Virus record (IMG/VR): IMGVR_UViG_2778261541_000008
Location: 1-31,393 of that record
Reading direction: 5' to 3' (one strand)
DNA: 31,393 nucleotides
DNA from: a virus
Taxonomy: Duplodnaviria > Heunggongvirae > Uroviricota > Caudoviricetes
Part shown: positions 1 to 31,393 of the stretch, one piece after another
How the letters are laid out: every line of letters begins with the position of its first letter
How positions within the stretch are numbered: the first letter of the stretch is position 1
The notes under the pieces: generated by a model
The model's input: only the letters and a program-made list of their open reading frames with translations
Told to the model about the DNA's origin: nothing
Database searches by the model: none
Position numbers and translations under genes: made by a program

Positions 1-1958
<1,958 letters not shown>

Positions 1959-1962
<4 letters not shown>

Positions 1963-2864
1963 TGCTTAGCCTCTCCACCAAGGGCATTTACCAGAGCATC
2001 AACCAGGCACGAAATTTCACTGGTCAACAGGAAGAAATCTGCGTCCAGTCGCTGCGCTACATCTTCACTATCAATATCAGAGTTCTGCTCAAGCAATTCA
2101 TCCGCAAATTTGACGCTGGTAAGGCTGAAGTTATGGTCCAGTGTAAATTTAATGCGGTTCTGCCAGTCGAGTGCCAACTTTGTGACGAGCTTGCCAGCTT
2201 CCAGGTGTGTGGAAATTTCATCGCTTCCCAAATCCTGCTTTTTCACTCGGGCAATACCGCCATCCTCAAGCACTGCCTTAAGTTCTGCCGCATCCCCCAT
2301 TTGAAATCCCTGTGGAGCACTACCATCACGTACCCAGTCGGTTAGCGTTAATTCAATGGGATTTTCAACACTTAGGGGAACAACAGGAAGAGAACCCAGA
2401 GATTTACGCATAAGCGCGAGCATATCCTCTGCCTGCCGCGAGCTGGCATTGATATAGATACGTTTAGTTGAACCGTCGTAGATCGCCTGGATAACAGAAA
2501 ACTTTGAAAAAGCCCGTGGCAGAAGAGAATGCAGAACTTCGTCTTTCAGGGAGTCCTTCTCTGTTTTCTTCAGTTTACGCGCTTGTTCTTGCTCAAGTTT
2601 TTCAATTTTTTCTTGAATAGCTCGCTGGATAACCGGCGGGGGAAGAATTTTTGTTTCGCGCTTTGCTTCAACAAGGATAAAACCATTTCCATGCATAGCG
2701 ATAACTTCGGAATTATCACCAAATGGAGATACAAAACCGAACTTGGCCATATCCTGACTACCGCATGGCGTGAAAAGGATCATTTTCTTTTTATCTTCTA
2801 AGTCGGTCAGATCCGCCTCACGAGAAAGTTTATAAATAGTAATGTTTTTCCAGTGCTTAAACAT
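1959..2864 (-). CDS. rdgC: Recombination-associated protein RdgC homolog (P1 hrdC equivalent)
   Basis: Near full-length similarity to E. coli RdgC as recalled ([82 protein letters not shown]). Start moved to the internal ATG ([13 protein letters not shown]) at 2864, which gives 301 aa against 303 aa for RdgC; the longer ORF to 2978 has no matching N-terminus. Confidence 0.9.
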
Positions 2865-3141
2865 GTTGTAACCCTTGAATATCAACCACAGAAAGCTCGT
2901 CTTTGTAGAAAAAGGCCAGGTTGTGGCACCCCCTCGTTTGAGCGTATGAGCTGGGACCAATTTCGTTCTTCCAGACAAATGGCTTCAAATCCGTACGGCG
3001 AAGCATAAAAACGCGATTTGTTCCGCTCTGATTCCCAATGAGGCAAAAGCCTTCTTTCACCTTGATAGCCTGCAAGTTGTCGAGTTCACCGCTGGTTACA
3101 CGGCTATCGAACTCTTTGCGGCTTATTAGCTCCATCTGCAT
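2857..3141 (-). CDS. Hypothetical protein, first gene of the rdgC-dmt operon (position of P1 uhr)
   Basis: ORF 2857..3213 on the minus strand. Start placed at the ATG at 3141 ([11 protein letters not shown]...), which has a GGAG 7 nt upstream; its stop overlaps the rdgC start by 8 nt. No recognisable domain. Confidence 0.45.
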
Positions 3142-3212
3142 CTGACGACTCCAAACAAATGCCCATTGAAGGGCGATGGCTGAATGGTACCGAAAATACG
3201 ACATAAAAAACA

Positions 3213-3229
3213 ATATTTATTAGAGCAAT
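3213..3229 (-). promoter_or_regulatory. P1 C1-repressor-type operator (16/17 match to ATTGCTCTAATAAATTT on the minus strand)
   Basis: Plus strand reads atatttattagagcaat, the reverse complement of the 17-bp asymmetric C1 operator consensus as I recall it, with one mismatch. It sits in the divergent intergenic region directly upstream of the minus-strand operon. Confidence 0.6.
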
Positions 3230-3310
3230 TTTACAATAAGTAAACGCCATGTAGACCACAAACAACCTGAGTTAAAATAACGAAAATCAGAGCAAATAAT
3301 TGGTGATGAC

Positions 3311-3514
3311 GTGGCAAGTATTGCAACAAAAGACAGCATTTGTTCGGGGCACGGAGGATTCCCATCCAGGCCTCCTGTAGAGAGTGAACCACTACTTAAA
3401 GTCAACGGAGTCGAAGTGTTAGTTGATGGTAAGCAATATGCACAATACCGATGGAAACAGTACGCACGGTGGGCAAGCTATATCAACCAGGGCATGGTTT
3501 ACCGTCAATGGTAA
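3311..3514 (+). CDS. Hypothetical small protein (67 aa)
   Basis: ORF with a GTG start in the intergenic region downstream of the operator; no recognisable motifs. Weak call, kept because the locus otherwise has a gene-count gap relative to P1 (upfC position). Confidence 0.3.
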   Translation: MASIATKDSICSGHGGFPSRPPVESEPLLKVNGVEVLVDGKQYAQYRWKQYARWASYINQGMVYRQW

Positions 3515-3601
3515 AGGGATCGTATGCGTTGGTGACCCTGTTTCATGCGGATCTACCGTAGCGTCCGGAGACGGCCTGGTTCAGGTAAGTTAGGAGATAT
3601 C

Positions 3602-4390
3602 ATGCTGGAAAAAGACTACCAGTTATCCGCATATAAAAAATTGGCCGCCGCCGGTGGGATGAAAACACCTGGTGCCATAACATCGGCACGAAACAGTGCT
3701 AACACAGCAAAACTGCTTGCAGAAGAATTGACCGGATTAATTCTGGATACAATTGTCTATCCCGACACTATTACCAGTTATGTTTCAACGATCAGAACAA
3801 CTACAACCGGCTTAACGAACATTGGAGAACTGGCAACTAAGCACGCGGACCTGTTGGCTGGTTATGCAGATCTGTCAATGCTGCTTCAACTCGATATTGG
3901 TTGGGATGTTTACTGCCGTGCTAATGAGCGAGAAGTTTCAGAACTGCCGATCTCTATTGCCATTGGTGATGTGAATATTACTAAATCGCTTGAGGACGCT
4001 GTTAACGCGCTTAATACATCAAGTTTAGTCGCTGCTATGGGGGAGATTAACCAGACCCTTAACACTGGCTCAGGAAGCTCGTCAGGCTCTGGTTCAGGCG
4101 GCGGCACTGCCACTCCCCCACCAACACTAACAGAAGAGCAAATTGAATCTCTGAAAGTAGCAACTGAACAGTTTGGGGTTGTTTTCAACCAGACAACAGC
4201 GCCCACAACTGCGTTACAACAGCAGTATGAACGAGCGAATGAAAGCGCCAACGTAGCCATAACTGCTTATAACCATGCTATCGGTACCGCGCTTGCGGAA
4301 GCATCAGCAAATAAGGCCAGCACAGCCAGCGCAGTTGCCGCTTTGGTTCCTGATTCTGTTCTTGATGAATTAAACAAAGCGGCACAGTAA
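3602..4390 (+). CDS. Hypothetical protein with a Ser/Gly/Thr/Pro-rich linker
   Basis: ORF 3545..4390; start placed at ATG 3602 (MLEKDYQ...) preceded by AGGAG. Contains the low-complexity stretch TGSGSSSGSGSGGGTATPPP. No catalytic motif recognised. Confidence 0.6.
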   Translation: MLEKDYQLSAYKKLAAAGGMKTPGAITSARNSANTAKLLAEELTGLILDTIVYPDTITSYVSTIRTTTTGLTNIGELATKHADLLAGYADLSMLLQLDIGWDVYCRANEREVSELPISIAIGDVNITKSLEDAVNALNTSSLVAAMGEINQTLNTGSGSSSGSGSGGGTATPPPTLTEEQIESLKVATEQFGVVFNQTTAPTTALQQQYERANESANVAITAYNHAIGTALAEASANKASTASAVAALVPDSVLDELNKAAQ

Positions 4391-4429
4391 CAAAGGACTT
4401 CATTGATAATTTTTCTTCAGGAGGAAGAC

Positions 4430-4630
4430 ATGTCATTCTTTTCTACGTTAAAAACAGCTTTGTCTTTGAAGGAGAAACTTGCTGCTACTGGTGTTCTTGT
4501 TCTGATTTGCGCACTTGTTGGTGCTGGGTTTGTATGGGAACGTCATCAGCTAAAGCAAGCCATGGAGAAAATTGGCAGTCTTGATCAGGCTGTTAAGGAA
4601 CGTGATAAGTCAATAATGGATCTTAACTAG
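4430..4630 (+). CDS. Small membrane-anchored protein (N-terminal TM helix plus short charged helix); possible i-spanin N-terminal fragment
   Basis: ATG at 4430 preceded by AGGAGG. Hydrophobic segment LAATGVLVLICALVGAGFVW followed by ERHQLKQAMEKIGSLDQAVKERDK. Ends at a TAG that is in frame with the downstream ORF 4643..4852. Confidence 0.55.
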   Translation: MSFFSTLKTALSLKEKLAATGVLVLICALVGAGFVWERHQLKQAMEKIGSLDQAVKERDKSIMDLN

Positions 4631-4685
4631 GCCATTGAGACGATGAACAAAGCAGAGCAACATTTTCACAGCCAGGAAGTGAAAA

Positions 4686-5018
4686 ATGAATCAGAACAAG
4701 CCAAGTATGCTGACAGGCAAATGGAACGAAAAGCTGAAGTTCAGAAACAACTGGTTGCGGCGGGTAATGTTCGCCAGCGTATTCCTGCTGACACTCAGCG
4801 GTTGCTCCGGGAGTCGATCAGCGAATTTAACGCCGACGCCGACAAAGGTTAACCACCCTGCCCCCAAAAGTGCATTTATGTGCAGGATGCCAGAATTTAG
4901 CAGTGAATATTTTGATGATCTGCCAGCCTATATCCTTGATACAGAAACGATGCTGAAGGGGATTAACAGGAAGAATCGCAACGTTAATGATTACAACCGC
5001 GCTATCAGCGGTAACTAA
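4686..5018 (+). CDS. Lipoprotein (lipobox LTLSGC, Pro/Thr-rich mature N-terminus); position of P1 mlp
   Basis: ATG 4686 preceded by AGGAAG. Signal-like segment RRVMFASVFLLTLSG-C, then SGSRSANLTPTPTKVNHPAP. Reading frame is +1 relative to ORF 4643..4852, which it overlaps. Confidence 0.6.
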   Translation: MNQNKPSMLTGKWNEKLKFRNNWLRRVMFASVFLLTLSGCSGSRSANLTPTPTKVNHPAPKSAFMCRMPEFSSEYFDDLPAYILDTETMLKGINRKNRNVNDYNRAISGN

Positions 5019-5029
5019 AAGGGATTTTT

Positions 5030-5422
5030 ATGTCTGATAAAGTAACAGTAAAGCAAACTATCAACAAAGCGACTTCAATCTACAAAATTGAGCACATCAC
5101 TGTTGGCAAGCCAGGATCTGAACAATACCGTCGTGCTTTCGAGCTTGCCGATCAGCTTGGTTTAAAACACCCGGATTGCATTGAGCATGTATTTCCGACC
5201 TATGCTGATGAGCAATGTACTCATGTTCTTACCGAAGAGGATTTTTTCAGCACTGAAGAACGAGAAGGCGTTGATCGCTGTATTGGTGTGATTTGCTCTT
5301 CAGTGAGTTATGAGTTATTCCCTAATGTCCATGAAGATGGTGGTATTGGATACCAATTCCTGTACGAAGGCGATGAGCTTAAATGTTATGAACATGGTCT
5401 TCTCATCGAAAGCATAGAATAA
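5030..5422 (+). CDS. Hypothetical protein (130 aa), last gene before the replicon
   Basis: Clean ORF with an ATG start, followed immediately by an intrinsic terminator. No domain recognised. Confidence 0.55.
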   Translation: MSDKVTVKQTINKATSIYKIEHITVGKPGSEQYRRAFELADQLGLKHPDCIEHVFPTYADEQCTHVLTEEDFFSTEEREGVDRCIGVICSSVSYELFPNVHEDGGIGYQFLYEGDELKCYEHGLLIESIE

Positions 5423-5436
5423 TACAGCTTCCTTCC

Positions 5437-5461
5437 AACCGGCTTTGTTGGCCGGTTTTTC
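5437..5461 (+). terminator. Rho-independent terminator
   Basis: Stem aaccggc / gccggtt with loop tttgttg, followed by a T-run, directly after the stop of the 5030..5422 gene. Confidence 0.65.
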
Positions 5462-5463
5462 AC

Positions 5464-5481
5464 TTATCCACATTATCCACT
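5464..5481. promoter_or_regulatory. Tandem DnaA boxes of the plasmid origin (oriR-like)
   Basis: ttatccaca followed by ttatccact, both matching the DnaA box TTATNCACA, at the outer edge of the origin as in P1 oriR. Confidence 0.7.
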
Positions 5482-5484
5482 GGA

Positions 5485-5541
5485 TAGATCCAATAATTAG
5501 GTCCATATAGATCCCAATTAGATCCATATAGATCCCTGATC
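5485..5541. promoter_or_regulatory. Origin GATC cluster (five Dam sites in repeated tagatcc heptamers)
   Basis: GATC at 5487, 5510, 5521, 5531 and 5538 within an AT-rich stretch between the DnaA boxes and the iterons. This matches the Dam-methylation-dependent part of P1 oriR. Confidence 0.65.
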
Positions 5542-5580
5542 GTTGCAGGCCGCGCCACGTCTGGCCTAGAAGTGTATCGC

Positions 5581-5684
5581 GATGTGTGCTGGCGGGAAAA
5601 CGATGTGTGCTGGCGGGATAAAAATGTGTGCTGACGGGTTGCTAATGTGTGCTGGCGGGATATAGGATGTGTGCTGACGGGAAA
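5581..5684 (+). repeat. incC-type iterons: five direct 19-bp repeats at ~21-bp spacing (RepA binding sites, origin)
   Basis: gatgtgtgctggcgggaaa, gatgtgtgctggcgggata, aatgtgtgctgacgggttg, aatgtgtgctggcgggata, gatgtgtgctgacgggaaa; all in the same orientation, directly upstream of repA. Confidence 0.9.
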
Positions 5685-5740
5685 GCCTGGGTAGTTATCA
5701 TCACTTATAAAAACTATCTACATAATTCGGAAAAAGTAAT

Positions 5741-6601
5741 ATGAATCAATCATTTATCTCCGATATTCTTTACGCAGACATTGAAAGTAAGGCAAAAGAA
5801 CTAACAGTTAATTCAAACAACACTGTGCAGCCTGTAGCGTTGATGCGCTTGGGGGTATTCGTGCCGAAGCCATCAAAGAGCAAAGGAGAAAGTAAAGAGA
5901 TTGATGCCACCAAAGCGTTTTCCCAGCTGGAGATAGCTAAAGCCGAGGGTTACGATGATATTAAAATCACCGGTCCTCGACTCGATATGGATACTGATTT
6001 CAAAACGTGGATCGGTGTCATCTACGCGTTCAGCAAATACGGCTTGTCCTCAAACACCATCCAGTTATCGTTTCAGGAATTCGCTAAAGCCTGTGGTTTC
6101 CCCTCAAAACGTCTGGATGCGAAACTGCGTTTAACCATTCATGAATCACTTGGACGCTTACGTAACAAGGGTATCGCTTTTAAGCGCGGAAAAGATGCTA
6201 AAGGCGGCTATCAGACTGGTCTGCTAAAGGTCGGTCGTTTTGATGCTGACCTTGATCTGATAGAGCTGGAGGCTGATTCGAAGCTGTGGGAGCTGTTCCA
6301 GCTTGATTATCGCGTTCTGTTGCAACACCACGCCTTGCGTGCCCTTCCGAAGAAAGAAGCTGCACAAGCCATTTACACTTTCATCGAAAGCCTTCCGCAG
6401 AATCCGTTGCCGCTATCTTTCGCCCGAATCCGTGAGCGCCTGGCTTTGCAGTCAGCTGTTGGCGAGCAAAACCGTATCATTAAGAAAGCGATAGAACAGC
6501 TTAAAACAATCGGCTATCTCGACTGTTCAATTGAGAAGAAAGGCCGGGAAAGTTTTGTAATCGTCCATTCTCGCAATCCAAAGCTGAAACTCCCAGAATA
6601 A
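5741..6601 (+). CDS. repA: Plasmid replication initiator RepA (P1 type, iteron-binding)
   Basis: 286-aa ORF flanked upstream by five iterons and downstream by nine, the diagnostic P1 R-replicon arrangement; the length equals P1 RepA as I recall it. Confidence 0.85.
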   Translation: MNQSFISDILYADIESKAKELTVNSNNTVQPVALMRLGVFVPKPSKSKGESKEIDATKAFSQLEIAKAEGYDDIKITGPRLDMDTDFKTWIGVIYAFSKYGLSSNTIQLSFQEFAKACGFPSKRLDAKLRLTIHESLGRLRNKGIAFKRGKDAKGGYQTGLLKVGRFDADLDLIELEADSKLWELFQLDYRVLLQHHALRALPKKEAAQAIYTFIESLPQNPLPLSFARIRERLALQSAVGEQNRIIKKAIEQLKTIGYLDCSIEKKGRESFVIVHSRNPKLKLPE

Positions 6602-6886
6602 GTGTGTGCTGGAGGGAAGCTGCATTAAAAAAATGTGTGCTGCCGGGAAGGCTTGTCCAATTTCCTGTTTTTGATGTGCGCTGGAGGGGGACGCCCCGCA
6701 GTTTGCCCAGACTTTCCCTCCAGCACACATCTGTCCATCCGTTTTTCCCTCCAGTGCACATGTAATTCTCTGCCTTTCCCTCCAGCACACATATTTGATA
6801 CCAGCGATCCCTCCACAGCACATAATTCAATGCGACTTCCCTCTCTCGCACATTCTGGTCCTGCATCATCCCTCCAGCACACATCT
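6602..6886. repeat. incA-type iteron array: nine copies, three forward and six reverse (copy-number control locus)
   Basis: Forward: gtgtgtgctggagggaag, aatgtgtgctgccgggaag, gatgtgcgctggaggggg. Reverse: six copies of tccctccagcacacat-like sequence, one of them degenerate (cctctctcgcacat). Begins at the repA stop codon. Confidence 0.85.
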
Positions 6887-6908
6887 AATAGCCTCATCGC
6901 CATTTCTT

Positions 6909-6970
6909 TACGTGCAATAATTGACGCACGAATCAAAAAAAGTTGCACGTAGCAGAATCAAACGTACAAT
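6909..6970 (+). promoter_or_regulatory. par operon promoter/operator: 9-bp inverted repeat (tacgtgcaa ... ttgcacgta) overlapping a TTGCAC-16-TACAAT promoter
   Basis: Inverted repeat arms at 6909-6917 and 6943-6951; -35-like TTGCAC at 6943 and -10-like TACAAT at 6965, about 30 nt upstream of the parA ribosome binding site. Confidence 0.45.
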
Positions 6971-7000
6971 TCACTCATACGAAATGATAAGGAGATGATG

Positions 7001-8206
7001 ATGAAACGCGATTACGGCGGTGTCGGCACCATAGCTCTTCGTGCAAGCGCATTACTTAAGGCCATGAGTCAGGATATTGAAGATCAGCGCAAAGAGTTCA
7101 ATCAGACCGAGTATTATCAGACGTTCACTCGTAACGCTGTGGCAAAGTTGCCGAAGCTGAGCCGCCGCATTGTGGAGCAGGCCATCAAAGAGATGGAAGA
7201 TGATGGGTACCAGTTCAACAAGAAACAGGTCGGTAACGTTGAACAGTACGCGCTGACCATCCAGAACGTCATTGATATCTATGCCCACCGTAAGATCCCC
7301 AAATATCGCGACATTCACAAATCGCCTTACGTTATTTTTGTCGTAAACCTGAAGGGTGGCGTATCCAAAACGGTTTCCACAGTCACGTTGGCGCACGCTC
7401 TGCGTGTGCATCAGGATTTACTGCGTCACGATCTGCGCATTCTGGTAATTGACCTTGACCCTCAGGCATCCAGCACAATGTTCCTCGACCATACTCACAG
7501 TATTGGTTCCATCCTGGAAACCGCCGCGCAGGCGATGCTGAACGACCTGGACGCGGAGACGCTACGCAAAGAGGTGATTCGTCCGACCATCGTTCCTGGC
7601 GTAGACGTGATTCCAGCCTCTATCGACGATGGCTTTGTTGCCAGCCAATGGAAAGAGCTGGTTGAAGAGCATCTTCCCGGACAAAATCAGTACGAAATCC
7701 TTCGACGCAATATCATTGATCGTGTTGCGGATGATTATGACTTTATCTTTATTGATACCGGTCCACACCTGGATCCGTTCCTGCTCAACGGTCTGGCGGC
7801 CAGCGATTTGCTGCTTACCCCTACCCCACCAGCCCAGGTTGACTTCCACTCAACACTGAAATATCTCACCCGTCTGCCAGAAATGCTGGAGCAACTGGAG
7901 GAGGAAGGCGTAGAACCGCGTTTGAGCGCCAGCATTGGTTTTATGTCGAAGATGACCGGCAAGCGCGATCACGAGACATCACACAGCCTTGCGCGTGAGG
8001 TTTACGCCAGCAACATTCTGGACTCTTCTCTGCCTCGTCTGGATGGCTTTGAGCGATGCGGCGAGTCTTTCGACACCGTAATCAGTGCCAACCCGCAATC
8101 GTATCCAGGCAGTGCAGAGGCGCTGAAGAAGGCACGAACCGAGGCCGAGCGTTTCACTAAGGCTGTGTTTGATCGAATTGAGTTTGTTAGGGGTGAGGCG
8201 GCATGA
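7001..8206 (+). CDS. parA: Partition ATPase ParA (type Ia, P1-like, with N-terminal DNA-binding extension)
   Basis: Walker A-type VVNLKGGVSKTVSTVTLAHAL; C-terminal FLPRLDGFERCGESFDTVISANP...AVFDRIEF closely matches P1 ParA as recalled. Start placed at the third ATG (7001) for spacing from AAGGAG; the ORF opens at 6995. Confidence 0.9.
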   Translation: MKRDYGGVGTIALRASALLKAMSQDIEDQRKEFNQTEYYQTFTRNAVAKLPKLSRRIVEQAIKEMEDDGYQFNKKQVGNVEQYALTIQNVIDIYAHRKIPKYRDIHKSPYVIFVVNLKGGVSKTVSTVTLAHALRVHQDLLRHDLRILVIDLDPQASSTMFLDHTHSIGSILETAAQAMLNDLDAETLRKEVIRPTIVPGVDVIPASIDDGFVASQWKELVEEHLPGQNQYEILRRNIIDRVADDYDFIFIDTGPHLDPFLLNGLAASDLLLTPTPPAQVDFHSTLKYLTRLPEMLEQLEEEGVEPRLSASIGFMSKMTGKRDHETSHSLAREVYASNILDSSLPRLDGFERCGESFDTVISANPQSYPGSAEALKKARTEAERFTKAVFDRIEFVRGEAA

Positions 8207-9168
8207 AAAAAATAGTTTCCCGTGGACGAGTGCTGGGCAAGAATAGCTCCGAGTTTGCTCGCATGCTTGAAGGCAGTGAAGGCACCAAAACCTTTACCCT
8301 AAAATCTGGCCGCCAGGCTAAATTCTTGCTTACCGTCGTGCTGAGTGGTGAGATTGAGTCGCGCACGTTCGTTGACCCGGCAGTTAACGGCCGCGATCAG
8401 TCTCTGCTCACCCCTGAGTCGGTAAGCGATATTTCCCGCACCATTAAATTGCAACAGTTCTTCCCGGCTATCGGTCGTATGGTTGGGGAGCGCATTGAGG
8501 TATTGGACGGATCGCGTCGCCGTGCTGCGTGTATCTTCAATGAAACGAAATTTGAGATTCTGGTGACGAAAGATGAGATCAGCCTGGCGGATGCCCGCCA
8601 GCTGGCCATTGATATCCAGACAGCCCGCGAACACACTCTGCGCGAGCTGGGTAAACGCTTCGAGGTTATGTACGGTAAGAATATGACCAAAGAAGAGATC
8701 GCCCGAGCTGAGAACATCTCAAAGGCTAAAGTGACGCGAGCTTTCCAGGCTGCCGCGGTGCCGGATGAGATGATTGCTGTCTTCCCCGTAGCCAGCGAGC
8801 TCGCCCTTCCAGATTACCAGTTACTGCTCCAGATCGCCGAGGATGCTAACGCTAAAAGCGTGCCGATTGAAGAGCTGGTTGATACGGTGCGCGAACGAAT
8901 TGCAGAGACTGAGGGCGCGAAAGAGGATAAAGCGAAGATACTGGCTATCTTCAAAGCGGAAAGCAAAAGCCTGAAGCCCGCGCCGGTTAAATCTGTGGTG
9001 GTTGAGAAGCTGCGAGACTTCTCTGACCGTCGCCAATATGCCCGAAAGAAGTCCGATCCGAAAAAACGGGTTGTCGCCTACGAGTTCTCCAGACTCCCGT
9101 CTGAAGTGCAAACTGAAATTGACGAAGCAATAAAAAAAATCATTGGGAAAATGTCTGCTGGGGAATAA
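8203..9168 (+). CDS. parB: Partition centromere-binding protein ParB
   Basis: 321-aa ORF translationally coupled to parA (ATGA overlap); size and position match P1 ParB, and a parS-like site lies directly downstream. Confidence 0.8.
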   Translation: MKKIVSRGRVLGKNSSEFARMLEGSEGTKTFTLKSGRQAKFLLTVVLSGEIESRTFVDPAVNGRDQSLLTPESVSDISRTIKLQQFFPAIGRMVGERIEVLDGSRRRAACIFNETKFEILVTKDEISLADARQLAIDIQTAREHTLRELGKRFEVMYGKNMTKEEIARAENISKAKVTRAFQAAAVPDEMIAVFPVASELALPDYQLLLQIAEDANAKSVPIEELVDTVRERIAETEGAKEDKAKILAIFKAESKSLKPAPVKSVVVEKLRDFSDRRQYARKKSDPKKRVVAYEFSRLPSEVQTEIDEAIKKIIGKMSAGE

Positions 9169-9214
9169 TCCCGCTGGTGGGAGGCGGCTTTAGCCCCCTC
9201 CCCTGTCTAAAATG

Positions 9215-9296
9215 TCCCGCGTCTATTTCATGTATAAATATATGATATATATAGATATTCATGAAAAATTTCAGACTGAAATTCCCACGGTTTCAC
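9215..9296. other. parS-like partition centromere: heptamer A-boxes and hexamer B-like boxes flanking an AT-rich putative IHF site
   Basis: Left arm tcccgcgtctatttcat; AT-rich core tgtataaatatatgatatatatagatattcatg; right arm tgaaattcccacggtttcac. Same layout as P1 parS right arm (TGAAATCGCCACGATTTCAC as recalled) but with TCCCAC/TCCCGC in place of the TCGCCA B-box. Confidence 0.55.
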
Positions 9297-9355
9297 GCCT
9301 GTTTTACTTGCCCCCCTCCCCCGCACAAAAAATTTAAAAAATTACTTTTAGCGAG

Positions 9356-9385
9356 AAAGTCAACAAGTGACTTTCAATAAAATCT
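9356..9385 (+). promoter_or_regulatory. Candidate late promoter: inverted repeat aaagtca-acaag-tgacttt followed by a TAAAAT -10-like hexamer
   Basis: Perfect 7-bp-arm palindrome about 15-20 bp upstream of a TANNNT hexamer, ~50 bp before the head gene. This resembles the recalled architecture of P1 Lpa-dependent late promoters (inverted repeat near -22 plus -10). Confidence 0.35.
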
Positions 9386-9413
9386 CTTCCGAAAAGGGAT
9401 TCACACAAGTGCC

Positions 9414-11141
9414 TTGTGTTTAAGGAAGAGTAAATTGAGTAACTTACGCGAATACCAGAATCGTATTGCAGATATCGCAAAACGCTCTAAAGCTGTGCTT
9501 GGCTGGGCAAGCACTGCGCAGTTCGGTACTGATAACCAATTCATTAAAGATGATTCCGCGCGTGCCGCATCTATCCTTGAAGCTGCACGTAAAGACCCGG
9601 TTTTTGCGGGTATCTCTGATAATGCCACCGCTCAAATCGCTACAGCGTGGGCAAGTGCACTGGCTGACTACGCCGCAGCACATAAATCTATGCCGCGTCC
9701 GGAAATTCTGGCCTCCTGCCACCAGACGCTGGAAAACTGCCTGATTGAGTCCACCCGCAATAGCATGGATGCCACTAATAAAGCGATGCTGGAATCCGTC
9801 GCAGCAGAGATGATGAGCGTTTCTGACGGTGTTATGCGTCTGCCTTTATTCCTCGCGATGATCCTGCCTGTTCAGTTGGGGGCAGCTACCGCTGATGCGT
9901 GTACCTTCATTCCGGTTACGCGTGACCAGTCCGACATCTATGAAGTCTTTAACGTGGCAGGTTCCTCTTTTGGTTCTTATGCTGCTGGTGATGTTCTGGA
10001 CATGCAATCCGTCGGTGTGTACAGCCAGTTACGTCGCCGCTATGTGCTGGTGGCAAGCTCCGATGGCACCAGCAAAACCGCAACCTTCAAGATGGAAGAC
10101 TTCGAAGGCCAGAATGTACCAATCCGAAAAGGTCGTACTAACATCTACGTTAACCGTATTAAGTCTGTTGTTGATAACGGTTCCGGCAGCCTACTTCACT
10201 CGTTTACTAATGCTGCTGGTGAGCAAATCACTGTTACCTGCTCTCTGAACTACAACATTGGTCAGATTGCCCTGTCGTTCTCCAAAGCGCCGGATAAAGG
10301 CACTGAGATCGCAATTGAGACGGAAATCAATATTGAAGCCGCTCCTGAGCTGATCCCGCTGATCAACCACGAAATGAAGAAATACACCCTGTTCCCAAGC
10401 CAGTTCGTTATCGCGGCTGAGCACACGGTACAGGCGGCGTATGAAGCACAGCGTGAATTTGGTCTGGACCTGGGTTCCCTACAGTTCCGCACCCTGAAAG
10501 AATACCTGTCCCATGAACAGGATATGTTGCGTCTCCGCATCATGATCTGGCGTACTCTTGCGACCGACACCTTTGACATCGCTCTGCCGGTTAACCAGTC
10601 CTTTGATGTATGGGCAACCATCATTCGTGGCAAATTCCAGACTGTATATCGCGACATTATTGAGCGCGTTAAATCTTCTGGTGCGATGGGGATGTTTGCT
10701 GGTGCTGATGCAGCATCTTTCTTCAAACAGTTGCCGAAGGATTTCTTCCAGCCAGCCGAAGACTATATCCAGACTCCGTATGTTCACTACATCGGTACCC
10801 TGTTCGGTAACGTGAAAGTGTACGAAGTACCTGCTGGTATTTGTAAGAACTTAACGACAGAGAACATTCAGTTCAGCTCGATGGATGTGCTGTGCTACGT
10901 CCGTGATGAAAATCCGGGTAAAGCAGGCTTCGTGACTGGTGATGCTGTCCCGGCCATCCCGTTCCAGCATCCGACCACTCCGGCGCTGGTCAACCGTACC
11001 ACGCTGTGGGGTTCGGCTATCAACGATATGCACCCACGCAACGGCGCTGATTACTTCACTCGTGTAACGCTGACAATGGCCAAAAAAGGCGGGCTTAACT
11101 TCATTAGCGGCGACACGATTGATGCCGGTGACTCTGAGTAA
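9414..11141 (+). CDS. Putative major head (capsid) protein precursor (P1 gene 23 position)
   Basis: 575-aa ORF immediately after parS, as gene 23 is in P1; helical N-terminal region then a large beta-rich body; followed by a GC-rich hairpin. The true start may be the TTG at 9435, 6 nt after AAGGAAG, rather than the TTG at 9414. Confidence 0.55.
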   Translation: MCLRKSKLSNLREYQNRIADIAKRSKAVLGWASTAQFGTDNQFIKDDSARAASILEAARKDPVFAGISDNATAQIATAWASALADYAAAHKSMPRPEILASCHQTLENCLIESTRNSMDATNKAMLESVAAEMMSVSDGVMRLPLFLAMILPVQLGAATADACTFIPVTRDQSDIYEVFNVAGSSFGSYAAGDVLDMQSVGVYSQLRRRYVLVASSDGTSKTATFKMEDFEGQNVPIRKGRTNIYVNRIKSVVDNGSGSLLHSFTNAAGEQITVTCSLNYNIGQIALSFSKAPDKGTEIAIETEINIEAAPELIPLINHEMKKYTLFPSQFVIAAEHTVQAAYEAQREFGLDLGSLQFRTLKEYLSHEQDMLRLRIMIWRTLATDTFDIALPVNQSFDVWATIIRGKFQTVYRDIIERVKSSGAMGMFAGADAASFFKQLPKDFFQPAEDYIQTPYVHYIGTLFGNVKVYEVPAGICKNLTTENIQFSSMDVLCYVRDENPGKAGFVTGDAVPAIPFQHPTTPALVNRTTLWGSAINDMHPRNGADYFTRVTLTMAKKGGLNFISGDTIDAGDSE

Positions 11142-11167
11142 TCAGGGGAAGTTCTCCGTTTAACATA

Positions 11168-11186
11168 GCGCCCCCGTGCGGGGCGC
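11168..11186 (+). terminator. GC-rich stem-loop after the head gene (partial terminator or mRNA stabiliser)
   Basis: gcgcccc-cgtgc-ggggcgc, a 7-bp G/C stem with no clear U-tract, 27 nt after the head-gene stop. Confidence 0.35.
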
Positions 11187-11201
11187 ATAACAGGGAAAGT
11201 T

Positions 11202-12674
11202 ATGTCTCAATATTCAATTCAACAGTCATTAGGTAATGCATCTGGCGTCGCGGTTAGCCCGATCAATGCCGATGCGACGTTATCTACCGGTGTTGCATTA
11301 AATAGCAGCTTGTGGGCTGGTATTGGCGTATTTGCGCGTGGCAAGCCGTTTACTGTTCTTGCGGTTACTGAGTCCAATTACGAAGATGTTCTCGGCGAAC
11401 CGCTGAAGCCGTCTTCCGGCTCACAGTTCGAACCAATTCGCCATGTGTACGAAGCTATTCAGCAAACGTCTGGTTATGTTGTCCGTGCTGTTCCGGATGA
11501 TGCGAAGTTCCCGATTATTATGTTCGATGAATCAGGCGAACCGGCTTACAGTGCGTTGCCATACGGTTCTGAAATTGAACTTGATAGCGGCGAAGCCTTT
11601 GCTATCTACGTTGATGATGGTGATCCGTGTATTTCACCTACTCGTGAGTTAACCATCGAAACGGCAACAGCGGACAGCGCGGGTAATGAACGCTTCCTCT
11701 TAAAACTGACCCAGACGACTTCGCTCGGTGTGGTAACGACCCTGGAGACACACACTGTGTCTTTGGCGGAAGAAGCGAAAGATGACATGGGCCGCTTGTG
11801 TTATCTGCCTACGGCTCTGGAAGCCCGTTCTAAATATCTGCGTGCGGTTAAAGTGCTGAATAATGCGCCGTACATGTACACCGCTGTTCTTGGCTTGGGC
11901 TGCTATGACAATGCGGCTATCACCGCATTAGGTAAAATCTGTGCAGATCGCCTGATTGATGGCTTCTTTGATGTCAAACCGACATTGACGTACACGGAAG
12001 CGATCTCTGCTGTTGAAGATACCGGTTTACTTGGTACCGATTATGTAAGCTGTGCTGTCTATCACTTCCCGTTCTCCTGCAAAGACAAATGGACCCAATC
12101 CCGTGTGGTCTTCGGTCTGTCTGGCTCGGCGTATGCGGCGAAAGCTCGTGGCGTCAAGAAAAACTCTGATGTCGGCGGTTGGCATTACTCACCGGCTGGT
12201 GAAGAACGTGCCGTCATTGCTCGTGCGTCAATTCAACCGCTGTATCCGGAAGATACCCCGGACGAAGAAGCAATGGTCAAGGGCCGTCTCAATAAAGTAT
12301 CTGTTGGCACCTCTGGCCAGATGATCATCGACGATGCTTTAACTTGCTGCACGCAGGATAACTATCTGCACTTCCAGCACGTCCCATCCCTGATGAATGC
12401 AATCAGCCGTTTCTTTGTCCAGTTAGCCCGACAGATGAAGCATAGCCCGGACGGTATTACTGCAGCTGGCCTGACTAAAGGGATGACCAAACTTTTAGAT
12501 CGCTTTGTCGCCTCCGGCGCTCTGGTGGCTCCTCGTGATCCTGATGCTGACGGTACAGAACCGTATGTGCTGAAAGTTACGCAGGCGGAATTCGATAAAT
12601 GGGAAGTAGTCTGGGCCTGCTGCCCGACTGGCGTAGCCCGTCGTATCCAGGGCGTACCGCTGCTTATTAAGTAA
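11202..12674 (+). CDS. Putative contractile tail sheath protein (P1 gene 22 position)
   Basis: 490-aa ORF with an RBS, directly after the capsid gene and upstream of a tube-like gene; size matches myovirus sheath proteins. Assigned by synteny, not by motif. Confidence 0.45.
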   Translation: MSQYSIQQSLGNASGVAVSPINADATLSTGVALNSSLWAGIGVFARGKPFTVLAVTESNYEDVLGEPLKPSSGSQFEPIRHVYEAIQQTSGYVVRAVPDDAKFPIIMFDESGEPAYSALPYGSEIELDSGEAFAIYVDDGDPCISPTRELTIETATADSAGNERFLLKLTQTTSLGVVTTLETHTVSLAEEAKDDMGRLCYLPTALEARSKYLRAVKVLNNAPYMYTAVLGLGCYDNAAITALGKICADRLIDGFFDVKPTLTYTEAISAVEDTGLLGTDYVSCAVYHFPFSCKDKWTQSRVVFGLSGSAYAAKARGVKKNSDVGGWHYSPAGEERAVIARASIQPLYPEDTPDEEAMVKGRLNKVSVGTSGQMIIDDALTCCTQDNYLHFQHVPSLMNAISRFFVQLARQMKHSPDGITAAGLTKGMTKLLDRFVASGALVAPRDPDADGTEPYVLKVTQAEFDKWEVVWACCPTGVARRIQGVPLLIK

Positions 12675-12683
12675 GGGAATACA

Positions 12684-13499
12684 ATGAGCAAAAACTTTTT
12701 TCAATCCGGGGCATTTTTGGGGAATGGACTGTCCCGTTTCGCTTTGAACTCTGATCCTGTGCAGCTGATGGAGTCTGCCCGAGCAAGCGCCGAACCGCCA
12801 ACAGATCCGGTTATTAATAATAATCCGGAACCGGCGGCACAGACTAACGATAACGTTCCATCTGATCCGGCTCCTGAGCAAATCCTGGAAGAGAAAGACG
12901 GTAAAGAATGGACCGTTGAACAGGCGCACCAGATGATTCTGGAAGCTGCAAATCGAAGTGCGATGCAGAATGCGTTGAGTGATGCGGCCGACGCCGTTTT
13001 CGCCTGGGCTGATAGCGGTGATCTGACTTTCGACTCCCTTGATGGTTTCGTTCAGGCTATCGCTGGTATCTCTGATGACGACGACTCCGAAGTTACAGAA
13101 GAACAGGACGATGCCTATAACGAAGCATGGGCAAATGTTGCTGACTTCCTCGCAGCATGCGGTGTAGATGATGACATGATCGAAGCACTGGCTGACGATG
13201 AAGACGACGACGCTGCTGCTGATGTTGGTGCCTCTATCGCTGGTTTAGATAGCGACGACCGCGACGAACTGGAAGCGGCGTTTGTTGTTGCTGGCACTTC
13301 TGATGAAATGCTGACTGAAGCATTTAAGAAGGTTGTTCGTAACGGTGAGATCAAACTCATCCGTAAACGCCTGCGGAAAAAACGTCTGACTGCGGCTCAA
13401 AAATCGGCGCTGAAAAAAGCGCGTCGAAAAGCCCAGACCGGCGCGGCAAAACTTGCCCGCAAAAAGTCAATGAAACTGCGCCGTAAGCGCCTTGGCTAA
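12684..13499 (+). CDS. Highly acidic protein with a ~50-aa polybasic C-terminal tail (P1 gene 21 position)
   Basis: Asp/Glu-rich body (DDDDSEVTEEQDD, ADDEDDDAAAD) ending in KLIRKRLRKKRLTAAQKSALKKARRKAQTGAAKLARKKSMKLRRKRLG; AAGGGA RBS. Confidence 0.6.
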   Translation: MSKNFFQSGAFLGNGLSRFALNSDPVQLMESARASAEPPTDPVINNNPEPAAQTNDNVPSDPAPEQILEEKDGKEWTVEQAHQMILEAANRSAMQNALSDAADAVFAWADSGDLTFDSLDGFVQAIAGISDDDDSEVTEEQDDAYNEAWANVADFLAACGVDDDMIEALADDEDDDAAADVGASIAGLDSDDRDELEAAFVVAGTSDEMLTEAFKKVVRNGEIKLIRKRLRKKRLTAAQKSALKKARRKAQTGAAKLARKKSMKLRRKRLG

Positions 13500-13534
13500 A
13501 GGAGGAGGCCGGAGAACTCCGGCCTTTAACTTGA

Positions 13535-14116
13535 ATGGCACCTATACCTTATGGGGTTTACAGCCAGGCTGATGGTGTATCGCCATTTCTGAAAGTTACT
13601 TTAACGAACTCTCAGTACCAGGTTACCGGATATATCAGCCAGGGGGCAGCAATGAACATGGCCCAGAATTGGGAAGCGCCGTTTACCGGTATGTCCATGG
13701 GGTCTGTTGCTGGTGCTTTCAGTGGTTTTGCGCAGGTTGGTACTGAAACAACGTCGGTGGCCCGTTGGAACAGCTTAATGGTTTGGGAGGGGGGAACACC
13801 GCCGACTTTCACGCTGCCAGTAACTTTCATCGCTTTGTTTGACCCATTCACGGAGGTTTCAGGAGCTATCGCCGCATTGTCAGCGATGATTAGCCCGGAA
13901 CTTAAAGATGCCAGTATTGGTGGTCGAATCCCGGAGCGTGTGACGCTAAACATTGGTCGCCGGATCAACATCATTGATGTCGCTATCCAGGACATAAGTT
14001 TCGATCTCGATGCACCCAGGGACAGCAATGGGCATTTCCTGAAAAACACCGTCAACCTCCAGTTGACCGGTTCTTCGATATATAACAGCTCCGATATTGT
14101 TCGGGCGTTCCAGTAA
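13535..14116 (+). CDS. Hypothetical tail or morphogenesis protein
   Basis: 193-aa ORF between the acidic protein gene and the tube gene; weak RBS, and a hairpin (13507-13524) lies just upstream. Confidence 0.5.
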   Translation: MAPIPYGVYSQADGVSPFLKVTLTNSQYQVTGYISQGAAMNMAQNWEAPFTGMSMGSVAGAFSGFAQVGTETTSVARWNSLMVWEGGTPPTFTLPVTFIALFDPFTEVSGAIAALSAMISPELKDASIGGRIPERVTLNIGRRINIIDVAIQDISFDLDAPRDSNGHFLKNTVNLQLTGSSIYNSSDIVRAFQ

Positions 14117-14127
14117 AAGGATTTTAT

Positions 14128-14637
14128 ATGGGGCACAATAACACTAAGGGAAACCGTAAATTTATTAAGGGCCGCTATACTGCCAACGCGGCCAAAGGCG
14201 AACGACTGGTATCTTCTGAATTCCAGCTCACTTTTGCAGGCCATGAAGATATCAGCGTACTGGTTCGCACGTCGCAAATTCCTGAAATGACCCGCGAGGA
14301 TGTGGAGGACTATGGTCCGAATGGTGTGAAGTTCAACCAGCACGGTCCAATTCGAAACTCTGGGGAAATCCAGGTCCAGTGCGTGGAGACTATCGAAGGC
14401 GATATTCTTCAGTTCATTAAAGATCGCATTGCGGCGAAGGACTATGTTGATATCACGATGGCTGCGACCCCTGAATCCAAATCTTCCGGGGTTAACGCTG
14501 TGACAAAAGCTGCTACAACAATTGAAATGTTGGACTGCAAAATCTACAGTGATGCAATCGACTTTAGTACCGAAGATGTGACTGCCGCTGTGCGCCCGTC
14601 ACTTCGTATCGTTTACAACTGGATTGAGTGGGATTAA
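14128..14637 (+). CDS. Putative tail tube protein (T4 gp19-like)
   Basis: 169 aa; C-terminal pattern ...RPSLRIVYNWIEWD resembles the C-terminus of myovirus tube proteins (T4 gp19 ends ...TLALDYWE as recalled); followed by a strong terminator. Confidence 0.45.
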   Translation: MGHNNTKGNRKFIKGRYTANAAKGERLVSSEFQLTFAGHEDISVLVRTSQIPEMTREDVEDYGPNGVKFNQHGPIRNSGEIQVQCVETIEGDILQFIKDRIAAKDYVDITMAATPESKSSGVNAVTKAATTIEMLDCKIYSDAIDFSTEDVTAAVRPSLRIVYNWIEWD

Positions 14638-14656
14638 GAGTCATCCCTTGTATTTT

Positions 14657-14680
14657 AAAGCTCCTTCGGGAGCTTTTTTG
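14657..14680 (+). terminator. Rho-independent terminator ending the late head-tail operon
   Basis: aagctcc-ttcg-ggagctt followed by TTTTTT, 20 nt after the tube gene stop. Confidence 0.8.
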
Positions 14681-14720
14681 TGCTTAAATTATGCCGGTAT
14701 AGATAGATTTTGAGCATGTT

Positions 14721-15017
14721 ATGGAAATTGATTTTTCATACTCTCCTGAGACGATAGAAAGAAGATTCGAAATAATTGGATGCATAACTATTTCAGATGA
14801 GCATTATTGGGTTCTCTATGATGCCAATACATGGTTATGTGCCTTAGCAGAATGTCAGCCATCGTTATGTGTAGGGGAGGGGGCTTTTCGACATAAGGTG
14901 CTGGCTACACTTGAAGTGAACACGTTACGATATTGGTGTGTAGAAATACTTAGTGATAACAAAGAATTGCATTTATTATTGCTGAATAAGTGTGCTTCTC
15001 TGCGCAGAAAAGCATGA
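14721..15017 (+). CDS. Hypothetical small Cys-containing protein inside the AT-rich island
   Basis: 98-aa ORF convergent with the two-gene minus-strand operon; weak RBS; low GC. Confidence 0.3.
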   Translation: MEIDFSYSPETIERRFEIIGCITISDEHYWVLYDANTWLCALAECQPSLCVGEGAFRHKVLATLEVNTLRYWCVEILSDNKELHLLLLNKCASLRRKA

Positions 15018-15144
15018 GAAAACCCAACCGCTCTCCAGGAATTATCAGAAGAATATATGCGGAAAGTTATAGCTAGCTATTGAAAAGCTAAAGTAGATCG
15101 GTTAGATTTGCCTTACTCATCTACCATGTGTAGAAAGAGCGATC

Positions 15145-15186
15145 GAACCCGATACATAGCAATATGTGTCGGGTTCAGCTTTTTTA
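15145..15186. terminator. Bidirectional intrinsic terminator between convergent genes
   Basis: Long hairpin gaacccgatacata-gcaa-tatgtgtcgggttc followed by TTTTTT on the plus strand and a U-rich run on the minus strand; overlaps the stop of the 15184..15648 gene. Confidence 0.55.
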
Positions 15187-15648
15187 TGTCCCAAGTGCTC
15201 TTTTTCTGCTTTGTTTGAGTGTTCTGATTTTACTGTCATAGGTTACAACATAGGCTGTTTTGAGAAGCCAATAGTCTCTACGTGCGGATAGCACAACAAC
15301 GTAGTTTTCACACTCATTCCAGATTACCCACTCTTCAGTTGGTCCTCGTCTTTCAGACCAACATGATATATCGCAATGGTTATAATTCCTTATCATATGC
15401 GCGATCCAGCGAATTCGCTTGCACCGTTCAAGATCGGGTATACGTTCTTCTTCTTTTTTTCCCTCTGATACTAAATGCCAAAATCCGAACTCTTTCCCAT
15501 CATATTCCGGTGAATAACGTAATCGAACAGGGAGACCCTTAAACGTTATATTAGAGATTAAAATGTCTTCTCTGACAACATCATATACATCGTCTATATA
15601 CTCTTGCCAACTTCCATTGAAGTACAATAAATCTGGCATTTGAAGCAT
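15184..15648 (-). CDS. Hypothetical protein, second gene of an AT-rich two-gene operon (possible HEPN-like Rx5H motif)
   Basis: ORF 15184..15663; start placed at the ATG at 15648, which overlaps the upstream stop (TGATG). Contains CKRIRWIAHMIRN. GC roughly 30-38%, against about 50% in flanking genes. Confidence 0.5.
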   Translation of the reverse strand: MLQMPDLLYFNGSWQEYIDDVYDVVREDILISNITFKGLPVRLRYSPEYDGKEFGFWHLVSEGKKEEERIPDLERCKRIRWIAHMIRNYNHCDISCWSERRGPTEEWVIWNECENYVVVLSARRDYWLLKTAYVVTYDSKIRTLKQSRKRALGT

Positions 15649-16352
15649 CAGCGAGCCTCCCACACGAAAATATTAAATTTACTTTCTGTTGGAAGAGTGC
15701 TTTTTAGTAACTCCCTGTTTGTATGTGATTTTATCCTGTTTATGACTTGGATTTTTCCCGCGTTGCTATTCATTCCTCGATGAACGTAGCCTAACGCACC
15801 AATGAAAAGATCCGTTAGCTGCAATTGTTGCACTTCATGAGATCGTATATGTTGAATTCTGTTTATCGACTCATGATTGTAATCATAGCGATCATTGTGA
15901 AGAACCCCTCTTAATTTCTCAATTTTTTCAATACCTAAAGTATCTTTTATATCTAGGTAGATATTGTATGTGTTGTTACTTTCTATTATGTTTTTTAAGA
16001 CATAAAAAAACATCTTATAATAGAAAGTATTATGATCTTGATGGAATCGAGCATGGTCCAGTTGCTCTTTATCAGGAACAACAACACCTCTAAAGCGCAA
16101 TGCTGGGTTGCTGAAGAAGTAATCTACGACATCTAAGTAAAATTCAACTTTGGACGCAGATACTTTAGTCCACTTGATTTCGAAATCAGGTTTTAGATTG
16201 TGTTTTAATTTTAATTCCTTGATGTCTCTAGCAATTTTTTTTGTGATAGAGCCAGGACACCAAAGTGCACCCAATACCATGACTTTATTATGATCATTTA
16301 GTAGGTGACAGGATTCATCGCAGAATACATTAAATGTTCTTCGGTTCAACAT
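15648..16352 (-). CDS. Hypothetical protein with N-terminal FCDESCH motif (DUF3800-like?), first gene of the AT-rich operon
   Basis: 234-aa ORF with GGAG-5-ATG; N-terminal NVFCDESCHLL resembles the conserved D-E-S motif I associate with DUF3800-type proteins; very AT-rich coding sequence; own upstream intergenic region of ~170 bp. Confidence 0.55.
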   Translation of the reverse strand: MLNRRTFNVFCDESCHLLNDHNKVMVLGALWCPGSITKKIARDIKELKLKHNLKPDFEIKWTKVSASKVEFYLDVVDYFFSNPALRFRGVVVPDKEQLDHARFHQDHNTFYYKMFFYVLKNIIESNNTYNIYLDIKDTLGIEKIEKLRGVLHNDRYDYNHESINRIQHIRSHEVQQLQLTDLFIGALGYVHRGMNSNAGKIQVINRIKSHTNRELLKSTLPTESKFNIFVWEAR

Positions 16353-16520
16353 GTTAACTCCACTTATTGTTAGGTAGAATTGTCCGTTAGTTGTTTATTA
16401 ATTGCAATAAAGGGACGTCCAGATTTGACAACTATGTCCTCTTACCAGGACACCTATGAGTTTGCCTCATGGCAAACTAGAGGTGTTGAAAGTATGCATG
16501 GTTATAATTAGAGCAATTCA

Positions 16521-17366
16521 TTACCCTCTGAATCCTGCCGGTATACCCCATTGTTCGTTATCTTTATTTTTGGCTAAAACCGCATTAAGAGCTTCGTTTA
16601 CCGTCATGCAATGCGGCAGATTATCGAAGTTTGATACCCCGCCAATATCAGGAGAACGCTTGTTCTTCAGGTAAGCATATTTCCGCGCTGCCGCCTCTAC
16701 CTTCTGCTTGAACTCATGTTTTTGAGCGCGTTTTTTGGATAACCGCAGATTGTCAGCCTTTGCTTTTGCCTCAGCGATCCATGAAGTCAATTTTTTGAGT
16801 CTGGTCGTTCCGGCACCGCCGGAAACTGATCTTTTTGTTTTTTTAACTTGTGACTTCTTATTCTTTATTGCCACGTCATCCTGACAGGGGGAGGGGGTAT
16901 CATTTTGACATGGGGGTGTGGATAAAAAATTAAATAAAGCCAATGTCTTAGCGAGAACAGCTTTAACCTTGGTTGCCGCTGAAGAGATCTTTAATTTGCT
17001 TTCAATCAGCGAATTTTTGGCTTGTTGTGCGAAGGCCAAAAAGGATGGTGTAAACCGGTACAGGTTAGCGCGACGTTCACGGTGATCGCCGATAACAATC
17101 TCTACAGACAGAATTCCTTTGTTTACAGCTTCACGGAATGCACGAACGACGGTTGATTGGCTATAACCAGTTTCTGCCGCGATCAGGCGGTGAGGCTTGT
17201 GAATGAAGTATTCACTGGTTGTTGCCGCGAGATTTGCACATTGCGACAGGATATGCCCGGCGCTACGGGATAGACCGGAGTGTGTTACAACGCAGGCCAA
17301 TTCATAGCCAGAAAAAGTAAAATCGCTCATCGTTATACAGCTCAGGAAAGTGACTTTAGCCAGCAT
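16521..17366 (-). CDS. repL: Lytic replication initiator RepL
   Basis: 281 aa, equal to P1 RepL as recalled; lies immediately downstream of kilA in the same operon under a C1 operator; N-terminal HTH-like region, C-terminal basic region. Confidence 0.7.
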   Translation of the reverse strand: MLAKVTFLSCITMSDFTFSGYELACVVTHSGLSRSAGHILSQCANLAATTSEYFIHKPHRLIAAETGYSQSTVVRAFREAVNKGILSVEIVIGDHRERRANLYRFTPSFLAFAQQAKNSLIESKLKISSAATKVKAVLAKTLALFNFLSTPPCQNDTPSPCQDDVAIKNKKSQVKKTKRSVSGGAGTTRLKKLTSWIAEAKAKADNLRLSKKRAQKHEFKQKVEAAARKYAYLKNKRSPDIGGVSNFDNLPHCMTVNEALNAVLAKNKDNEQWGIPAGFRG

Positions 17367-17377
17367 TACAATGCTGG
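17360..17377 (-). promoter_or_regulatory. Perfect palindrome CCAGCATT-ac-AATGCTGG enclosing the repL start codon
   Basis: 8-bp arms; on the mRNA the repL AUG lies inside the 3' arm, 29 nt after the kilA stop. Confidence 0.4.
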
Positions 17378-17395
17378 TGGTTCTTACTACGTCTG

Positions 17396-18196
17396 TTAGC
17401 GCGTTGCCGCGACAGGTACCAGCACACCAGCATCAAGCAATCGCTTCATCAGCCACTGCTGACCTTTGCCGGTTATACGAGTCGTGAAAGAAATCCTGCT
17501 TCCATTGCTTGTATCGATCACGGTTTCTTTAAGGGTGAAATACCCACGGGATATGTATTCTTGTTTGGGGACGTTCCTGCGTTCACCGGTTGCGATCAGA
17601 ATTCCGTTATCACGCAACCAGGTGAAGAGATAGTTTTGGCCCAGGCCGAGCACTTTGGCATAGTTGCCGATTAGAACCCCGCTGGCGGTAGCAACGCGTT
17701 CGGCGAATTCGACTTTAGGTGCATCCATCAGCATTTTTTGCTCCAGCCGTTGCTTTTGCTCTGCCAGGTCAGCAGCCAAACGGAGAGCTTCTGGGTGGCT
17801 CTTCGGAATAGCAGGTTGTAATCTTCCGGCTCGATAGTCGATAAATGTCTGGTTTACCTTCAGCCGAAACGCGGGAGAAATCCAGCCTGCGTACTCCACT
17901 GCGAGCAATTCATGGGCAAAAGTGCCGCCGCCACGGCCTTCGAACGAAACTATGCAATTCTGCATAGTTTCTTTTTCAAGCTCTTCGATGAGCTGTTTGG
18001 CTGACAGCGTTCTTAGCCATTGAGCTGGCGCTTTATGGGCACCGAGTCCGCTCGCTCTGTGTAGAGCATTAAGGTTGTAACGGCCAGCGCGGTCGGTCGT
18101 AATTTCAACACCACAAATAACAGGCAGAGTGGTTGAAGGATCGACATTTTGATGAAGGTTTGATATATTCATATCCGCATTGAATGTTTGTTGCAT
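17396..18196 (-). CDS. kilA: KilA (KilA-N domain protein with KilA-C/antirepressor-type C-terminal domain)
   Basis: 266 aa, equal to P1 KilA as recalled; GGAG-4-ATG start. The C-terminal 130 aa are clearly homologous to the C-terminus of the adjacent Ant (PEALRLAADLAEQK..., GKGQQWL...LLDAG). Confidence 0.7.
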   Translation of the reverse strand: MQQTFNADMNISNLHQNVDPSTTLPVICGVEITTDRAGRYNLNALHRASGLGAHKAPAQWLRTLSAKQLIEELEKETMQNCIVSFEGRGGGTFAHELLAVEYAGWISPAFRLKVNQTFIDYRAGRLQPAIPKSHPEALRLAADLAEQKQRLEQKMLMDAPKVEFAERVATASGVLIGNYAKVLGLGQNYLFTWLRDNGILIATGERRNVPKQEYISRGYFTLKETVIDTSNGSRISFTTRITGKGQQWLMKRLLDAGVLVPVAATR

Positions 18197-18265
18197 TTTT
18201 TCTCCAAATTTGCATCAACCTTCAATCACCAGCTCGAAATGGTGATTCTTTGCACTTAGAAAACG

Positions 18266-18282
18266 AAATTTATTAGAGCAAA
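18266..18282 (-). promoter_or_regulatory. C1-type operator upstream of kilA-repL (Op53 equivalent)
   Basis: aaatttattagagcaaa, 16/17 to the reverse complement of ATTGCTCTAATAAATTT, about 70 bp upstream of the kilA start. Confidence 0.65.
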
Positions 18283-18325
18283 TTTTTCTGACTCGATCCA
18301 GATCGGGTTGGACGATCTGCTCAGA

Positions 18326-18358
18326 AACCTGCCAGTTTGCTGGCAGGTTTTTTTCTTT
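18326..18358. terminator. Intrinsic terminator between ant and kilA
   Basis: aacctgccag-tttg-ctggcaggtt followed by TTTTTTTCTTTT on the plus strand; A-run on the other side, so it may act in both directions. Confidence 0.6.
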
Positions 18359-18360
18359 TG

Positions 18361-19398
18361 TTAACCTATTGCTACTGGTTTTAACAAACCAGCATCAAGT
18401 AGCTTGCGAGTTAACCACTGCTGGCCTTTACCCGTTAATTGGGGCGTCAGCCGTATCTGGTAGCCATTTTCATCATCCAGCACCACTTCTTTCACTGTGA
18501 AATACCCGGCGTTAATGTACTGCTGGCGCGGTACGTTTTTGCGCGCACCAAAAGCCATGAGAATGCCGTTCTGGCGCAACCATGAGAAAAGGGCGTTTTG
18601 CTTAAGTCCAACAACCTTTGCAAAGTTCCCGATCAGGATTCCATTAGCCACTGATACCCGGTCGGCAAAATCGACTTTAGGGGCAGCGGCCACCAGCTGT
18701 TGTTCCAGCTGCATTTTCTGTTCTGCCAACTCGGCAGCCAGGCGTAGAGCTTCTGGTAATGTTTGGGGGATCGATGGGGTAGGGGAGTTTGCCTGCTGCA
18801 ATTCTTCCAGTTTGTCGATCAGCGAACGGCGGACCGCTTTTGACTCGCGCGCGGCGACTCGCAGGGCTTGTTTGAAAGTCATGGTTATGACAAGCATTGA
18901 TGTTTTGTTCATTTTTTCCACTACACTTTTTGTGTAGTGCTCACCATCAAGCTCATCGAGTATTTTTCCGATGAATTTGTTGTTCCGAACCTCTGGTTCC
19001 CCACATAACTTACGCGCTTCATTGACCATCTTTAACAGTGTCAGGCTGTCGATTGTGTCTCCGGTGTTGGGGATGATATTCACGGCTGGTGCTGGCGTAG
19101 CTGACGTAACAGGTGCTGTTTTTTCAACATTCAAATTATTACCGGTCATTCTATGTGCCTCCTTTCTCATTTCTGCTGCCACTGTTGCGTAACGTAGACG
19201 TCCTTGTTCAATCAAATAATCCCTGATCTTGGCTATCAGTAGCTTGTTGATCACAGCCTTATCTGTTCGGGTATAAAAACGTCTGGTTATCATGAAGTAG
19301 TTGGCAATTGCGCCGGGGATCTCCCGTGTCGGCATACAGATTGTATGCAAGGCGATCGCTTCGGCTATTTCATTACGGGTGACGAGAGGTGTTTTCAT
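18361..19398 (-). CDS. ant: Antirepressor Ant (immunity-I region)
   Basis: 345 aa; ATGA overlap with the upstream 73-aa icd-like ORF; shares the C-terminal KilA-C/ANT domain with KilA; position between icd/c4 and kilA as in P1. Confidence 0.75.
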   Translation of the reverse strand: MKTPLVTRNEIAEAIALHTICMPTREIPGAIANYFMITRRFYTRTDKAVINKLLIAKIRDYLIEQGRLRYATVAAEMRKEAHRMTGNNLNVEKTAPVTSATPAPAVNIIPNTGDTIDSLTLLKMVNEARKLCGEPEVRNNKFIGKILDELDGEHYTKSVVEKMNKTSMLVITMTFKQALRVAARESKAVRRSLIDKLEELQQANSPTPSIPQTLPEALRLAAELAEQKMQLEQQLVAAAPKVDFADRVSVANGILIGNFAKVVGLKQNALFSWLRQNGILMAFGARKNVPRQQYINAGYFTVKEVVLDDENGYQIRLTPQLTGKGQQWLTRKLLDAGLLKPVAIG

Positions 19399-19616
19399 AA
19401 ACCCCCCTGAACGTCGGCAGAGAAGGGGAGGCTCCAGTAACTAAGTGAATTGCGCGAGTTAGTTGAAAAACGGGCTGTAAAAATGCAGGGGCCATCAGGC
19501 AATTGAGAGCGTGCTTCGTCTTCTGTTGCTGCGATAACGAAGTGATAGTGGTGTTTTTTACAGGAATAGAAACGCCAGATGAATTCTTGGCGTGCGCAAG
19601 GATTGGCATTAACCAT
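19395..19616 (-). CDS. icd: Icd-like small protein translationally coupled to ant
   Basis: 73 aa, equal to P1 Icd as recalled; GAGG RBS embedded in a sequence complementary to the upstream c4-like element. Confidence 0.55.
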   Translation of the reverse strand: MVNANPCARQEFIWRFYSCKKHHYHFVIAATEDEARSQLPDGPCIFTARFSTNSRNSLSYWSLPFSADVQGGL

Positions 19617-19669
19617 AGTTACGGCCTCACAATCAGGTTTAACAACCTGCTACCCGCTGTCAAACAGGT

Positions 19670-19760
19670 GGCAGGACGTGACAGGGTTGACAGACTGGCG
19701 ATTGTGAAACCAGCAGGCCGAAGCCTCCCCATCACGCCCCACCATAATTTGGGCGTAACG
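19670..19760 (-). ncRNA. c4: c4-like antisense repressor RNA (approximate boundaries)
   Basis: On the minus-strand transcript, GGCCU and CACAAUC (plus-strand 19700-19719) are separated by 7 nt and are exactly complementary to the contiguous GAUUGUG-AGGCC that covers the icd RBS (plus-strand 19621-19637). Ends not determinable by eye. Confidence 0.4.
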
Positions 19761-19930
19761 CGGTTTAACGGACACAAAAATACCGCAATATCGGAAATCT
19801 GCGGTTGTCCGCACAATCATTCAGGCTGTCAAACCTGGTCGTAGAATTTGCTACGACGGCGGAACTATAAGCCTGAACGATTAAAAGGTCAATATGATGC
19901 GAAAAGATAGCATTCGCGACTTAAAAATAC

Positions 19931-19947
19931 AAATTTATTAGAGCATT
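19931..19947 (-). promoter_or_regulatory. C1-type operator at the immunity-I promoter (Op51 equivalent)
   Basis: aaatttattagagcatt, 16/17 to the reverse complement of the operator consensus, in the divergent region between c4/icd/ant and the secreted-protein genes. Confidence 0.65.
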
Positions 19948-20042
19948 GTTTGTTTAATAAATACACAATTGGATCTAATAACCTCTTTTTTTAAAGGCGA
20001 AAATATGTACCCTAAATGGGTTATAAGGCAGGTGAGGTTATA

Positions 20043-20690
20043 ATGAGAAAACTATTACTACCGTTATTATTTATGGCTGGGACTGTTAATGCAGCATCAA
20101 GCGTAAAGGAGATTTGTACCGATTATACGAAATACCTTGGGCACGTTTACGGCTTTGCTGTCAGTCAAGATGAATCCATGCGCAAGAAGTTACTGTCAGA
20201 TATGAAACGCCTTAAACTTTCTGAAGCGATGGTGCAGCAAGAACTGTATAAAGTCGCAACCAACGAAAATGCTAAATATCAATATTCTCGCCTGTTAAAT
20301 CCCGACGCAAACGAGATCAATCGAAGCTCTTTCGATTATATGGTAAAGGCATGCGAAACCGCTCCTGATTTTGCTATTCCTAGCTGGGGTGTGCTGGTGG
20401 CGAGCAATGCCGTTAATAAAGAAGACGTTGGAAGAAATGGCATTGATTCAATCAGAAACTCCCCGGGAATGCGCCATCAAAACGTTCAGGGTACGCTTGA
20501 AGAACGGGCCAGGGGGCCGGGTACAAACTCCCCAATGGGAAACCTCTCCCCGGAGGAATTGCAAGAGTATAACCAACGGATGGAGCAGTATGAGAAAGCT
20601 GCACGCGAAAAAATGGAACAACAAAAAAATGGATCTCTTAATACTTTCCAGCAAGGTTTAAAAGCGCTTAATTTACCCTATGAATGGTGA
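20043..20690 (+). CDS. Secreted/periplasmic protein, candidate superinfection-exclusion (Sim-like) factor carrying a Sit-derived motif
   Basis: Start at ATG 20043 (GTGAGG RBS). Signal peptide MRKLLLPLLFMAGTVNA-AS. C-terminal segment GIDSIRNSPGMRHQNVQGTLEERARGPGT matches two segments near the Sit C-terminus. Locus corresponds to the P1 sim region next to c4. Confidence 0.55.
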   Translation: MRKLLLPLLFMAGTVNAASSVKEICTDYTKYLGHVYGFAVSQDESMRKKLLSDMKRLKLSEAMVQQELYKVATNENAKYQYSRLLNPDANEINRSSFDYMVKACETAPDFAIPSWGVLVASNAVNKEDVGRNGIDSIRNSPGMRHQNVQGTLEERARGPGTNSPMGNLSPEELQEYNQRMEQYEKAAREKMEQQKNGSLNTFQQGLKALNLPYEW

Positions 20691-20741
20691 ATATATGGTG
20701 GTTAACTAATTAAAATATTAATATCCAAAGGAGATAAATTA

Positions 20742-21218
20742 ATGCGCATCAAACGATTTTTACTAGTTCTTGCTTTGCTTACTCCGTTTTCATCAATGGC
20801 AAATGTAAGCAAATGGTCAACCGGCGAGACTCATGGTGTTCGTTCTTATGCTGTTTCCAGCAAAGATAATTATACGCTTACATTTGAGTGCGATGTTGGA
20901 TTTAATAATACGGATCCCAATCAAGTAGGAACACGACTACTCACTCTCATGAAAACAGAACCTGGCGGTGAGTCATTTGATGCTAAAAAAGAACAAATAA
21001 CGCTGAAAGTTGGTGATGATGAATATCCTATCAGTTCTATCGGTTCCTCTGTGGGTGATAGTTACTGGTATGGTTTTTGGTCAGATACCCCTGATATGGA
21101 AGTTAAAACATTCGATGCATACGTAGACGGAAAAAAAATCGCAACATTTACGCTACGTAAGGCCGCAGAGCTTTTCAACGCGGCACCTGAAGATGGCTGC
21201 CTGAAGCGCGCAAAATGA
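20742..21218 (+). CDS. Secreted/periplasmic protein of unknown function
   Basis: AAAGGAG RBS; signal peptide MRIKRFLLVLALLTPFSSMA-NV; 158 aa. Confidence 0.6.
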   Translation: MRIKRFLLVLALLTPFSSMANVSKWSTGETHGVRSYAVSSKDNYTLTFECDVGFNNTDPNQVGTRLLTLMKTEPGGESFDAKKEQITLKVGDDEYPISSIGSSVGDSYWYGFWSDTPDMEVKTFDAYVDGKKIATFTLRKAAELFNAAPEDGCLKRAK

Positions 21219-21252
21219 CCTGTCACAAATGACTACTCGTAGAATCGGTTAA

Positions 21253-21843
<591 letters not shown>

Positions 21844-21853
21844 GGTCGTTGAT

Positions 21854-22465
21854 ATGGGACTTAATGTTGCATCAGTAAAGTCTTATATATCTTCGGCATT
21901 AACGACGACATTATTTGGCTCCGGCGTTGGTGAGCGGGAAGTTGGTAAGCTGACGTCAATCATCATGAACAAAATGCTGTTCGCGCAAGGATGGCAGTTC
22001 TCTGTCGAAGTTGATGGGCTGGAGGGGGCAGACTTCTTTGCCAAAGACATTACCTACCACGATTACAGCATCGAATATGAAACGATTAAAATCGGCGGAG
22101 GGAATATCCTTCAGCCAACGGAGCGTTCGCCTGGGCAGATAACAATGATGGTCAGGGATACCGGTGATGGCCTCGTTTTGGACTGGTTTAAGACGGCAAA
22201 AAGTCGGGTGATCAATCCTGACGGCACCGTGAACATACCGTCTAAATATTTGCTCAATGTGCGTATTTATCGGTTGCTGTCTTCCGGTTTAACCAAACTG
22301 GAAAATGAGATGACGGTATTCCCGGTTACTACCGGCGATGTCACCTATGCGCGGGATCAGGTTACGGAATTTAAGTCATTCCCAATGACCTTCGCATTGC
22401 ACAGCACGTTTAACCAATCCTCAAGTTCTTTGGCTTCCCTTCTGGGCTTTAGTTTTTCACTTTGA
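21854..22465 (+). CDS. Putative tail structural protein (P1 tub position by synteny)
   Basis: 203-aa ORF with a GAGGT RBS, tightly packed in the operon leading to sit. Confidence 0.5.
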   Translation: MGLNVASVKSYISSALTTTLFGSGVGEREVGKLTSIIMNKMLFAQGWQFSVEVDGLEGADFFAKDITYHDYSIEYETIKIGGGNILQPTERSPGQITMMVRDTGDGLVLDWFKTAKSRVINPDGTVNIPSKYLLNVRIYRLLSSGLTKLENEMTVFPVTTGDVTYARDQVTEFKSFPMTFALHSTFNQSSSSLASLLGFSFSL

Positions 22466-22479
22466 ATTAAGGAGCAAGG

Positions 22480-23361
22480 ATGCTTTTACCTCTTTTCCCG
22501 CTACCATCGCGGCCAACTGAATTGATCCAGTTCCGTCAGCCAAATATTGCTGATGCGATGCGTTTCAACTCGATAACACCGGAGGAACAAGAACAACAGA
22601 CAACGGCGTATTTAAAAGCCTTGCTGGCTGAACCCGCGAAATATGATCCCCTGACATGGACGGCGCAGGACCGGATTACCGCGTTATGGTGGATATTTAC
22701 TGGCTCCCGTGAAACACCGGTCGAGACATTCACCTACACCTGTAAACATTGCGGTAAAGAGCATTATTACGATTGCGATATGAATGCTCTGGCTGAAGAT
22801 ATCCAGGTCCTGGAAGTGGAACCGTTCATTGACGATATTGAGGTGTCTGTAGAGGGCGTGCCTTATCAATGGCGTATCGTGCCGCTTGATGGTTGGGCAA
22901 TGGAAATGCTGGAGATGCGCCGTGCAGCATTGCCACCTGAAGACGACGCGGAATTCAAAGAAGCGATCGTTGATTTGCGTTTTGGGGAATTCGCTTATCA
23001 GTGTGAACTTTATAACGATGTTAGCGGTACTCGTGAAGAGCAGGCTGAGCGTCGTTATGAAACGATCAAACGGATGGCCATTGATACTGAATTTATGAAG
23101 CTGGCGGCACACATCCGGCTGGCTCATGAAAAGCTCGAACATGGTTTACCGTGCTACATCGATAAAGGCGAAATGCGTCTTCGTCTCCCGCCGCACAAAT
23201 GCCCAAACCAGGATACAAAGGAGTCCACAGAGGGTGCGTATACCCGTCTGTGGGTGCCCTTTTGGGCTACCGACTTCATTCCACAGGTGGGGATTGAAAA
23301 GCTATCAGACCTTAGTGTCCAACCTGGTTTTGTATGGGGGTATACCGATTCAGGACGCTGA
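22480..23361 (+). CDS. Putative morphogenesis protein with a Cys cluster (CKHCGKEHYYDCD); P1 pmgB position
   Basis: 293-aa ORF with a TAAGGAG RBS; possible zinc-ribbon motif. Confidence 0.55.
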   Translation: MLLPLFPLPSRPTELIQFRQPNIADAMRFNSITPEEQEQQTTAYLKALLAEPAKYDPLTWTAQDRITALWWIFTGSRETPVETFTYTCKHCGKEHYYDCDMNALAEDIQVLEVEPFIDDIEVSVEGVPYQWRIVPLDGWAMEMLEMRRAALPPEDDAEFKEAIVDLRFGEFAYQCELYNDVSGTREEQAERRYETIKRMAIDTEFMKLAAHIRLAHEKLEHGLPCYIDKGEMRLRLPPHKCPNQDTKESTEGAYTRLWVPFWATDFIPQVGIEKLSDLSVQPGFVWGYTDSGR

Positions 23362-23442
23362 AAGGCTCACTGAATCCTATGCGTTTTTCCTGTTGGAGAA
23401 ACTGGAAGAAAAACTTAAACCGAAGCGGTAGGCGATAAGATC

Positions 23443-26400
23443 ATGGAAAGAAAAAACGCCAACATTGACGATGTGATAAGGACGGTTGAAACCGCCAGCG
23501 CAAAAGAGCTGGAAGAGCTTGCAGGTATTCGGGAAGCCGTTGAAGATTTGAAAGGGGGGCGAGTTGCTACAGTTGATCCTGTCTCTCGCAGTGTGTCGGC
23601 ATTAAATCGCACAATCGAAAATTCCCGGCCAGACTTTGTGGCCAATGCGCCATCAGTGGACCCTATTGTTGAGGCAATGAAACGGCTTAATTTAGGGGAC
23701 GTTTCTCGTGTAGTTCAGGAGGATGTTGCTCTACAGGAACCGCAGGCCAAATCAACTACGCGAAAGGGTAAAAAACGACGCAAGAAGGCTATAACAGAAG
23801 ATGTAAAGGCGCAACGGACCGAAGCAGCCGAACACGCTCGCGAAATGTTCGGTCAAAAAGGCGGTGCGCAAAAAAGCCAAAACCAACGCGATGCGCGTGG
23901 TCGTTTTATTGGAAAGTCAGGGAGTAAGGCCGCAGCGGAAGATGCCCGTGCTGAACGTGCTGAAAAGGCCAGGCGCAAAGAGGATGATGAGCGTCTAAAT
24001 GCTGAATCAGGTTTATTAAAAAAACTGTCAAAAGTAGCTGAAGGCATAGGTAACCCTTCAGAGACTCGTGCCGTCGATGCGTTAGGTTATGCCGTTGCTG
24101 GTCCATTGTGGGCCGCAGGGAAGGAGCTTGGCGGGATATCAAAAGAAGTTGGTGGATCGCTTAATGGTGCCAGAAAGTCTATTGCCGATGTGATTCGTGG
24201 CAATGACGATAACAGCCGTAGAAAAGGTTTTTTTAGGCGTAAATCGCAAAATAGTGCCGATGTCGTTCAGGTTAACACCCAAAAACGGACGGTTCAGGAA
24301 CTTCAGGAGCAGACCAGCGAAATTAAAGAGGGCAATGACAAGATTCTCCGCGCCCTTGATCAGATAGCCAAAAACACCGGTAAAAAGAAGGGCGGCTTGC
24401 TGTCCAAACTATTTAGCCTGTTAGGGAAGGGGGCCGGTGGCGTCGCGTCGTTGTTAATGGGGCGTGGCATGCTGAAAAAAGCTGGAGCACTCGCTTTTGG
24501 CGCTCTGGGGGCAAAGAAACTTGTAGGAATGCTACGCGGTGGTGGCAAGAAGACTCTCGCCCATGAAGGCGGAGATTTGGCTGCCCGGGCAGCAGGTAAA
24601 CTTGGATTAAAGGCAGTTGGTAAAGGGGCGTTACGCGCAATTCCCCTAGTCGGCACAGTGGCTGGAGGTATTTATGATGCGGTAACCGGTTGGAATGATA
24701 CAGAAGCGCAACGTCGAGCGTTTGGGCTTAAATCAGGACAAGATCCATCATTCCAGCAAAAAGCCGCTTATACGTTAGCTAATGTTCTTGATATGGGGGG
24801 ACTGGTATCTGGTATTAGCAGCGCCATTGGTGAGGTTCTCAAATCACTTGGATTTGAGGATATCGGCAATATGTTGCAATCATTTTCGACGGAAAGTATT
24901 GCCCAGGCCATTGATAGTGGGATTACCAACTTAGAAACATATATTTCTAACCTTGGCGACACCATTTCTACCAAGTTCGATGATTACACAGCAAAGATTG
25001 GTGATGCTGTTTCAGCATGGTTTAGCGATACATCTAATAAGCTGCTTGAAAAGCTGGATGCCATCAAAGACTTCTTTACTGTCGATAACCTGAAACAGGT
25101 TTTCAGTGATGCAATTGATAGTGCAATTGATTTCATTAAGAACCCAGGGAAACACATTAAAGAGGCGGCTGGTAATATTTGGGATGGGGTTAAAAATTTA
25201 CCAGGTAAAGCATTAGATGCAGCGGTTGATGCCGTTAAAAATACCCCTGCGGCAATGATTGTATCAAAAATACCCAATCCGATCGGCGAGGCTAATGCGA
25301 AAGAAATCACTCCAGAGTTAAAAGCTCCGGTTAATAGCCACCAGGAGACGTCTGATTCTAAAACTGAATCCGATGCCAAACAGAGTAATATTGCTACCCG
25401 CGTGATAAATGCGGCACTGGACACAGCGAAAGATAGCAATAAAACAGTTAAACAAACTGCCAATCAGATTATCAATGCAAATGCCGTAGAAACGGGCAAT
25501 AGCGCGTTGCAGAAAATTGATAAAGCTATTGGTCAAAATAGCTCGTCATCATCGTCGCTTAATACCACTGGCACCAGGAATGACATTCAGAAAGCTGCGG
25601 ATACTTACAACAATGGCAACTTAGATGTAAAAGTCGGAAGTCTTGGCGCTGAAGGTAAGGCAAATCTCGATAAGTTGGCTCCGTATTTTGCCGAACTAGA
25701 GAATAAATACGGTCTTCCAGAAGGCACTCTTTACGCGATTGCTGCAACTGAATCTGGTGGTAATCCGTATGCAAAATCCCAAACCGGTGCTCTGGGGATG
25801 TTTCAGTTCACGGGGATTGCTCGTGAAGAGACTGGCTTAGCTGAAGGTGAATCGTTTGATCCTGTGAAATCGGCAGAAGCTGCGGCTCTTCTCATGAGCA
25901 AGTATCTGAAGCAAGCCAATGGAGACTTAAACGAGGCCATCACTGCATATAATGCTGGGTTTGGCACTATTAATAAGTGGAAAAAAGGCACAGGTGACTT
26001 ATCGAAAGAAAACCGTGAGTACGCGATCAAGGTCAATACTCATCGTGCTCGCTATTTAGGTGGTGAAATCTATACACCTGGAGCAGGAGCACAGGGTGGG
26101 GCGCAATATGGAGTGAGGGGACCACTGCCTGATAACGCTGTTATCGATCAGTCTACTGGCCTGGCGTTTACCCCTGGTGATAGCCCGTTTGAGAAAGGCG
26201 GTCTGGTCGACAAAATCGGCAATGCTGTTGGCGTTAACGATCTGGTCAACAAATTCATGAATGGCCGGGGGATGCGTCGGGAAGTCGTTCAGGGAACGCT
26301 AGAAGAACGTGCACGAGGGAAGGGGACCGCAACAGCAGCTGGCAATGTGTATGTTGATACCCCGATGCCAGTTGAAGAGGCGCGTCCGGTGGCCAACAAC

Positions 26401-26835
26401 TCAAGTTACTTTGACCAGCTCGGCGCACAAATGGGGATTGATGGACTATTCGATAAACTCCGCAACTCGCCGGGGATGCGGAAAAATAATGCGCCTGAAC
26501 CAGCCTCCACGTCCCAGGTGACGACTGCCGCCAACGATTTGCAGCAACCAACCGGTCGTATGCAGATAGACGGACAGGTTATTAGTGACCTTGGTGGCTC
26601 CGGTGCCAAGCCGACAATGCAGTTGGCTGATAATACCGTTTCACTTGATGGTGAAACGAAGCGGCTGTTTGCGCAGATGACCTCATTGCTTGCCAGGATT
26701 GAAGAGCACACCAAAGACTCGGCGAAAGGCCAGGGAACTGTCGTAAAGGTCAGCACGCCTCAGCCGGGCGTTATGCGCACGGTACCACTGTCAATTGATG
26801 ATCCGTTGATGAATGACTACGCGAGAGTTGATTGA
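23443..26835 (+). CDS. sit: Sit-like tape-measure / structural injection transglycosylase
   Basis: 1130 aa. N-terminal basic coiled-coil region; Gly-rich hydrophobic repeats (GKGAGGVASLLMGRGMLKKAGALAFGALGAKK); soluble lytic transglycosylase domain around nt 25680-26020 (GTLYAIAATESGGNPYA ... AYNAGFGTINKW). Confidence 0.85.
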   Translation: MERKNANIDDVIRTVETASAKELEELAGIREAVEDLKGGRVATVDPVSRSVSALNRTIENSRPDFVANAPSVDPIVEAMKRLNLGDVSRVVQEDVALQEPQAKSTTRKGKKRRKKAITEDVKAQRTEAAEHAREMFGQKGGAQKSQNQRDARGRFIGKSGSKAAAEDARAERAEKARRKEDDERLNAESGLLKKLSKVAEGIGNPSETRAVDALGYAVAGPLWAAGKELGGISKEVGGSLNGARKSIADVIRGNDDNSRRKGFFRRKSQNSADVVQVNTQKRTVQELQEQTSEIKEGNDKILRALDQIAKNTGKKKGGLLSKLFSLLGKGAGGVASLLMGRGMLKKAGALAFGALGAKKLVGMLRGGGKKTLAHEGGDLAARAAGKLGLKAVGKGALRAIPLVGTVAGGIYDAVTGWNDTEAQRRAFGLKSGQDPSFQQKAAYTLANVLDMGGLVSGISSAIGEVLKSLGFEDIGNMLQSFSTESIAQAIDSGITNLETYISNLGDTISTKFDDYTAKIGDAVSAWFSDTSNKLLEKLDAIKDFFTVDNLKQVFSDAIDSAIDFIKNPGKHIKEAAGNIWDGVKNLPGKALDAAVDAVKNTPAAMIVSKIPNPIGEANAKEITPELKAPVNSHQETSDSKTESDAKQSNIATRVINAALDTAKDSNKTVKQTANQIINANAVETGNSALQKIDKAIGQNSSSSSSLNTTGTRNDIQKAADTYNNGNLDVKVGSLGAEGKANLDKLAPYFAELENKYGLPEGTLYAIAATESGGNPYAKSQTGALGMFQFTGIAREETGLAEGESFDPVKSAEAAALLMSKYLKQANGDLNEAITAYNAGFGTINKWKKGTGDLSKENREYAIKVNTHRARYLGGEIYTPGAGAQGGAQYGVRGPLPDNAVIDQSTGLAFTPGDSPFEKGGLVDKIGNAVGVNDLVNKFMNGRGMRREVVQGTLEERARGKGTATAAGNVYVDTPMPVEEARPVANNSSYFDQLGAQMGIDGLFDKLRNSPGMRKNNAPEPASTSQVTTAANDLQQPTGRMQIDGQVISDLGGSGAKPTMQLADNTVSLDGETKRLFAQMTSLLARIEEHTKDSAKGQGTVVKVSTPQPGVMRTVPLSIDDPLMNDYARVD

Positions 26836-27191
26836 TGGCCAACAATAACGAAATTGATCCTTTGCTGACGCTGGAGTTATCCGGCGTAAAAACGTATGAG
26901 TCCCAGGAGGAGGCCTGGGGCGCTCGTTTATATGAGTGGCTAAACACTTATCAGGGTGAGGTATACGGGGATCCGTCATGGGGCAATGTTTTACCGCAGT
27001 TTAAACACGAACCGACCAACTTGTCGCATGTTCAAATTGCGGTTGAGGCAATGCTGTTGCAAAAACTGACGGTAGATTTACCTGACATACCGATTTCTGG
27101 CTTGTCAGTAGCCGAGGGAGATGCTTTTGATAAGTTGAAAATATCCATTCGTATCAGGGATATAACTATCACACAGGACGTGGTGCTATGA
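26832..27191 (+). CDS. Putative baseplate wedge protein (gp25/GPW-like; P1 pmgA position)
   Basis: 119 aa; ATGA overlap with the sit stop; size and position typical of W/gp25-family baseplate proteins. Confidence 0.5.
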   Translation: MMANNNEIDPLLTLELSGVKTYESQEEAWGARLYEWLNTYQGEVYGDPSWGNVLPQFKHEPTNLSHVQIAVEAMLLQKLTVDLPDIPISGLSVAEGDAFDKLKISIRIRDITITQDVVL

Positions 27192-28621
27192 GTAAAACAA
27201 CACCGACTAAAGACAGTATTCGTGCAGAGTTTGAAGAGCTTGTCGAGAAAGATTCATTCTGGTCGAAGTTTGTCGGCTCTCAATTTGTCTCGATGCTGAC
27301 ATTGTTTATTACCCAGATTGTCTACAGGTGCTTTCAGTATGCCGATGCGGCGCTGGCTGAAGGCTTTATATCGACCGCGACGCGGCGTTCCTCTATCCTG
27401 GCAGCGGCAGAAACGAATAGTTACGTTGGTACCAAGCCAACACCGTCATCGGGGATGATTGAGATCACCGCCACAAGTGAAGATGCCCCAGCGGTAATCC
27501 CCAAAAATATGCCTTTAATATCTGACGACCAGTACCCTTACATGACTATGGATGTATGCAGGTTGGTTGACGGCACCGGTACGGTAGAAGTGGCACAGTT
27601 GGAAATCCAGGAGGTGACATATACCGTTACGGCAGCCAAAGAATTTCTGGAAGTCGTGTTATCAAAGGCTCTCACTGCTGTCTGCTATAAGCTGGAAGTA
27701 TTCGTGACGACCGATGGTAAGACCACGCAGTGGTCTTCCAGCACTATGTTCCGGTTAGCCGGTAGTAAAAGCCAGGTCTACGTTGAGTTTTATAAGCCAT
27801 CCGAGCAGTTGGGGGTTCGATTCGGTGATGGGCTAATTGGGCAAATACCGCCAGAAGGCTCGACCATTACACTTAAGGTATGGTGCACCAACGGAGATAT
27901 AACCCTGGTTGCTGGCCAAAACCTGACTCCTGTCGATTCTGCGGCTAATTTAGCTAATTTGATTTCAGTTAAGACAACGACACCCATAACCGCAGGTACC
28001 GATGCCGAAACAACGGAGATCACACGTAATCGTGCACAATATTACCTTGCCTATGATGATCAGGTCGTATGGGGCGGGGACTATACGTATTTTCTGGTGC
28101 GTAACATCCCGGGACTGTCCTGGGTAAAGGCATGGGGCGAAGGCCAGCAAGAGAAATTAGATGGTGCTTATAATGTTCGGAATATCAATAAGATATTTAT
28201 TTCAGGATGGCATCCAAACAAAAGCCAGTCAGAGCTTGAAGAAATGATCCTGGCTGCCTTTAAGAAGGTGCCGAATGAGTTGAACAAGAAATTCTCGTAT
28301 AAAGAGGTCAGAAAACTACCCTTTAAGATCACCATCACTGGGCGGATATCGGCAAGCCTGACCATTGAGAACGTGACTGATGAGCTGAAGTCGGCACTGG
28401 AAACAAAATTTGGGCGTGACTCAACTTTCTTTGATCCGAACCGTGTCGGCAAGTACATCCTAATCAAGAAAAAAGACGTTTGGGCATTTATCGAAACGCT
28501 GGGTTATTTCCGCGACTTTTATCTGGAATTTGTCGAGTGGAATGAGTCCAACGGCTTTTACGATTTCGTTTATCTGGATACAGAAAACTCCACCTTTAAT
28601 ATTTCGTATGAGGAGGAGTGA
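27188..28621 (+). CDS. Putative baseplate J-like protein (P1 bplA position)
   Basis: 477 aa; ATGA coupling on both sides; size and operon position match baseplate J/gp6-family proteins. Confidence 0.55.
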   Translation: MSKTTPTKDSIRAEFEELVEKDSFWSKFVGSQFVSMLTLFITQIVYRCFQYADAALAEGFISTATRRSSILAAAETNSYVGTKPTPSSGMIEITATSEDAPAVIPKNMPLISDDQYPYMTMDVCRLVDGTGTVEVAQLEIQEVTYTVTAAKEFLEVVLSKALTAVCYKLEVFVTTDGKTTQWSSSTMFRLAGSKSQVYVEFYKPSEQLGVRFGDGLIGQIPPEGSTITLKVWCTNGDITLVAGQNLTPVDSAANLANLISVKTTTPITAGTDAETTEITRNRAQYYLAYDDQVVWGGDYTYFLVRNIPGLSWVKAWGEGQQEKLDGAYNVRNINKIFISGWHPNKSQSELEEMILAAFKKVPNELNKKFSYKEVRKLPFKITITGRISASLTIENVTDELKSALETKFGRDSTFFDPNRVGKYILIKKKDVWAFIETLGYFRDFYLEFVEWNESNGFYDFVYLDTENSTFNISYEEE

Positions 28622-29457
28622 TGCAGCGTTCCTGGTTTAATAACCGGCTTACATCAGCTAAGCAAAAGTCATTACTTTATAAATCATTGGCTGATTTGGT
28701 TCAGTCAATGATGGACACCTTTGTTGACCCATGGTTGGAGCGAATTACCAACCGGAAGTCTATTTTCTCCATGAGCAAGGAGGATCTGGAGACTAGGACA
28801 AATGAACTTGGCCAGTTTTTTACTATCAGAACGTCGAATTCATCTTCCGTTCCGATGTTGTTACAACAGCGGTTTGATGAGATCCATTTTAAGGGTACTG
28901 AACGCCCTATAAACCAGACAATTTATCGCGAATTTAACGGTATATCGGTTTTATGGGATCCCATATATGCTCCGGTGGACTTTGAACGTCATCCCTATGG
29001 CACGGTCCTGATTCCAGAAAGCACACTGGAAACCACCGGCGGCACATTCGGCGAGATGTTTCTGACTTCCAGAGGAATGATCAGTATTCCCATAAACGAC
29101 CTGGCCCGGACAATGGGTATTACTGGAACGATAGATCAGTCCGCAATTACAGAAGAAATTCTCAGAAAGTTTAATCAGTTCGTAAAGCCTCTACTGCCAC
29201 TGCATATAGTGTTTGATGGGCTTACGCTCTATTTGTCGGTTGTTGTAAATGAACAGGCCGACATGATCACTTTGAATGAGATTTCTGATACCGAAAAAGC
29301 ATTCTGCTGGTTTGAAACTTCGGATACAACTTCGCTTACTGAAGTTACGTCGATTAACGCCCCGATCACTGCAACGCCGGGCGGCACTATTGTGAAAGCA
29401 ACGCCTACGTTTGATCGCACCCGCGCAGATGATTTGCTGTTGGATAGCGATGCGTGA
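28618..29457 (+). CDS. Putative baseplate or tail-fibre attachment protein (P1 gene 16 position)
   Basis: 279 aa, translationally coupled to the upstream gene, followed by a GC-rich hairpin. Confidence 0.5.
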   Translation: MMQRSWFNNRLTSAKQKSLLYKSLADLVQSMMDTFVDPWLERITNRKSIFSMSKEDLETRTNELGQFFTIRTSNSSSVPMLLQQRFDEIHFKGTERPINQTIYREFNGISVLWDPIYAPVDFERHPYGTVLIPESTLETTGGTFGEMFLTSRGMISIPINDLARTMGITGTIDQSAITEEILRKFNQFVKPLLPLHIVFDGLTLYLSVVVNEQADMITLNEISDTEKAFCWFETSDTTSLTEVTSINAPITATPGGTIVKATPTFDRTRADDLLLDSDA

Positions 29458-29535
29458 CAATCACCCCGTCCGCAGGGCGGGGTGACAAGTTACTTATCTT
29501 ACAATGAGGCTTCACAACATTGATTAGGGAAAATC

Positions 29536-29970
29536 ATGTCTGACGTCTCAACAAACCTCTATAAGAGTCAGTTGTTGGACTATTACTATCAGCGGCGCGC
29601 TGAATCGTCCATTAACAAAGGCTCTCGATTTTTAATCAGCAAGGCCGTTTTCGGTACCAGTTCACTGGTTACTAAGAAAGGAGATGGCACTTATGAGATT
29701 GGAGAACTGCCAAAGGCTTTCGATCTGGCAGAACTGACCAGTCAATTTTGCACCATCAACCTCGTCCCAACCTACTCAGGCGGGATAATTACTGTCCGAA
29801 TGGACCTTGATCAAAGCCAGTTGCAGGAAGGGAAAAACTACCCATTCAACACTCTGGTTGTTCTGGATAACGAGAACAAGCCAATCGCCATTATTTGTGT
29901 CCAGGAAGACTCGCTGTATGTGGGCAAAACATATACCGCAGTTATGGCCATAAACACGACTACAGCATAA
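29536..29970 (+). CDS. Putative tail-fibre assembly/structure protein (P1 R position)
   Basis: 144-aa ORF immediately upstream of the tail-fibre gene; AGGGA RBS. Confidence 0.5.
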   Translation: MSDVSTNLYKSQLLDYYYQRRAESSINKGSRFLISKAVFGTSSLVTKKGDGTYEIGELPKAFDLAELTSQFCTINLVPTYSGGIITVRMDLDQSQLQEGKNYPFNTLVVLDNENKPIAIICVQEDSLYVGKTYTAVMAINTTTA

Positions 29971-29981
29971 GGATATGCTTG

Positions 29982-31393
29982 ATGAATGACGTTACAGTTG
30001 TTACATCGGTTACTTACCCATCACCCGAGTCGTTGGCTCTGGTGGCCGATGTGCAATACCACGAACCATATCTGTCAGCCGCGCTAAACCGAAAATTCAG
30101 GGGGATTGTTGACCCGGGATTTTATGCCGGTTTCTTACCTAAGCCTGGCGGTGGGATGAACCTGTTAATTACCTCAGTGGATGGTGATAAAACCGCAGGC
30201 GCGGCGTCGGTGGATATTGGTGAATTTTACCAGGTAACTATTCAGCAACGTAAGGATATTTCTCTTGCACTTAGTGCAGGCAAGAAATATGCAATTGTGC
30301 TGAAGGGAAGATACCTCCTTGGAGAAGATACCTATCAGGTGAATACCGCGTCACATATTCATGCGGCTGAATTTGTTGCCAGAACCTATACCGATTCATA
30401 TCAGTTAGGAGATGGGGAGCTGCTTGTTTGTACGGTGAATATCCCTGCTAGTGTATCTGCCATTACCCAGGAGATGATTGATACATCCGAGCGTATCAAC
30501 CGCTCGATCGGCATTGATATTTCAGACTCTGTAACCAGTACCAGAAGTGATGTTGCTGCAAGTTCGCTGGCAGTTAAAAAAGCCTACGATCTGGCGAAAA
30601 GCAAGTATACGGCACAGGATGCAAGCACAACGCAAAAGGGATTAGTTCAGCTCAGTAGCGCAACTAACAGCGACAGCGAAACAATGGCGGCTACCCCTAA
30701 AGCTGTTAAGTCTATAAAAGATCTGGTTGATACCAAAGCGCCAATAGAAAGCCCGAGTCTGACAGGAACGCCAACCGCGCCGACGGCAGCGCAAGGTACA
30801 AACAGCACGCAGATCGCAAATACAGCCTTTGTTAAGGCAGCTATAACTGCACTTATCAACGGTGCGCCTGGCACACTGGATACGCTGAAAGAAATAGCGG
30901 CTGCGATCAATAACGACCCGAATTTCAGCACAACTATCAACAATGCTCTGGCTCTTAAAGCGCCTTTAGCAAGCCCTGCATTAACGGGAATACCTACTGC
31001 GCCTACCGCTGCACAGGGTACGAATAACACGCAAATTGCTACGACCGCTTATGTAAGAGCTGCCATATCCGCATTGGTTGGTTCATCACCAGAAGCTCTT
31101 GATACCCTGAATGAGCTTGCCGCAGCACTTGGCAATGACCCGAACTTTGCGACAACAATGACAAATGCGCTGGCAGGCAAACAGCCTCTGGATGCAACTT
31201 TAACCGCGCTCGCTGCCCTTGCGACTGGTGCAAACAAACTGCCTTACTTCACTGGTAAGGATACGGTAGCGCAGACTGATTTAACGTCAGTCGGTCGCGA
31301 TATTCTGGCTAAAACAAGCACACTGGCCGTTATCCAATACCTTGGTTTAAGAGAACTCGGTACCAGCGGTGAAAAGATCCCCCTGTTGAGCAC
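29982..31393 (+). CDS. Tail fibre protein (P1 S / P2 H / Mu S family), 5' partial; continues beyond the window
   Basis: Translation from ATG 29982 gives TAQDASTTQKGLVQLSSATNSDSETMAATPKAVK, then two tail-fibre repeats (SPxLTGxPTAPTAAQGTNxTQIAxTAFV ... LDTLxExAAAxxNDPNF) and DATLTALAALATGANKLPYFTGKDTVAQTDLTSVGRDILAK, nearly identical to conserved P2 gpH segments as recalled. Open to the end of the window. Confidence 0.85.
   Translation, partial: MNDVTVVTSVTYPSPESLALVADVQYHEPYLSAALNRKFRGIVDPGFYAGFLPKPGGGMNLLITSVDGDKTAGAASVDIGEFYQVTIQQRKDISLALSAGKKYAIVLKGRYLLGEDTYQVNTASHIHAAEFVARTYTDSYQLGDGELLVCTVNIPASVSAITQEMIDTSERINRSIGIDISDSVTSTRSDVAASSLAVKKAYDLAKSKYTAQDASTTQKGLVQLSSATNSDSETMAATPKAVKSIKDLVDTKAPIESPSLTGTPTAPTAAQGTNSTQIANTAFVKAAITALINGAPGTLDTLKEIAAAINNDPNFSTTINNALALKAPLASPALTGIPTAPTAAQGTNNTQIATTAYVRAAISALVGSSPEALDTLNELAAALGNDPNFATTMTNALAGKQPLDATLTALAALATGANKLPYFTGKDTVAQTDLTSVGRDILAKTSTLAVIQYLGLRELGTSGEKIPLLS
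30740..31180 (+). repeat. Intragenic tandem duplication of the tail-fibre repeat module (~210 bp units, diverged at DNA level)
   Basis: Two consecutive protein-level copies of the ~70-aa module beginning SP(S/A)LTG(T/I)PTAPTAAQGTN. This also explains the long spurious antisense ORFs at 30647..31030 and 31039..31233. Confidence 0.5.

Follow-up and report, generated by a model that had tools for sequence, protein, structure and literature searches.

The window, by which we mean the whole 31,393-nt stretch of DNA that was analysed, is ∼97–98% identical to phages P1 and P7, and represents a segment of a P1/P7-like prophage-plasmid. Its overall GC content is 0.47, and the region around the rlfA and rlfB genes (rlfAB) is AT-rich (GC 0.32–0.42). 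The features considered here are the following, with operator names as in P1 and former names in parentheses.

1-148, plus strand: 3' end of an IS21-family element (the end of istB; 100% matches to annotated IstB in RefSeq E. coli)
133-1962, minus strand: dmt, C5 and N6-adenine DNA methyltransferase, 3'-truncated at 148/149 (Pfam DNA_methylase and MethyltransfD12)
1959-2864, minus strand: hrdC, RdgC-family protein (Pfam RdgC, E = 3.7e-98; P1 annotation)
2857-3141, minus strand: uhr, first gene of the Odmt-controlled operon (P1 annotation by identity; ORF list)
3184-3213, minus strand: Pdmt, sigma-70 promoter, -35 TTGTTT at 3208-3213 and -10 TACCAT at 3184-3189 (transferred from P1 annotation, hexamers identical)
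3213-3229, minus strand: C1 operator Odmt (Op68), ATTGCTCTAATAAATAT (16/17, 25.3 bits; identical to the annotated P1 operator)
15184-15663, minus strand: rlfB (PADLOC PDC-M04B, E = 1.1e-52; P1 annotation)
15648-16352, minus strand: rlfA, DUF3800 protein (Pfam DUF3800; PADLOC PDC-M04A, E = 7.8e-96; P1 annotation)
16459-16478, strand-neutral: palindrome with 8-bp arms, AGTTTGCC-N4-GGCAAACT, between Orlf and rlfA
16501-16517, minus strand: weak putative C1 operator Orlf (Op55; Op(rap) in P7), ATTGCTCTAATTATAAC (15.5 bits; P1 and P7 annotation)
16521-17366, minus strand: repL (ORF list, P1 annotation)
17396-18196, minus strand: kilA (ORF list, P1 annotation; Pfam KilA-N and ANT)
18266-18282, minus strand: C1 operator OrepL (Op53), TTTGCTCTAATAAATTT (16/17, 21.7 bits; P1 and P7 annotation)
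18361-19398, minus strand: ant1/ant2 (ORF list, P1 annotation; Pfam ANT domain)
19395-19616, minus strand: icd (ORF list, P1 annotation)
19664-19749, minus strand: C4 antisense RNA gene (Rfam RF01695, 68.4 bits; RF03163, 58.2 bits)
19864-19892, minus strand: promoter P1c4 (P51b), TTGACC-17-TATAGT (10/12 promoter match; P1 annotation)
19931-19947, minus strand: C1 operator Oc4 (Op51), AATGCTCTAATAAATTT (16/17, 25.6 bits; P1 annotation)

The 17-mers of Odmt, OrepL and Oc4 each agree with the C1 operator consensus ATTGCTCTAATAAATTT at 16 of 17 positions, as a sequence-only reading of this DNA had claimed, and the weaker match that it reported at 16501-16517 is also present, with 12 of 17 positions in agreement overall and positions 1–11 perfect. 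All of the sites lie on the minus strand, as do the operons they serve, which bears out the shared orientation described in that reading, and the window-wide scan that it proposed, using a weight matrix of P1 operators, picks exactly these four. The sites have the traits of the operator class, namely an asymmetric 17 bp matching the consensus and a conserved core at positions 3–11; PMC8546580 states this consensus and its asymmetry, and puts the dispersed C1 operators at 22. Each 17-mer is base-for-base the same as an operator in the P1 record (GenBank AF234172 / NC_005856), and occupies the corresponding P1/P7 position beside the same genes. From this agreement in sequence and position, the four sites are with high confidence the C1 repressor operators Odmt/Op68, Orlf/Op55, OrepL/Op53 and Oc4/Op51 of a P1/P7-type prophage-plasmid. 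The P1 and P7 GenBank records already list these operators with the operons they target, and even the proposed control of rlfAB; since the sites are located where these records annotate them, the observation is right but ordinary. Recovering the C1 regulon of P1 from raw sequence thus serves as a sanity check, and leaves P1 biology unchanged. The analysis covered identity to annotated operators, statistical excess, geometry with respect to annotated promoters, and conservation.

The window contains three matches to the consensus with three or fewer mismatches versus 0.17 expected, and none of 100 shuffles reaches three. With a weight matrix trained solely on P1's 16 remaining annotated operators (the four sites being left out), the scores are 25.6 bits for Oc4, 25.3 for Odmt, 21.7 for OrepL and 15.5 for Orlf; the next best match in the window scores 9.1, and no further operators were found above that value. 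Any match of at least 21.7 bits occurs in 2 of 500 shuffles, and three such matches in none, while 50 of the 500 contain a match of at least 15.5 bits, so that Orlf on its own is marginal and non-significant. Exactly four copies of the 9-mer TGCTCTAAT are present, always on the minus strand and always at the sites (0.24 expected), and the 11-mer core occurs twice, versus 0.015 expected.

For conservation, approximately 80 related contigs were compared per locus. The best 80 relatives of each of HrdC, RepL and C1 are at least 93–98% identical, which is too close for deep footprinting, and conservation was therefore judged from intergenic polymorphism and mosaic junctions. By this measure the three strong operators stand out as islands, more conserved than their flanks. 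Odmt, which abuts the -35 hexamer of Pdmt with a 1-nt overlap, is unchanged in 74 of 79 related loci, with a diversity of 0.010 versus 0.119 in the upstream flank (based on a MAFFT alignment, as ungapped column comparison was distorted by 1-nt indels). At the far end of this operon, P1/P7 homology begins at position 149, and the D12 match of Dmt ends at profile position 203 of 253, which is also the end of the protein. Positions 1-148 were identified via RefSeq E. coli annotation, PLSDB annotation having given no identity; the IS21-family insertion disrupts dmt, with loss of the Oban/Op72 context of P1. The sequence-only reading had placed the RdgC homolog and the methyltransferase under direct repressor control and expected their induction upon derepression. 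The first part agrees with an operator identical to that of P1 at Pdmt, but dmt is truncated here, and induction in this element would yield an incomplete methyltransferase.

OrepL lies upstream of kilA and repL, which form the lytic replicon operon (16521-18196, minus strand), and contains within it the -10 hexamer of PkilA (TCTAAT, 18272-18277; transferred from P1 annotation, hexamers conserved). It is unchanged in 77 of 79 loci, and has a diversity of 0.003 versus 0.045 and 0.013 in the flanks, although the embedded hexamer could explain part of this conservation. Oc4 is found in at least eight sequence variants, all with GCTCTAAT invariant, in settings where the upstream flanks are unrelated and the downstream flanks are of three types. 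According to the transferred P1 annotation, it overlaps P2c4 (formerly P51a), the upstream promoter, at the -35, while P1c4, the stronger-looking of the two immI promoters, is clear of it; the a1/b1 target sites of C4 RNA are at 19818-19870. Since Oc4 covers P2c4 alone and leaves P1c4 free, C1 control of c4-icd-ant would be partial. The idea that all three operons are wired into one immunity regulon is thus in keeping with the identical annotated P1 operators at every unit, but applies to c4-icd-ant only in part.

We infer C1 binding and repression in the present element from P1 literature and annotation. The c1 gene is outside the window, and in the best 80 P1-like contigs the C1 protein has at least 99% identity with that of P1; four of these contigs also have window-like loci with rlfAB and all of the operators. 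The GenBank annotation describes Lxc as enhancing C1 binding at all operators. In a lysogen, C1 would occupy each asymmetric 17-bp site with the assistance of the co-repressor Lxc, and bound C1 would block RNA polymerase at the overlapped promoter. In this manner Pdmt (uhr-hrdC-dmt) would be blocked via the operator abutting its -35, PkilA (kilA-repL) via the operator containing its -10, and P2c4, upstream in immI, via the -35 overlap, with the downstream P1c4 left free for the supply of C4 RNA. Inactivation of C1 by Coi or Ant would then derepress the early units jointly.

Orlf differs from the strong sites in its geometry. It begins 4 nt past the repL stop codon, ahead of the adjacent genes rlfA and rlfB, which overlap at 15648-15663, and it scores the same as Oc1c, an annotated operator. 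It is ∼94 bp upstream of the -35 of the predicted promoter PrlfA (P1 annotation), which it neither overlaps nor abuts. The segment 14680-16506 (rlfAB-pmgF) is low in GC and is swapped out in most relatives. RlfA and RlfB, as neighbours matching the PDC-M04A and PDC-M04B profiles, correspond to the candidate system PDC-M04. The label of cargo island given to this region suits its AT-richness, its replacement in most relatives and its defence-candidate match, but the segment is a named part of P1 and P7, rather than a new insertion. To our knowledge, no defence phenotype is known for P1 rlfAB; by CRISPRi in P1, neither rlfA nor rlfB was scored as essential (PMC10695390). The 8-bp-arm palindrome noted earlier is confirmed (arms 16459-16466 and 16471-16478). 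We considered it as a terminator of kilA-repL and rejected this, as it is not followed by a T run and relatives have broken arms (one arm, uncompensated, in two variant lineages). An Rfam search of the palindrome and the rlfA leader for DUF3800-associated RNA motifs returned only noise (E >1).

The most likely role of Orlf is that of a low-affinity operator that damps transcription into rlfA-rlfB, originating from PkilA read-through or a local start, rather than one that occludes PrlfA; its conserved positions 1–11 would belong to the repL side of a mosaic junction. The suggestion that the weak site could bring the cargo under repressor control has the P1 and P7 annotators on its side, who assign Orlf to rlfAB/rapAB, and the distance to predicted PrlfA against it.

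A less probable reading, though one to be taken seriously, is that Orlf does not regulate rlfAB, and that its core is a conserved element of the lytic-replicon side. It might act as a C1 roadblock or as a looping partner for OrepL, ∼1.75 kb away, which would tighten kilA-repL repression, or might simply be the final stretch of conserved sequence ahead of a recombination junction. The 11-base core is retained after repL in 68 of 69 relatives, whichever cargo follows, whereas the 6-nt stretch that separates it from the stop codon is variable and the 3' half of the site is not conserved; in most RepL loci, homology to the window is lost exactly past operator position 11. The separation from PrlfA is also in line with this reading, as are relatives of rlfA that occur in non-P1 contexts without the operator. 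Besides the P1 and P7 assignments, it has to contend with the presence of only two junction alleles, so that the exact coincidence goes back to essentially a single ancestral event, and with a third repL 3'-end type (L242) without any core. In addition, the common variant among relatives, ATTGCTCTAATCTGGAG, found without rlfAB, scores only 3.2 bits, which makes binding there doubtful.

We think it unlikely that Orlf is a non-functional chance or relic match, with rlfAB driven independently of C1 by their own promoter. An equally good match is present in 10% of shuffles, the 3' half departs from the consensus at five of six bases, one lineage tolerates a core substitution (ATTGTTCTAAT), and a lysogen would be expected to express cargo of the defence type; but the rarity of the exact 11-mer core, the equality of score with Oc1c, the conservation of the core beside variable bases, and the listing of the site in the P1 record under a pre-genomic operator name, Op55, all argue for an operator. 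For the three strong sites, an origin as chance AT-rich matches or plain promoter elements has next to no probability: all three are in AT-rich intergenic DNA, and OrepL includes a -10 hexamer, but neither the matrix nor the mismatch shuffles ever reproduced them, the P1 record has the same 17-mer at ∼20 annotated places in differing promoter registers, and Oc4 persists between unrelated flanks.

Beyond the existing records, the conserved half of the weak operator lies exactly on the boundary of a known cargo hotspot, the cargo matches a candidate defence pair, and dmt is IS-disrupted; these points could inform the regulation or insulation of accessory genes in phage-plasmids. That the junctions fall at the Orlf core and at the 5' edge of Oc4 is a new observation here. 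Behind the retained post-repL core, the cargo may be rlfAB (the defence candidate), a Hok toxin, an Ail/Lom porin or IS elements; Oc4, similarly, persists at the border of the variable sim side. We raise as speculation that in P1-like phage-plasmids the slots for exchangeable cargo are bounded exactly by C1 operator cores, the dispersed operators serving as junction or insulator elements that place new cargo by a repressor site, or providing microhomology through which modules are exchanged. In that case, the defence-candidate module of a minority of elements would be gated by the prophage repressor.

The closest known systems include P1 itself, whose Op68, Op55, Op53 and Op51 have identical 17-mers, strand, genes and promoter hexamers, with flanks that are 97–98% identical. 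The window differs from P1 in that dmt is cut by the IS21-family element, and Oban/Op72 is consequently not adjacent; in the other ORFs on its sim side upstream of Oc4; and in a few SNPs in its spacers and flanks. P7 is heteroimmune to P1 at immI, and the flanks of Oc4 in the window are like those of P1 save for a few SNPs. In the P7 record (AF503408), Op(rep), Op(rap) and the dam promoter/operator have positions and stated roles as in the window. The post-repL operator is stated there to regulate expression of rapA/rapB, the homologues of rlfA/rlfB, and a C1 site and promoter are given ahead of dam, to which the window's dmt aligns in one piece. Among P1-like phage-plasmids, simABC constitutes variable region 4 and rlfA-rlfB-pmgF variable region 5 (PMC9603915; PMC6906374). 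The word "operator" occurs in neither of these papers, and the replacement and low GC of region 5 seen here are as they report. Finally, both RlfA and RlfB match PADLOC PDC-M04, a candidate defence system consisting of a DUF3800 protein and a partner, whereas the P1 annotation describes rlfAB as "possibly associated with lytic replication".

Window positions 3000-20200 align over their full length, in reverse orientation, with a P1 isolate (98.1% identity) and, likewise in reverse orientation, with P7 and the reference P1 genome (97-98%). Sequence matching the window is found on thousands of enterobacterial plasmids, and 47 enterobacterial plasmids cover at least 80% of its first 25 kb. On the basis of these alignments and plasmid matches, the window is a segment of a P1/P7-type prophage-plasmid. 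Its gene order runs from dmt through plasmid replicon and partition genes, head and tail genes, the lytic replicon and immI to further tail genes. Pfam matches HrdC to RdgC, and finds two methyltransferase domains in Dmt, KilA-N and ANT in KilA, and ANT in Ant1.

Reading the minus strand bears out the four sites that a sequence-only reading had assigned to C1, the P1 master repressor. Three are strong and one (Orlf) is weak; their settings, according to the P1 annotation, are as follows.

3213-3229, minus strand: Odmt (former Op68), ATTGCTCTAATAAATAT; abuts the -35 of Pdmt, before uhr-hrdC-dmt
16501-16517, minus strand: Orlf (former Op55), ATTGCTCTAATTATAAC; starts 4 nt past the repL stop codon, before rlfA-rlfB
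18266-18282, minus strand: OrepL (former Op53), TTTGCTCTAATAAATTT; contains the PkilA -10, before kilA-repL
19931-19947, minus strand: Oc4 (former Op51), AATGCTCTAATAAATTT; overlaps the -35 of P2c4 (former P51a), before c4-icd-ant

As had been claimed, Odmt, OrepL and Oc4 each match the 17-bp asymmetric C1 consensus ATTGCTCTAATAAATTT (PMC8546580) at 16 of 17 positions, and a mismatch scan of the window returns these three strong sites only, versus 0.17 expected. The weight-matrix scan proposed earlier as a check also ranks the four sites at the top, with scores of 25.6, 25.3, 21.7 and 15.5 bits against 9.1 bits for the next best position. This matrix was built from 16 of the 20 operators annotated in the P1 record, those orthologous to the window sites being left out to avoid circularity. 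None of 500 shuffles contained three matches as strong as the weakest strong site. Orlf matches the consensus at 12 of 17 positions, with positions 1-11 perfect, and is marginal by score alone, since 15.5 bits was reached in 50 of 500 shuffles; this score equals that of the annotated P1 operator Oc1c, and the exact 11-mer core of Orlf is expected 0.015 times per window. The window holds exactly four copies of the 9-mer TGCTCTAAT, one at each of the four sites and all on the minus strand.

Relatives were collected as the best matches to the HrdC, RepL, RlfA and C1 proteins (about 80 IMG/VR loci per probe). Among the matches listed, 74 of 79 loci carry Odmt unaltered (diversity 0.010, versus 0.119 in the adjoining upstream non-coding DNA) and 77 of 79 carry OrepL unaltered (0.003, versus 0.045 and 0.013 in its flanks). 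The most telling case is Oc4, which has eight or more variants that all preserve GCTCTAAT; upstream they are flanked by at least four unrelated sequences, and downstream (immI) by three different ones. In the related loci L165-L244, conserved immI promoter DNA gives way to the variable sim side at Oc4 positions 1-3 (window 19945-19947), and unrelated upstream sequences adjoin the intact GCTCTAAT core. The c1 gene lies outside the window. On each of the best 80 contigs, C1 shares at least 99% identity with its P1 counterpart, and at least four of these contigs have loci resembling the window, complete with rlfAB and the operators; thus a C1 of P1 specificity can safely be inferred for this element.

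The proposed C1 control of c4-icd-ant would apply to P2c4, the upstream immI promoter and the only one that Oc4 covers; P1c4 (TTGACC-17-TATAGT), further downstream, is not overlapped by the operator. C4 RNA is needed in lysogens, which fits with a P1c4 free of Oc4; Rfam detects both the C4 antisense RNA and the a1/b1 sites that it targets, all of them downstream of Oc4. On the sim side (20016-21218, plus strand), ORFs of 224 and 158 aa stand in place of P1 simABC, and the sole Pfam match is PTPlike_phytase, in the first ORF and just under the cutoff. Opposite the 5' region of kilA, a promoter-like sequence corresponding to the annotated PaskilA (TCGACA-17-TATATT with an upstream TG; 18141-18169, plus strand) is followed about 180 nt downstream by a strong plus-strand terminator hairpin (18323-18352); together these look like an antisense RNA unit.

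Control of the RdgC homolog and the methyltransferase by C1 is supported by the position of Odmt, but the methyltransferase gene itself is truncated. P1/P7 homology begins only at base 149, and positions 1-148 are the 3' (istB) end of an IS21-family element. The dmt frame (133-1962) ends 16 nt inside this element, cutting the Dmt N6-adenine methylase domain at profile position 203 of 253 (Pfam). Judged by this frame, derepression of Odmt would give HrdC and a truncated Dmt. In P1, the bivalent ban operator (Op72ab) overlaps the end of dmt; it is absent from the window because the IS21-family junction truncates that end.

Orlf lies at the edge of variable DNA. Among the matches listed, homology of RepL loci to the window ends at 16507, which is Orlf position 11, in 65 of 80, and picks up again at about 14679 (14670-14679) in loci extending that far. 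The P1-type repL 3' end is kept in 69 of the RepL loci listed: 56 have ATTGCTCTAAT joined to CTGGAG (CTGGGG in one) and then other cargo, while 13 have ATTGCTCTAAT joined to TATAAC and then rlfAB. The common CTGGAG-type site reads ATTGCTCTAATCTGGAG; one of the 13 rlfAB-type loci has a core change (ATTGTTCTAAT), giving ATTGTTCTAATTATAAC. Among relatives, the core is constant and the 6 nt separating it from the repL stop codon vary. On these alignments, the conserved half of Orlf is part of the repL-side DNA at this junction. A perfect TATAAT lies within Orlf (16503-16508, plus strand), directed antisense into repL and without an acceptable -35.

In L165-L244, window 14680-16506 is a replaceable slot between repL and bplB, with alternative cargo that includes a Hok/Gef toxin, IS200/IS605-type (TnpB) and IS4-type transposases, a ParA-like ATPase with a DUF3892 protein, and an Ail/Lom-type outer-membrane protein (porin). 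The low GC noted earlier for the rlfAB region is real, and rlfA-rlfB-pmgF is a published low-GC variable region of P1-like phage-plasmids (PMC9603915, PMC6906374); operators are mentioned in neither paper. RlfA belongs to the DUF3800 family, and rlfA and rlfB (15184-16352, minus strand) match PADLOC PDC-M04A/B (E = 7.8e-96 and 1.1e-52), which makes them a candidate defence pair by profile. With the slot replaced, the region known to vary and a defence-family match, "cargo" is therefore a fair description of this segment. rlfA relatives that are 75-78% or about 43% identical lie in non-P1 phage or island contexts with no operator; one (L016) sits beside what appears by eye to be the 3' end of a tmRNA gene. 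The 8-bp-arm palindrome reported at 16459-16478 is present in the window; no T-run follows it, Rfam gives no match for it, and in two related lineages it is disrupted with no compensating change.

The suggestion that the weak site brings this cargo under C1 finds support in the P7 record, which lists Op(rep) and Op(rap) and notes the latter as regulating rlfA/rlfB homologues. Simple occlusion of PrlfA is not supported, however, because Orlf lies ~94 bp upstream of the predicted promoter. Orlf might plausibly act by blocking read-through from PkilA, by cooperating with OrepL, or through weak binding assisted by the co-repressor Lxc.

For each of the four window sites, the P1 GenBank record annotates an operator of the same sequence, base for base, and the annotated promoter hexamers are unaltered; the P7 record also has a promoter and C1 site ahead of dam. 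With the same sites before the same genes, the single immunity regulon proposed for rdgC-dmt, kilA-repL and c4-icd-ant is therefore the textbook P1 C1 regulon: the observation is confirmed and its interpretation correct, yet the P1 and P7 records already annotate this biology. Mildly new are the two mosaic junctions exactly at operator edges, the match of rlfAB to a candidate defence pair and the interruption of dmt by an IS; by themselves these do not change the picture.

Follow-up and report, generated by a model that had tools for sequence, protein, structure and literature searches.

A P1-type ppfA/mlp module, predicted to encode overlapped spanins, is interrupted by a private amber codon in a P1-like phage-plasmid

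The 31,393-nucleotide DNA analysed here, referred to below as the window, belongs to a P1-like phage-plasmid of an E. coli isolate and forms a contig of 31.4 kb. The region under study is 98.5% identical in DNA to positions 63272–64072 of P1, whose annotation lists ppfA, mlp, upfA, upfB and repA, and by this identity positions 4430–5018 are the ppfA/mlp module of a P1-like element. The operon lies on the plus strand and begins with upfC (3311–3593), which encodes a PAAR-like protein, followed by an intact upfB (3545–4390) directly upstream of ppfA, by the ppfA/mlp pair and by an intact upfA (5030–5422) as the last gene; a hairpin resembling a terminator, with a run of T after it (5437–5457, plus strand), recognized by a consensus match only, separates the operon from oriR/repA. 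The initial annotation suggested that the pair might be stranded in the maintenance region, but the site between upfB and upfA, adjoining oriR/repA, is its normal and conserved place in P1-like elements. Comparison with relatives revealed that upfC is split in the window by the loss of 2 bp between 3444 and 3445 (plus strand), a private deletion which has no exact match among 546 plasmid records and is seen both in the NCBI contig and in the Logan assembly of SRR6413647. This is the second private lesion of the operon, 1.2 kb upstream of the amber codon described below, and 30 other genes compared with P7 contain neither a stop nor a frameshift. A motif built from annotated P7 late promoters, which recovered LP23, LPsit and LPs, detected no P1 late promoter upstream of upfC to ppfA, a result that counts against the interpretation favoured below. 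Matches in a sigma-70 scan were not commoner than in shuffled sequence, and the P1 annotation lists upstream of the operon only promoters of the sigma-70 type, which are predicted. No tRNA gene, suppressor tRNA genes included, was found within the window by ARAGORN.

The i-spanin frame, ppfA, opens at the ATG at position 4430, preceded by a strong Shine–Dalgarno sequence, AGGAGG (4419–4424, plus strand), which is also the one given for P1 gp064 (Kongari et al., 2018, Table S1). The 5′ part of the gene (4430–4630, plus strand) comprises codons 1–66 and the amber codon TAG at 4628–4630; its 66-aa product, WP_244567404.1 (E. coli), occurs on one NCBI contig and on its own matches phrog_89 at 2e-8. 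The open reading frame at 4643–4852 is in the same frame as position 4430 (213 nt, or 71 codons, away), and beyond the TAG the ppfA frame is open as far as the TAA at 4850–4852, giving a read-through product of 140 aa, which contains LVAAGNVRQRIPADTQRLL. The 3′ part (4631–4852, plus strand; codons 68–140 and the TAA), which would be untranslated in a non-suppressing host, matches phrog_89 at 4.8e-9 on its own and is the most conserved portion of the protein, holding 33 of the 58 invariant alignment columns. In the annotation of the contig, the two halves of this one pseudogene appear as 66-aa and 69-aa 'hypothetical proteins'. PpfA in the window differs from that of P1 by three residues and the stop; its V35, M45 and A68 are not private, all three being shared by an intact allele, P0031.

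Residues 17–35 of PpfA (LAATGVLVLICALVGAGFV, encoded at 4478–4534 on the plus strand) form the sole strongly hydrophobic stretch and the predicted single, N-terminal transmembrane helix, with a maximum Kyte–Doolittle 19-mer mean of 2.48, similar to the peaks of P2 LysB (3.12) and lambda Rz (2.63). The residues K8, K14 and K16 on its N-terminal side suggest a type II (N-in/C-out) orientation. The initial reading of this frame was correct to the base with regard to the 66-aa open reading frame ending in TAG and its in-frame continuation, and its proposed read-through membrane protein of about 140 aa proved to be one of 140 aa with a single hydrophobic stretch. An AF2 model of PpfA displays a helix at residues 13–110, a loop at 111–119 and a second helix at 120–137; with a mean pLDDT of 65.7 and a pTM of 0.25 it was used for secondary structure only, and a fold search was left out because matches to a low-confidence long helix would be meaningless. 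In this model the periplasmic domain is mostly α-helical, with two segments joined by a linker, as overlapped spanins require.

The o-spanin frame, mlp, has the Shine–Dalgarno sequence AGGAAG (4674–4679, plus strand; Kongari et al., 2018, Table S1) and encodes a precursor of 110 aa in the +1 frame relative to ppfA (4686–5018, plus strand), recognized as an o-spanin from its matches to phrog_30284, phrog_456 and LysC. Its ATG at 4686 lies inside ppfA and its end 166 nt past that of ppfA, the gene coordinates defining a dual-coding overlap of 167 nt (4686–4852, plus strand). A regular-expression scan located the lipobox LSGC at Mlp residues 37–40 (4794–4805, plus strand), with Cys40 as the predicted lipidated residue and Ser at +2; these positions agree with the +1-frame lipoprotein described initially as starting inside the ppfA frame and running past it. 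For the P1 protein, LipoP cleavage is given after residue 39 (Kongari et al., 2018, Table S1; PMC6139136). Mlp does not carry the Lol-avoidance Asp at +2, its signal sequence is unusually long (39 residues), and the start of the mature protein is rich in Pro and Thr (TPTPTKVNHPAP). The protein differs from P1 Mlp at one of its 110 residues. A +1-frame lipoprotein with the lipobox LSAC is retained in phage JK004 of Cronobacter, whose nucleotide identity is 78%; since the layout is kept there and both products match spanin profile families, it is not a chance pattern of open reading frames. Many records of P1-like elements annotate the o-spanin as a 46-aa fragment devoid of the lipobox, or omit it.

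Profile searches had been proposed as a check of spanin similarity. The read-through form of PpfA matches phrog_89, a family of Rz-like spanins, at 1.7e-25 over residues 21–139, and P2 LysB matches the same family at 5.8e-61. Mlp matches phrog_30284 at 9e-78 and phrog_456 at 8.9e-6, and P2 LysC matches both families; by BLASTP, Mlp aligns with P2 LysC over 68 aa at 37% identity (E = 1e-7). The top NCBIfam matches are LysB (TIGR03495) for PpfA and LysC (NF038368) for Mlp, both below the curated cut-offs (18.7 bits against 92.75 and 15.2 bits against 27, respectively). An hhalign comparison of the PpfA ortholog alignment with the single P2 LysB sequence was not significant (probability 1.3%), and a protein search with PpfA returned P1-type orthologs only and thus did not connect it independently with LysB relatives. 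A Pfam scan of both products and of both halves of PpfA yielded weak non-specific coiled-coil matches and no spanin family, and PpfA had no match to the Pfam Rz family at E ≤ 1. The resemblance to the AAGRRRL region of lambda Rz, raised in the initial annotation, was pursued as a possible sign of homology and dropped, since hhalign against lambda Rz was not significant (probability 1.7%); the lambda Rz family, phrog_13, is absent from the PpfA matches, while PpfA and P2 LysB fall together in phrog_89. Profile evidence groups ppfA/mlp with P2 LysB/LysC and not with lambda Rz. The pair displays the features of the overlapped class, namely an N-terminal transmembrane helix, a lipobox with Ser at +2 and a +1-frame overlap extending past the i-spanin, so that profiles and architecture agree with the P2 lysB/lysC layout proposed at the outset.

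That the P1 genes are predicted spanins is already in the literature and is not new (Kongari et al., 2018, Table S1, PMC6139136; Bednarek et al., 2022, PMC9025707). P1 gp064 and gp063 are catalogued as an overlapped i-/o-spanin pair of family 'P1' (PMC6139136), and in a passage of Bednarek et al. (2022) the identification of the P1 spanins is credited to Summer et al. (2007) (PMC9025707). According to the same work, the spanin role of P1 ppfA/mlp is a prediction only, and shaken cultures can lyse without spanins (PMC9025707). In a CRISPRi knock-down, ppfA and mlp were nonessential (PMC10695390).

The stop in ppfA goes back to one C→T transition at 4628, private to this contig, which converts CAG (Gln67) into TAG at codon 67 (4628–4630, plus strand) and leaves a 66-aa PpfA stub in the window copy. 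An alignment of relatives has CAG at this codon in all of those examined, including P1, P7, JL22, MH422554 and CP042617.1, and C at the position equivalent to 4628 in P1, MH422554, JL22, CP042617.1 and L010. The 61-mer bearing the TAG (4598–4658) has no exact match in 543 plasmid records and 595 complete E. coli genome records. The same allele with Gln67 intact, P0031, occurs on eight contigs and encodes an otherwise identical 140-aa product, and the nearest plasmid differs from the window region at two of 801 bases. All 18 aligned orthologs are 140 aa long, at identities down to 58% (those at 59–64% included), with Q, T, A or V at residue 67. The intact P0031 allele and the 140-aa orthologs bear out the view that one i-spanin gene has been split by a single amber codon, and of the alternatives initially offered, decay is the one upheld. 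The refuting condition named at the outset was that orthologs uniformly carry the stop with no conservation downstream; they uniformly lack it, the opposite outcome, and amber regulation is not sustained. Over a stretch of 6,201 bp that takes in the TAG, an independent Logan assembly (SRR6413647) shows 100% identity to the window, and at the level of assembly the stop is real; this assembly and the NCBI contig may share reads.

The truncation preserves the membrane anchor and 31 of the 104 periplasmic residues of PpfA and costs it 74. With these 74 of 104 residues and 33 of 58 invariant positions gone, the copy is most likely to be spanin-null. One of the two subunit frames, that of the i-spanin, is broken by the TAG at codon 67, and on the evidence of its sequence the window ppfA is a pseudogenised member of the overlapped spanin class.

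The most probable interpretation, to which we assign a probability of roughly 85%, is that a known P1-type module, predicted to encode spanins, was broken by a private nonsense mutation, as an ordinary and recent loss of function and not as a regulatory device. By analogy with lambda Rz/Rz1, intact PpfA would sit in the inner membrane as a type II protein whose long periplasmic domain is mostly helical and intact Mlp would be an outer-membrane lipoprotein, the two spanning the periplasm and, after the endolysin has cleared the peptidoglycan, disrupting the outer membrane by fusion of the inner and outer membranes. In the window the i-spanin would be null and Mlp would probably still be made, partnerless, and the final lysis step would be expected to fail under low-shear, Mg2+-rich conditions. 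Shaken cultures and plaque assays do not require spanins, which would also be unselected during plasmid life, and such a defect may be tolerated for these reasons; the lack of other decay downstream suggests that the mutation is recent. Other natural isolates carry independent truncations of ppfA.

The stop is a difference of one base in one isolate only and could be a sequencing or assembly error masking an intact CAG allele. Short-read assemblies seldom contain consensus substitution errors. The TAG lies within 6.2 kb over which the NCBI contig and the separate Logan assembly (SRR6413647) agree, and the upfC lesion, present in both, is better accounted for by genuine mutational decay than by an isolated base-call error; such an error is therefore very unlikely. 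A functional amber, rendering spanin synthesis regulated or host-dependent through read-through or a suppressor host, would be in keeping with the fully intact frame downstream, and a suppressor of the supE type, which inserts glutamine, would recover the wild-type protein from precisely this change of CAG to TAG. Suppressors are rare in natural isolates, however, and basal read-through of UAG is low. The amber is missing from every relative examined, the window holds no tRNA gene, and no conserved feature sets the context of the stop apart from that of the CAG alleles, the nearest of which is so close in sequence; such a function is scarcely credible. It is very unlikely that ppfA and mlp are envelope proteins acting outside lysis, for instance in exclusion or in the plasmid state, with a spanin-like topology only. 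Their distance from lyz and lydA/lydB and their position beside the plasmid replicon would suit such a role, as would the lack of a late-promoter motif, the CRISPRi result, the predicted status of the spanin role (PMC9025707), NCBIfam scores below the curated cut-offs and the absence of a Pfam match. On the other hand, PpfA and Mlp each independently match the P2 LysB/LysC families and show all of the architectural features of overlapped spanins, PMC9025707 and PMC6139136 report no second spanin pair for P1, and spanins of other phages are likewise dispensable in laboratory assays (PMC9025707).

The loss might also be adaptive, with selection on P1-like plasmids favouring inactivation of the spanin or of the entire upfC–upfA operon, either because its low-level sigma-70 expression could be costly or because a lysis-impaired element could be a better plasmid. 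Two private inactivating lesions within one 2.1-kb operon, with the 30 genes compared with P7 undamaged, are compatible with this, as are the sigma-70-type promoters that are alone predicted upstream in P1, with no late-promoter motif found. Independent disruptions are also known elsewhere: ppfA is joined to an IS91-family element at four positions, has a stop after codon 81 or, in further isolates, carries frameshifts or an in-frame deletion. Nevertheless, intact 140-aa PpfA occurs on more than 3,000 contigs against tens for each truncated form, many 'truncated' PpfA proteins are contig-end artefacts, and two lesions in CRISPRi-nonessential genes are what neutral decay would be expected to produce. 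Moreover, the 21 most conserved genes of 54 P1-like phage-plasmids include ppfA, mlp and upfC (PMC9603915), and adaptive loss is highly improbable. The broader claim that ppfA is recurrently inactivated in nature by selection for lysis-impaired elements, turning phage into plain plasmid, and not by neutral decay, draws on the amber codon, the codon-81 stop of another lineage, the IS91-family junctions, frameshift fusions of ppfA with mlp and the upfC frameshift, and is distinctly unlikely.

Beyond annotation, the significance of a one-off mutation in a catalogued system from a single isolate is small. The window ppfA is an amber allele from nature whose suppression should yield the wild-type protein, and it would be a convenient conditional mutant for P1 spanin function. 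Only domestication would carry wider interest: an enrichment of ppfA disruptions among P1-like plasmids, if real, would shed light on the loss of lytic competence by phage-plasmids.

Among known systems, the closest are the ppfA (gp064) and mlp (gp063) genes of P1 and P7, which are the same two genes at an identical site, flanked by upfB and upfA; the window differs from them by the TAG at codon 67 and the 2-bp deletion in upfC, both private to the contig. In P2 LysB/LysC, as in ppfA/mlp, the o-spanin begins within the i-spanin in another frame and ends beyond it, with an overlap of 146 nt in lysB/lysC and 167 nt in ppfA/mlp, i-spanins of 141 aa (LysB) and 140 aa (PpfA) and the families phrog_89 and phrog_456/30284 common to both pairs. 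While lysB/lysC belong to a lysis cassette, after the holin, endolysin and lysA genes, the P1-type pair resides in an unlinked operon. Lambda Rz/Rz1, the pair characterised by experiment, resemble the products of ppfA/mlp in predicted topology and in the sharing of tasks between a type II helical inner-membrane protein and a small Pro-rich outer-membrane lipoprotein from overlapping frames, but belong to other families, phrog_13 and phrog_3198, and the VAAGxxR similarity is not significant. Lambda Rz forms intermolecular disulfides. PpfA has no periplasmic cysteine (Kongari et al., 2018, Table S1). In addition, lambda Rz1 is fully embedded, whereas mlp extends beyond ppfA. Laboratory amber mutants of lambda Rz produce a nonsense-truncated i-spanin, are suppressible in amber-suppressor hosts and, where divalent cations keep the outer membrane stable, are blocked in lysis at that membrane. 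By analogy, the same phenotype would be expected of the window ppfA, an allele that arose spontaneously in a natural isolate.

The ppfA gene of the window (+ strand) is preceded by a Shine-Dalgarno sequence, AGGAGG (4419-4424), and is read from an ATG at 4430 as a 66-codon frame ending at a TAG codon (4628-4630), beyond which the frame stays open up to a TAA at 4850-4852; the ORF at 4643..4852 is the tail of this frame, starting at its next ATG. Conceptual read-through yields a protein of 140 aa, the only strongly hydrophobic segment of which spans residues 17-35 (Kyte-Doolittle 2.48). In the +1 frame of the same strand, mlp forms an intact 110-aa ORF (4686..5018) that overlaps ppfA by 167 nt, starts 56 nt downstream of the amber codon with its own Shine-Dalgarno sequence (AGGAAG, 4674-4679, +) and encodes a lipoprotein with an LSGC lipobox (Cys40, Ser at +2) and a mature part that begins rich in Pro and Thr. 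Upon rechecking, the frames, the stop and the lipoprotein ORF described in the initial annotation were found to be exact to the base. Database annotation of the o-spanin is uneven: in MH422554 and JL22 (2079-2219 of both regions compared) it is a 46-aa 'Rz1' beginning downstream of the lipobox, in the record of Cronobacter phage JK004 a 44-aa fragment (2725-2859 of the region), and in most plasmid records mlp is not called, while RefSeq labels mlp 'Rz-like spanin' and keeps ppfA as 'PpfA' (L001, 1887-2219).

In P1, ppfA comprises 140 uninterrupted codons, with CAG at codon 67; the window carries a C-to-T change at 4628, a position that is C in MH422554, JL22, the Logan contig L010 and CP042617.1, the closest plasmid, which differs from the window at only two of 801 bases (4533 and 4628). 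Neither the 543 matching plasmid records nor the 595 matching complete E. coli genome records contain the exact 61-mer centred on the stop; all of them differ from it by at least one mismatch. With Gln67 restored, PpfA of the window is exactly an intact natural 140-aa product found on eight contigs, so that the window allele is one step away from an existing one. The 66-aa stub is identical to WP_244567404.1, a 'hypothetical protein [Escherichia coli]' found on one NCBI contig. Across 6,201 bp, TAG included, the Logan assembly of SRR6413647 shows 100% identity with the window; the stop is therefore reproducible at the assembly level, both assemblies possibly deriving from the same reads.

The initial annotation had entertained an amber-regulated gene, for which the open frame beyond the stop could speak. 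Rather than being uniformly carried by orthologs, the stop is absent from all of those compared: the uninterrupted frame is present in the P1-like relatives, and 18 of 18 orthologs, down to 58% identity and including proteins from Salmonella, Cronobacter and Klebsiella aerogenes, are 140 aa long, with Q, T, A or V at residue 67. With such uniformity, amber regulation as a conserved design is ruled out, and what remains is a nonsense mutation of recent date. A glutamine-inserting suppressor would give back wild-type PpfA; there is no sign of such a host, and a search for tRNA genes within the window found none. Judging by these comparisons, the change from Gln67 to amber is a private and recent nonsense mutation.

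In an AlphaFold2 model of PpfA, which is of low confidence (pLDDT 65.7) and was used at the level of secondary structure, a helix (13-110), a loop (111-119) and a second helix (120-137) are predicted, an arrangement consistent with i-spanins, whose periplasmic domain comprises two helices. The amber codon falls midway in the long periplasmic helix. Of the 104 periplasmic residues, 74 are lost with the truncation, as are 33 of the 58 positions that do not vary among the aligned orthologs. By analogy with the lambda model (PMC6139136; PMC9025707), the stub would be unable to reach or bind the o-spanin, precluding formation of the complex that, once the peptidoglycan is degraded, fuses the inner membrane with the outer one. 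Induced cells would be expected to arrest as fragile spheres under low shear, with divalent cations stabilizing the outer membrane. Re-initiation at ATG 4643 would yield a cytoplasmic fragment and, as this would carry no membrane anchor, no rescue. The loss is probably tolerable, because neither shaken cultures nor plaque assays require spanins, which would also be under no selection in the plasmid state. Most likely, then, this ppfA copy is a pseudogene that leaves the element spanin-null, the P1-like phage-plasmid of E. coli being largely intact in other respects.

Many truncated PpfA variants occur in the protein collection, including a form with Ser81 as its last residue (14 contigs), a 121-aa form with an in-frame deletion, forms joined to foreign sequence after residues 57, 73, 89 and 99 (P0004, P0006, P0066 and P0108) and 195-aa PpfA-Mlp fusion ORFs resulting from 1-nt deletions in the overlap (P0047, P0073, P0085 and P0091). 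In these forms, which come from other E. coli isolates, ppfA runs into the end of an IS91-family element (CCACGGCAGCCTGGCGGCTGCAAA...), and the junctions lie at or beside GAAC tetranucleotides, the IS91 target. In contig L009 (2281-2622) the junction follows GGAAC at codon 99, and the foreign sequence is elsewhere found directly upstream of an IS91-family transposase (L011, 3501-5038); the junction at E89 contains one extra Glu codon. The 1-nt deletions, one of which removes an A of AAA (window 4842-4844) in L010 (783-1370), occur at differing points in several assemblies, mostly from Logan, and may reflect either genuine frameshift mutations or errors in sequencing; because their positions differ, programmed frameshifting at the overlap appears unlikely. 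Intact PpfA is far commoner (more than 3,000 contigs versus tens per variant). Many 'partial' proteins are contig-end artefacts and the tally covers ppfA alone, for which reason an enrichment of ppfA lesions in nature is taken as unproven and considered improbable.

With phage P1, P7 and other Punavirus records the ppfA/mlp region shares 98.1-98.5% identity, and it matches more than 600 P1-like plasmids from E. coli, Salmonella and Klebsiella. In the P1 annotation, ppfA (gp064) and mlp (gp063) lie between upfB and upfA, adjoining oriR/repA, and they occupy this location also in P7, JL22, MH422554 and the distant JK004, in which, at 78% DNA identity, the +1-frame lipoprotein is retained with an LSAC lipobox. 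Given this conserved location, and contrary to what had been suggested, the pair is not stranded in the maintenance region. A tblastn comparison of 33 P7 proteins with the window revealed an in-frame stop in ppfA alone; 30 of the 33 genes have neither stop nor frameshift, and 29 of the 30 align from end to end, while the alignment of dam stops at residue 605 of 672. For two genes specific to P7 this search found no counterpart in the window. The only other disrupted gene is the PAAR-like upfC (3311-3593), first of the same operon, in which the loss of 2 bp between 3444 and 3445 (GC, relative to P1, P7, JL22, MH422554 and CP042617.1) shifts the frame. This deletion is also private, with no exact match in 546 plasmid records, and recurs in the Logan contig from SRR6413647. 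The two private lesions in a 2.1-kb operon of genes scored nonessential by CRISPRi have the look of neutral decay of dispensable genes, which at n = 2 is indistinguishable from selection. In CP042617.1, a 1-nt insertion near the end of upfC (L004 ~775-790; GACGGCTCTGG versus GACGGCCTGG) brings the end of the gene into frame with upfB, which overlaps it, predicting a UpfC-UpfB fusion.

A terminator-like hairpin (5437-5457) closes the operon ahead of oriR. A late-promoter motif (-22 box plus -10) was modelled on the late promoters annotated in P7; in the window it picks up LP23 (9366), LPsit (21228) and LPs (29488), and has no match upstream of upfC, upfB and ppfA (3142-4430), an operon for which the P1 annotation holds predicted sigma-70 promoters only. 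Early or constitutive expression would be compatible with spanin function, since intact peptidoglycan holds spanins in check. Elsewhere in the window, the dmt/dam methyltransferase ORF (133-1962, -) encodes 609 aa versus 672 aa in P7, its similarity to P1 and P7 ending at ~148, so that its C-terminus and the left contig end are unlike both reference phages. Tail-sheath gene 22 (11202-12674) encodes 490 aa versus 529 in P7, an in-frame length difference (91.9% identity with gaps). No counterpart of P7 upf50.5 and upf50.0 is present at 19503-21218; different ORFs (20016-20690 and 20742-21218) lie between icd/c4 and LPsit, corresponding to the variable sim region of P1-like plasmids (PMC9603915).

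The spanin identity of P1 ppfA/mlp is already in the literature as a prediction. Kongari et al. (2018) list the P1 and P7 spanins in their Table S1 under architecture 'ovl' and family 'P1', with gp064/Upf62.7 as i-spanin and gp063/Upf62.4 as o-spanin, the latter with the remarks 'too long signal sequence' and LipoP cleavage at residue 39 (PMC6139136). Bednarek et al. (2022) describe the putative P1 spanin genes as partly overlapping and located in an unlinked operon, interchanging the o- and i- labels in the text; they credit the assignment, by predicted features, to Summer et al. (2007) (PMC9025707). Together with upfA, upfB and upfC, both genes were nonessential for P1 plaque formation in a CRISPRi screen (PMC10695390), and mlp, ppfA and upfC are among 21 extremely conserved genes in 54 P1-like phage-plasmids (PMC9603915).

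Both products matched spanin profile families. Read-through PpfA matched phrog_89 (Rz-like spanin; 1.7e-25, residues 21-139), as did each half separately, and Mlp matched phrog_30284 (9e-78) and phrog_456 (8.9e-6). The top NCBIfam matches, TIGR03495 (LysB) for PpfA (E=0.0017) and NF038368 (LysC) for Mlp (E=0.018), were far under the cut-off, and a Pfam search of both proteins returned nothing specific. Aligning PpfA by hhalign with a single LysB or a single Rz sequence gave no significance, leaving the AAGRRRL likeness to lambda Rz seen in the initial annotation unsupported; of that interpretation, a decayed, P2-type spanin pair stands. Mlp is 37% identical to P2 LysC over 68 aa (BLASTP, E=1e-7), and by these matches the pair groups with P2 LysB/LysC, at a greater distance than equivalog. 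P2 LysB (phrog_89, 5.8e-61) and LysC (phrog_456, 1.7e-31; phrog_30284, 5.4e-4) share their PHROG families with PpfA and Mlp, whereas lambda Rz and Rz1 fall into different ones, phrog_13 and phrog_3198, respectively.

Follow-up and report, generated by a model that had tools for sequence, protein, structure and literature searches.

Organization of the partition locus

The window, by which we mean the whole stretch of 31,393 nucleotides that was analyzed, carries a replication initiator gene, followed by a partition locus that consists of parA, parB and a centromere-like site, parS. RepA, a Rep3-type initiator of 286 aa recognized by Pfam (5741-6601), is encoded upstream of parA and is 100% identical to P1 RepA and to P7 RepA. 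The parA gene (6995-8206, plus strand) encodes a type Ia partition ATPase of 403 aa with an N-terminal helix-turn-helix (HTH), in which the Pfam domains HTH_54 and AAA_31/CbiA are found. It is the P7 allele, the product being identical to P7 ParA at 403 of 403 residues and to P1 ParA at 58%. The parB gene (8203-9168, plus strand), which overlaps the end of parA, is likewise the P7 allele and encodes a centromere-binding protein of 321 aa (Pfam PF08775 ParB, E 3.9e-33), and parS begins 46 nt past the parB stop. Considering that RepA is identical to those of both P1 and P7 while the par cassette is of the P7 type, the rep and par modules assort independently in these phage-plasmids.

ParB is identical to P7 ParB at 318 of 321 residues (99%) and to P1 ParB at 43%. 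The three differences from P7 ParB (N160S, E199D and A212S) are conservative and central, and residues 213-321 are identical. Residues 137-316 match the P1 ParB-DNA crystal structures 1ZX4 and 2NTZ (P1 ParB 142-333) with an E value of about 1e-30, and a weak Pfam match to SopB-HTH is present as well. D288 of P1 ParB, which we take to be the aspartate that reads the second BoxB2 base, has R277 as its aligned counterpart in the window, in P7 and in six ParB proteins from PLSDB (loci L003-L006, L008 and L010). The initial annotation, which regarded the site as a type separate from both P1 and P7, had proposed a comparison of the C-terminal discriminator region of ParB with those of the two phages; the comparison went against that view, as the last 109 residues are those of P7 and R277 occupies the position of P1 D288.

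Several minor features surround parS. A GC-rich hairpin (GGGAGGCGGCT/AGCCCCCTCCC, at 9179-9189/9192-9202) lies right after the parB stop and is devoid of a T-tract. A scan of 9100-9460 for promoters and terminators found neither: there was no sigma-70-like promoter by consensus, and the hairpin at 9179-9202 was not called a terminator. A 19-nt direct repeat (CCCCCTCCCC..AAAA) brackets parS, its two copies (9194-9212 and 9312-9330) being 79% identical and 118 nt apart. An extra exact box A heptamer, CTGAAAT (the form of box A3 described below), is located at 9113-9119 inside the 3′ end of parB, approximately 95 nt upstream of box B1, and belongs to a 17-nt stretch that is 82% identical to the A2-A3 region; this resemblance may be due to chance.

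Architecture of the parS site

In the P1par family, BoxA and BoxB motifs form two clusters, BA and AABA, with an IHF site between them (PMC10999674). The initial annotation recognized this arrangement in two strings, tcccgc-gtct-atttcat (9215-9231) and tgaaat-tcccac-g-gtttcac (9277-9296), with an AT-rich core between them, and these are present as described. Transfer of the box and IHF coordinates from the depositors' annotation of P7 (AF503408) defines a complete centromere-like site of the P7 type at 9214-9296 on the plus strand, which is supported by identity with P7 and by a gapless alignment with P1 as annotated by its depositors (NC_005856). The left arm consists of box B1, GTCCCG (9214-9219, plus strand), and box A1, ATTTCAT (9225-9231, plus strand), which are identical to the P7 features 'parS boxB(1)' and 'parS boxA(1)', respectively. 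A putative site for IHF, which reads TATCATATATTTA on the minus strand (9235-9247), has the same sequence as the protein_bind feature annotated for IHF in P7 and stands at the position of the P1 IHF site. The right arm contains box A2, ATTTCAG (9268-9274, plus strand), box A3, an inverted ATTTCAG that reads CTGAAAT on the plus strand (9276-9282, minus strand), box B2, TTCCCA, the main specificity determinant (9282-9287, plus strand), and box A4, GTTTCAC (9290-9296, plus strand), corresponding to 'parS boxA(2)', 'parS boxA(3)', 'parS boxB(2)' and 'parS boxA(4)' of P7. A2 and A3 form a perfect inverted repeat (AATTTCAG/CTGAAATT). The hexamers that had been taken as box B, TCCCGC and TCCCAC, are placed one base too far to the right of the annotated P1 and P7 register, in which GTCCCG and TTCCCA are the correct boxes; the site therefore starts at 9214, not at 9215. 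Box A2 was left out of the earlier list of boxes.

A three-way alignment revealed that the 101-nt region aligns with the annotated P1 parS without gaps, each box lying on its P1 counterpart at the P1 spacing, and that the two TCGCCA hexamers of P1, B1 and B2, fall on GTCCCG and TTCCCA, respectively. The composite right-arm pattern ATTTCANNNTGAAATNNNNNNNRTTTCAC has a single match in the 31-kb window, at 9268-9296, and none of 100 shuffles contained a match, even with two mismatches allowed. The alignment and the uniqueness of the right arm bear out the original view that the site belongs to the P1 family and that its boxes follow the order seen in P1. ATTTCA alone, on the other hand, is not enriched in the window (28 found versus 29.1 expected). 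As this word occurs at chance frequency and the composite is absent from the shuffles, it is the arrangement, and not the words, that carries the signal. The same caution applies to the IHF consensus WATCAANNNNTTR, which the site at 9235-9247 matches with one mismatch; matches of this quality are no more frequent in the window than expected by chance (37 found versus 37.2 expected), and thus the motif alone proves nothing.

Two further features deserve mention. AAAATG directly 5′ of box B1 (window 9209-9220), although not part of any annotated box, is invariant in the 22 P7-type alleles described below, and the P1 sequence differs at this place. The core of the window and of P7 includes an 18-nt imperfect palindrome (9226-9243/9249-9266; TTTCATG...CATGAAA, 83% complementary), which sets an inverted box A-like TTTTCAT opposite A1 and is missing from most of the other P7-type alleles.

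Identity with the P7 centromere

A megablast search revealed that the phage P7 records X17529 and AF503408/NC_050152 match window 9150-9330 over its full length of 181 nt with 98.3% identity. In the gapless pairwise alignment, not one base of the six annotated ParB boxes and the IHF site differs between the window and P7, and the three mismatches within parS are all located outside these elements. The first, at 9222 (T in the window, C in P7), is in the spacer between B1 and A1; the second, at 9256 (again T in the window and C in P7), is in the AT-rich core; and the third, at 9275 (A in the window, G in P7), is the single base between A2 and A3, which is the centre of the palindrome that they form. 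The same three positions vary freely in natural alleles whose ParB is 98-99% identical. The three single-nucleotide differences in parS, together with the three substitutions in ParB, may have small quantitative effects.

GTCCCG and TTCCCA are the AF503408 features parS boxB(1) and boxB(2) themselves. Both marks of P1 specificity, box B TCGCCA and Asp288 of ParB, are absent, the residue aligned with the latter being Arg. Neither box B nor the discriminator residue is unlike those of every characterized member of the family, as both are identical to P7. The alignment with P1 and P7 parS that had been suggested as a check gave a divided result: the B boxes are indeed unlike TCGCCA of P1, whose ParB is 43% identical, but the boxes do not differ from those of P7. 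Judging from the sequence, window 9214-9296 is almost certainly a complete P1-family parS of the P7 type with the layout boxB1-boxA1 / IHF site / boxA2-boxA3-boxB2-boxA4. The site is already known as the parS of phage P7, and its partition specificity is not new.

Natural alleles and variability of the core

The P7-type locus is widespread. The 1098-nt stretch comprising parB and parS is found in 236 PLSDB plasmids, with at least 99% identity in 80 and 100% identity in 3. The 100-nt parS allele occurs exactly in 6 IMG/VR contigs and with at least 99% identity in 43 PLSDB plasmids, and this allele is commoner in sequenced plasmids than the P7 reference allele. An allele set was compiled from the plasmid loci L003-L010, retrieved by BLAST, and from IMG/VR matches to the pattern ATTTCAGNCTGAAATTCCCAC, giving 22 distinct ungapped alleles. 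Mean column conservation in this set is 0.98 for B1, 0.99 for A1, 0.86 for A4 (NTTT[C/A]AC among the alleles), 0.84 for the annotated IHF site, 0.77 for the remaining core and 0.70 for the B1-A1 spacer. Within the IHF site, TAA....ATGA is fixed across the alleles and the adjoining bases vary. A2-A3-B2 is set by the search pattern in the IMG/VR alleles, so that its constancy there reflects ascertainment; the plasmid alleles L003-L010, obtained by BLAST, show no variation in A2-A3-B2 either. As B1, A1 and TAA....ATGA of the IHF site are outside the search pattern and are the contact elements described in the literature, their conservation supports a working centromere. P7-type parS thus exists in at least 22 alleles that differ in the core, the spacers and box A4, with boxes A2, A3, B2, B1 and A1 fixed.

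The 36-nt core (9232-9267) is 44-64% identical between plasmids that share 96-98% identity with the window in their parB DNA, and the downstream capsid-gene homologue in the core-divergent P7-type loci is up to 98% identical (L003-L010 and L132-L161 compared). This core variability could result from relaxed constraint, recombination or selection. One reading is that the site retains P7 specificity as a quantitatively different allele, in which the variant core, spacer and A4 alter the IHF dependence, the ParB affinity or the competition with other P7-type alleles. The divergence of the core at such similarity of parB, the presence of at least 22 alleles, and the core palindrome that is shared by the window and P7 and lacking in other alleles are all compatible with this reading; however, relaxed constraint on the non-contacted bases of a bent AT-rich spacer gives an equal pattern, and recombination between lineages may explain some of the divergence, which makes a quantitative difference of this kind unlikely. 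More doubtful still is the idea that hypervariability of the core is selected, such that co-resident P1/P7-like phage-plasmids diversify the geometry or IHF dependence of their centromeres for competition or for escape from incompatibility, leaving box B unchanged, and that the near-palindromic core of the window is a functionally distinct subtype.

Specificity and proposed mechanism of partition

The steps of partition at the P7-type site can be proposed by homology with the P1 and P7 systems, which have been studied experimentally. IHF would bind the AT-rich centre and bend the DNA sharply, and this bend would allow a single ParB dimer to touch both arms. The box A heptamers would be read by the helix-turn-helix domains of ParB, and the box B hexamers GTCCCG and TTCCCA by its C-terminal dimer domain. 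Further loading of ParB would lead to the partition complex, which the ParA ATPase would move on the nucleoid, providing each daughter cell with a copy of the prophage-plasmid. Specificity would be set jointly by box B, chiefly its second base, and by the residue of ParB that corresponds to P1 D288. Dabrazhynetskaya et al. 2009 reportedly found that residue 288 sets species specificity via a hydrogen bond to the second base of box B.

BoxB is the discriminator in the P1par family, and B2 decides incompatibility (PMC10999674). A2-A3-B2 constitutes the minimal 'small' parS, in which incompatibility is determined mainly by B2, and in P1 ParB it is an aspartate that reads the second BoxB2 base (PMC10999674). 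According to work of the Austin laboratory, P1 par and P7 par are heterospecific (PMC10999674). In the window, B2 is changed from P1 at positions 2 and 3 (CG to TC), and the change at the second base fits the published account of how this base is read. Both specificity partners are in the P7 state, with T at the second base of box B2 and R277 in ParB, and on this ground the parS would be expected to work with P7 ParB and not with P1 ParB. Partition incompatibility should consequently be seen with P7 and none with P1. The site had been proposed to be partition-compatible with both phages. For P1, this expectation can be retained, given the non-P1 B boxes and R277 in place of D288; for P7, the sequence predicts the opposite, i.e., incompatibility.

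A new partition specificity, in which the site would be recognized by neither P1 ParB nor P7 ParB, was the central proposal of the initial annotation. It draws on B boxes other than TCGCCA, on the three single-nucleotide differences from P7 parS and on the three ParB substitutions. However, the two B boxes and the four A boxes are those annotated in P7, as is the IHF site; the nucleotide differences fall in the spacer, the core and the palindrome centre, at positions that vary freely in alleles with 98-99% identical ParB; and ParA (100%), ParB (318/321), its C-terminal 109 residues and R277 as the D288 equivalent are shared with P7. We regard a specificity of this kind as extremely improbable, and a new specificity type was rejected on the basis of the identity to the annotated P7 boxes and the P7 ParB C-terminus. 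Hardly any weight can be given, either, to the view that the region serves mainly as a promoter or regulator of the late gene that follows it (gene 23 homologue), or is an inactive relic, instead of a working centromere: in the P1 annotation, sigma-70 promoters of gene 23 are predicted within parS and directly behind it, and in both P1 and P7 the late promoter LP23 comes after the site, but the consensus scan of 9100-9460 gave no sigma-70-like promoter, intact parA and parB lie immediately upstream, and the retention of the boxes across many independent plasmids argues for a maintained ParB target.

The P7-type parS therefore remains the reading adopted here. A box B other than TCGCCA does not imply a new specificity, because the P7 form explains the window and is widespread (236 PLSDB plasmids, as above). 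The significance of this result extends little beyond a correct annotation of the site; a mild by-product is the contrast in P7-type alleles between ParB contact boxes that do not vary and a core that changes fast.

The phage-plasmid context

The partition locus belongs to a P1/P7-like (Punavirus) phage-plasmid that has an IncY replicon. With the exception of a few cassettes, the entire window runs collinear to P7 (about 97-98% identity), and it resembles hundreds of P1-like phage-plasmids of E. coli, Salmonella and Shigella. As P1 and P7 have this RepA in common, the element should be incompatible with both at the level of the IncY replicon, irrespective of its par type. With a P7par cassette on an IncY replicon, it would thus be expected to show partition incompatibility towards P7-type elements but not towards P1par, and replicon incompatibility towards both; it is partition-mediated incompatibility alone that separates the P1 type from the P7 type here. 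P7-type par is carried by OP279344, a record labelled 'phage P1'.

Several segments of the window depart from P7. Window 1-148 is without a counterpart in the part of P7 to which the remainder of the window is collinear. Window 19946-21219, beyond its first ~240 nt, matches neither P7, which carries upf50.0/upf50.5 there, nor P1, which carries simABC. This segment encodes proteins of 224 aa and 158 aa, whose N-termini look signal peptide-like by eye, and is 99.3% identical to phage vB_EcoM-Ro157c2YLVW; matching this phage and not P7 or P1, it would seem to be an exchangeable cassette at the sim locus. In addition, the homologue of P7 Upf55.8 (ORF 11202-12674; annotated as tail sheath in NC_050152) is 490 aa long versus 529 aa in P7, about 117 nt being deleted in frame at ~11835-11849, where two BLAST segments overlap by 15 nt.

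Relationship to known partition systems

The closest relative of the site is phage P7 parS (AF503408 61630-61712; X17529), with which the window shares the six boxes, the IHF site, their spacing, the position after parB, ParA (100%) and ParB (99%), and from which it differs in the three non-box bases and in ParB N160S, E199D and A212S. Phage P1 parS/incB (NC_005856 58912-58994) has the same B-A/IHF/A-A-B-A architecture, the same position of the IHF site and nearly the same box A heptamers, and P1 also shares the domain organization of ParB and the IncY RepA. In contrast, box B of P1 is TCGCCA instead of GTCCCG/TTCCCA, ParB and ParA are 43% and 58% identical, respectively, and D288 stands in place of R277. 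The sopC/SopB system of the F plasmid follows the same type Ia ParABS logic, and ParB of the window has the weak SopB-HTH match mentioned above, but F sopC is composed of tandem 43-bp repeats, without the IHF-bent two-arm structure and without box B.

Other relatives in the P1par family are Yersinia pMT1 and Shigella pWR100 (cited in PMC10999674). Uncharacterized loci of Pantoea, Vibrio, Citrobacter and Grimontia have the same right-arm layout as the window, A2-N-A3-B2-NN-A4, most of them with a B1-A1 arm upstream. A degenerate scan for the parS right arm in one-genome-per-species contigs yielded mostly chance matches in AT-rich genomes, together with at least about 14 plausible parS sites. 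Among the matches listed, B2 is TCGCCA in Citrobacter, Pantoea latae, Grimontia, Photobacterium and Buttiauxella; TTCCCA in E. coli; TTCCCG, TCCCCC and TCGCCC in Pantoea species; TCTCCA at locus L113; and TAAGCC in Vibrio rumoiensis. Six loci with parS-like right arms (L064, L073, L075, L085, L113 and L035) have a B2 of neither the P1 nor the P7 type and are candidates for further specificity types. The P1par family has further natural forms of box B, and the window parS, being that of P7, is not among them.

Follow-up and report, generated by a model that had tools for sequence, protein, structure and literature searches.

The AT-rich island at positions 14640-16520 of the window (the whole stretch of phage DNA analysed here, 31,393 nucleotides) belongs to a P1/P7-type phage-plasmid, of which it is the rlf cassette, a horizontally mobile accessory that lies in a variable slot between the terminator of the tail operon and repL. 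The two minus-strand genes rlfA and rlfB are accompanied there by a newly recognised gene, predicted to encode a structured small RNA (sRNA) and absent from both the P1 annotation (AF234172) and Rfam. The most likely working model, for and against which we see the balance as about even, is that of an RNA-restrained nuclease module of the toxin-antitoxin (TA) or abortive-infection kind. The features of the region are as follows.

14657-14676, plus strand: intrinsic terminator hairpin after bplB, AAAGCTCC-TTCG-GGAGCTTT then TTTTTT (terminator scan)
14680-16506, no strand: variable cargo cassette of the P1-like backbone (blastn breakpoints, GC minimum, 98/710 plasmid records)
14721-15017, plus strand: pmgF, 98 aa, convergent; 98/98 residues identical to P7 Upf52.1 and 95/98 to P1 PmgF
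15080-15108, plus strand: predicted sigma-70-type promoter of the sRNA gene (TTGAAA, 17-nt spacer, TAGATT)
15112-15189, plus strand: predicted structured sRNA gene, RNA about 15114-15186, ~72 nt (covariance model, folding, promoter)
15184-15648, minus strand: rlfB (rapB in P7), 154 aa, alpha/beta protein with the signature F56-W57-H58...R69...R75...R78...W81
15648-16352, minus strand: rlfA (rapA in P7), 234 aa, DUF3800 protein, start MLNRRTFNVFCDESCH; translationally coupled to rlfB
16353-16520, minus strand: rlfA upstream region with the predicted PrlfA promoter, transferred from the P1 record at 97.8% identity
16501-16517, minus strand: C1 repressor operator Orlf/Op55, ATTGCTCTAATTATAAC (protein_bind features annotated in P1 and P7)
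16521-17366, minus strand: repL, lytic replication initiator containing oriL; backbone, outside the cassette

RlfA and RlfB share 233 of 234 and 152 of 154 residues, respectively, with their P1/P7 counterparts, to which they align over the full length, and the segment 14400-16700 is 97.8-99.1% identical to P1/P7 at the nucleotide level, with an unchanged gene order. The first-pass annotation, made from the sequence alone, had correctly described a tightly coupled gene pair on the minus strand, located as P1 rlfA/rlfB are downstream of repL (the place and the C1 operator are the same), and a 98-aa gene convergent to it. However, it suggested that the pair may be either diverged rlf genes or a swapped-in cargo, while they are the canonical P1/P7 rlfA-rlfB, and the 98-aa gene is pmgF. 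At the level of sequence, nothing distinguishes the window genes from P1 rlfA-rlfB or P7 rapA-rapB as annotated by Lobocka et al. (2004). The wording of that annotation, "possibly associated with lytic replication", is based on position alone; rlfA and rlfB have figured in the P1 annotation since 2004 with a replication role that is a guess.

The island itself is real. With a GC content of 0.373, 14640-16520 is the minimum among all 1881-bp segments of the window (mean 0.472, sd 0.032), although the contrast had been overstated at first (20-38% against 50-57%, the measured values being 37% and 47%). Within the cassette the GC content is 0.349 for rlfA, 0.391 for rlfB and 0.384 for pmgF; other window genes reach 0.48 (bplB), 0.505 (pmgG), 0.456 (repL) and 0.502 (kilA). 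Homology to P1-like plasmids with alternative cargo (L003-L005) ends at 14679 and restarts at 16507 (blastn), so that the variable cassette is almost perfectly coextensive with the AT-rich island; it comprises pmgF, the sRNA gene, rlfB, rlfA and the rlfA upstream region. The bplB terminator constitutes its left edge. This terminator had been described as bidirectional: the hairpin and its plus-strand TTTTTT are present, but the minus-strand tail is only TTTAAAAT, which makes it at best weakly bidirectional. The operator Orlf/Op55, immediately past the repL stop codon, spans the right breakpoint (16507), and its core ATTGCTCTAAT is kept in L003 and L004. No conserved element was found upstream of rlfA, the upstream regions being unalignable between loci.

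As for the variability of the slot, rlfAB is carried by only 98 of the 710 matching P1-like plasmid records, so low GC at this locus is not a property of all P1-like genomes; the cassette is also found in 121 of 5426 complete Escherichia coli genomes. In its place, other plasmids have hokD (in some cases accompanied by IS421), an Ail/Lom porin or unknown ORFs, hokD, which encodes a Hok/Gef toxin, being the commonest. None of this alternative cargo matches a defence gene in PADLOC, and since Hok and Ail/Lom are not defence-specific, the content of the slot counts against a defence model. PmgF was discarded as a third protein of the module: no homologue adjoins rlfAB in 35 non-P1 loci, and its N-terminal 64 residues reappear with other cargo, within a 198-aa ORF of the alternative-cargo plasmids.

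An accessory role in lytic replication, the original sense of the names rlf and rap, appears quite improbable. RlfA would then be an RNase H processing an RNA primer or an R-loop, possibly together with the sRNA as in ColE1 RNA II/RNA I, and lytic or rolling-circle replication of P1 would use the AT-rich rlf region as an auxiliary origin. The cassette immediately follows kilA-repL and has a C1 operator, which is consistent with such a role, as are the RNase H fold of RlfA, the small structured RNA nearby and the early expression of rlfAB, induced together with repL, in P1vir infection (10.64898/2025.12.28.696737). In addition, a possible extra oriL, with IHF sites, was placed in the rlf operon by Lobocka et al., as cited in PMC9948254. 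However, plaque formation does not change upon CRISPRi knock-down of rlfA or rlfB, and the efficiency of plating is about 1 for both genes and for pmgF, which is therefore nonessential as well (PMC10695390). RepL and a short target of 88 bp inside repL suffice for replication (PMC9948254), and about 86% of the matching P1-like plasmid records lack the cassette. The three-part module is also found in non-replicon settings across many phyla, typically within type I restriction-modification (R-M) operons, and low GC accompanies it wherever it is found (below the flanks in 33 of 35 loci). The cassette is dispensable for replication and lytic growth.

The ATG of rlfB and the TGA of rlfA share one base (TGATG), the genes thus overlapping by one base. 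RlfA matches DUF3800 (Pfam PF12686) with 54.2 bits (cut-off 21, E 3.5e-14) over profile positions 1-148 of 149. The motifs defining DUF3800, an N-terminal DE and a C-terminal QxxD (PMC7736814), correspond in RlfA to D12, E13, Q178 and D181, which are invariant across 40 homologues; D134 and D137 are likewise invariant in the family. DUF3800 has been called RNase H-like (PMC7736814, PMC10910872). The whole catalytic domain of RlfA is structurally similar to the type 2 RNase H (RNase HII/H2A/HIII) fold, and D12, E13, D134/D137 and D181 are located on the expected elements (end of strand 1, strand 127-133 and helix 175-191), a correspondence at the level of these elements. With its acidic residues intact and a fold like that of RNase HII, RlfA is a candidate nuclease of the DUF3800 family. 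DUF3800 is a large family linked to many orphan RNA motifs, retrons and CRISPR loci, and we know of no biochemistry for it.

RlfB, small and bearing a His/Arg signature, is modelled as an alpha/beta protein with a four-stranded sheet. In fold it seems nearest to RNase toxins of the RelE/colicin D type, the tRNase colicin D being among its best structural matches. It could be a RelE/colicin D-like (BECR-fold) RNase or an RNA-binding effector. Profile searches of Pfam, NCBIfam and the PDB gave no match for RlfB, even when 149 family members were scanned one by one, and the labels "replication protein" (PHROG) and "oxidoreductase" (NCBI) are mere propagation of names. The stretch CKRIRWIAHMI, previously interpreted as an Rx5H-type motif, is present (R78-x5-H84), but H84 varies across the family. 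A HEPN reading of RlfB was rejected on this ground, on that of the alpha/beta fold, and since the fold search retrieved no HEPN protein. RlfA is more conserved than RlfB, which does not tell which of the two components is the effector.

The predicted sRNA gene runs opposite to rlfB. Covariance model R1 recognises the window sRNA with 76.1 bits (E 3.9e-15), and its folding yields a minimum free energy of -30.3 kcal/mol (z -6.7). The 5' part is a compound hairpin made of a CUC/GAG outer helix, a UCUAC/GUAGA inner helix and a CAUGU loop; after a linker, the 3' part is a long terminator-like hairpin (15145-15176, GCAA loop) whose U-tail overlaps the rlfB stop codon. The hairpin at 15145-15176, overlooked in the first-pass annotation, is part of the conserved small-RNA gene. 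Across an alignment of 40 sequences, paired cells make up 96.3%, and 15 of 21 pairs show changes on both sides, a result that none of 500 shuffles reaches. Promoter hexamers of the TTGAC and (G)ATAAT/TATACT types are found at equal distance in nearly all 40 loci, the surrounding sequence being variable. The sRNA is present in 40 of 41 rlfAB loci, always opposite rlfB and with its 3' end at the rlfB stop codon, and among metagenome loci seeded with the RNA, a convergent RlfB was found at 78 of 99 evaluable copies.

No Rfam family matches the sRNA at gathering score (13 sources); with the search carried down to E<=10, the sub-threshold match is only ctRNA_pGA1 (23.5 bits vs 45). There was no covariance-model match in the region to the DUF3800-associated motifs, drum or skipping-rope, the sRNA being set apart from the DUF3800 motifs by Rfam models only. 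A peptide encoded in the sRNA was discarded, since the sole ATG (CCATGTG) becomes ACG or AGG in several loci, and so was a tRNA, as ARAGORN finds none in the window and none overlapping any RNA match.

The possibility that there are just two orphan genes, the downstream conserved element being a mere bidirectional terminator, is hardly credible. Since an A-run precedes the 3' hairpin and a U-run goes with it, the hairpin can terminate transcription both ways. However, conservation peaks in the 5' hairpin module and not in the terminator, G-U pairs and compensatory changes fit the plus (sRNA) sense only, the promoter is kept at a fixed distance, and more than 60 RNA copies are found without rlfAB. 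The terminator-only reading is already contradicted by the promoter, the covariation, the orphan copies and the 5' conservation.

The arrangement of the rlf genes resembles that of type I TA systems, such as pAD1 par (Fst/RNA II) and Bacillus subtilis txpA/ratA and bsrG/SR4, which also have convergent sRNAs, overlapping 3' ends and a shared hairpin. In rlf, the predicted sRNA gene and rlfB converge and overlap at the stop codon of the latter, but a peptide toxin is lacking: toxins of this type are for the most part short hydrophobic peptides, whereas the rlf partners are soluble proteins of 234 and 154 aa. Moreover, the 5' module of the rlf sRNA is conserved far beyond the needs of antisense pairing (78% nucleotide identity across phyla vs 45% amino-acid identity for RlfB). 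With type III systems such as ToxIN, the module shares the pairing of a nuclease-like-fold protein with a dedicated structured RNA. However, ToxI RNA is a tandem repeat, upstream and on the same strand, while the rlf RNA occurs as one copy that lies downstream and points towards rlfB (40/40 genome loci, 78/78 RlfB-linked metagenome loci; co-directional variants are rare, with 3 viral loci). The rlf module also has a second protein, RlfA, and ToxN does not have a RelE/colicin D-like fold. Membership of the ToxIN-like class was rejected because rlf loci contain no tandem-repeat, upstream, co-directional RNA.

The DUF3800-I to -XI motifs of Weinberg et al. (2017) also place a DUF3800 protein beside a structured RNA with a terminator at its end (PMC5737381), and further DUF3800-linked kin are the type VII retrons, the TPR-DUF3800 proteins of Cas12a2/a3 loci and the Cas13-linked DUF3800 protein Csx32. 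The rlf module differs from these systems in its RNA, which lacks an Rfam family at gathering score, and in that the RlfA clade has RlfB as an obligatory partner (rlfA is directly upstream of rlfB in 38 of 39 loci, and in 4 of 4 loci found from RlfA). Neither a reverse transcriptase nor a Cas gene is required, though a reverse transcriptase adjoins the module in one locus (L045).

These relatives bear on a rather unlikely alternative, in which the sRNA would be a cofactor, guide or substrate instead of an inhibitor, to be used or processed by the RNase H/PIWI-like RlfA, and RlfB would be an RNA-binding adaptor. Other DUF3800 proteins have comparable associations, namely with retron ncRNA/msDNA, with crRNA systems and with eleven further RNA motifs. 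DUF3800 genes recur beside structured RNAs (PMC5737381) and in type VII retrons (PMC7736814), DUF3800 proteins are found with Cas12a2/a3 and Cas13, and the sequence of the 5' module is far more conserved than pairing alone demands, all of which agree with a cofactor. Nevertheless, the sRNA would be a fixed-sequence guide with no obvious variable target, and the orphan phage copies have the same sense as the sRNA and cannot pair with it.

The synteny rlfA-rlfB spans many phyla. The order hsdM-hsdS-rlfA-rlfB-hsdR, or neighbouring hsd genes, occurs in at least 11 of 35 species-level loci, and also in L045 and L047; other contexts are a P4-like satellite, integrase-proximal sites in integrative elements and a RhuM/SymE island. 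In PADLOC, the adjacent RlfA and RlfB genes match PDC-M04A and PDC-M04B (E 7.8e-96 and E 1.1e-52). The PDC candidates go back to genes that lie within BREX, DISARM and type I R-M loci (10.1101/2024.01.29.577857), and the embedding in type I R-M is reproduced here. PDC-M04, one of many such defence candidates, was put forward as a two-protein system, from protein models only, whereas the present analysis adds the RNA, the folds and the connection with P1 rlf. The literature searched contains no mention of PDC-M04, and no defence assay of it, of rlfAB or of the present DUF3800 clade is reported there. The early guess of a defence, abortive-infection or TA cargo has gained from the PDC-M04A/B matches, the R-M embedding, the adjoining integrases, the nuclease-like folds and the partner sRNA; it has lost a HEPN-like RlfB.

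A further cargo of type I R-M operons is the anticodon nuclease PrrC, located in the EcoprrI locus. As with rlfAB, nuclease-type genes are inserted between hsdS and hsdR on the same strand, and the colicin D match of RlfB makes tRNA cleavage a candidate activity. However, PrrC is a single ABC-ATPase-like protein that has no RNA partner, and rlfAB also occurs outside R-M loci (P1, integrative elements).

A pure addiction module, that is, an RNA-antitoxin TA system stabilising P1/P7 and other mobile elements by post-segregational killing and with no direct anti-phage role, is unlikely, with a modest chance of being right. The type I TA-like overlap of the sRNA with the 3' end of the downstream gene speaks for it, and so do the frequency of hokD in the slot and the integrase-proximal positions in integrative elements. 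On the other hand, the frequent chromosomal embedding in type I R-M and the derivation of the candidate set from defence islands fit defence better, and the enrichment of orphan RNAs in phage tRNA operons is hard to account for by plasmid addiction alone. TA and abortive-infection roles are not mutually exclusive.

Viral contigs contain 48 orphan copies of the RNA versus 25 linked ones. Of 99 orphans, 28 are within 500 nt of a tRNA gene, and in 28/28 cases they are on the same strand as that tRNA. A phage orphan copy of the RNA had no Rfam match. Enriched in phage contigs and often within tRNA operons, the orphan copies are a hint of an antidote, but they could have a function of their own, unrelated to RlfAB. 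Phages also hold stand-alone RNA copies in the case of ToxIN; Blower and colleagues are said to have described in 2012 that phage phiTE carries a pseudo-ToxI.

Under the working model of an RNA-restrained nuclease module, the functional core would be composed of three parts: RlfA, the translationally coupled RlfB and the sRNA of ~72 nt, which would be transcribed from its own constitutive-type promoter towards the end of rlfB. The sRNA would silence the putative RlfA/RlfB nucleases by binding one of the proteins, like type III antitoxin RNAs, and/or, like convergent type I antitoxins, by base-pairing to the rlfAB mRNA at its 3' end. RlfA and RlfB would be released when the supply of sRNA fails or when an invader disturbs the complex, for which a halt of transcription, the loss of the element or an inhibited type I restriction enzyme next to the module are candidate triggers. 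Freed RlfB and/or RlfA would then be toxic, cleaving RNA (tRNA or mRNA) or RNA-DNA hybrids and stopping growth, and as a result a competing phage would be blocked or cells losing the element would be killed. Phages with the orphan RNA in their tRNA operons would supply the antidote. In P1/P7, the C1 operator at the edge of the cassette would couple rlfAB expression to prophage repression. The operator and the early-lytic expression suggest that rlfAB is repressed in lysogens, which would be unusual for a prophage-borne system that protects its host.

A broader proposal is put forward tentatively and with more doubt than confidence: RlfA, RlfB and the convergent sRNA would represent an unrecognised, phylum-spanning class of RNA-controlled immune or addiction systems, in which the RNA would hold both enzymes inactive and the copies in phage tRNA operons would be the antidote. 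If this is true, the P1 rlf genes would be the first genetically tractable member of such a class, and the frequent tie of DUF3800 genes to structured RNAs would be explained. If the RNA is an antidote, it would be a second, independent case of RNA mimicry as a phage counter-defence. Three loose ends, P1 rlfAB, DUF3800 and PDC-M04, are joined here into one testable system in the best-studied phage-plasmid, on the basis that they are the same module, with a structured sRNA as its obligatory partner and free copies of this sRNA accumulating in phage tRNA operons. An antidote RNA would also have a bearing on P1-based vectors and phage-plasmid engineering, where the cassette counts as dispensable filler. 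For cloning vectors derived from P1, the listed repL segments of P1 extend as far as rlfA, and the longest one stops 4 bp before the annotated rlfA start codon.

The AT-rich island at 14640-16520 has a GC content of 37.3%, the minimum among all 1881-bp windows of the 31.4-kb window (mean 47.2%, sd 3.2). The AT-rich stretch noticed in the first-pass annotation is therefore real, although its contrast with the flanks had been overstated. The ORFs and the GC minimum also bear out an island with two coupled minus-strand genes and a convergent 98-aa gene. The hairpin and T-run of the terminator described as bidirectional exist, but the tail is weak on the reverse strand. The features are:

14657-14676 (+), hairpin and T-run, 3' of the tail gene bplB
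14721-15017 (+), pmgF, 98-aa ORF, convergent
15184-15648 (-), rlfB (P7 rapB), 154-aa ORF; its ATG and the preceding TGA have one base in common (TGATG)
15648-16352 (-), rlfA (P7 rapA), 234-aa ORF
16517-16501 (-), ATTGCTCTAATTATAAC, monovalent C1 repressor operator Orlf/Op55, immediately past the stop codon of repL (P1 and P7 record annotation)

The region is 99.1% identical in nucleotide sequence to phage P7 and 97.8% to phage P1, whose records place rlfA, rlfB and pmgF after ant-kilA-repL. Protein identity to P1/P7 reaches 233/234 for RlfA, 152/154 for RlfB and 95-98/98 for PmgF. Given this near-identity in DNA and protein, the two coupled genes are the canonical rlf pair, an already named P1/P7 feature, neither diverged nor replaced as had been proposed. 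As expected for a P1/P7-type element, Rfam matches to the immI C4 antisense RNA and its a1/b1 target were found upstream of ant, at 19664-19749 (-) and 19818-19870 (-). Three sites in the window (18266-18282, 19931-19947 and 3213-3229, all on the minus strand) differ from the C1 operator consensus ATTGCTCTAATAAATTT at no more than one position; the site at 18266-18282 corresponds to Op53, before kilA.

The slot is variable among P1-like elements, a question the first-pass annotation had raised. At least 80% of 13535-17366 is covered in only 98 of the 710 matching PLSDB plasmid records, most of which match the flanks only. Homology to such plasmids breaks off immediately after the terminator, at 14679, and restarts at 16507, inside the operator, so that the replaceable cassette equals the AT-rich island. 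The alternative cargo includes an Ail/Lom porin, hokD (alone or with IS421) and ORFs without assigned role, none of them matching PADLOC. Replacement of rlfA-rlfB-pmgF has also been seen in published comparisons (PMC6906374), and the rlfAB pair is present in 121 of 5426 complete E. coli genomes, nearly all copies being plasmid-borne. The right breakpoint falls inside Op55 (16501-16517, minus strand), and the half-site ATTGCTCTAAT remains with the repL backbone in two plasmids with alternative cargo (L003, ~1830-1846; L004, ~2327-2343); different cargos thus inherit a (partial) C1 site. At the position of pmgF such plasmids have a 198-aa ORF (1275-1871 in L004 and L005), whose N-terminus shows 45-47% identity to PmgF over the first ~64 residues of the latter.

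The rlfAB cassette is not required for replication and is dispensable for P1 growth. P1 plating is unaffected by CRISPRi knock-down of rlfA, rlfB and pmgF (PMC10695390), and RepL with an 88-bp target achieves plasmid replication (PMC9948254); both results speak against an original replication role of rlf, which we consider less probable than the RNA-based model proposed below. The repL segments that the P1 record lists for P1-derived cloning vectors end at rlfA, and the longest of those listed stops 4 bp short of the start codon annotated for rlfA. The labels 'replication' (PHROGs) and 'oxidoreductase' (RefSeq) attached to RlfB are propagated names. In public records this protein appears as 'oxidoreductase', 'replication protein' or 'hypothetical protein', or is uncalled, and no sequence or structural support was found for any of these names.

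RlfA belongs to the DUF3800 family (Pfam, 54 bits) and has more than 5400 homologue clusters; even the best 120, drawn from distant phyla, keep an identity of 52% or more. Residues D12, E13, D134, D137, Q178 and D181, and also C15, H16 and C32, are invariant among 40 homologues, in agreement with published descriptions of the DUF3800 fold as RNase H-like and of its DE and QxxD motifs (PMC7736814, PMC10910872). A Cys/His cluster (C11, C15, H16 and C32, invariant or nearly so in the same homologues) lies beside the catalytic DE motif and could be a metal site. RlfB is less conserved, with a mean identity to the window protein of 45% versus 55% for RlfA. Its family numbers 1757 representatives after clustering at 50%, H58 being invariant and F56, W57, R69, R75, R78, W81 and W97 nearly so; the histidine of the Rx5H motif suggested earlier, H84, is not conserved across the family. 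Sequence searches of Pfam, NCBIfam and the PDB found no relatives and Foldseek gave no significant match; the nuclease-type fold assigned to RlfB is regarded as probable.

Both proteins match PDC-M04, a PADLOC candidate defence system; PDC candidates, which derive from genes lying inside BREX, DISARM and type I R-M loci, are putative defence systems (10.1101/2024.01.29.577857). Genomic context was compared in 35 species-level loci found from RlfB and four found by exact look-up. In 38 of these 39 loci rlfA lies directly upstream of rlfB and abuts it, and look-ups from RlfA homologues found RlfB downstream in 4/4. The commonest neighbours are HsdR, HsdM and HsdS, hsd genes lying alongside in at least 11 loci, typically as hsdM-hsdS-rlfA-rlfB-hsdR on one strand. 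This is also where PrrC sits in EcoprrI. Other contexts are a P4-like satellite, a RhuM/SymE island and, in Burkholderia and E. coli, the position right after integrases of integrative elements. A Bacteroidota defence island (L045:4183-15617) has the order hsdMS-RT-rlfA-rlfB-hsdR-x-pAgo, x having no assigned role; the RNA described below, the PIWI (pAgo) gene and a helicase are also there, all on one strand. The GC of the module is below that of its flanks in 33/35 loci.

Downstream of rlfB, alignment of six enterobacterial loci revealed ~70 nt that are near-identical while the proteins differ by 25-35%. On the strand opposite rlfB this element is built like an sRNA gene. A TTGAC-type -35 box and, after 17 nt of spacer, a TAnnnT -10 box, variable in sequence but constant in form, precede a conserved transcript, CUCAUCUACCAUGUGUAGAAAGAGCG..., which closes with a long GNRA-loop hairpin and a U-run extending to the rlfB stop codon. 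In the window these are:

15080-15108 (+), sRNA promoter TTGAAA/TAGATT, predicted from sequence
15112-15189 (+), sRNA gene of ~72 nt (RNA ~15114-15186), convergent on the rlfB stop codon, predicted from sequence

The window RNA has a folding energy of -30.3 kcal/mol (z -6.7). A fuzzy search also found the core in loci of Saccharibacteria, Verrucomicrobiota and Planctomycetota. RNAalifold, with 15 sequences, gave a compound 5' hairpin and a 3' hairpin in which 11 of 21 pairs covary, and the pair counts lie above every shuffle and every slid control. A covariance model found exactly one copy in 40/41 rlfAB loci, in every case opposite rlfB, whose end it overlaps, and none in the P1-like loci with alternative cargo. 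In the 40 sequences 96.3% of cells pair, with double changes in 15/21 pairs, a result reached by 0/500 shuffles; G-U pairs are compatible with the sRNA sense only, and the promoter hexamers keep a fixed distance in nearly all loci. Across phyla the 5' module is 78% identical versus 50% for the 3' hairpin. No Rfam 15 family matched, even at E 10, and the P1 record annotates no feature at this position. By comparative evidence, 15112-15189 is a real, conserved, structured RNA gene, previously unannotated. Its place beside a DUF3800 gene fits the published, unexplained association of such genes with diverse terminator-ended RNA motifs (PMC5737381).

The RNA also occurs as orphan copies, counted here in RNA-seeded sets in which linked means that RlfB/RlfA is present. 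Of 121 core matches in metagenome contigs, 78 have a convergent RlfB, 2 DUF3800 only, 19 are orphan and 22, near contig ends, are undecidable; the 124 model-confirmed copies in IMG/VR viral contigs comprise 25 linked, 48 orphan and 51 undecidable for the same reason. Orphans are common in phage contigs, for instance L085:9853-9923(-), L126:3658-3742(-), L116:8641-8711(+) and L061:2962-3033(-). Orphan copies retain the invariant 5' module. Among the 99 viral copies without RlfA/RlfB nearby, 28 have a tRNA gene within 500 nt (background, 12% of bases; linked copies, 0/25), on the same strand in 28/28, and several orphans lie within arrays of 20-31 phage tRNAs. A second orphan group consists of tandem variants upstream of a metallophosphoesterase-like gene. 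These variants are ~60 nt apart in low-GC viral contigs (L058, L062, L077, L089, L091, L102 and L108) that carry neither RlfA nor RlfB, and each pair precedes, by 370-580 nt, an ORF of ~400 aa whose motifs (GDLIGG ... GGHIHH) are metallophosphoesterase-like.

The cassette is thus a mobile, low-GC unit with two nuclease-type folds (a probable one in RlfB) in strict synteny, and the unannotated, widely conserved sRNA turns a two-gene operon into a three-part system without characterised equivalent. We propose that rlfAB and the sRNA form a toxin-antitoxin or abortive-infection module in which the RNA would restrain the nucleases and to which phage-borne RNA copies would be antidotes. This model, to which we give even chances, was chosen because it best joins cassette mobility, folds, synteny, sRNA, R-M residence and phage RNA copies; it predicts nuclease activity and toxicity of RlfA/RlfB, inhibition by the RNA, a trigger and a phenotype. 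The RNA logic has a parallel in ToxIN/pseudo-ToxI, the embedding in R-M operons has one in PrrC, and the rlfB-sRNA layout recalls convergent type I loci. A pure addiction role for the module and a cofactor role for the sRNA are both judged less probable. The earlier guess of a defence, abortive-infection or toxin-antitoxin cargo has gained independent comparative support from PDC-M04, R-M embedding and the conserved sRNA. Taken literally, the 'diverged or swapped' alternatives for the identity of the pair are both wrong. Given the C1 operator and early-lytic expression of rlfAB in P1 (10.64898/2025.12.28.696737), we argue that RlfA and RlfB are made there mainly after derepression. Competition between phages, or addiction, would account for this at least as well as the classical protection of a host by its lysogenic phage.

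Some RlfB proteins are divergent and carry Cys-rich insertions (L093, 205 aa; L088, 216 aa; L075, 178 aa), yet both a DUF3800 gene and the RNA accompany them. In Methylomonas sp. 11b (L047:8699-9200) the RlfB frame between hsdS and hsdR has an in-frame stop and is called as 57 aa; this may be a decaying copy, and the locus keeps the RNA. In three viral loci (L051, L064 and L117) the RNA and rlfB run in the same direction and are not convergent.

Follow-up and report, generated by a model that had tools for sequence, protein, structure and literature searches.

Operon organization and genomic context

The minus strand of the window, by which we mean the whole 31,393-nt stretch of viral DNA analyzed here, carries a predicted operator, two promoter equivalents, a small structured RNA, the short gene icd and the antirepressor gene ant1. 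The operator, promoters and genes are as follows.

19931..19947, minus strand: predicted C1 repressor operator (= P1 Oc4/Op51), AATGCTCTAATAAATTT; a 17-mer identical to P1 feature L001 604-620, binding being predicted from sequence identity
19904..19932, minus strand: equivalent of the P2c4 promoter (former P51a), assigned by homology only; all columns identical to P1 L001 619-647
19864..19892, minus strand: equivalent of the P1c4 promoter (former P51b), TTGACC-17-TATAGT; consensus scan 10/12; identical to P1 L001 659-687
19395..19616, minus strand: icd, cell-division inhibitor ORF of 73 aa; Icd is 96% identical to P1 Icd, and the icd start is the c4 target
18361..19398, minus strand: ant1, antirepressor of 345 aa; Pfam PF03374 ANT/KilAC, E=1.3e-30; 89% identical to P1 Ant1 over the 215 aa compared

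The icd AUG lies at 19616..19614, and the icd stop shares an ATGA with the ant1 start at 19398..19395, an overlap that the first-pass annotation had recorded correctly. The c4-icd-ant1 operon is apparently intact, with complete icd and ant1 ORFs whose products are 96% and 89% identical to the P1 proteins. Icd matched no Pfam family, and a terminator scan of 19300-20100 made no call. Downstream of ant1, in the same order as in P1, lies a KilA-N+ANT protein (17396..18196, minus strand). This KilA protein and Ant1 both terminate in a PF03374 KilAC domain, and their C-termini are alike (…PEALRLAA(D/E)LAEQK…), as neighboring paralogous modules.

In a nucleotide comparison, the segment 19350-19950 matches phages JL22, RCS47, P1 and P7 at 96.7-98% identity, and P1 and P7 alone at 96.7-97%. 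P1 and P7 are also collinear with a 19.4-kb stretch around c4, at 97.3-97.5% identity. Given the identity of the segment and of the 19.4-kb stretch to P1 and P7, we assign the window to a P1/P7-like (Punavirus) phage-plasmid genome. In the explanation of the locus that we regard, taken as a whole, as very probable, the stretch singled out by the first-pass annotation (19617-19760) is the leader and regulatory core of the immunity-I (immI) operon.

On the divergent side of the operon (19960-21300), only the first 223 bp match P1, covering simA and the sim promoters. The rest of this region is 99.4% identical to phage vB_EcoM-Ro157c2YLVW, and two plus-strand ORFs with N-terminal signal-like sequences, 20016..20690 (224 aa) and 20742..21218 (158 aa), replace P1 simB/simC. 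From these flank matches and the allele matches described below, the immI surroundings are mosaic, with c4 alleles of the JL22 type and a flank of the Ro157c2YLVW type. A 2.9-kb contig labeled 'MAG: Bacillota bacterium' (JAFAFU010000019.1, L079) encodes an Icd 100% identical to that of the window and also has a P1-like c4 with a D6-type b allele; the most likely explanation is that a fragment of an enterobacterial P1-like plasmid was mis-binned.

Structure of the c4 RNA

An Rfam scan of the entire window returned exactly two matches, both on the minus strand and in or beside the flagged interval. The C4 antisense RNA family (RF01695) matches over its full length (1-87) at 19749..19664, with 68.4 bits against a gathering threshold of 45 (E=1.7e-11). 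The second match is the leader motif that accompanies c4.

19818..19870, minus strand: c4-a1b1 leader motif, Rfam RF03163; 58.2 bits against a gathering threshold of 46.7, E=2e-12
19667..19743, minus strand: c4 RNA of 77 nt, GGUGGGG...GCCACC; mature ends assigned by homology to the P1 misc_RNA
19715..19726, minus strand: hairpin 1, AGGC-UUCG-GCCU, structural; includes GGCCU at 19719..19715, with P_unpaired of GCCU 0-0.08

The sequences flanking the assigned ends, AUUAU|GGUGGGG and GCCACC|UGU, are identical in P1. In the predicted fold of the c4 RNA, a long closing stem bears two hairpins; the minimum free energy (MFE) is about -42.5 kcal/mol (z=-4.6), and the MFE structure equals the centroid. 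In an RNAalifold consensus of 53 unique homologues, each pair of hairpin 1 and of the closing stem is formed by 2-5 pair types. Hairpin parsing based on the MFE had misfolded about 10 lambdoid c4s and was replaced by an architecture-based parser; the RNAalifold run was added separately so that the evidence for the hairpins is not circular with that parser.

A second near-copy of the a' element described below (CUGUCA) is found at 19684..19679 on the minus strand, at c4 positions 60-65 and 2 nt past a'. It lies in the 3' arm of the closing stem, is complementary to a1/a2 (UGACAG), is base-paired in the predicted fold and may be incidental.

Protein-coding annotations overlie the c4 RNA in several public records. 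They include gp42 of JL22, Orf29 of phi456 and, in Stx phages, CDSs of about 1150 nt annotated as 'antirepressor', 'Rha' or 'peptidase' that span isrK and C4 (L084-L087, CDS 177-1254). In the window, ORFs run over c4 at 19650..19820 and 19619..19816, and annotations of this kind lie at 177-347 of L197 and at 176-346 of L200. These CDSs are probably spurious or over-extended ORFs.

Recognition elements of c4 and its targets

The P1 record (AF234172) annotates a1, b1, c4 (a 77-nt misc_RNA), a2, b2, icd, ant1/2, the operator and both promoters, and all of these have homologous positions in the window. The recognition elements are listed here in transcript order.

19826..19832, minus strand: a1, UUGACAG, P1-type allele; complements a' over 7 nt; homologous to the P1 'putative a1 target site'
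19811..19818, minus strand: b1, GAUUGUGC, P7-type allele; its first 7 nt (GAUUGUG, 19818..19812) complement b'; homologous to the P1 'putative b1 target site'
19700..19707, minus strand: b', UCACAAUC, P7-type allele, in the hairpin-2 loop; P_unpaired 0.93-0.99; 8-nt complement of b2
19687..19693, minus strand: a', CUGUCAA, P1-type allele, in the single-stranded multiloop junction 3' of hairpin 2; P_unpaired 0.92-1.0; 7-nt complement of a1 and a2
19657..19663, minus strand: a2, UUGACAG, 4 nt past the c4 3' end; homologous to the P1 'target site a2'
19627..19634, minus strand: b2, GAUUGUGA, overlapping the icd Shine-Dalgarno sequence GAGG (19628..19625), 10 nt before the AUG; homologous to the P1 'target site b2'

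The corresponding P1 elements, read from AF234172 and a three-way alignment, are a1 UUGACAG and b1 GUUAGUGC in the leader. P1 a2 (UUGACAG) starts 4 nt past the c4 3' end and P1 b2 (GUUAGUGA) ends 10 nt before the icd AUG; within P1 c4, b' (UCACUAAC) occupies the hairpin-2 loop and a' (CUGUCAA) the junction past hairpin 2 (AF234172). The role of a1 and b1 is given as 'putative' in this record. In the window, the a2 and b2 targets are 22 nt apart and not adjacent.

Between b1 and c4 (19812..19768, minus strand) we find a conserved stem-loop (GCGGACAACCGCAG...UGCGGU), followed by AUUUUUGUGUCCG. Its position is that of the IsrK terminator in lambdoid relatives; a simple terminator scan makes no call there. 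The leader as a whole (19875..19768) folds with z=-4.3, and b1 is predicted to be single-stranded between two domains.

We estimated net interaction energies as the sum of opening energies, obtained from constrained partition functions, and duplex energies, which is a simplified RNAup-like sum and no full model of a kissing complex. On this scale, b'/b2 alone reaches -6.9 kcal/mol and a'/a2 alone -3.6 kcal/mol; a2 is partly sequestered in predicted downstream mRNA structure, at an opening cost of 3.6 kcal/mol. The published model with both the a and the b contact has the best accessibility-corrected energy, -8.7 kcal/mol. Unconstrained RNAcofold predicted zero intermolecular pairs between c4 and its target, because the loop-to-target contacts are pseudoknot-like in the RNAcofold model.

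The b'/b2 helix could in principle run on into the 5' arm of hairpin 2, pairing UGGUUUCACAAUC with GAUUGUGAGGCCG over 13 pairs, three of them G.U, and covering the whole Shine-Dalgarno sequence. Such a helix would explain complete occlusion of the Shine-Dalgarno sequence without hairpin 1, and its duplex energy is -17.5 kcal/mol, but after opening costs the net value is -7.0 kcal/mol, no gain over b'/b2 alone. By inspection, it is also unavailable in lambdoid-type loci, where, for example, the loop GUUCUUUGGUGA and the post-b2 sequence GGCUGCC would give a G.U pair and then a G-G clash. We consider the extension very improbable and retain the a'/a2 and b'/b2 contacts as the basis of recognition.

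Covariation of a and b elements across c4 loci

The contacts at a and b are further supported by natural variation. A contig scan with Icd as the query yielded four loci only, three of them near-identical, and was of no use for covariation for that reason. We instead compiled a P1-like set of 79 c4 loci, made up of 76 IMG/VR contigs, P1, P7 and the window. All six elements are readable in 74 of these loci, and in every one (74/74) the leader, c4 and target copies are concordant for each element. The P1 and P7 alleles of a and b are found in all four combinations, with counts of 34, 17, 12 and 11 among the 74 loci.

A wider set, defined by c4 loci that share the 5' anchor AUUAUGGUGGGGCGU, comprises 84 unique c4+target sequences. 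Among them, 73 combine a b2 with at least 7 nt of complementarity to loop 2 and an a2 with at least 7 nt of complementarity to the junction. In these 73 unique loci, a2 is always 5' of b2, and there are 30 b alleles and 16 a alleles; in most loci of the wider listing, b2 lies about 10-12 nt upstream of an AUG. For 37 of 48 allele types, c4 matches both sites of its own target, whereas it does so in 0.3% of 2256 non-self pairings. Large-scale natural covariation thus backs a two-site model of c4 recognition.

The GGCCU/AGGCC complementarity

The first-pass annotation had proposed a c4-type antisense RNA aimed at the icd ribosome-binding region, and here it agrees with both Rfam matches (C4 and c4-a1b1), with the P1/P7 identity and with the P1 annotation. 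It assigned the specificity of this RNA to two blocks in the string GGCCU-GCUGGUUU-CACAAUC (GGCCU 19719..19715, CACAAUC 19706..19700), about 80 nt upstream of an icd initiation region quoted as CCUGAUUGUGAGGCCGUAACU-AUG. Both strings can be read on the minus strand, at distances of 72 and 92 nt that make 'about 80 nt' a fair description, and the blocks are exact complements of AGGCC (19627..19623) and GAUUGUG (19634..19628). In that model, CACAAUC and GGCCU, separated by an 8-nt spacer, pair with one contiguous 12-nt target, GAUUGUG-AGGCC.

The two blocks prove to be of different kinds. CACAAUC/GAUUGUG is the published b'/b2 pair and the only functional one of the two. Among dinucleotide shuffles of c4, 1% contain CACAAUC; the real block extends to 8 nt (UCACAAUC/GAUUGUGA) and co-varies with its target in every related locus. 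In alignments with P1 and P7 c4, GGCCU/AGGCC corresponds to no published element, and in the structure prediction CACAAUC is exposed (0.93-0.99) whereas GCCU is buried. The true second element, a' CUGUCAA with a2 UUGACAG, lies elsewhere and had been overlooked, along with a1 and b1. The idea of pairing through two loops is imprecise, as b' sits in a hairpin loop but a' in a single-stranded multiloop junction. The specificity determinants of the window element are corrected to b' and a', in place of b' and GGCCU.

We rejected GGCCU/AGGCC as a second recognition element on accessibility, energetics, chance, stem covariation and target covariation. The last four of its five bases are paired as the 3' arm of hairpin 1, with unpaired probabilities of 0.00-0.08 compared with 0.92-1.0 in b' and a'. 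The contact has a net energy of +1.6 kcal/mol, since the opening costs of c4 (4.4) and of the target (4.7) exceed the -7.5 of the duplex, and the complete model with CACAAUC and GGCCU reaches -4.6 kcal/mol, compared with -8.7 kcal/mol for a+b. With its flanks the second block extends to 6 nt (CGGCCU/AGGCCG), which speaks for the model, but 19% of c4 shuffles that preserve dinucleotides also contain GGCCU. Matches this long are common, given that the real c4/target pair holds four 6-nt complementary matches, CGGCCU/AGGCCG among them.

Hairpin 1 was recovered independently by RNAalifold in the 53 unique c4 sequences, with 2-5 Watson-Crick or wobble types per pair and almost no non-pairs, a pattern that is the signature of a structural stem. 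The contact with the target is confined to the P1/D6-type group, in which both partners are invariant (27/27 unique loci); this invariance was the other point in favor of the model. In contrast, 46 unique loci carry other hairpin-1 sequences, 15 in total, and in every one of these loci the 3' arm of the hairpin has at most 3 nt of complementarity to the sequence following b2. That sequence remains Shine-Dalgarno-like, (A)GGCUG or GGGGCU, in those 46 loci, as first noticed in Stx2a_1447 and ECO95. The GGCCU/AGGCC match stems from a chance identity between the 5' arm of hairpin 1 and the Shine-Dalgarno region, both of which read GAGGC. The complementarity is a coincidence, hairpin 1 is purely structural, and we regard recognition through CACAAUC plus GGCCU as very unlikely.

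That the c4 region instead codes for a small protein repressor has next to no probability in our assessment: there are ORFs of 56 aa (19650..19820) and 65 aa (19619..19816), c4 was first annotated as 'c4: CDS' (X15639) and hypothetical proteins are still annotated there (JL22 gp42, phi456 Orf29), but the strong covariance-model match with compensatory base-pair changes, variable positions that are exactly those complementary to the targets, and the misc_RNA of the curated P1 and P7 records all speak against it.

A P1/P7-type immI switch

Every testable defining feature of the P1/P7 c4 immI switch is present at this locus. The system as such is already known, and the exact c4 allele is found in a deposited genome. 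The c4/icd/ant module has been a textbook system since 1990, the year in which Citron and Schuster reportedly showed c4 to be an RNA. We are highly confident that the window encodes a P1/P7-type c4-icd-ant1 switch in which a' pairs with a2 and b' with b2, a reading that unites the elements, their accessibility and their three-way covariation.

According to this model, a transcript from the C1-controlled promoters (19932..19864) would run through the a1/b1 leader into c4, past a2 and b2, and on into icd and ant1/2. By homology to P1 and P7, the 77-nt c4 RNA (19743..19667) would be excised from this operon transcript. A passage in PMC11143913, citing Hartmann et al. 1995, describes the c4 precursor as an RNase P substrate. 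In P1, RNase P forms the 5' end of the RNA. The excised RNA is predicted to fold into the closing stem and two hairpins, hairpin 1 serving a structural role, the loop of hairpin 2 presenting b' and the junction presenting a'. The a' element would then pair with a2 just 3' of c4, and b' with b2 over the icd Shine-Dalgarno sequence. As in P1 and P7, pairing at b2 would keep the ribosome off icd. In P1, c4 RNA acting on a2/b2 represses translation of icd and ant, and icd is "apparently required for expression of ant" (AF234172); c4 blocks the ribosome-binding region and underlies the heteroimmunity of P1 and P7 (PMC12197685; PMC8198154).

Expression of ant1/2 may depend on icd translation in two ways, both drawn from related systems. 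The ATGA overlap makes translational coupling from icd to ant1 plausible, and in the homologous Gifsy-1 pair orf45-anrP, coupling through such an overlap was shown experimentally (PMC4825925). Coupling is probably not the whole story in P1, where the block would be transmitted mainly by Rho-dependent termination in untranslated icd. Biere, Citron and Schuster are said to have reported in 1992 that blocked translation of icd (orfx) leads to Rho-dependent termination within icd, and that control of ant is largely transcriptional. With the antirepressor held off, C1-mediated lysogeny would be protected, and the specificity of this protection would be carried by the a and b sequences.

Allele set and immunity specificity

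The b elements of the window depart from those of P1 at two positions, and its a elements depart from those of P7 at two positions; each difference recurs in all three copies. Judged by these alleles, the window represents a naturally occurring a(P1)/b(P7) reassortant. Phage JL22 has an identical c4, and this type is seen in 13 contigs including the window. RCS47, Ro157c2YLVW and phi456 are of the P7 type, SJ46 combines a(P7) with b(D6), and D6 combines a(P1) with b(D6). Across the P1/D6-type group there are five b and two a alleles, and nine of the ten combinations are present.

Predicted duplex energies on the window target are -7.3 at a and -3.3 at b for P1 c4, and -1.2 at a and -8.6 at b for P7 c4. 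By these values, P1 c4 is predicted to pair well with the a site of the window target but poorly with its b site, and P7 c4 to do the opposite. We tentatively raise the possibility that a and b are independently reassorting modules that make up an immunity-I code of a combinatorial kind. Should repression require both contacts, the allele set of the window could be heteroimmune to both P1 and P7 at immI, a third specificity produced by recombination. We found no description of a and b reassortment as an immunity code in the searchable literature, the primary c4 papers lying outside that search, and the idea may already be known. The a and b alleles reassort freely among P1-like plasmids. This predicts immunity-I classes beyond the P1/P7 dichotomy and bears on how P1-like phage-plasmids with resistance genes coexist and can be typed.

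Comparison with known systems

Among the closest described systems is the immI region of P1 (AF234172), which is 96.7% identical over the segment and shares with the window the operon order, the operator and promoters, the 77-nt c4 scaffold, the a elements, the icd ribosome-binding site, the ATGA overlap and the downstream kilA. It differs in b, with b' UCACUAAC and b1/b2 GUUAGUG in place of UCACAAUC and GAUUGUG, and in the divergent sim region upstream, which is largely replaced in the window. P7 immI c4 (AF503408) has the same architecture and the same b elements (UCACAAUC/GAUUGUG) as the window, but its a elements are CUGCUAA/UUAGCAG and its closing stem has one additional change. Escherichia phage JL22 (ON018986.2) carries the same a(P1)/b(P7) set, with 0 mismatches in the 77 nt of c4 and 98% identity over the 600-bp segment; its c4 is unannotated and overlain by the hypothetical CDS gp42. 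The c4 RNAs of D6 and SJ46 share the scaffold and hairpin 1 with the window. Their a elements are P1-type in D6 and P7-type in SJ46, and both have another b allele, UCGUAAGU with ACUUACGA.

More distant relatives are the lambdoid and Gifsy-1-type IsrK/C4 (STnc1160, 'orf45')/AnrP loci. As in the window, an Rfam C4 follows a leader bearing a1/b1, and b2 lies at the ribosome-binding site of a short ORF that overlaps the antirepressor start by AUGA; hairpin 1 and the a and b alleles differ. In the lambdoid and Stx loci, the leader just upstream of C4 is Rfam isrK RF01394 (L084, L085 and L087: 537-613, 638-725; L086: 514-593, 622-709). This isrK leader contains sequences of the a1/b1 type that are complementary to the local c4, such as UCACCAAAG and a UGGAAA that lies in a hairpin loop.

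The IsrK leader of Gifsy-1 is terminator-ended and acts in trans as an activator, in a published model that does without C4 (PMC4825925). The same paper describes a processed RNA of about 80 nt (STnc1160, 'orf45'') that is not named C4, and the position of this RNA appears to match that of C4 in the lambdoid loci examined. Trans-activating IsrK could be a decoy for C4, which hints at a bearing on the putative role of a1 and b1 in P1-type operons.

Other phage immunity RNAs, the P4 CI RNA (seqA/seqC) and P22 sar, are likewise processed from, or antisense to, the transcript that they control. P4 CI resembles c4 in having target copies both upstream and downstream (PMC4825925), and sar represses ant (PMC12197685). 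In contrast to these functional parallels, the sequences and structures of both RNAs are unrelated to c4: P4 CI acts by transcription termination on replication genes, and sar is a true cis-antisense transcript.

What the first reader, a model, noticed from the sequence alone, without database searches (positions are those of the whole stretch)
20043..20690. Secreted Sim-like protein copies a motif from the C-terminus of the injected transglycosylase Sit
The 215-aa signal-peptide protein encoded next to the immunity-I promoter contains GIDSIRNSPGMRHQNVQGTLEERARGPGT. Sit contains GRGMRREVVQGTLEERARGKGT (nt ~26261-26330) and GIDGLFDKLRNSPGMRK (nt ~26434-26484). The similarity is at protein level, with the DNA diverged, which argues for selection on the peptide rather than a recent duplication. 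A periplasmic protein mimicking a segment of the ejected tape-measure protein is a plausible way to block genome delivery by superinfecting relatives, by competing for a host envelope or inner-membrane partner. That would give a mechanistic handle on Sim-type exclusion.
Basis: partly seen in the sequence, partly recalled or inferred. Interest (0 to 1): 0.65.

Follow-up and report, generated by a model that had tools for sequence, protein, structure and literature searches.

The report
Secreted prophage protein copies tape-measure motif
A P1-like prophage encodes, at its superinfection-exclusion locus, a secreted protein carrying a conserved ~30-residue peptide otherwise found only in the phage's own injected tape-measure protein, which suggests, but does not prove, a decoy that blocks infection by related phages.

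Summary
ORF 20043-20690 encodes a 215-aa protein with a signal peptide. Its residues 122-168 match Sit residues 927-969 (BLASTP E=6e-9; no shuffle of 2000 comes close), and a second partial copy lies at Sit 998-1014. Synonymous sites are scrambled, so this is not a recent duplication or gene conversion.

A search of 1.84 billion proteins found the motif only in Sit-type tape-measure proteins and in this small protein family. It is kept in diverged E. coli, Salmonella and Klebsiella relatives. Within the small protein it is about as conserved as the folded N-terminal domain, although it is predicted to be disordered. Cognate pairs show weak co-variation.

"Sim-like" is wrong in one respect: the protein is unrelated to P1 SimC. 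Instead, P1's 52-aa SimA is the truncated 5' remnant of this gene. The locus is a swappable cassette at the known hypervariable sim region.

The exclusion-by-mimicry mechanism is plausible and fits known exclusion proteins that target tape-measure proteins (T4 Imm, HK97 gp15, Ltp). It is untested, and no binding partner is known. I rate this an unreported, testable lead of moderate to high interest.

The parts
20043..20690 (+). Gene for the 215-aa secreted protein (here 'X215'), the full-length form of P1 SimA (phrog_3933)
   Evidence: ORF and translation. phrog_3933 hit at 1e-136. P1 SimA (52 aa) is identical over about the first 45 residues. 28 relatives in P1-like elements.
20043..20093 (+). 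Signal peptide, aa 1-17, MRKLLLPLLFMAGTVNA, with the predicted cleavage before ASS
   Evidence: Read directly from the sequence: a positive n-region, a hydrophobic core and a VNA-A cleavage site. There is no lipobox. N16 and A17 are invariant in the family.
20094..20417 (+). Conserved all-helical N-terminal domain (aa 18-125) with two invariant cysteines, C25 and C104
20406..20546 (+). Sit-like linear motif in X215 (aa 122-168; core NSPGMRHQNVQGTLEERARGPGT at 20457-20525)
   Evidence: BLASTP E=6e-9, coordinates. Predicted disordered, pLDDT 48-58. Yet 62% pairwise identity among diverse family members, against 20-27% just downstream.
20550..20666 (+). Variable C-terminal tail, a long predicted helix (aa 170-208)
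   Evidence: Helix 170-208 in the model. Other family members replace it with cysteine-containing modules or lack it altogether, as in the 163-aa form that ends right after the motif.
23443..26835 (+). sit: tape-measure protein and injection transglycosylase, 1130 aa
   Evidence: ORF. SLT domain at aa 748-857, E=9e-27. P1 and P7 annotation. Described as the tape-measure protein and reported ejected on contraction in PMC12810830. Essential by CRISPRi in PMC10695390.
26221..26349 (+). Sit motif copy 1 (aa 927-969; core NGRGMRREVVQGTLEERARGKGT at 26260-26328)
   Evidence: Conserved in all Sit homologues examined, including distant ones. Lies in a low-confidence, probably disordered region between the SLT domain and the conserved C-terminal end.
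26434..26484 (+). Sit partial motif copy 2 (GIDGLFDKLRNSPGMRK, aa 998-1014), inside an insertion of about 53 aa specific to E. coli P1/P7-type Sit
   Evidence: The insertion is absent from the Salmonella and Klebsiella Sit proteins (L005-L008).
20742..21218 (+). Second cassette gene: a 158-aa protein with a signal peptide (phrog_3429, unknown function) that travels with X215
   Evidence: ORF. phrog_3429 hit at 3e-80. Diverged homologues lie next to X genes in L034 (29% identity, E=5e-26) and in L085. No similarity to Sit or to any other P1 protein.
19931..19947 (-). C1 repressor operator (Op51/Oc4) between the divergent c4 promoters and the X215 promoter region
   Evidence: Consensus match with 1 mismatch; 3 sites in the window against 0.01 expected. 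Matches the P1 annotation of Oc4 and of the predicted PsimA immediately downstream.
20183..21224 (+). Replaceable cassette relative to P1 (P1 carries simB-simC here). Relative to P7 the replaced stretch is 19946-21219.
   Evidence: blastn break points. The sim region is listed as hypervariable region 4 of P1-like phage-plasmids in PMC9603915.

Best explanation
X215 is a periplasmic protein encoded at the superinfection-exclusion (sim) cassette site of a P1-like phage-plasmid. It has three parts: a cleavable signal peptide, a folded helical domain, and a flexible stretch of about 30-45 residues (D-x-F-x-N-x-x-G-M-R-H-Q-x-V-x-G-T-L-x-E-R-A-x-G-x-G). The flexible stretch copies a linear motif from the disordered region of the ejected tape-measure protein Sit, between its transglycosylase domain and its conserved C-terminal end.

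Most likely mechanism (inferred): in the periplasm the motif on X215 competes with the same motif on the Sit of an incoming P1-like phage for whatever that motif must engage. That could be a host envelope or inner-membrane factor, another copy of Sit, or another ejected protein. Genome delivery would then stall after adsorption, giving exclusion specific to P1-like phages.

Shown here: the motif, its significance, its restriction to these two families, its conservation, the predicted secretion signal, and the position at the sim locus.

Inferred: periplasmic residence, expression from the prophage, exclusion activity, and competition as the mode of action.
For: 1. The match is far beyond chance and unique in the genome.
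2. A profile of the motif searched against 1.84 billion representative proteins returned only 12 hits. These were Sit-type tape-measure proteins, X-family proteins and fragments of these, plus two repeat artefacts. No host protein was hit.
3. Sit is the likely source. Distant Sit homologues keep the motif in loci that have no X gene: P0046 (L083) has one copy, and P0050 (L084) has two GMRHQV copies.
4. Selection acts on the peptide:
- Synonymous third positions match in only 26 of 68 identical codons across 7 genomes.
- Yet the motif is 62% conserved among diverse X proteins, against 68% for the folded domain and 20-27% for the following segments.
- A common 163-aa variant ends directly after the motif.
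- A distant 176-aa relative, P0049, keeps NAPGMRHQAVKGSMAERARGDGT.
5. In both proteins the motif lies in a low-confidence, probably disordered stretch, as expected for a short linear binding motif.
6. There is weak co-variation with the cognate Sit. The N-xx-GMR dipeptide matches in several lineages, and a GV-P variant occurs in both proteins of L085. Cognate pairing is the best of 120 permutations if Sit copy 2 is allowed.
7. Position and context. The gene occupies the slot where P1 carries sim, next to the C1 operator. [quoted passage not shown] All cassette variants at this site encode proteins with signal peptides.
8. Precedent. Exclusion proteins that act on tape-measure proteins are known: T4 Imm binds the TMP (bioRxiv 10.64898/2026.03.06.709160), and HK97 gp15 and TP-J34 Ltp are listed.
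Against: - No functional data of any kind exist for this protein, and no binding partner of the motif is known.
- Sit was unresolved in the P1 virion structure.
- Expression in the lysogen is not shown. The promoter is only the predicted PsimA, it was not picked up by the consensus scan, and it abuts a C1 operator.
- From memory: P1 Sim was detected with multicopy clones, so single-copy activity at this locus is uncertain.
- About half of the family has lost the second half of the motif.
- The co-variation rests on 5 lineages and 1-2 residues each. It drops to p=0.05-0.08 when only Sit copy 1 is used.
- Many E. coli elements pair AP in X with SP in Sit.
- PADLOC has no model matching the protein.
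Confidence: 0.42

Rival explanations
1. Direct Sit binder with a pseudo-ligand. The helical N-terminal domain of X215 is a receptor for the Sit motif, and X215's own copy is an intramolecular placeholder that is displaced when incoming Sit arrives. X215 would then clamp Sit directly, as T4 Imm or Ltp bind their tape-measure proteins, rather than compete for a third party.
For: - The N-domain and at least the N-xx-GMR-x-Q half of the motif are always linked, whatever the C-terminal module.
- Co-variation of both motifs is expected if both must fit one groove.
- Direct TMP binding is the documented mode for T4 Imm.
Against: - AlphaFold2 does not dock the motif onto the domain (pLDDT 48-58), though the alignment was shallow at 18 sequences.
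- The N-domain has no detectable relative of known function.
Confidence: 0.15
2. Shared envelope-targeting or chaperone tag. The motif binds a general periplasmic component, such as peptidoglycan, a chaperone or a protease. It merely localises or stabilises both proteins, and X215's real function lies in its N-domain and need not be exclusion.
For: - The motif is disordered and modular, and it sits between unrelated domains in both proteins.
[quoted passage not shown] 2015 title, listed).
- The C-terminal modules of the family vary freely.
Against: - A general tag should appear in other secreted phage or host proteins. An exhaustive search found it in only these two families.
- The lineage-specific matching of variable positions is not expected for a generic tag.
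Confidence: 0.15
3. Evolutionary relic. A fragment of sit was captured once by illegitimate recombination into a neighbouring gene 2.7 kb away, and it persists without a function tied to Sit.
For: - The two genes are closely linked.
- The sim site is a recombination hotspot with several cassette types.
- Half of the family has replaced the distal half of the motif.
Against: - Synonymous sites are saturated while the peptide is retained across E. coli, Salmonella and Klebsiella elements and in a relative with a much more diverged N-terminal domain.
- Neutral disordered sequence would have decayed, as the adjacent segments have (20-27% identity).
- A short form of N-domain plus motif alone is common.
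Confidence: 0.1
4. Inhibitor of the Sit transglycosylase. X215 would act like T4 Sp or the periplasmic immunity proteins of type VI amidase effectors, blocking peptidoglycan cleavage by incoming Sit, with the motif helping to recruit it.
For: - Small, all-helical, disulfide-capable periplasmic domain.
Against: - The motif is not predicted to contact the SLT domain in the Sit model.
- Nothing links the N-domain to lysozyme-inhibitor families.
Confidence: 0.06

Closest known systems
P1 SimA (52 aa, 'putative superimmunity accessory function')
   Same: Same gene start, same signal peptide and same first ~45 residues. The DNA is 96% identical up to window 20182. Same position and orientation beside Op51.
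   Different: P1 simA is a truncated stump. Homology stops at codon ~47, a stop codon follows, and the start codon of simB corresponds to internal Met46 of X215. P1 SimA has neither the folded domain nor the Sit motif.
P1 SimC (the Sim superimmunity / exclusion protein)
   Same: Same cassette site, signal peptide, non-essential prophage accessory gene. Sim is cited as preventing DNA entry by superinfecting P1.
   Different: No sequence similarity, and a different PHROG family (14355 vs 3933). SimC has no similarity to Sit or to any other P1 protein.
Exclusion proteins that act on tape-measure proteins: T4 Imm, HK97 gp15, Streptococcus phage TP-J34 Ltp
   Same: Phage-encoded envelope proteins that stop genome entry after adsorption, with the tape-measure protein as target or determinant.
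   Different: None of these is reported to carry a copy of a tape-measure segment. They are integral membrane proteins or lipoproteins, whereas X215 is a soluble secreted protein. There is no sequence relationship, and the activity of X215 is unproven.
P7 Upf50.5 / Upf50.0 (lipoprotein plus YfjT/DUF5384 protein)
   Same: An alternative cassette at the same site, also made of exported proteins. YfjT-family genes sit beside X genes in Salmonella and Klebsiella elements.
   Different: No similarity to X215 or to Sit.

Membership tests
P1 SimC (Sim superimmunity protein, phrog_14355) | Sequence homology to SimC | tested here: not met
   PHROG and Pfam hits differ. SimC was absent from the X215 homologue search and from BLASTP against all P1 ORFs.
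P1 SimC (Sim superimmunity protein, phrog_14355) | Signal-peptide protein encoded between Op51/c4 and the late promoter LPsit | tested here: met
P1 SimC (Sim superimmunity protein, phrog_14355) | Blocks P1 infection after adsorption and before DNA entry | not testable with these tools
   Needs plating and DNA-entry assays.
SimA family (phrog_3933; 'simA domain protein') | Homology to P1 SimA over its whole length, in the same genomic position | tested here: met
   Database relatives are named 'simA domain protein'.
Tape-measure-directed superinfection exclusion proteins (T4 Imm, HK97 gp15, Ltp) | Envelope location | tested here: inconclusive
   A Sec signal peptide and two invariant cysteines predict a periplasmic protein. 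Export was not demonstrated.
Tape-measure-directed superinfection exclusion proteins (T4 Imm, HK97 gp15, Ltp) | Physical or genetic interaction with the tape-measure protein of the excluded phage | not testable with these tools
   Only a shared motif is shown. Escape mutants or binding assays are needed.
Tape-measure-directed superinfection exclusion proteins (T4 Imm, HK97 gp15, Ltp) | Sequence or fold homology to a known member | tested here: not met
   No Pfam, NCBIfam, PADLOC, PDB or BFVD relative.
Sit / tape-measure family (phrog_2533) | Full-length homology with an SLT domain and tape-measure architecture | tested here: not met
   Only profile positions 929-972 of 1130 are matched.
PTP-like phytase (PF14566) | Score above the gathering threshold, and a catalytic C-x5-R loop | tested here: not met
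   26.6 bits against a cut-off of 27. Neither cysteine (C25, C104) is followed by Arg at +6 in the sequence.
YfjT / DUF5384 | Sequence homology | tested here: not met
   No BLASTP similarity to the neighbouring YfjT protein of L005. P7 Upf50.0 was not compared with X215 directly.

The most novel reading that the evidence does not exclude
X215 is a secreted decoy built by grafting the functional docking peptide of a myophage tape-measure protein onto a periplasmic carrier domain. It excludes P1-like phages by competitive mimicry. The motif in Sit and the motif in X215 are locked in an arms race, which would explain the lineage-matched variants, the duplication of the motif in some Sit proteins as an avidity escape, and the turnover of the sim cassette. 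This would be the first exclusion protein that works by imitating the injected protein rather than by binding it or the receptor. It would also pinpoint the peptide through which a contractile-tail phage engages the cell envelope during genome delivery.
Probability: 0.3. Interest if true: 0.8.

Novelty: new variant of a known kind. Interest (0 to 1): 0.6.

Why it matters
How P1 and other contractile-tail phages get DNA across the periplasm and inner membrane is largely unknown, as is how Sim-type exclusion stops it. Sit could not be resolved in the P1 structure.

A conserved linear peptide shared only by Sit and a secreted protein at the exclusion locus marks a specific ~30-residue stretch of the tape-measure protein as functionally important. 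It also supplies a ready-made competitor for experiments: peptide pull-downs, escape mutants and motif swaps.

The finding corrects an annotation as well. P1 simA is a gene stump, and the intact gene is carried by about 2% of complete E. coli genomes on P1-like phage-plasmids, many of which spread resistance genes. Exclusion among these elements would therefore shape their epidemiology.

Tried and rejected
- **Homology to SimC, SimB, P7 Upf50.0 or Upf50.5: none.** The 'Sim-like' label holds only by position and through SimA.
- **Recent duplication or gene conversion between sit and X215: rejected.** Third-codon positions do not match.
- **Low-complexity or chance match: rejected**.
- **Mimicry of a host protein: rejected.** The exhaustive profile search found no host hits.
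- **Other cassette proteins mimicking other virion proteins: none found** among all P1 ORFs.
- **PTP-like phytase hit: sub-threshold, and the catalytic loop is absent**.
- **Motif-profile search with the word-indexed database: uninformative.** It returned only fragments, because the prefilter does not suit a 46-aa query.
- **Docking of the Sit motif on its SLT domain: not predicted**.
- **Association between cassette type and Sit copy-2 variant: weak, and explicable by linkage**.
- **Species-representative genome scan: only 4 loci**.
- **P0049: both contigs too short to recover its cognate Sit**.
- **P1 genome paper (PMC523184): not held**.

Full report
**Identity of the window.** The window is a P1-like (Punavirus) phage-plasmid. 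The region around the finding is 98.4% identical to Escherichia phage vB_EcoM-Ro157c2YLVW. Its flanks are 96-97% identical to P1 and P7, and the first 19 kb match P1 and P7 at about 98%.

The window is in the opposite orientation to the P1 record. The gene order is ant1 - icd - C4 RNA (19664-19749, minus strand; Rfam RF01695) - C1 operator (19931-19947). On the plus strand there follow the 215-aa ORF (20043-20690), a 158-aa ORF (20742-21218), pmgC, tub, pmgB, sit (23443-26835), pmgA and bplA.

The 215-aa protein, called X215 here, begins MRKLLLPLLFMAGTVNA|ASS. This is a standard Sec signal peptide, preceded by a strong ribosome-binding site.
- Residues 122-168 align with Sit 927-969 (23/47 identical, BLASTP E=6e-9). 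Residues 134-148 also align with Sit 1003-1017 (E=0.007).
- The local alignment score is 101, against 40 +/- 5.5 (maximum 69) for 2000 shuffles.
- Sit is the only cross-match of X215 among all ORFs of the window and of a complete P1 genome.
- The PHROG profile of the Sit family detects the same stretch.
- The DNA has diverged. In the 23-residue core, 17 residues are identical but only 7 of them share the third codon base. Over seven genomes the figure is 26 of 68.

This excludes a recent duplication and ongoing gene conversion.

**What the gene is.** It is not a SimC homologue. P1 SimC and SimB, and the P7 proteins at this site, show no similarity to it.

P1's 52-aa SimA (MSYKAGEVIMRKLLLPLLFMAGTVNAASSVKEICTDYTKYLGHVYAFAINDY) is identical to the start of X215 over about 45 residues.
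- The P1 and window DNAs are 96% identical up to window 20182, then unrelated until 21225, just upstream of the late promoter LPsit.
- The simB start codon corresponds to internal Met46 of X215.
- P1 simA is therefore the stump left when a simB-simC cassette replaced most of an X215-type gene.
- P7 carries a third cassette, a lipoprotein plus a YfjT/DUF5384 protein, with its left border at the C1 operator.

The sim region is already listed as one of eight hypervariable regions of P1-like phage-plasmids (PMC9603915). I found no paper in the held library that notes the simA relationship or the Sit motif.

X215 belongs to phrog_3933, of unknown function, and has no match in Pfam above threshold, NCBIfam or PADLOC. 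The cassette is present in 118 of 5426 complete E. coli genomes, almost always on plasmids of about 95 kb, and is annotated 'hypothetical protein'.

**Anatomy.** AlphaFold2, run with the family alignment, gives three regions:
- a confident all-helical domain at residues 20-125 (pLDDT above 90);
- a low-confidence stretch at 130-168 that contains the motif (pLDDT 48-58);
- a long C-terminal helix at 170-208.

The domain has two invariant cysteines, C25 and C104, which would be compatible with a periplasmic disulfide (my inference). It has no structural relative in the PDB or BFVD. A model of Sit 700-1130 shows a confident SLT domain. Everything after it is low confidence, including the motif, and the motif does not dock on the SLT domain. 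In both proteins, then, the motif behaves as a short linear motif in a flexible region.

**Conservation and distribution.** Relatives of X215 occur in P1-like elements of E. coli, Salmonella and Klebsiella, always at the same site. The N-domain is conserved, while the C-terminal part is modular.
- Every one of 18 aligned members keeps N-x-x-G-M-R-x-Q. About half keep the full V-x-G-T-L-x-E-R-A-x-G-x-G continuation, and the rest switch to cysteine-containing modules.
- A common 163-aa form ends immediately after the motif.
- Among six diverse full-motif members, the motif is 62% identical. The folded domain is 68% identical, and the segments after the motif are 20-27% identical.
- In Sit the motif is conserved in every homologue examined. 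These include the Salmonella and Klebsiella proteins, which have a single copy, and a more distant 1124-aa homologue (P0046; 45% identical to the window Sit C-terminal region in the alignment), with NAPGMRHQVATGSMADRAYG.
- A 1367-aa homologue has two GMRHQV copies.
- The loci of those two distant homologues have no X gene, so Sit is the probable source of the motif.
- The E. coli P1/P7-type Sit carries an insertion of about 53 aa that holds the partial second copy.

A 44-position profile of the motif was run with HMMER against 1.84 billion representative proteins. It returned 12 hits: Sit-type proteins, X-family proteins (including a distant 176-aa member, P0049, that keeps NAPGMRHQAVKGSMAERARGDGT) and fragments of these, plus two obvious repeat artefacts. 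The motif is therefore private to these two families and does not copy a host protein.

**Co-variation.** The variable positions tend to match between X and the Sit of the same element:
- N-SP-GMR in both for the window (Sit copy 2);
- N-SR- in both for L005;
- N-AP- in X and S-AP- or N-AP- in Sit for L006, L007 and L055;
- N-AR- in both for L050;
- a G-x-G-V-x-P ending in both for L085, where other lineages have G-x-G-T.

With five independent full-motif lineages, the cognate pairing gives the highest total similarity of all 120 possible pairings (p=0.008) when Sit copy 2 may supply the first eight positions. With copy 1 only, p is 0.05-0.08.

Many E. coli elements pair AP with SP, and L008 pairs AP with SR. 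I regard this as suggestive only. A paper on D6-like prophages independently noted that variants differed near simB and in sit (PMC6799933).

**Mechanism.** The facts point to a function of X215 that is tied to Sit through this peptide. These facts are: a private motif, selection on the peptide, presentation on a flexible arm of a secreted protein, and residence in the slot where P1 keeps its exclusion genes.

Sit is the tape-measure protein and carries a transglycosylase domain. It is essential (PMC10695390) and is released on tail contraction (PMC12810830). Exclusion proteins that act on tape-measure proteins are established. T4 Imm binds the T4 tape-measure protein, and HK97 gp15 and Ltp are further cases.

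I consider competitive mimicry the most likely mode (0.42): X215 occupies the partner that the Sit motif must engage. The main alternatives are:
- The N-domain binds the Sit motif and X215's own copy is a pseudo-ligand (0.15).
- The motif is a general envelope tag (0.15). This fits poorly with its absence from all other proteins.
- It is a decaying relic (0.10). This fits poorly with its conservation.
- X215 inhibits the transglycosylase (0.06). This rests only on noise-level fold hits.

None of these can be settled with sequence tools. Expression in the lysogen, export, exclusion and the partner all remain to be shown.

**Verdict.** The locus and the logic are right, the family label is wrong, and the mechanism is an untested but well-motivated hypothesis. 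It would be a new variant (mimicry) of a known kind of system (tape-measure-directed superinfection exclusion).

Noticed in passing
window 20742-21218; L034:8581-9087; L085:8146-8640: A 158-aa signal-peptide protein (phrog_3429, unknown function) sits next to X genes in three cassettes. It has diverged to 29% identity in L034, where the neighbouring X N-domain is 98% identical to the window's. This suggests a functional pair. It has no similarity to Sit or to any P1 protein.
   Followed up: partly
L001:7617-8114 (P1 simA-simB) vs window 20016-20190: P1 simA is a truncated remnant of the X215 gene. The simB start codon corresponds to internal Met46 of X215, so the left junction of the P1 simB-simC cassette lies inside an older gene.
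   Followed up: yes
window 26350-26550 (Sit aa ~970-1036): E. coli P1/P7-type Sit has an insertion of about 53 aa, absent from Salmonella and Klebsiella Sit, that carries a partial second copy of the motif. A distant 1367-aa Sit homologue (P0050, L084) has independently acquired two GMRHQV copies.
   Followed up: partly
P0002, P0004, P0005, P0007, P0008, P0017; window 20371-20661, overlapping ORF in another reading frame: Several database entries of exactly 205 aa. In P0008 the sequence switches, at the start of the motif, into the overlapping ORF that ends at window 20661. All six may be single-base-deletion frameshifts ending at that stop. Most are singletons from read-archive assemblies, so they may be sequencing errors rather than real variants.
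   Followed up: no
L005:9156-9650, L006:8914-9192, L007:8954-9232, L008:8591-9058; P7 L003:8355-8894: YfjT/DUF5384-family secreted proteins recur at the same cassette site, either with an X gene (Salmonella and Klebsiella elements) or without one (P7). They may be another exclusion-locus component of unknown function.
   Followed up: no
L034:9074-10147: The cassette with the 163-aa X variant carries an extra 357-aa ORF of unknown function between the 168-aa gene and pmgC.
   Followed up: no
window 3213-3229, 18266-18282, 19931-19947 (all minus strand): Three near-consensus C1 repressor operators in the window, against 0.01 expected by chance. The second and third lie where P1 annotates the operators upstream of kilA and of c4; the first was not mapped to a P1 feature here.
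   Followed up: partly
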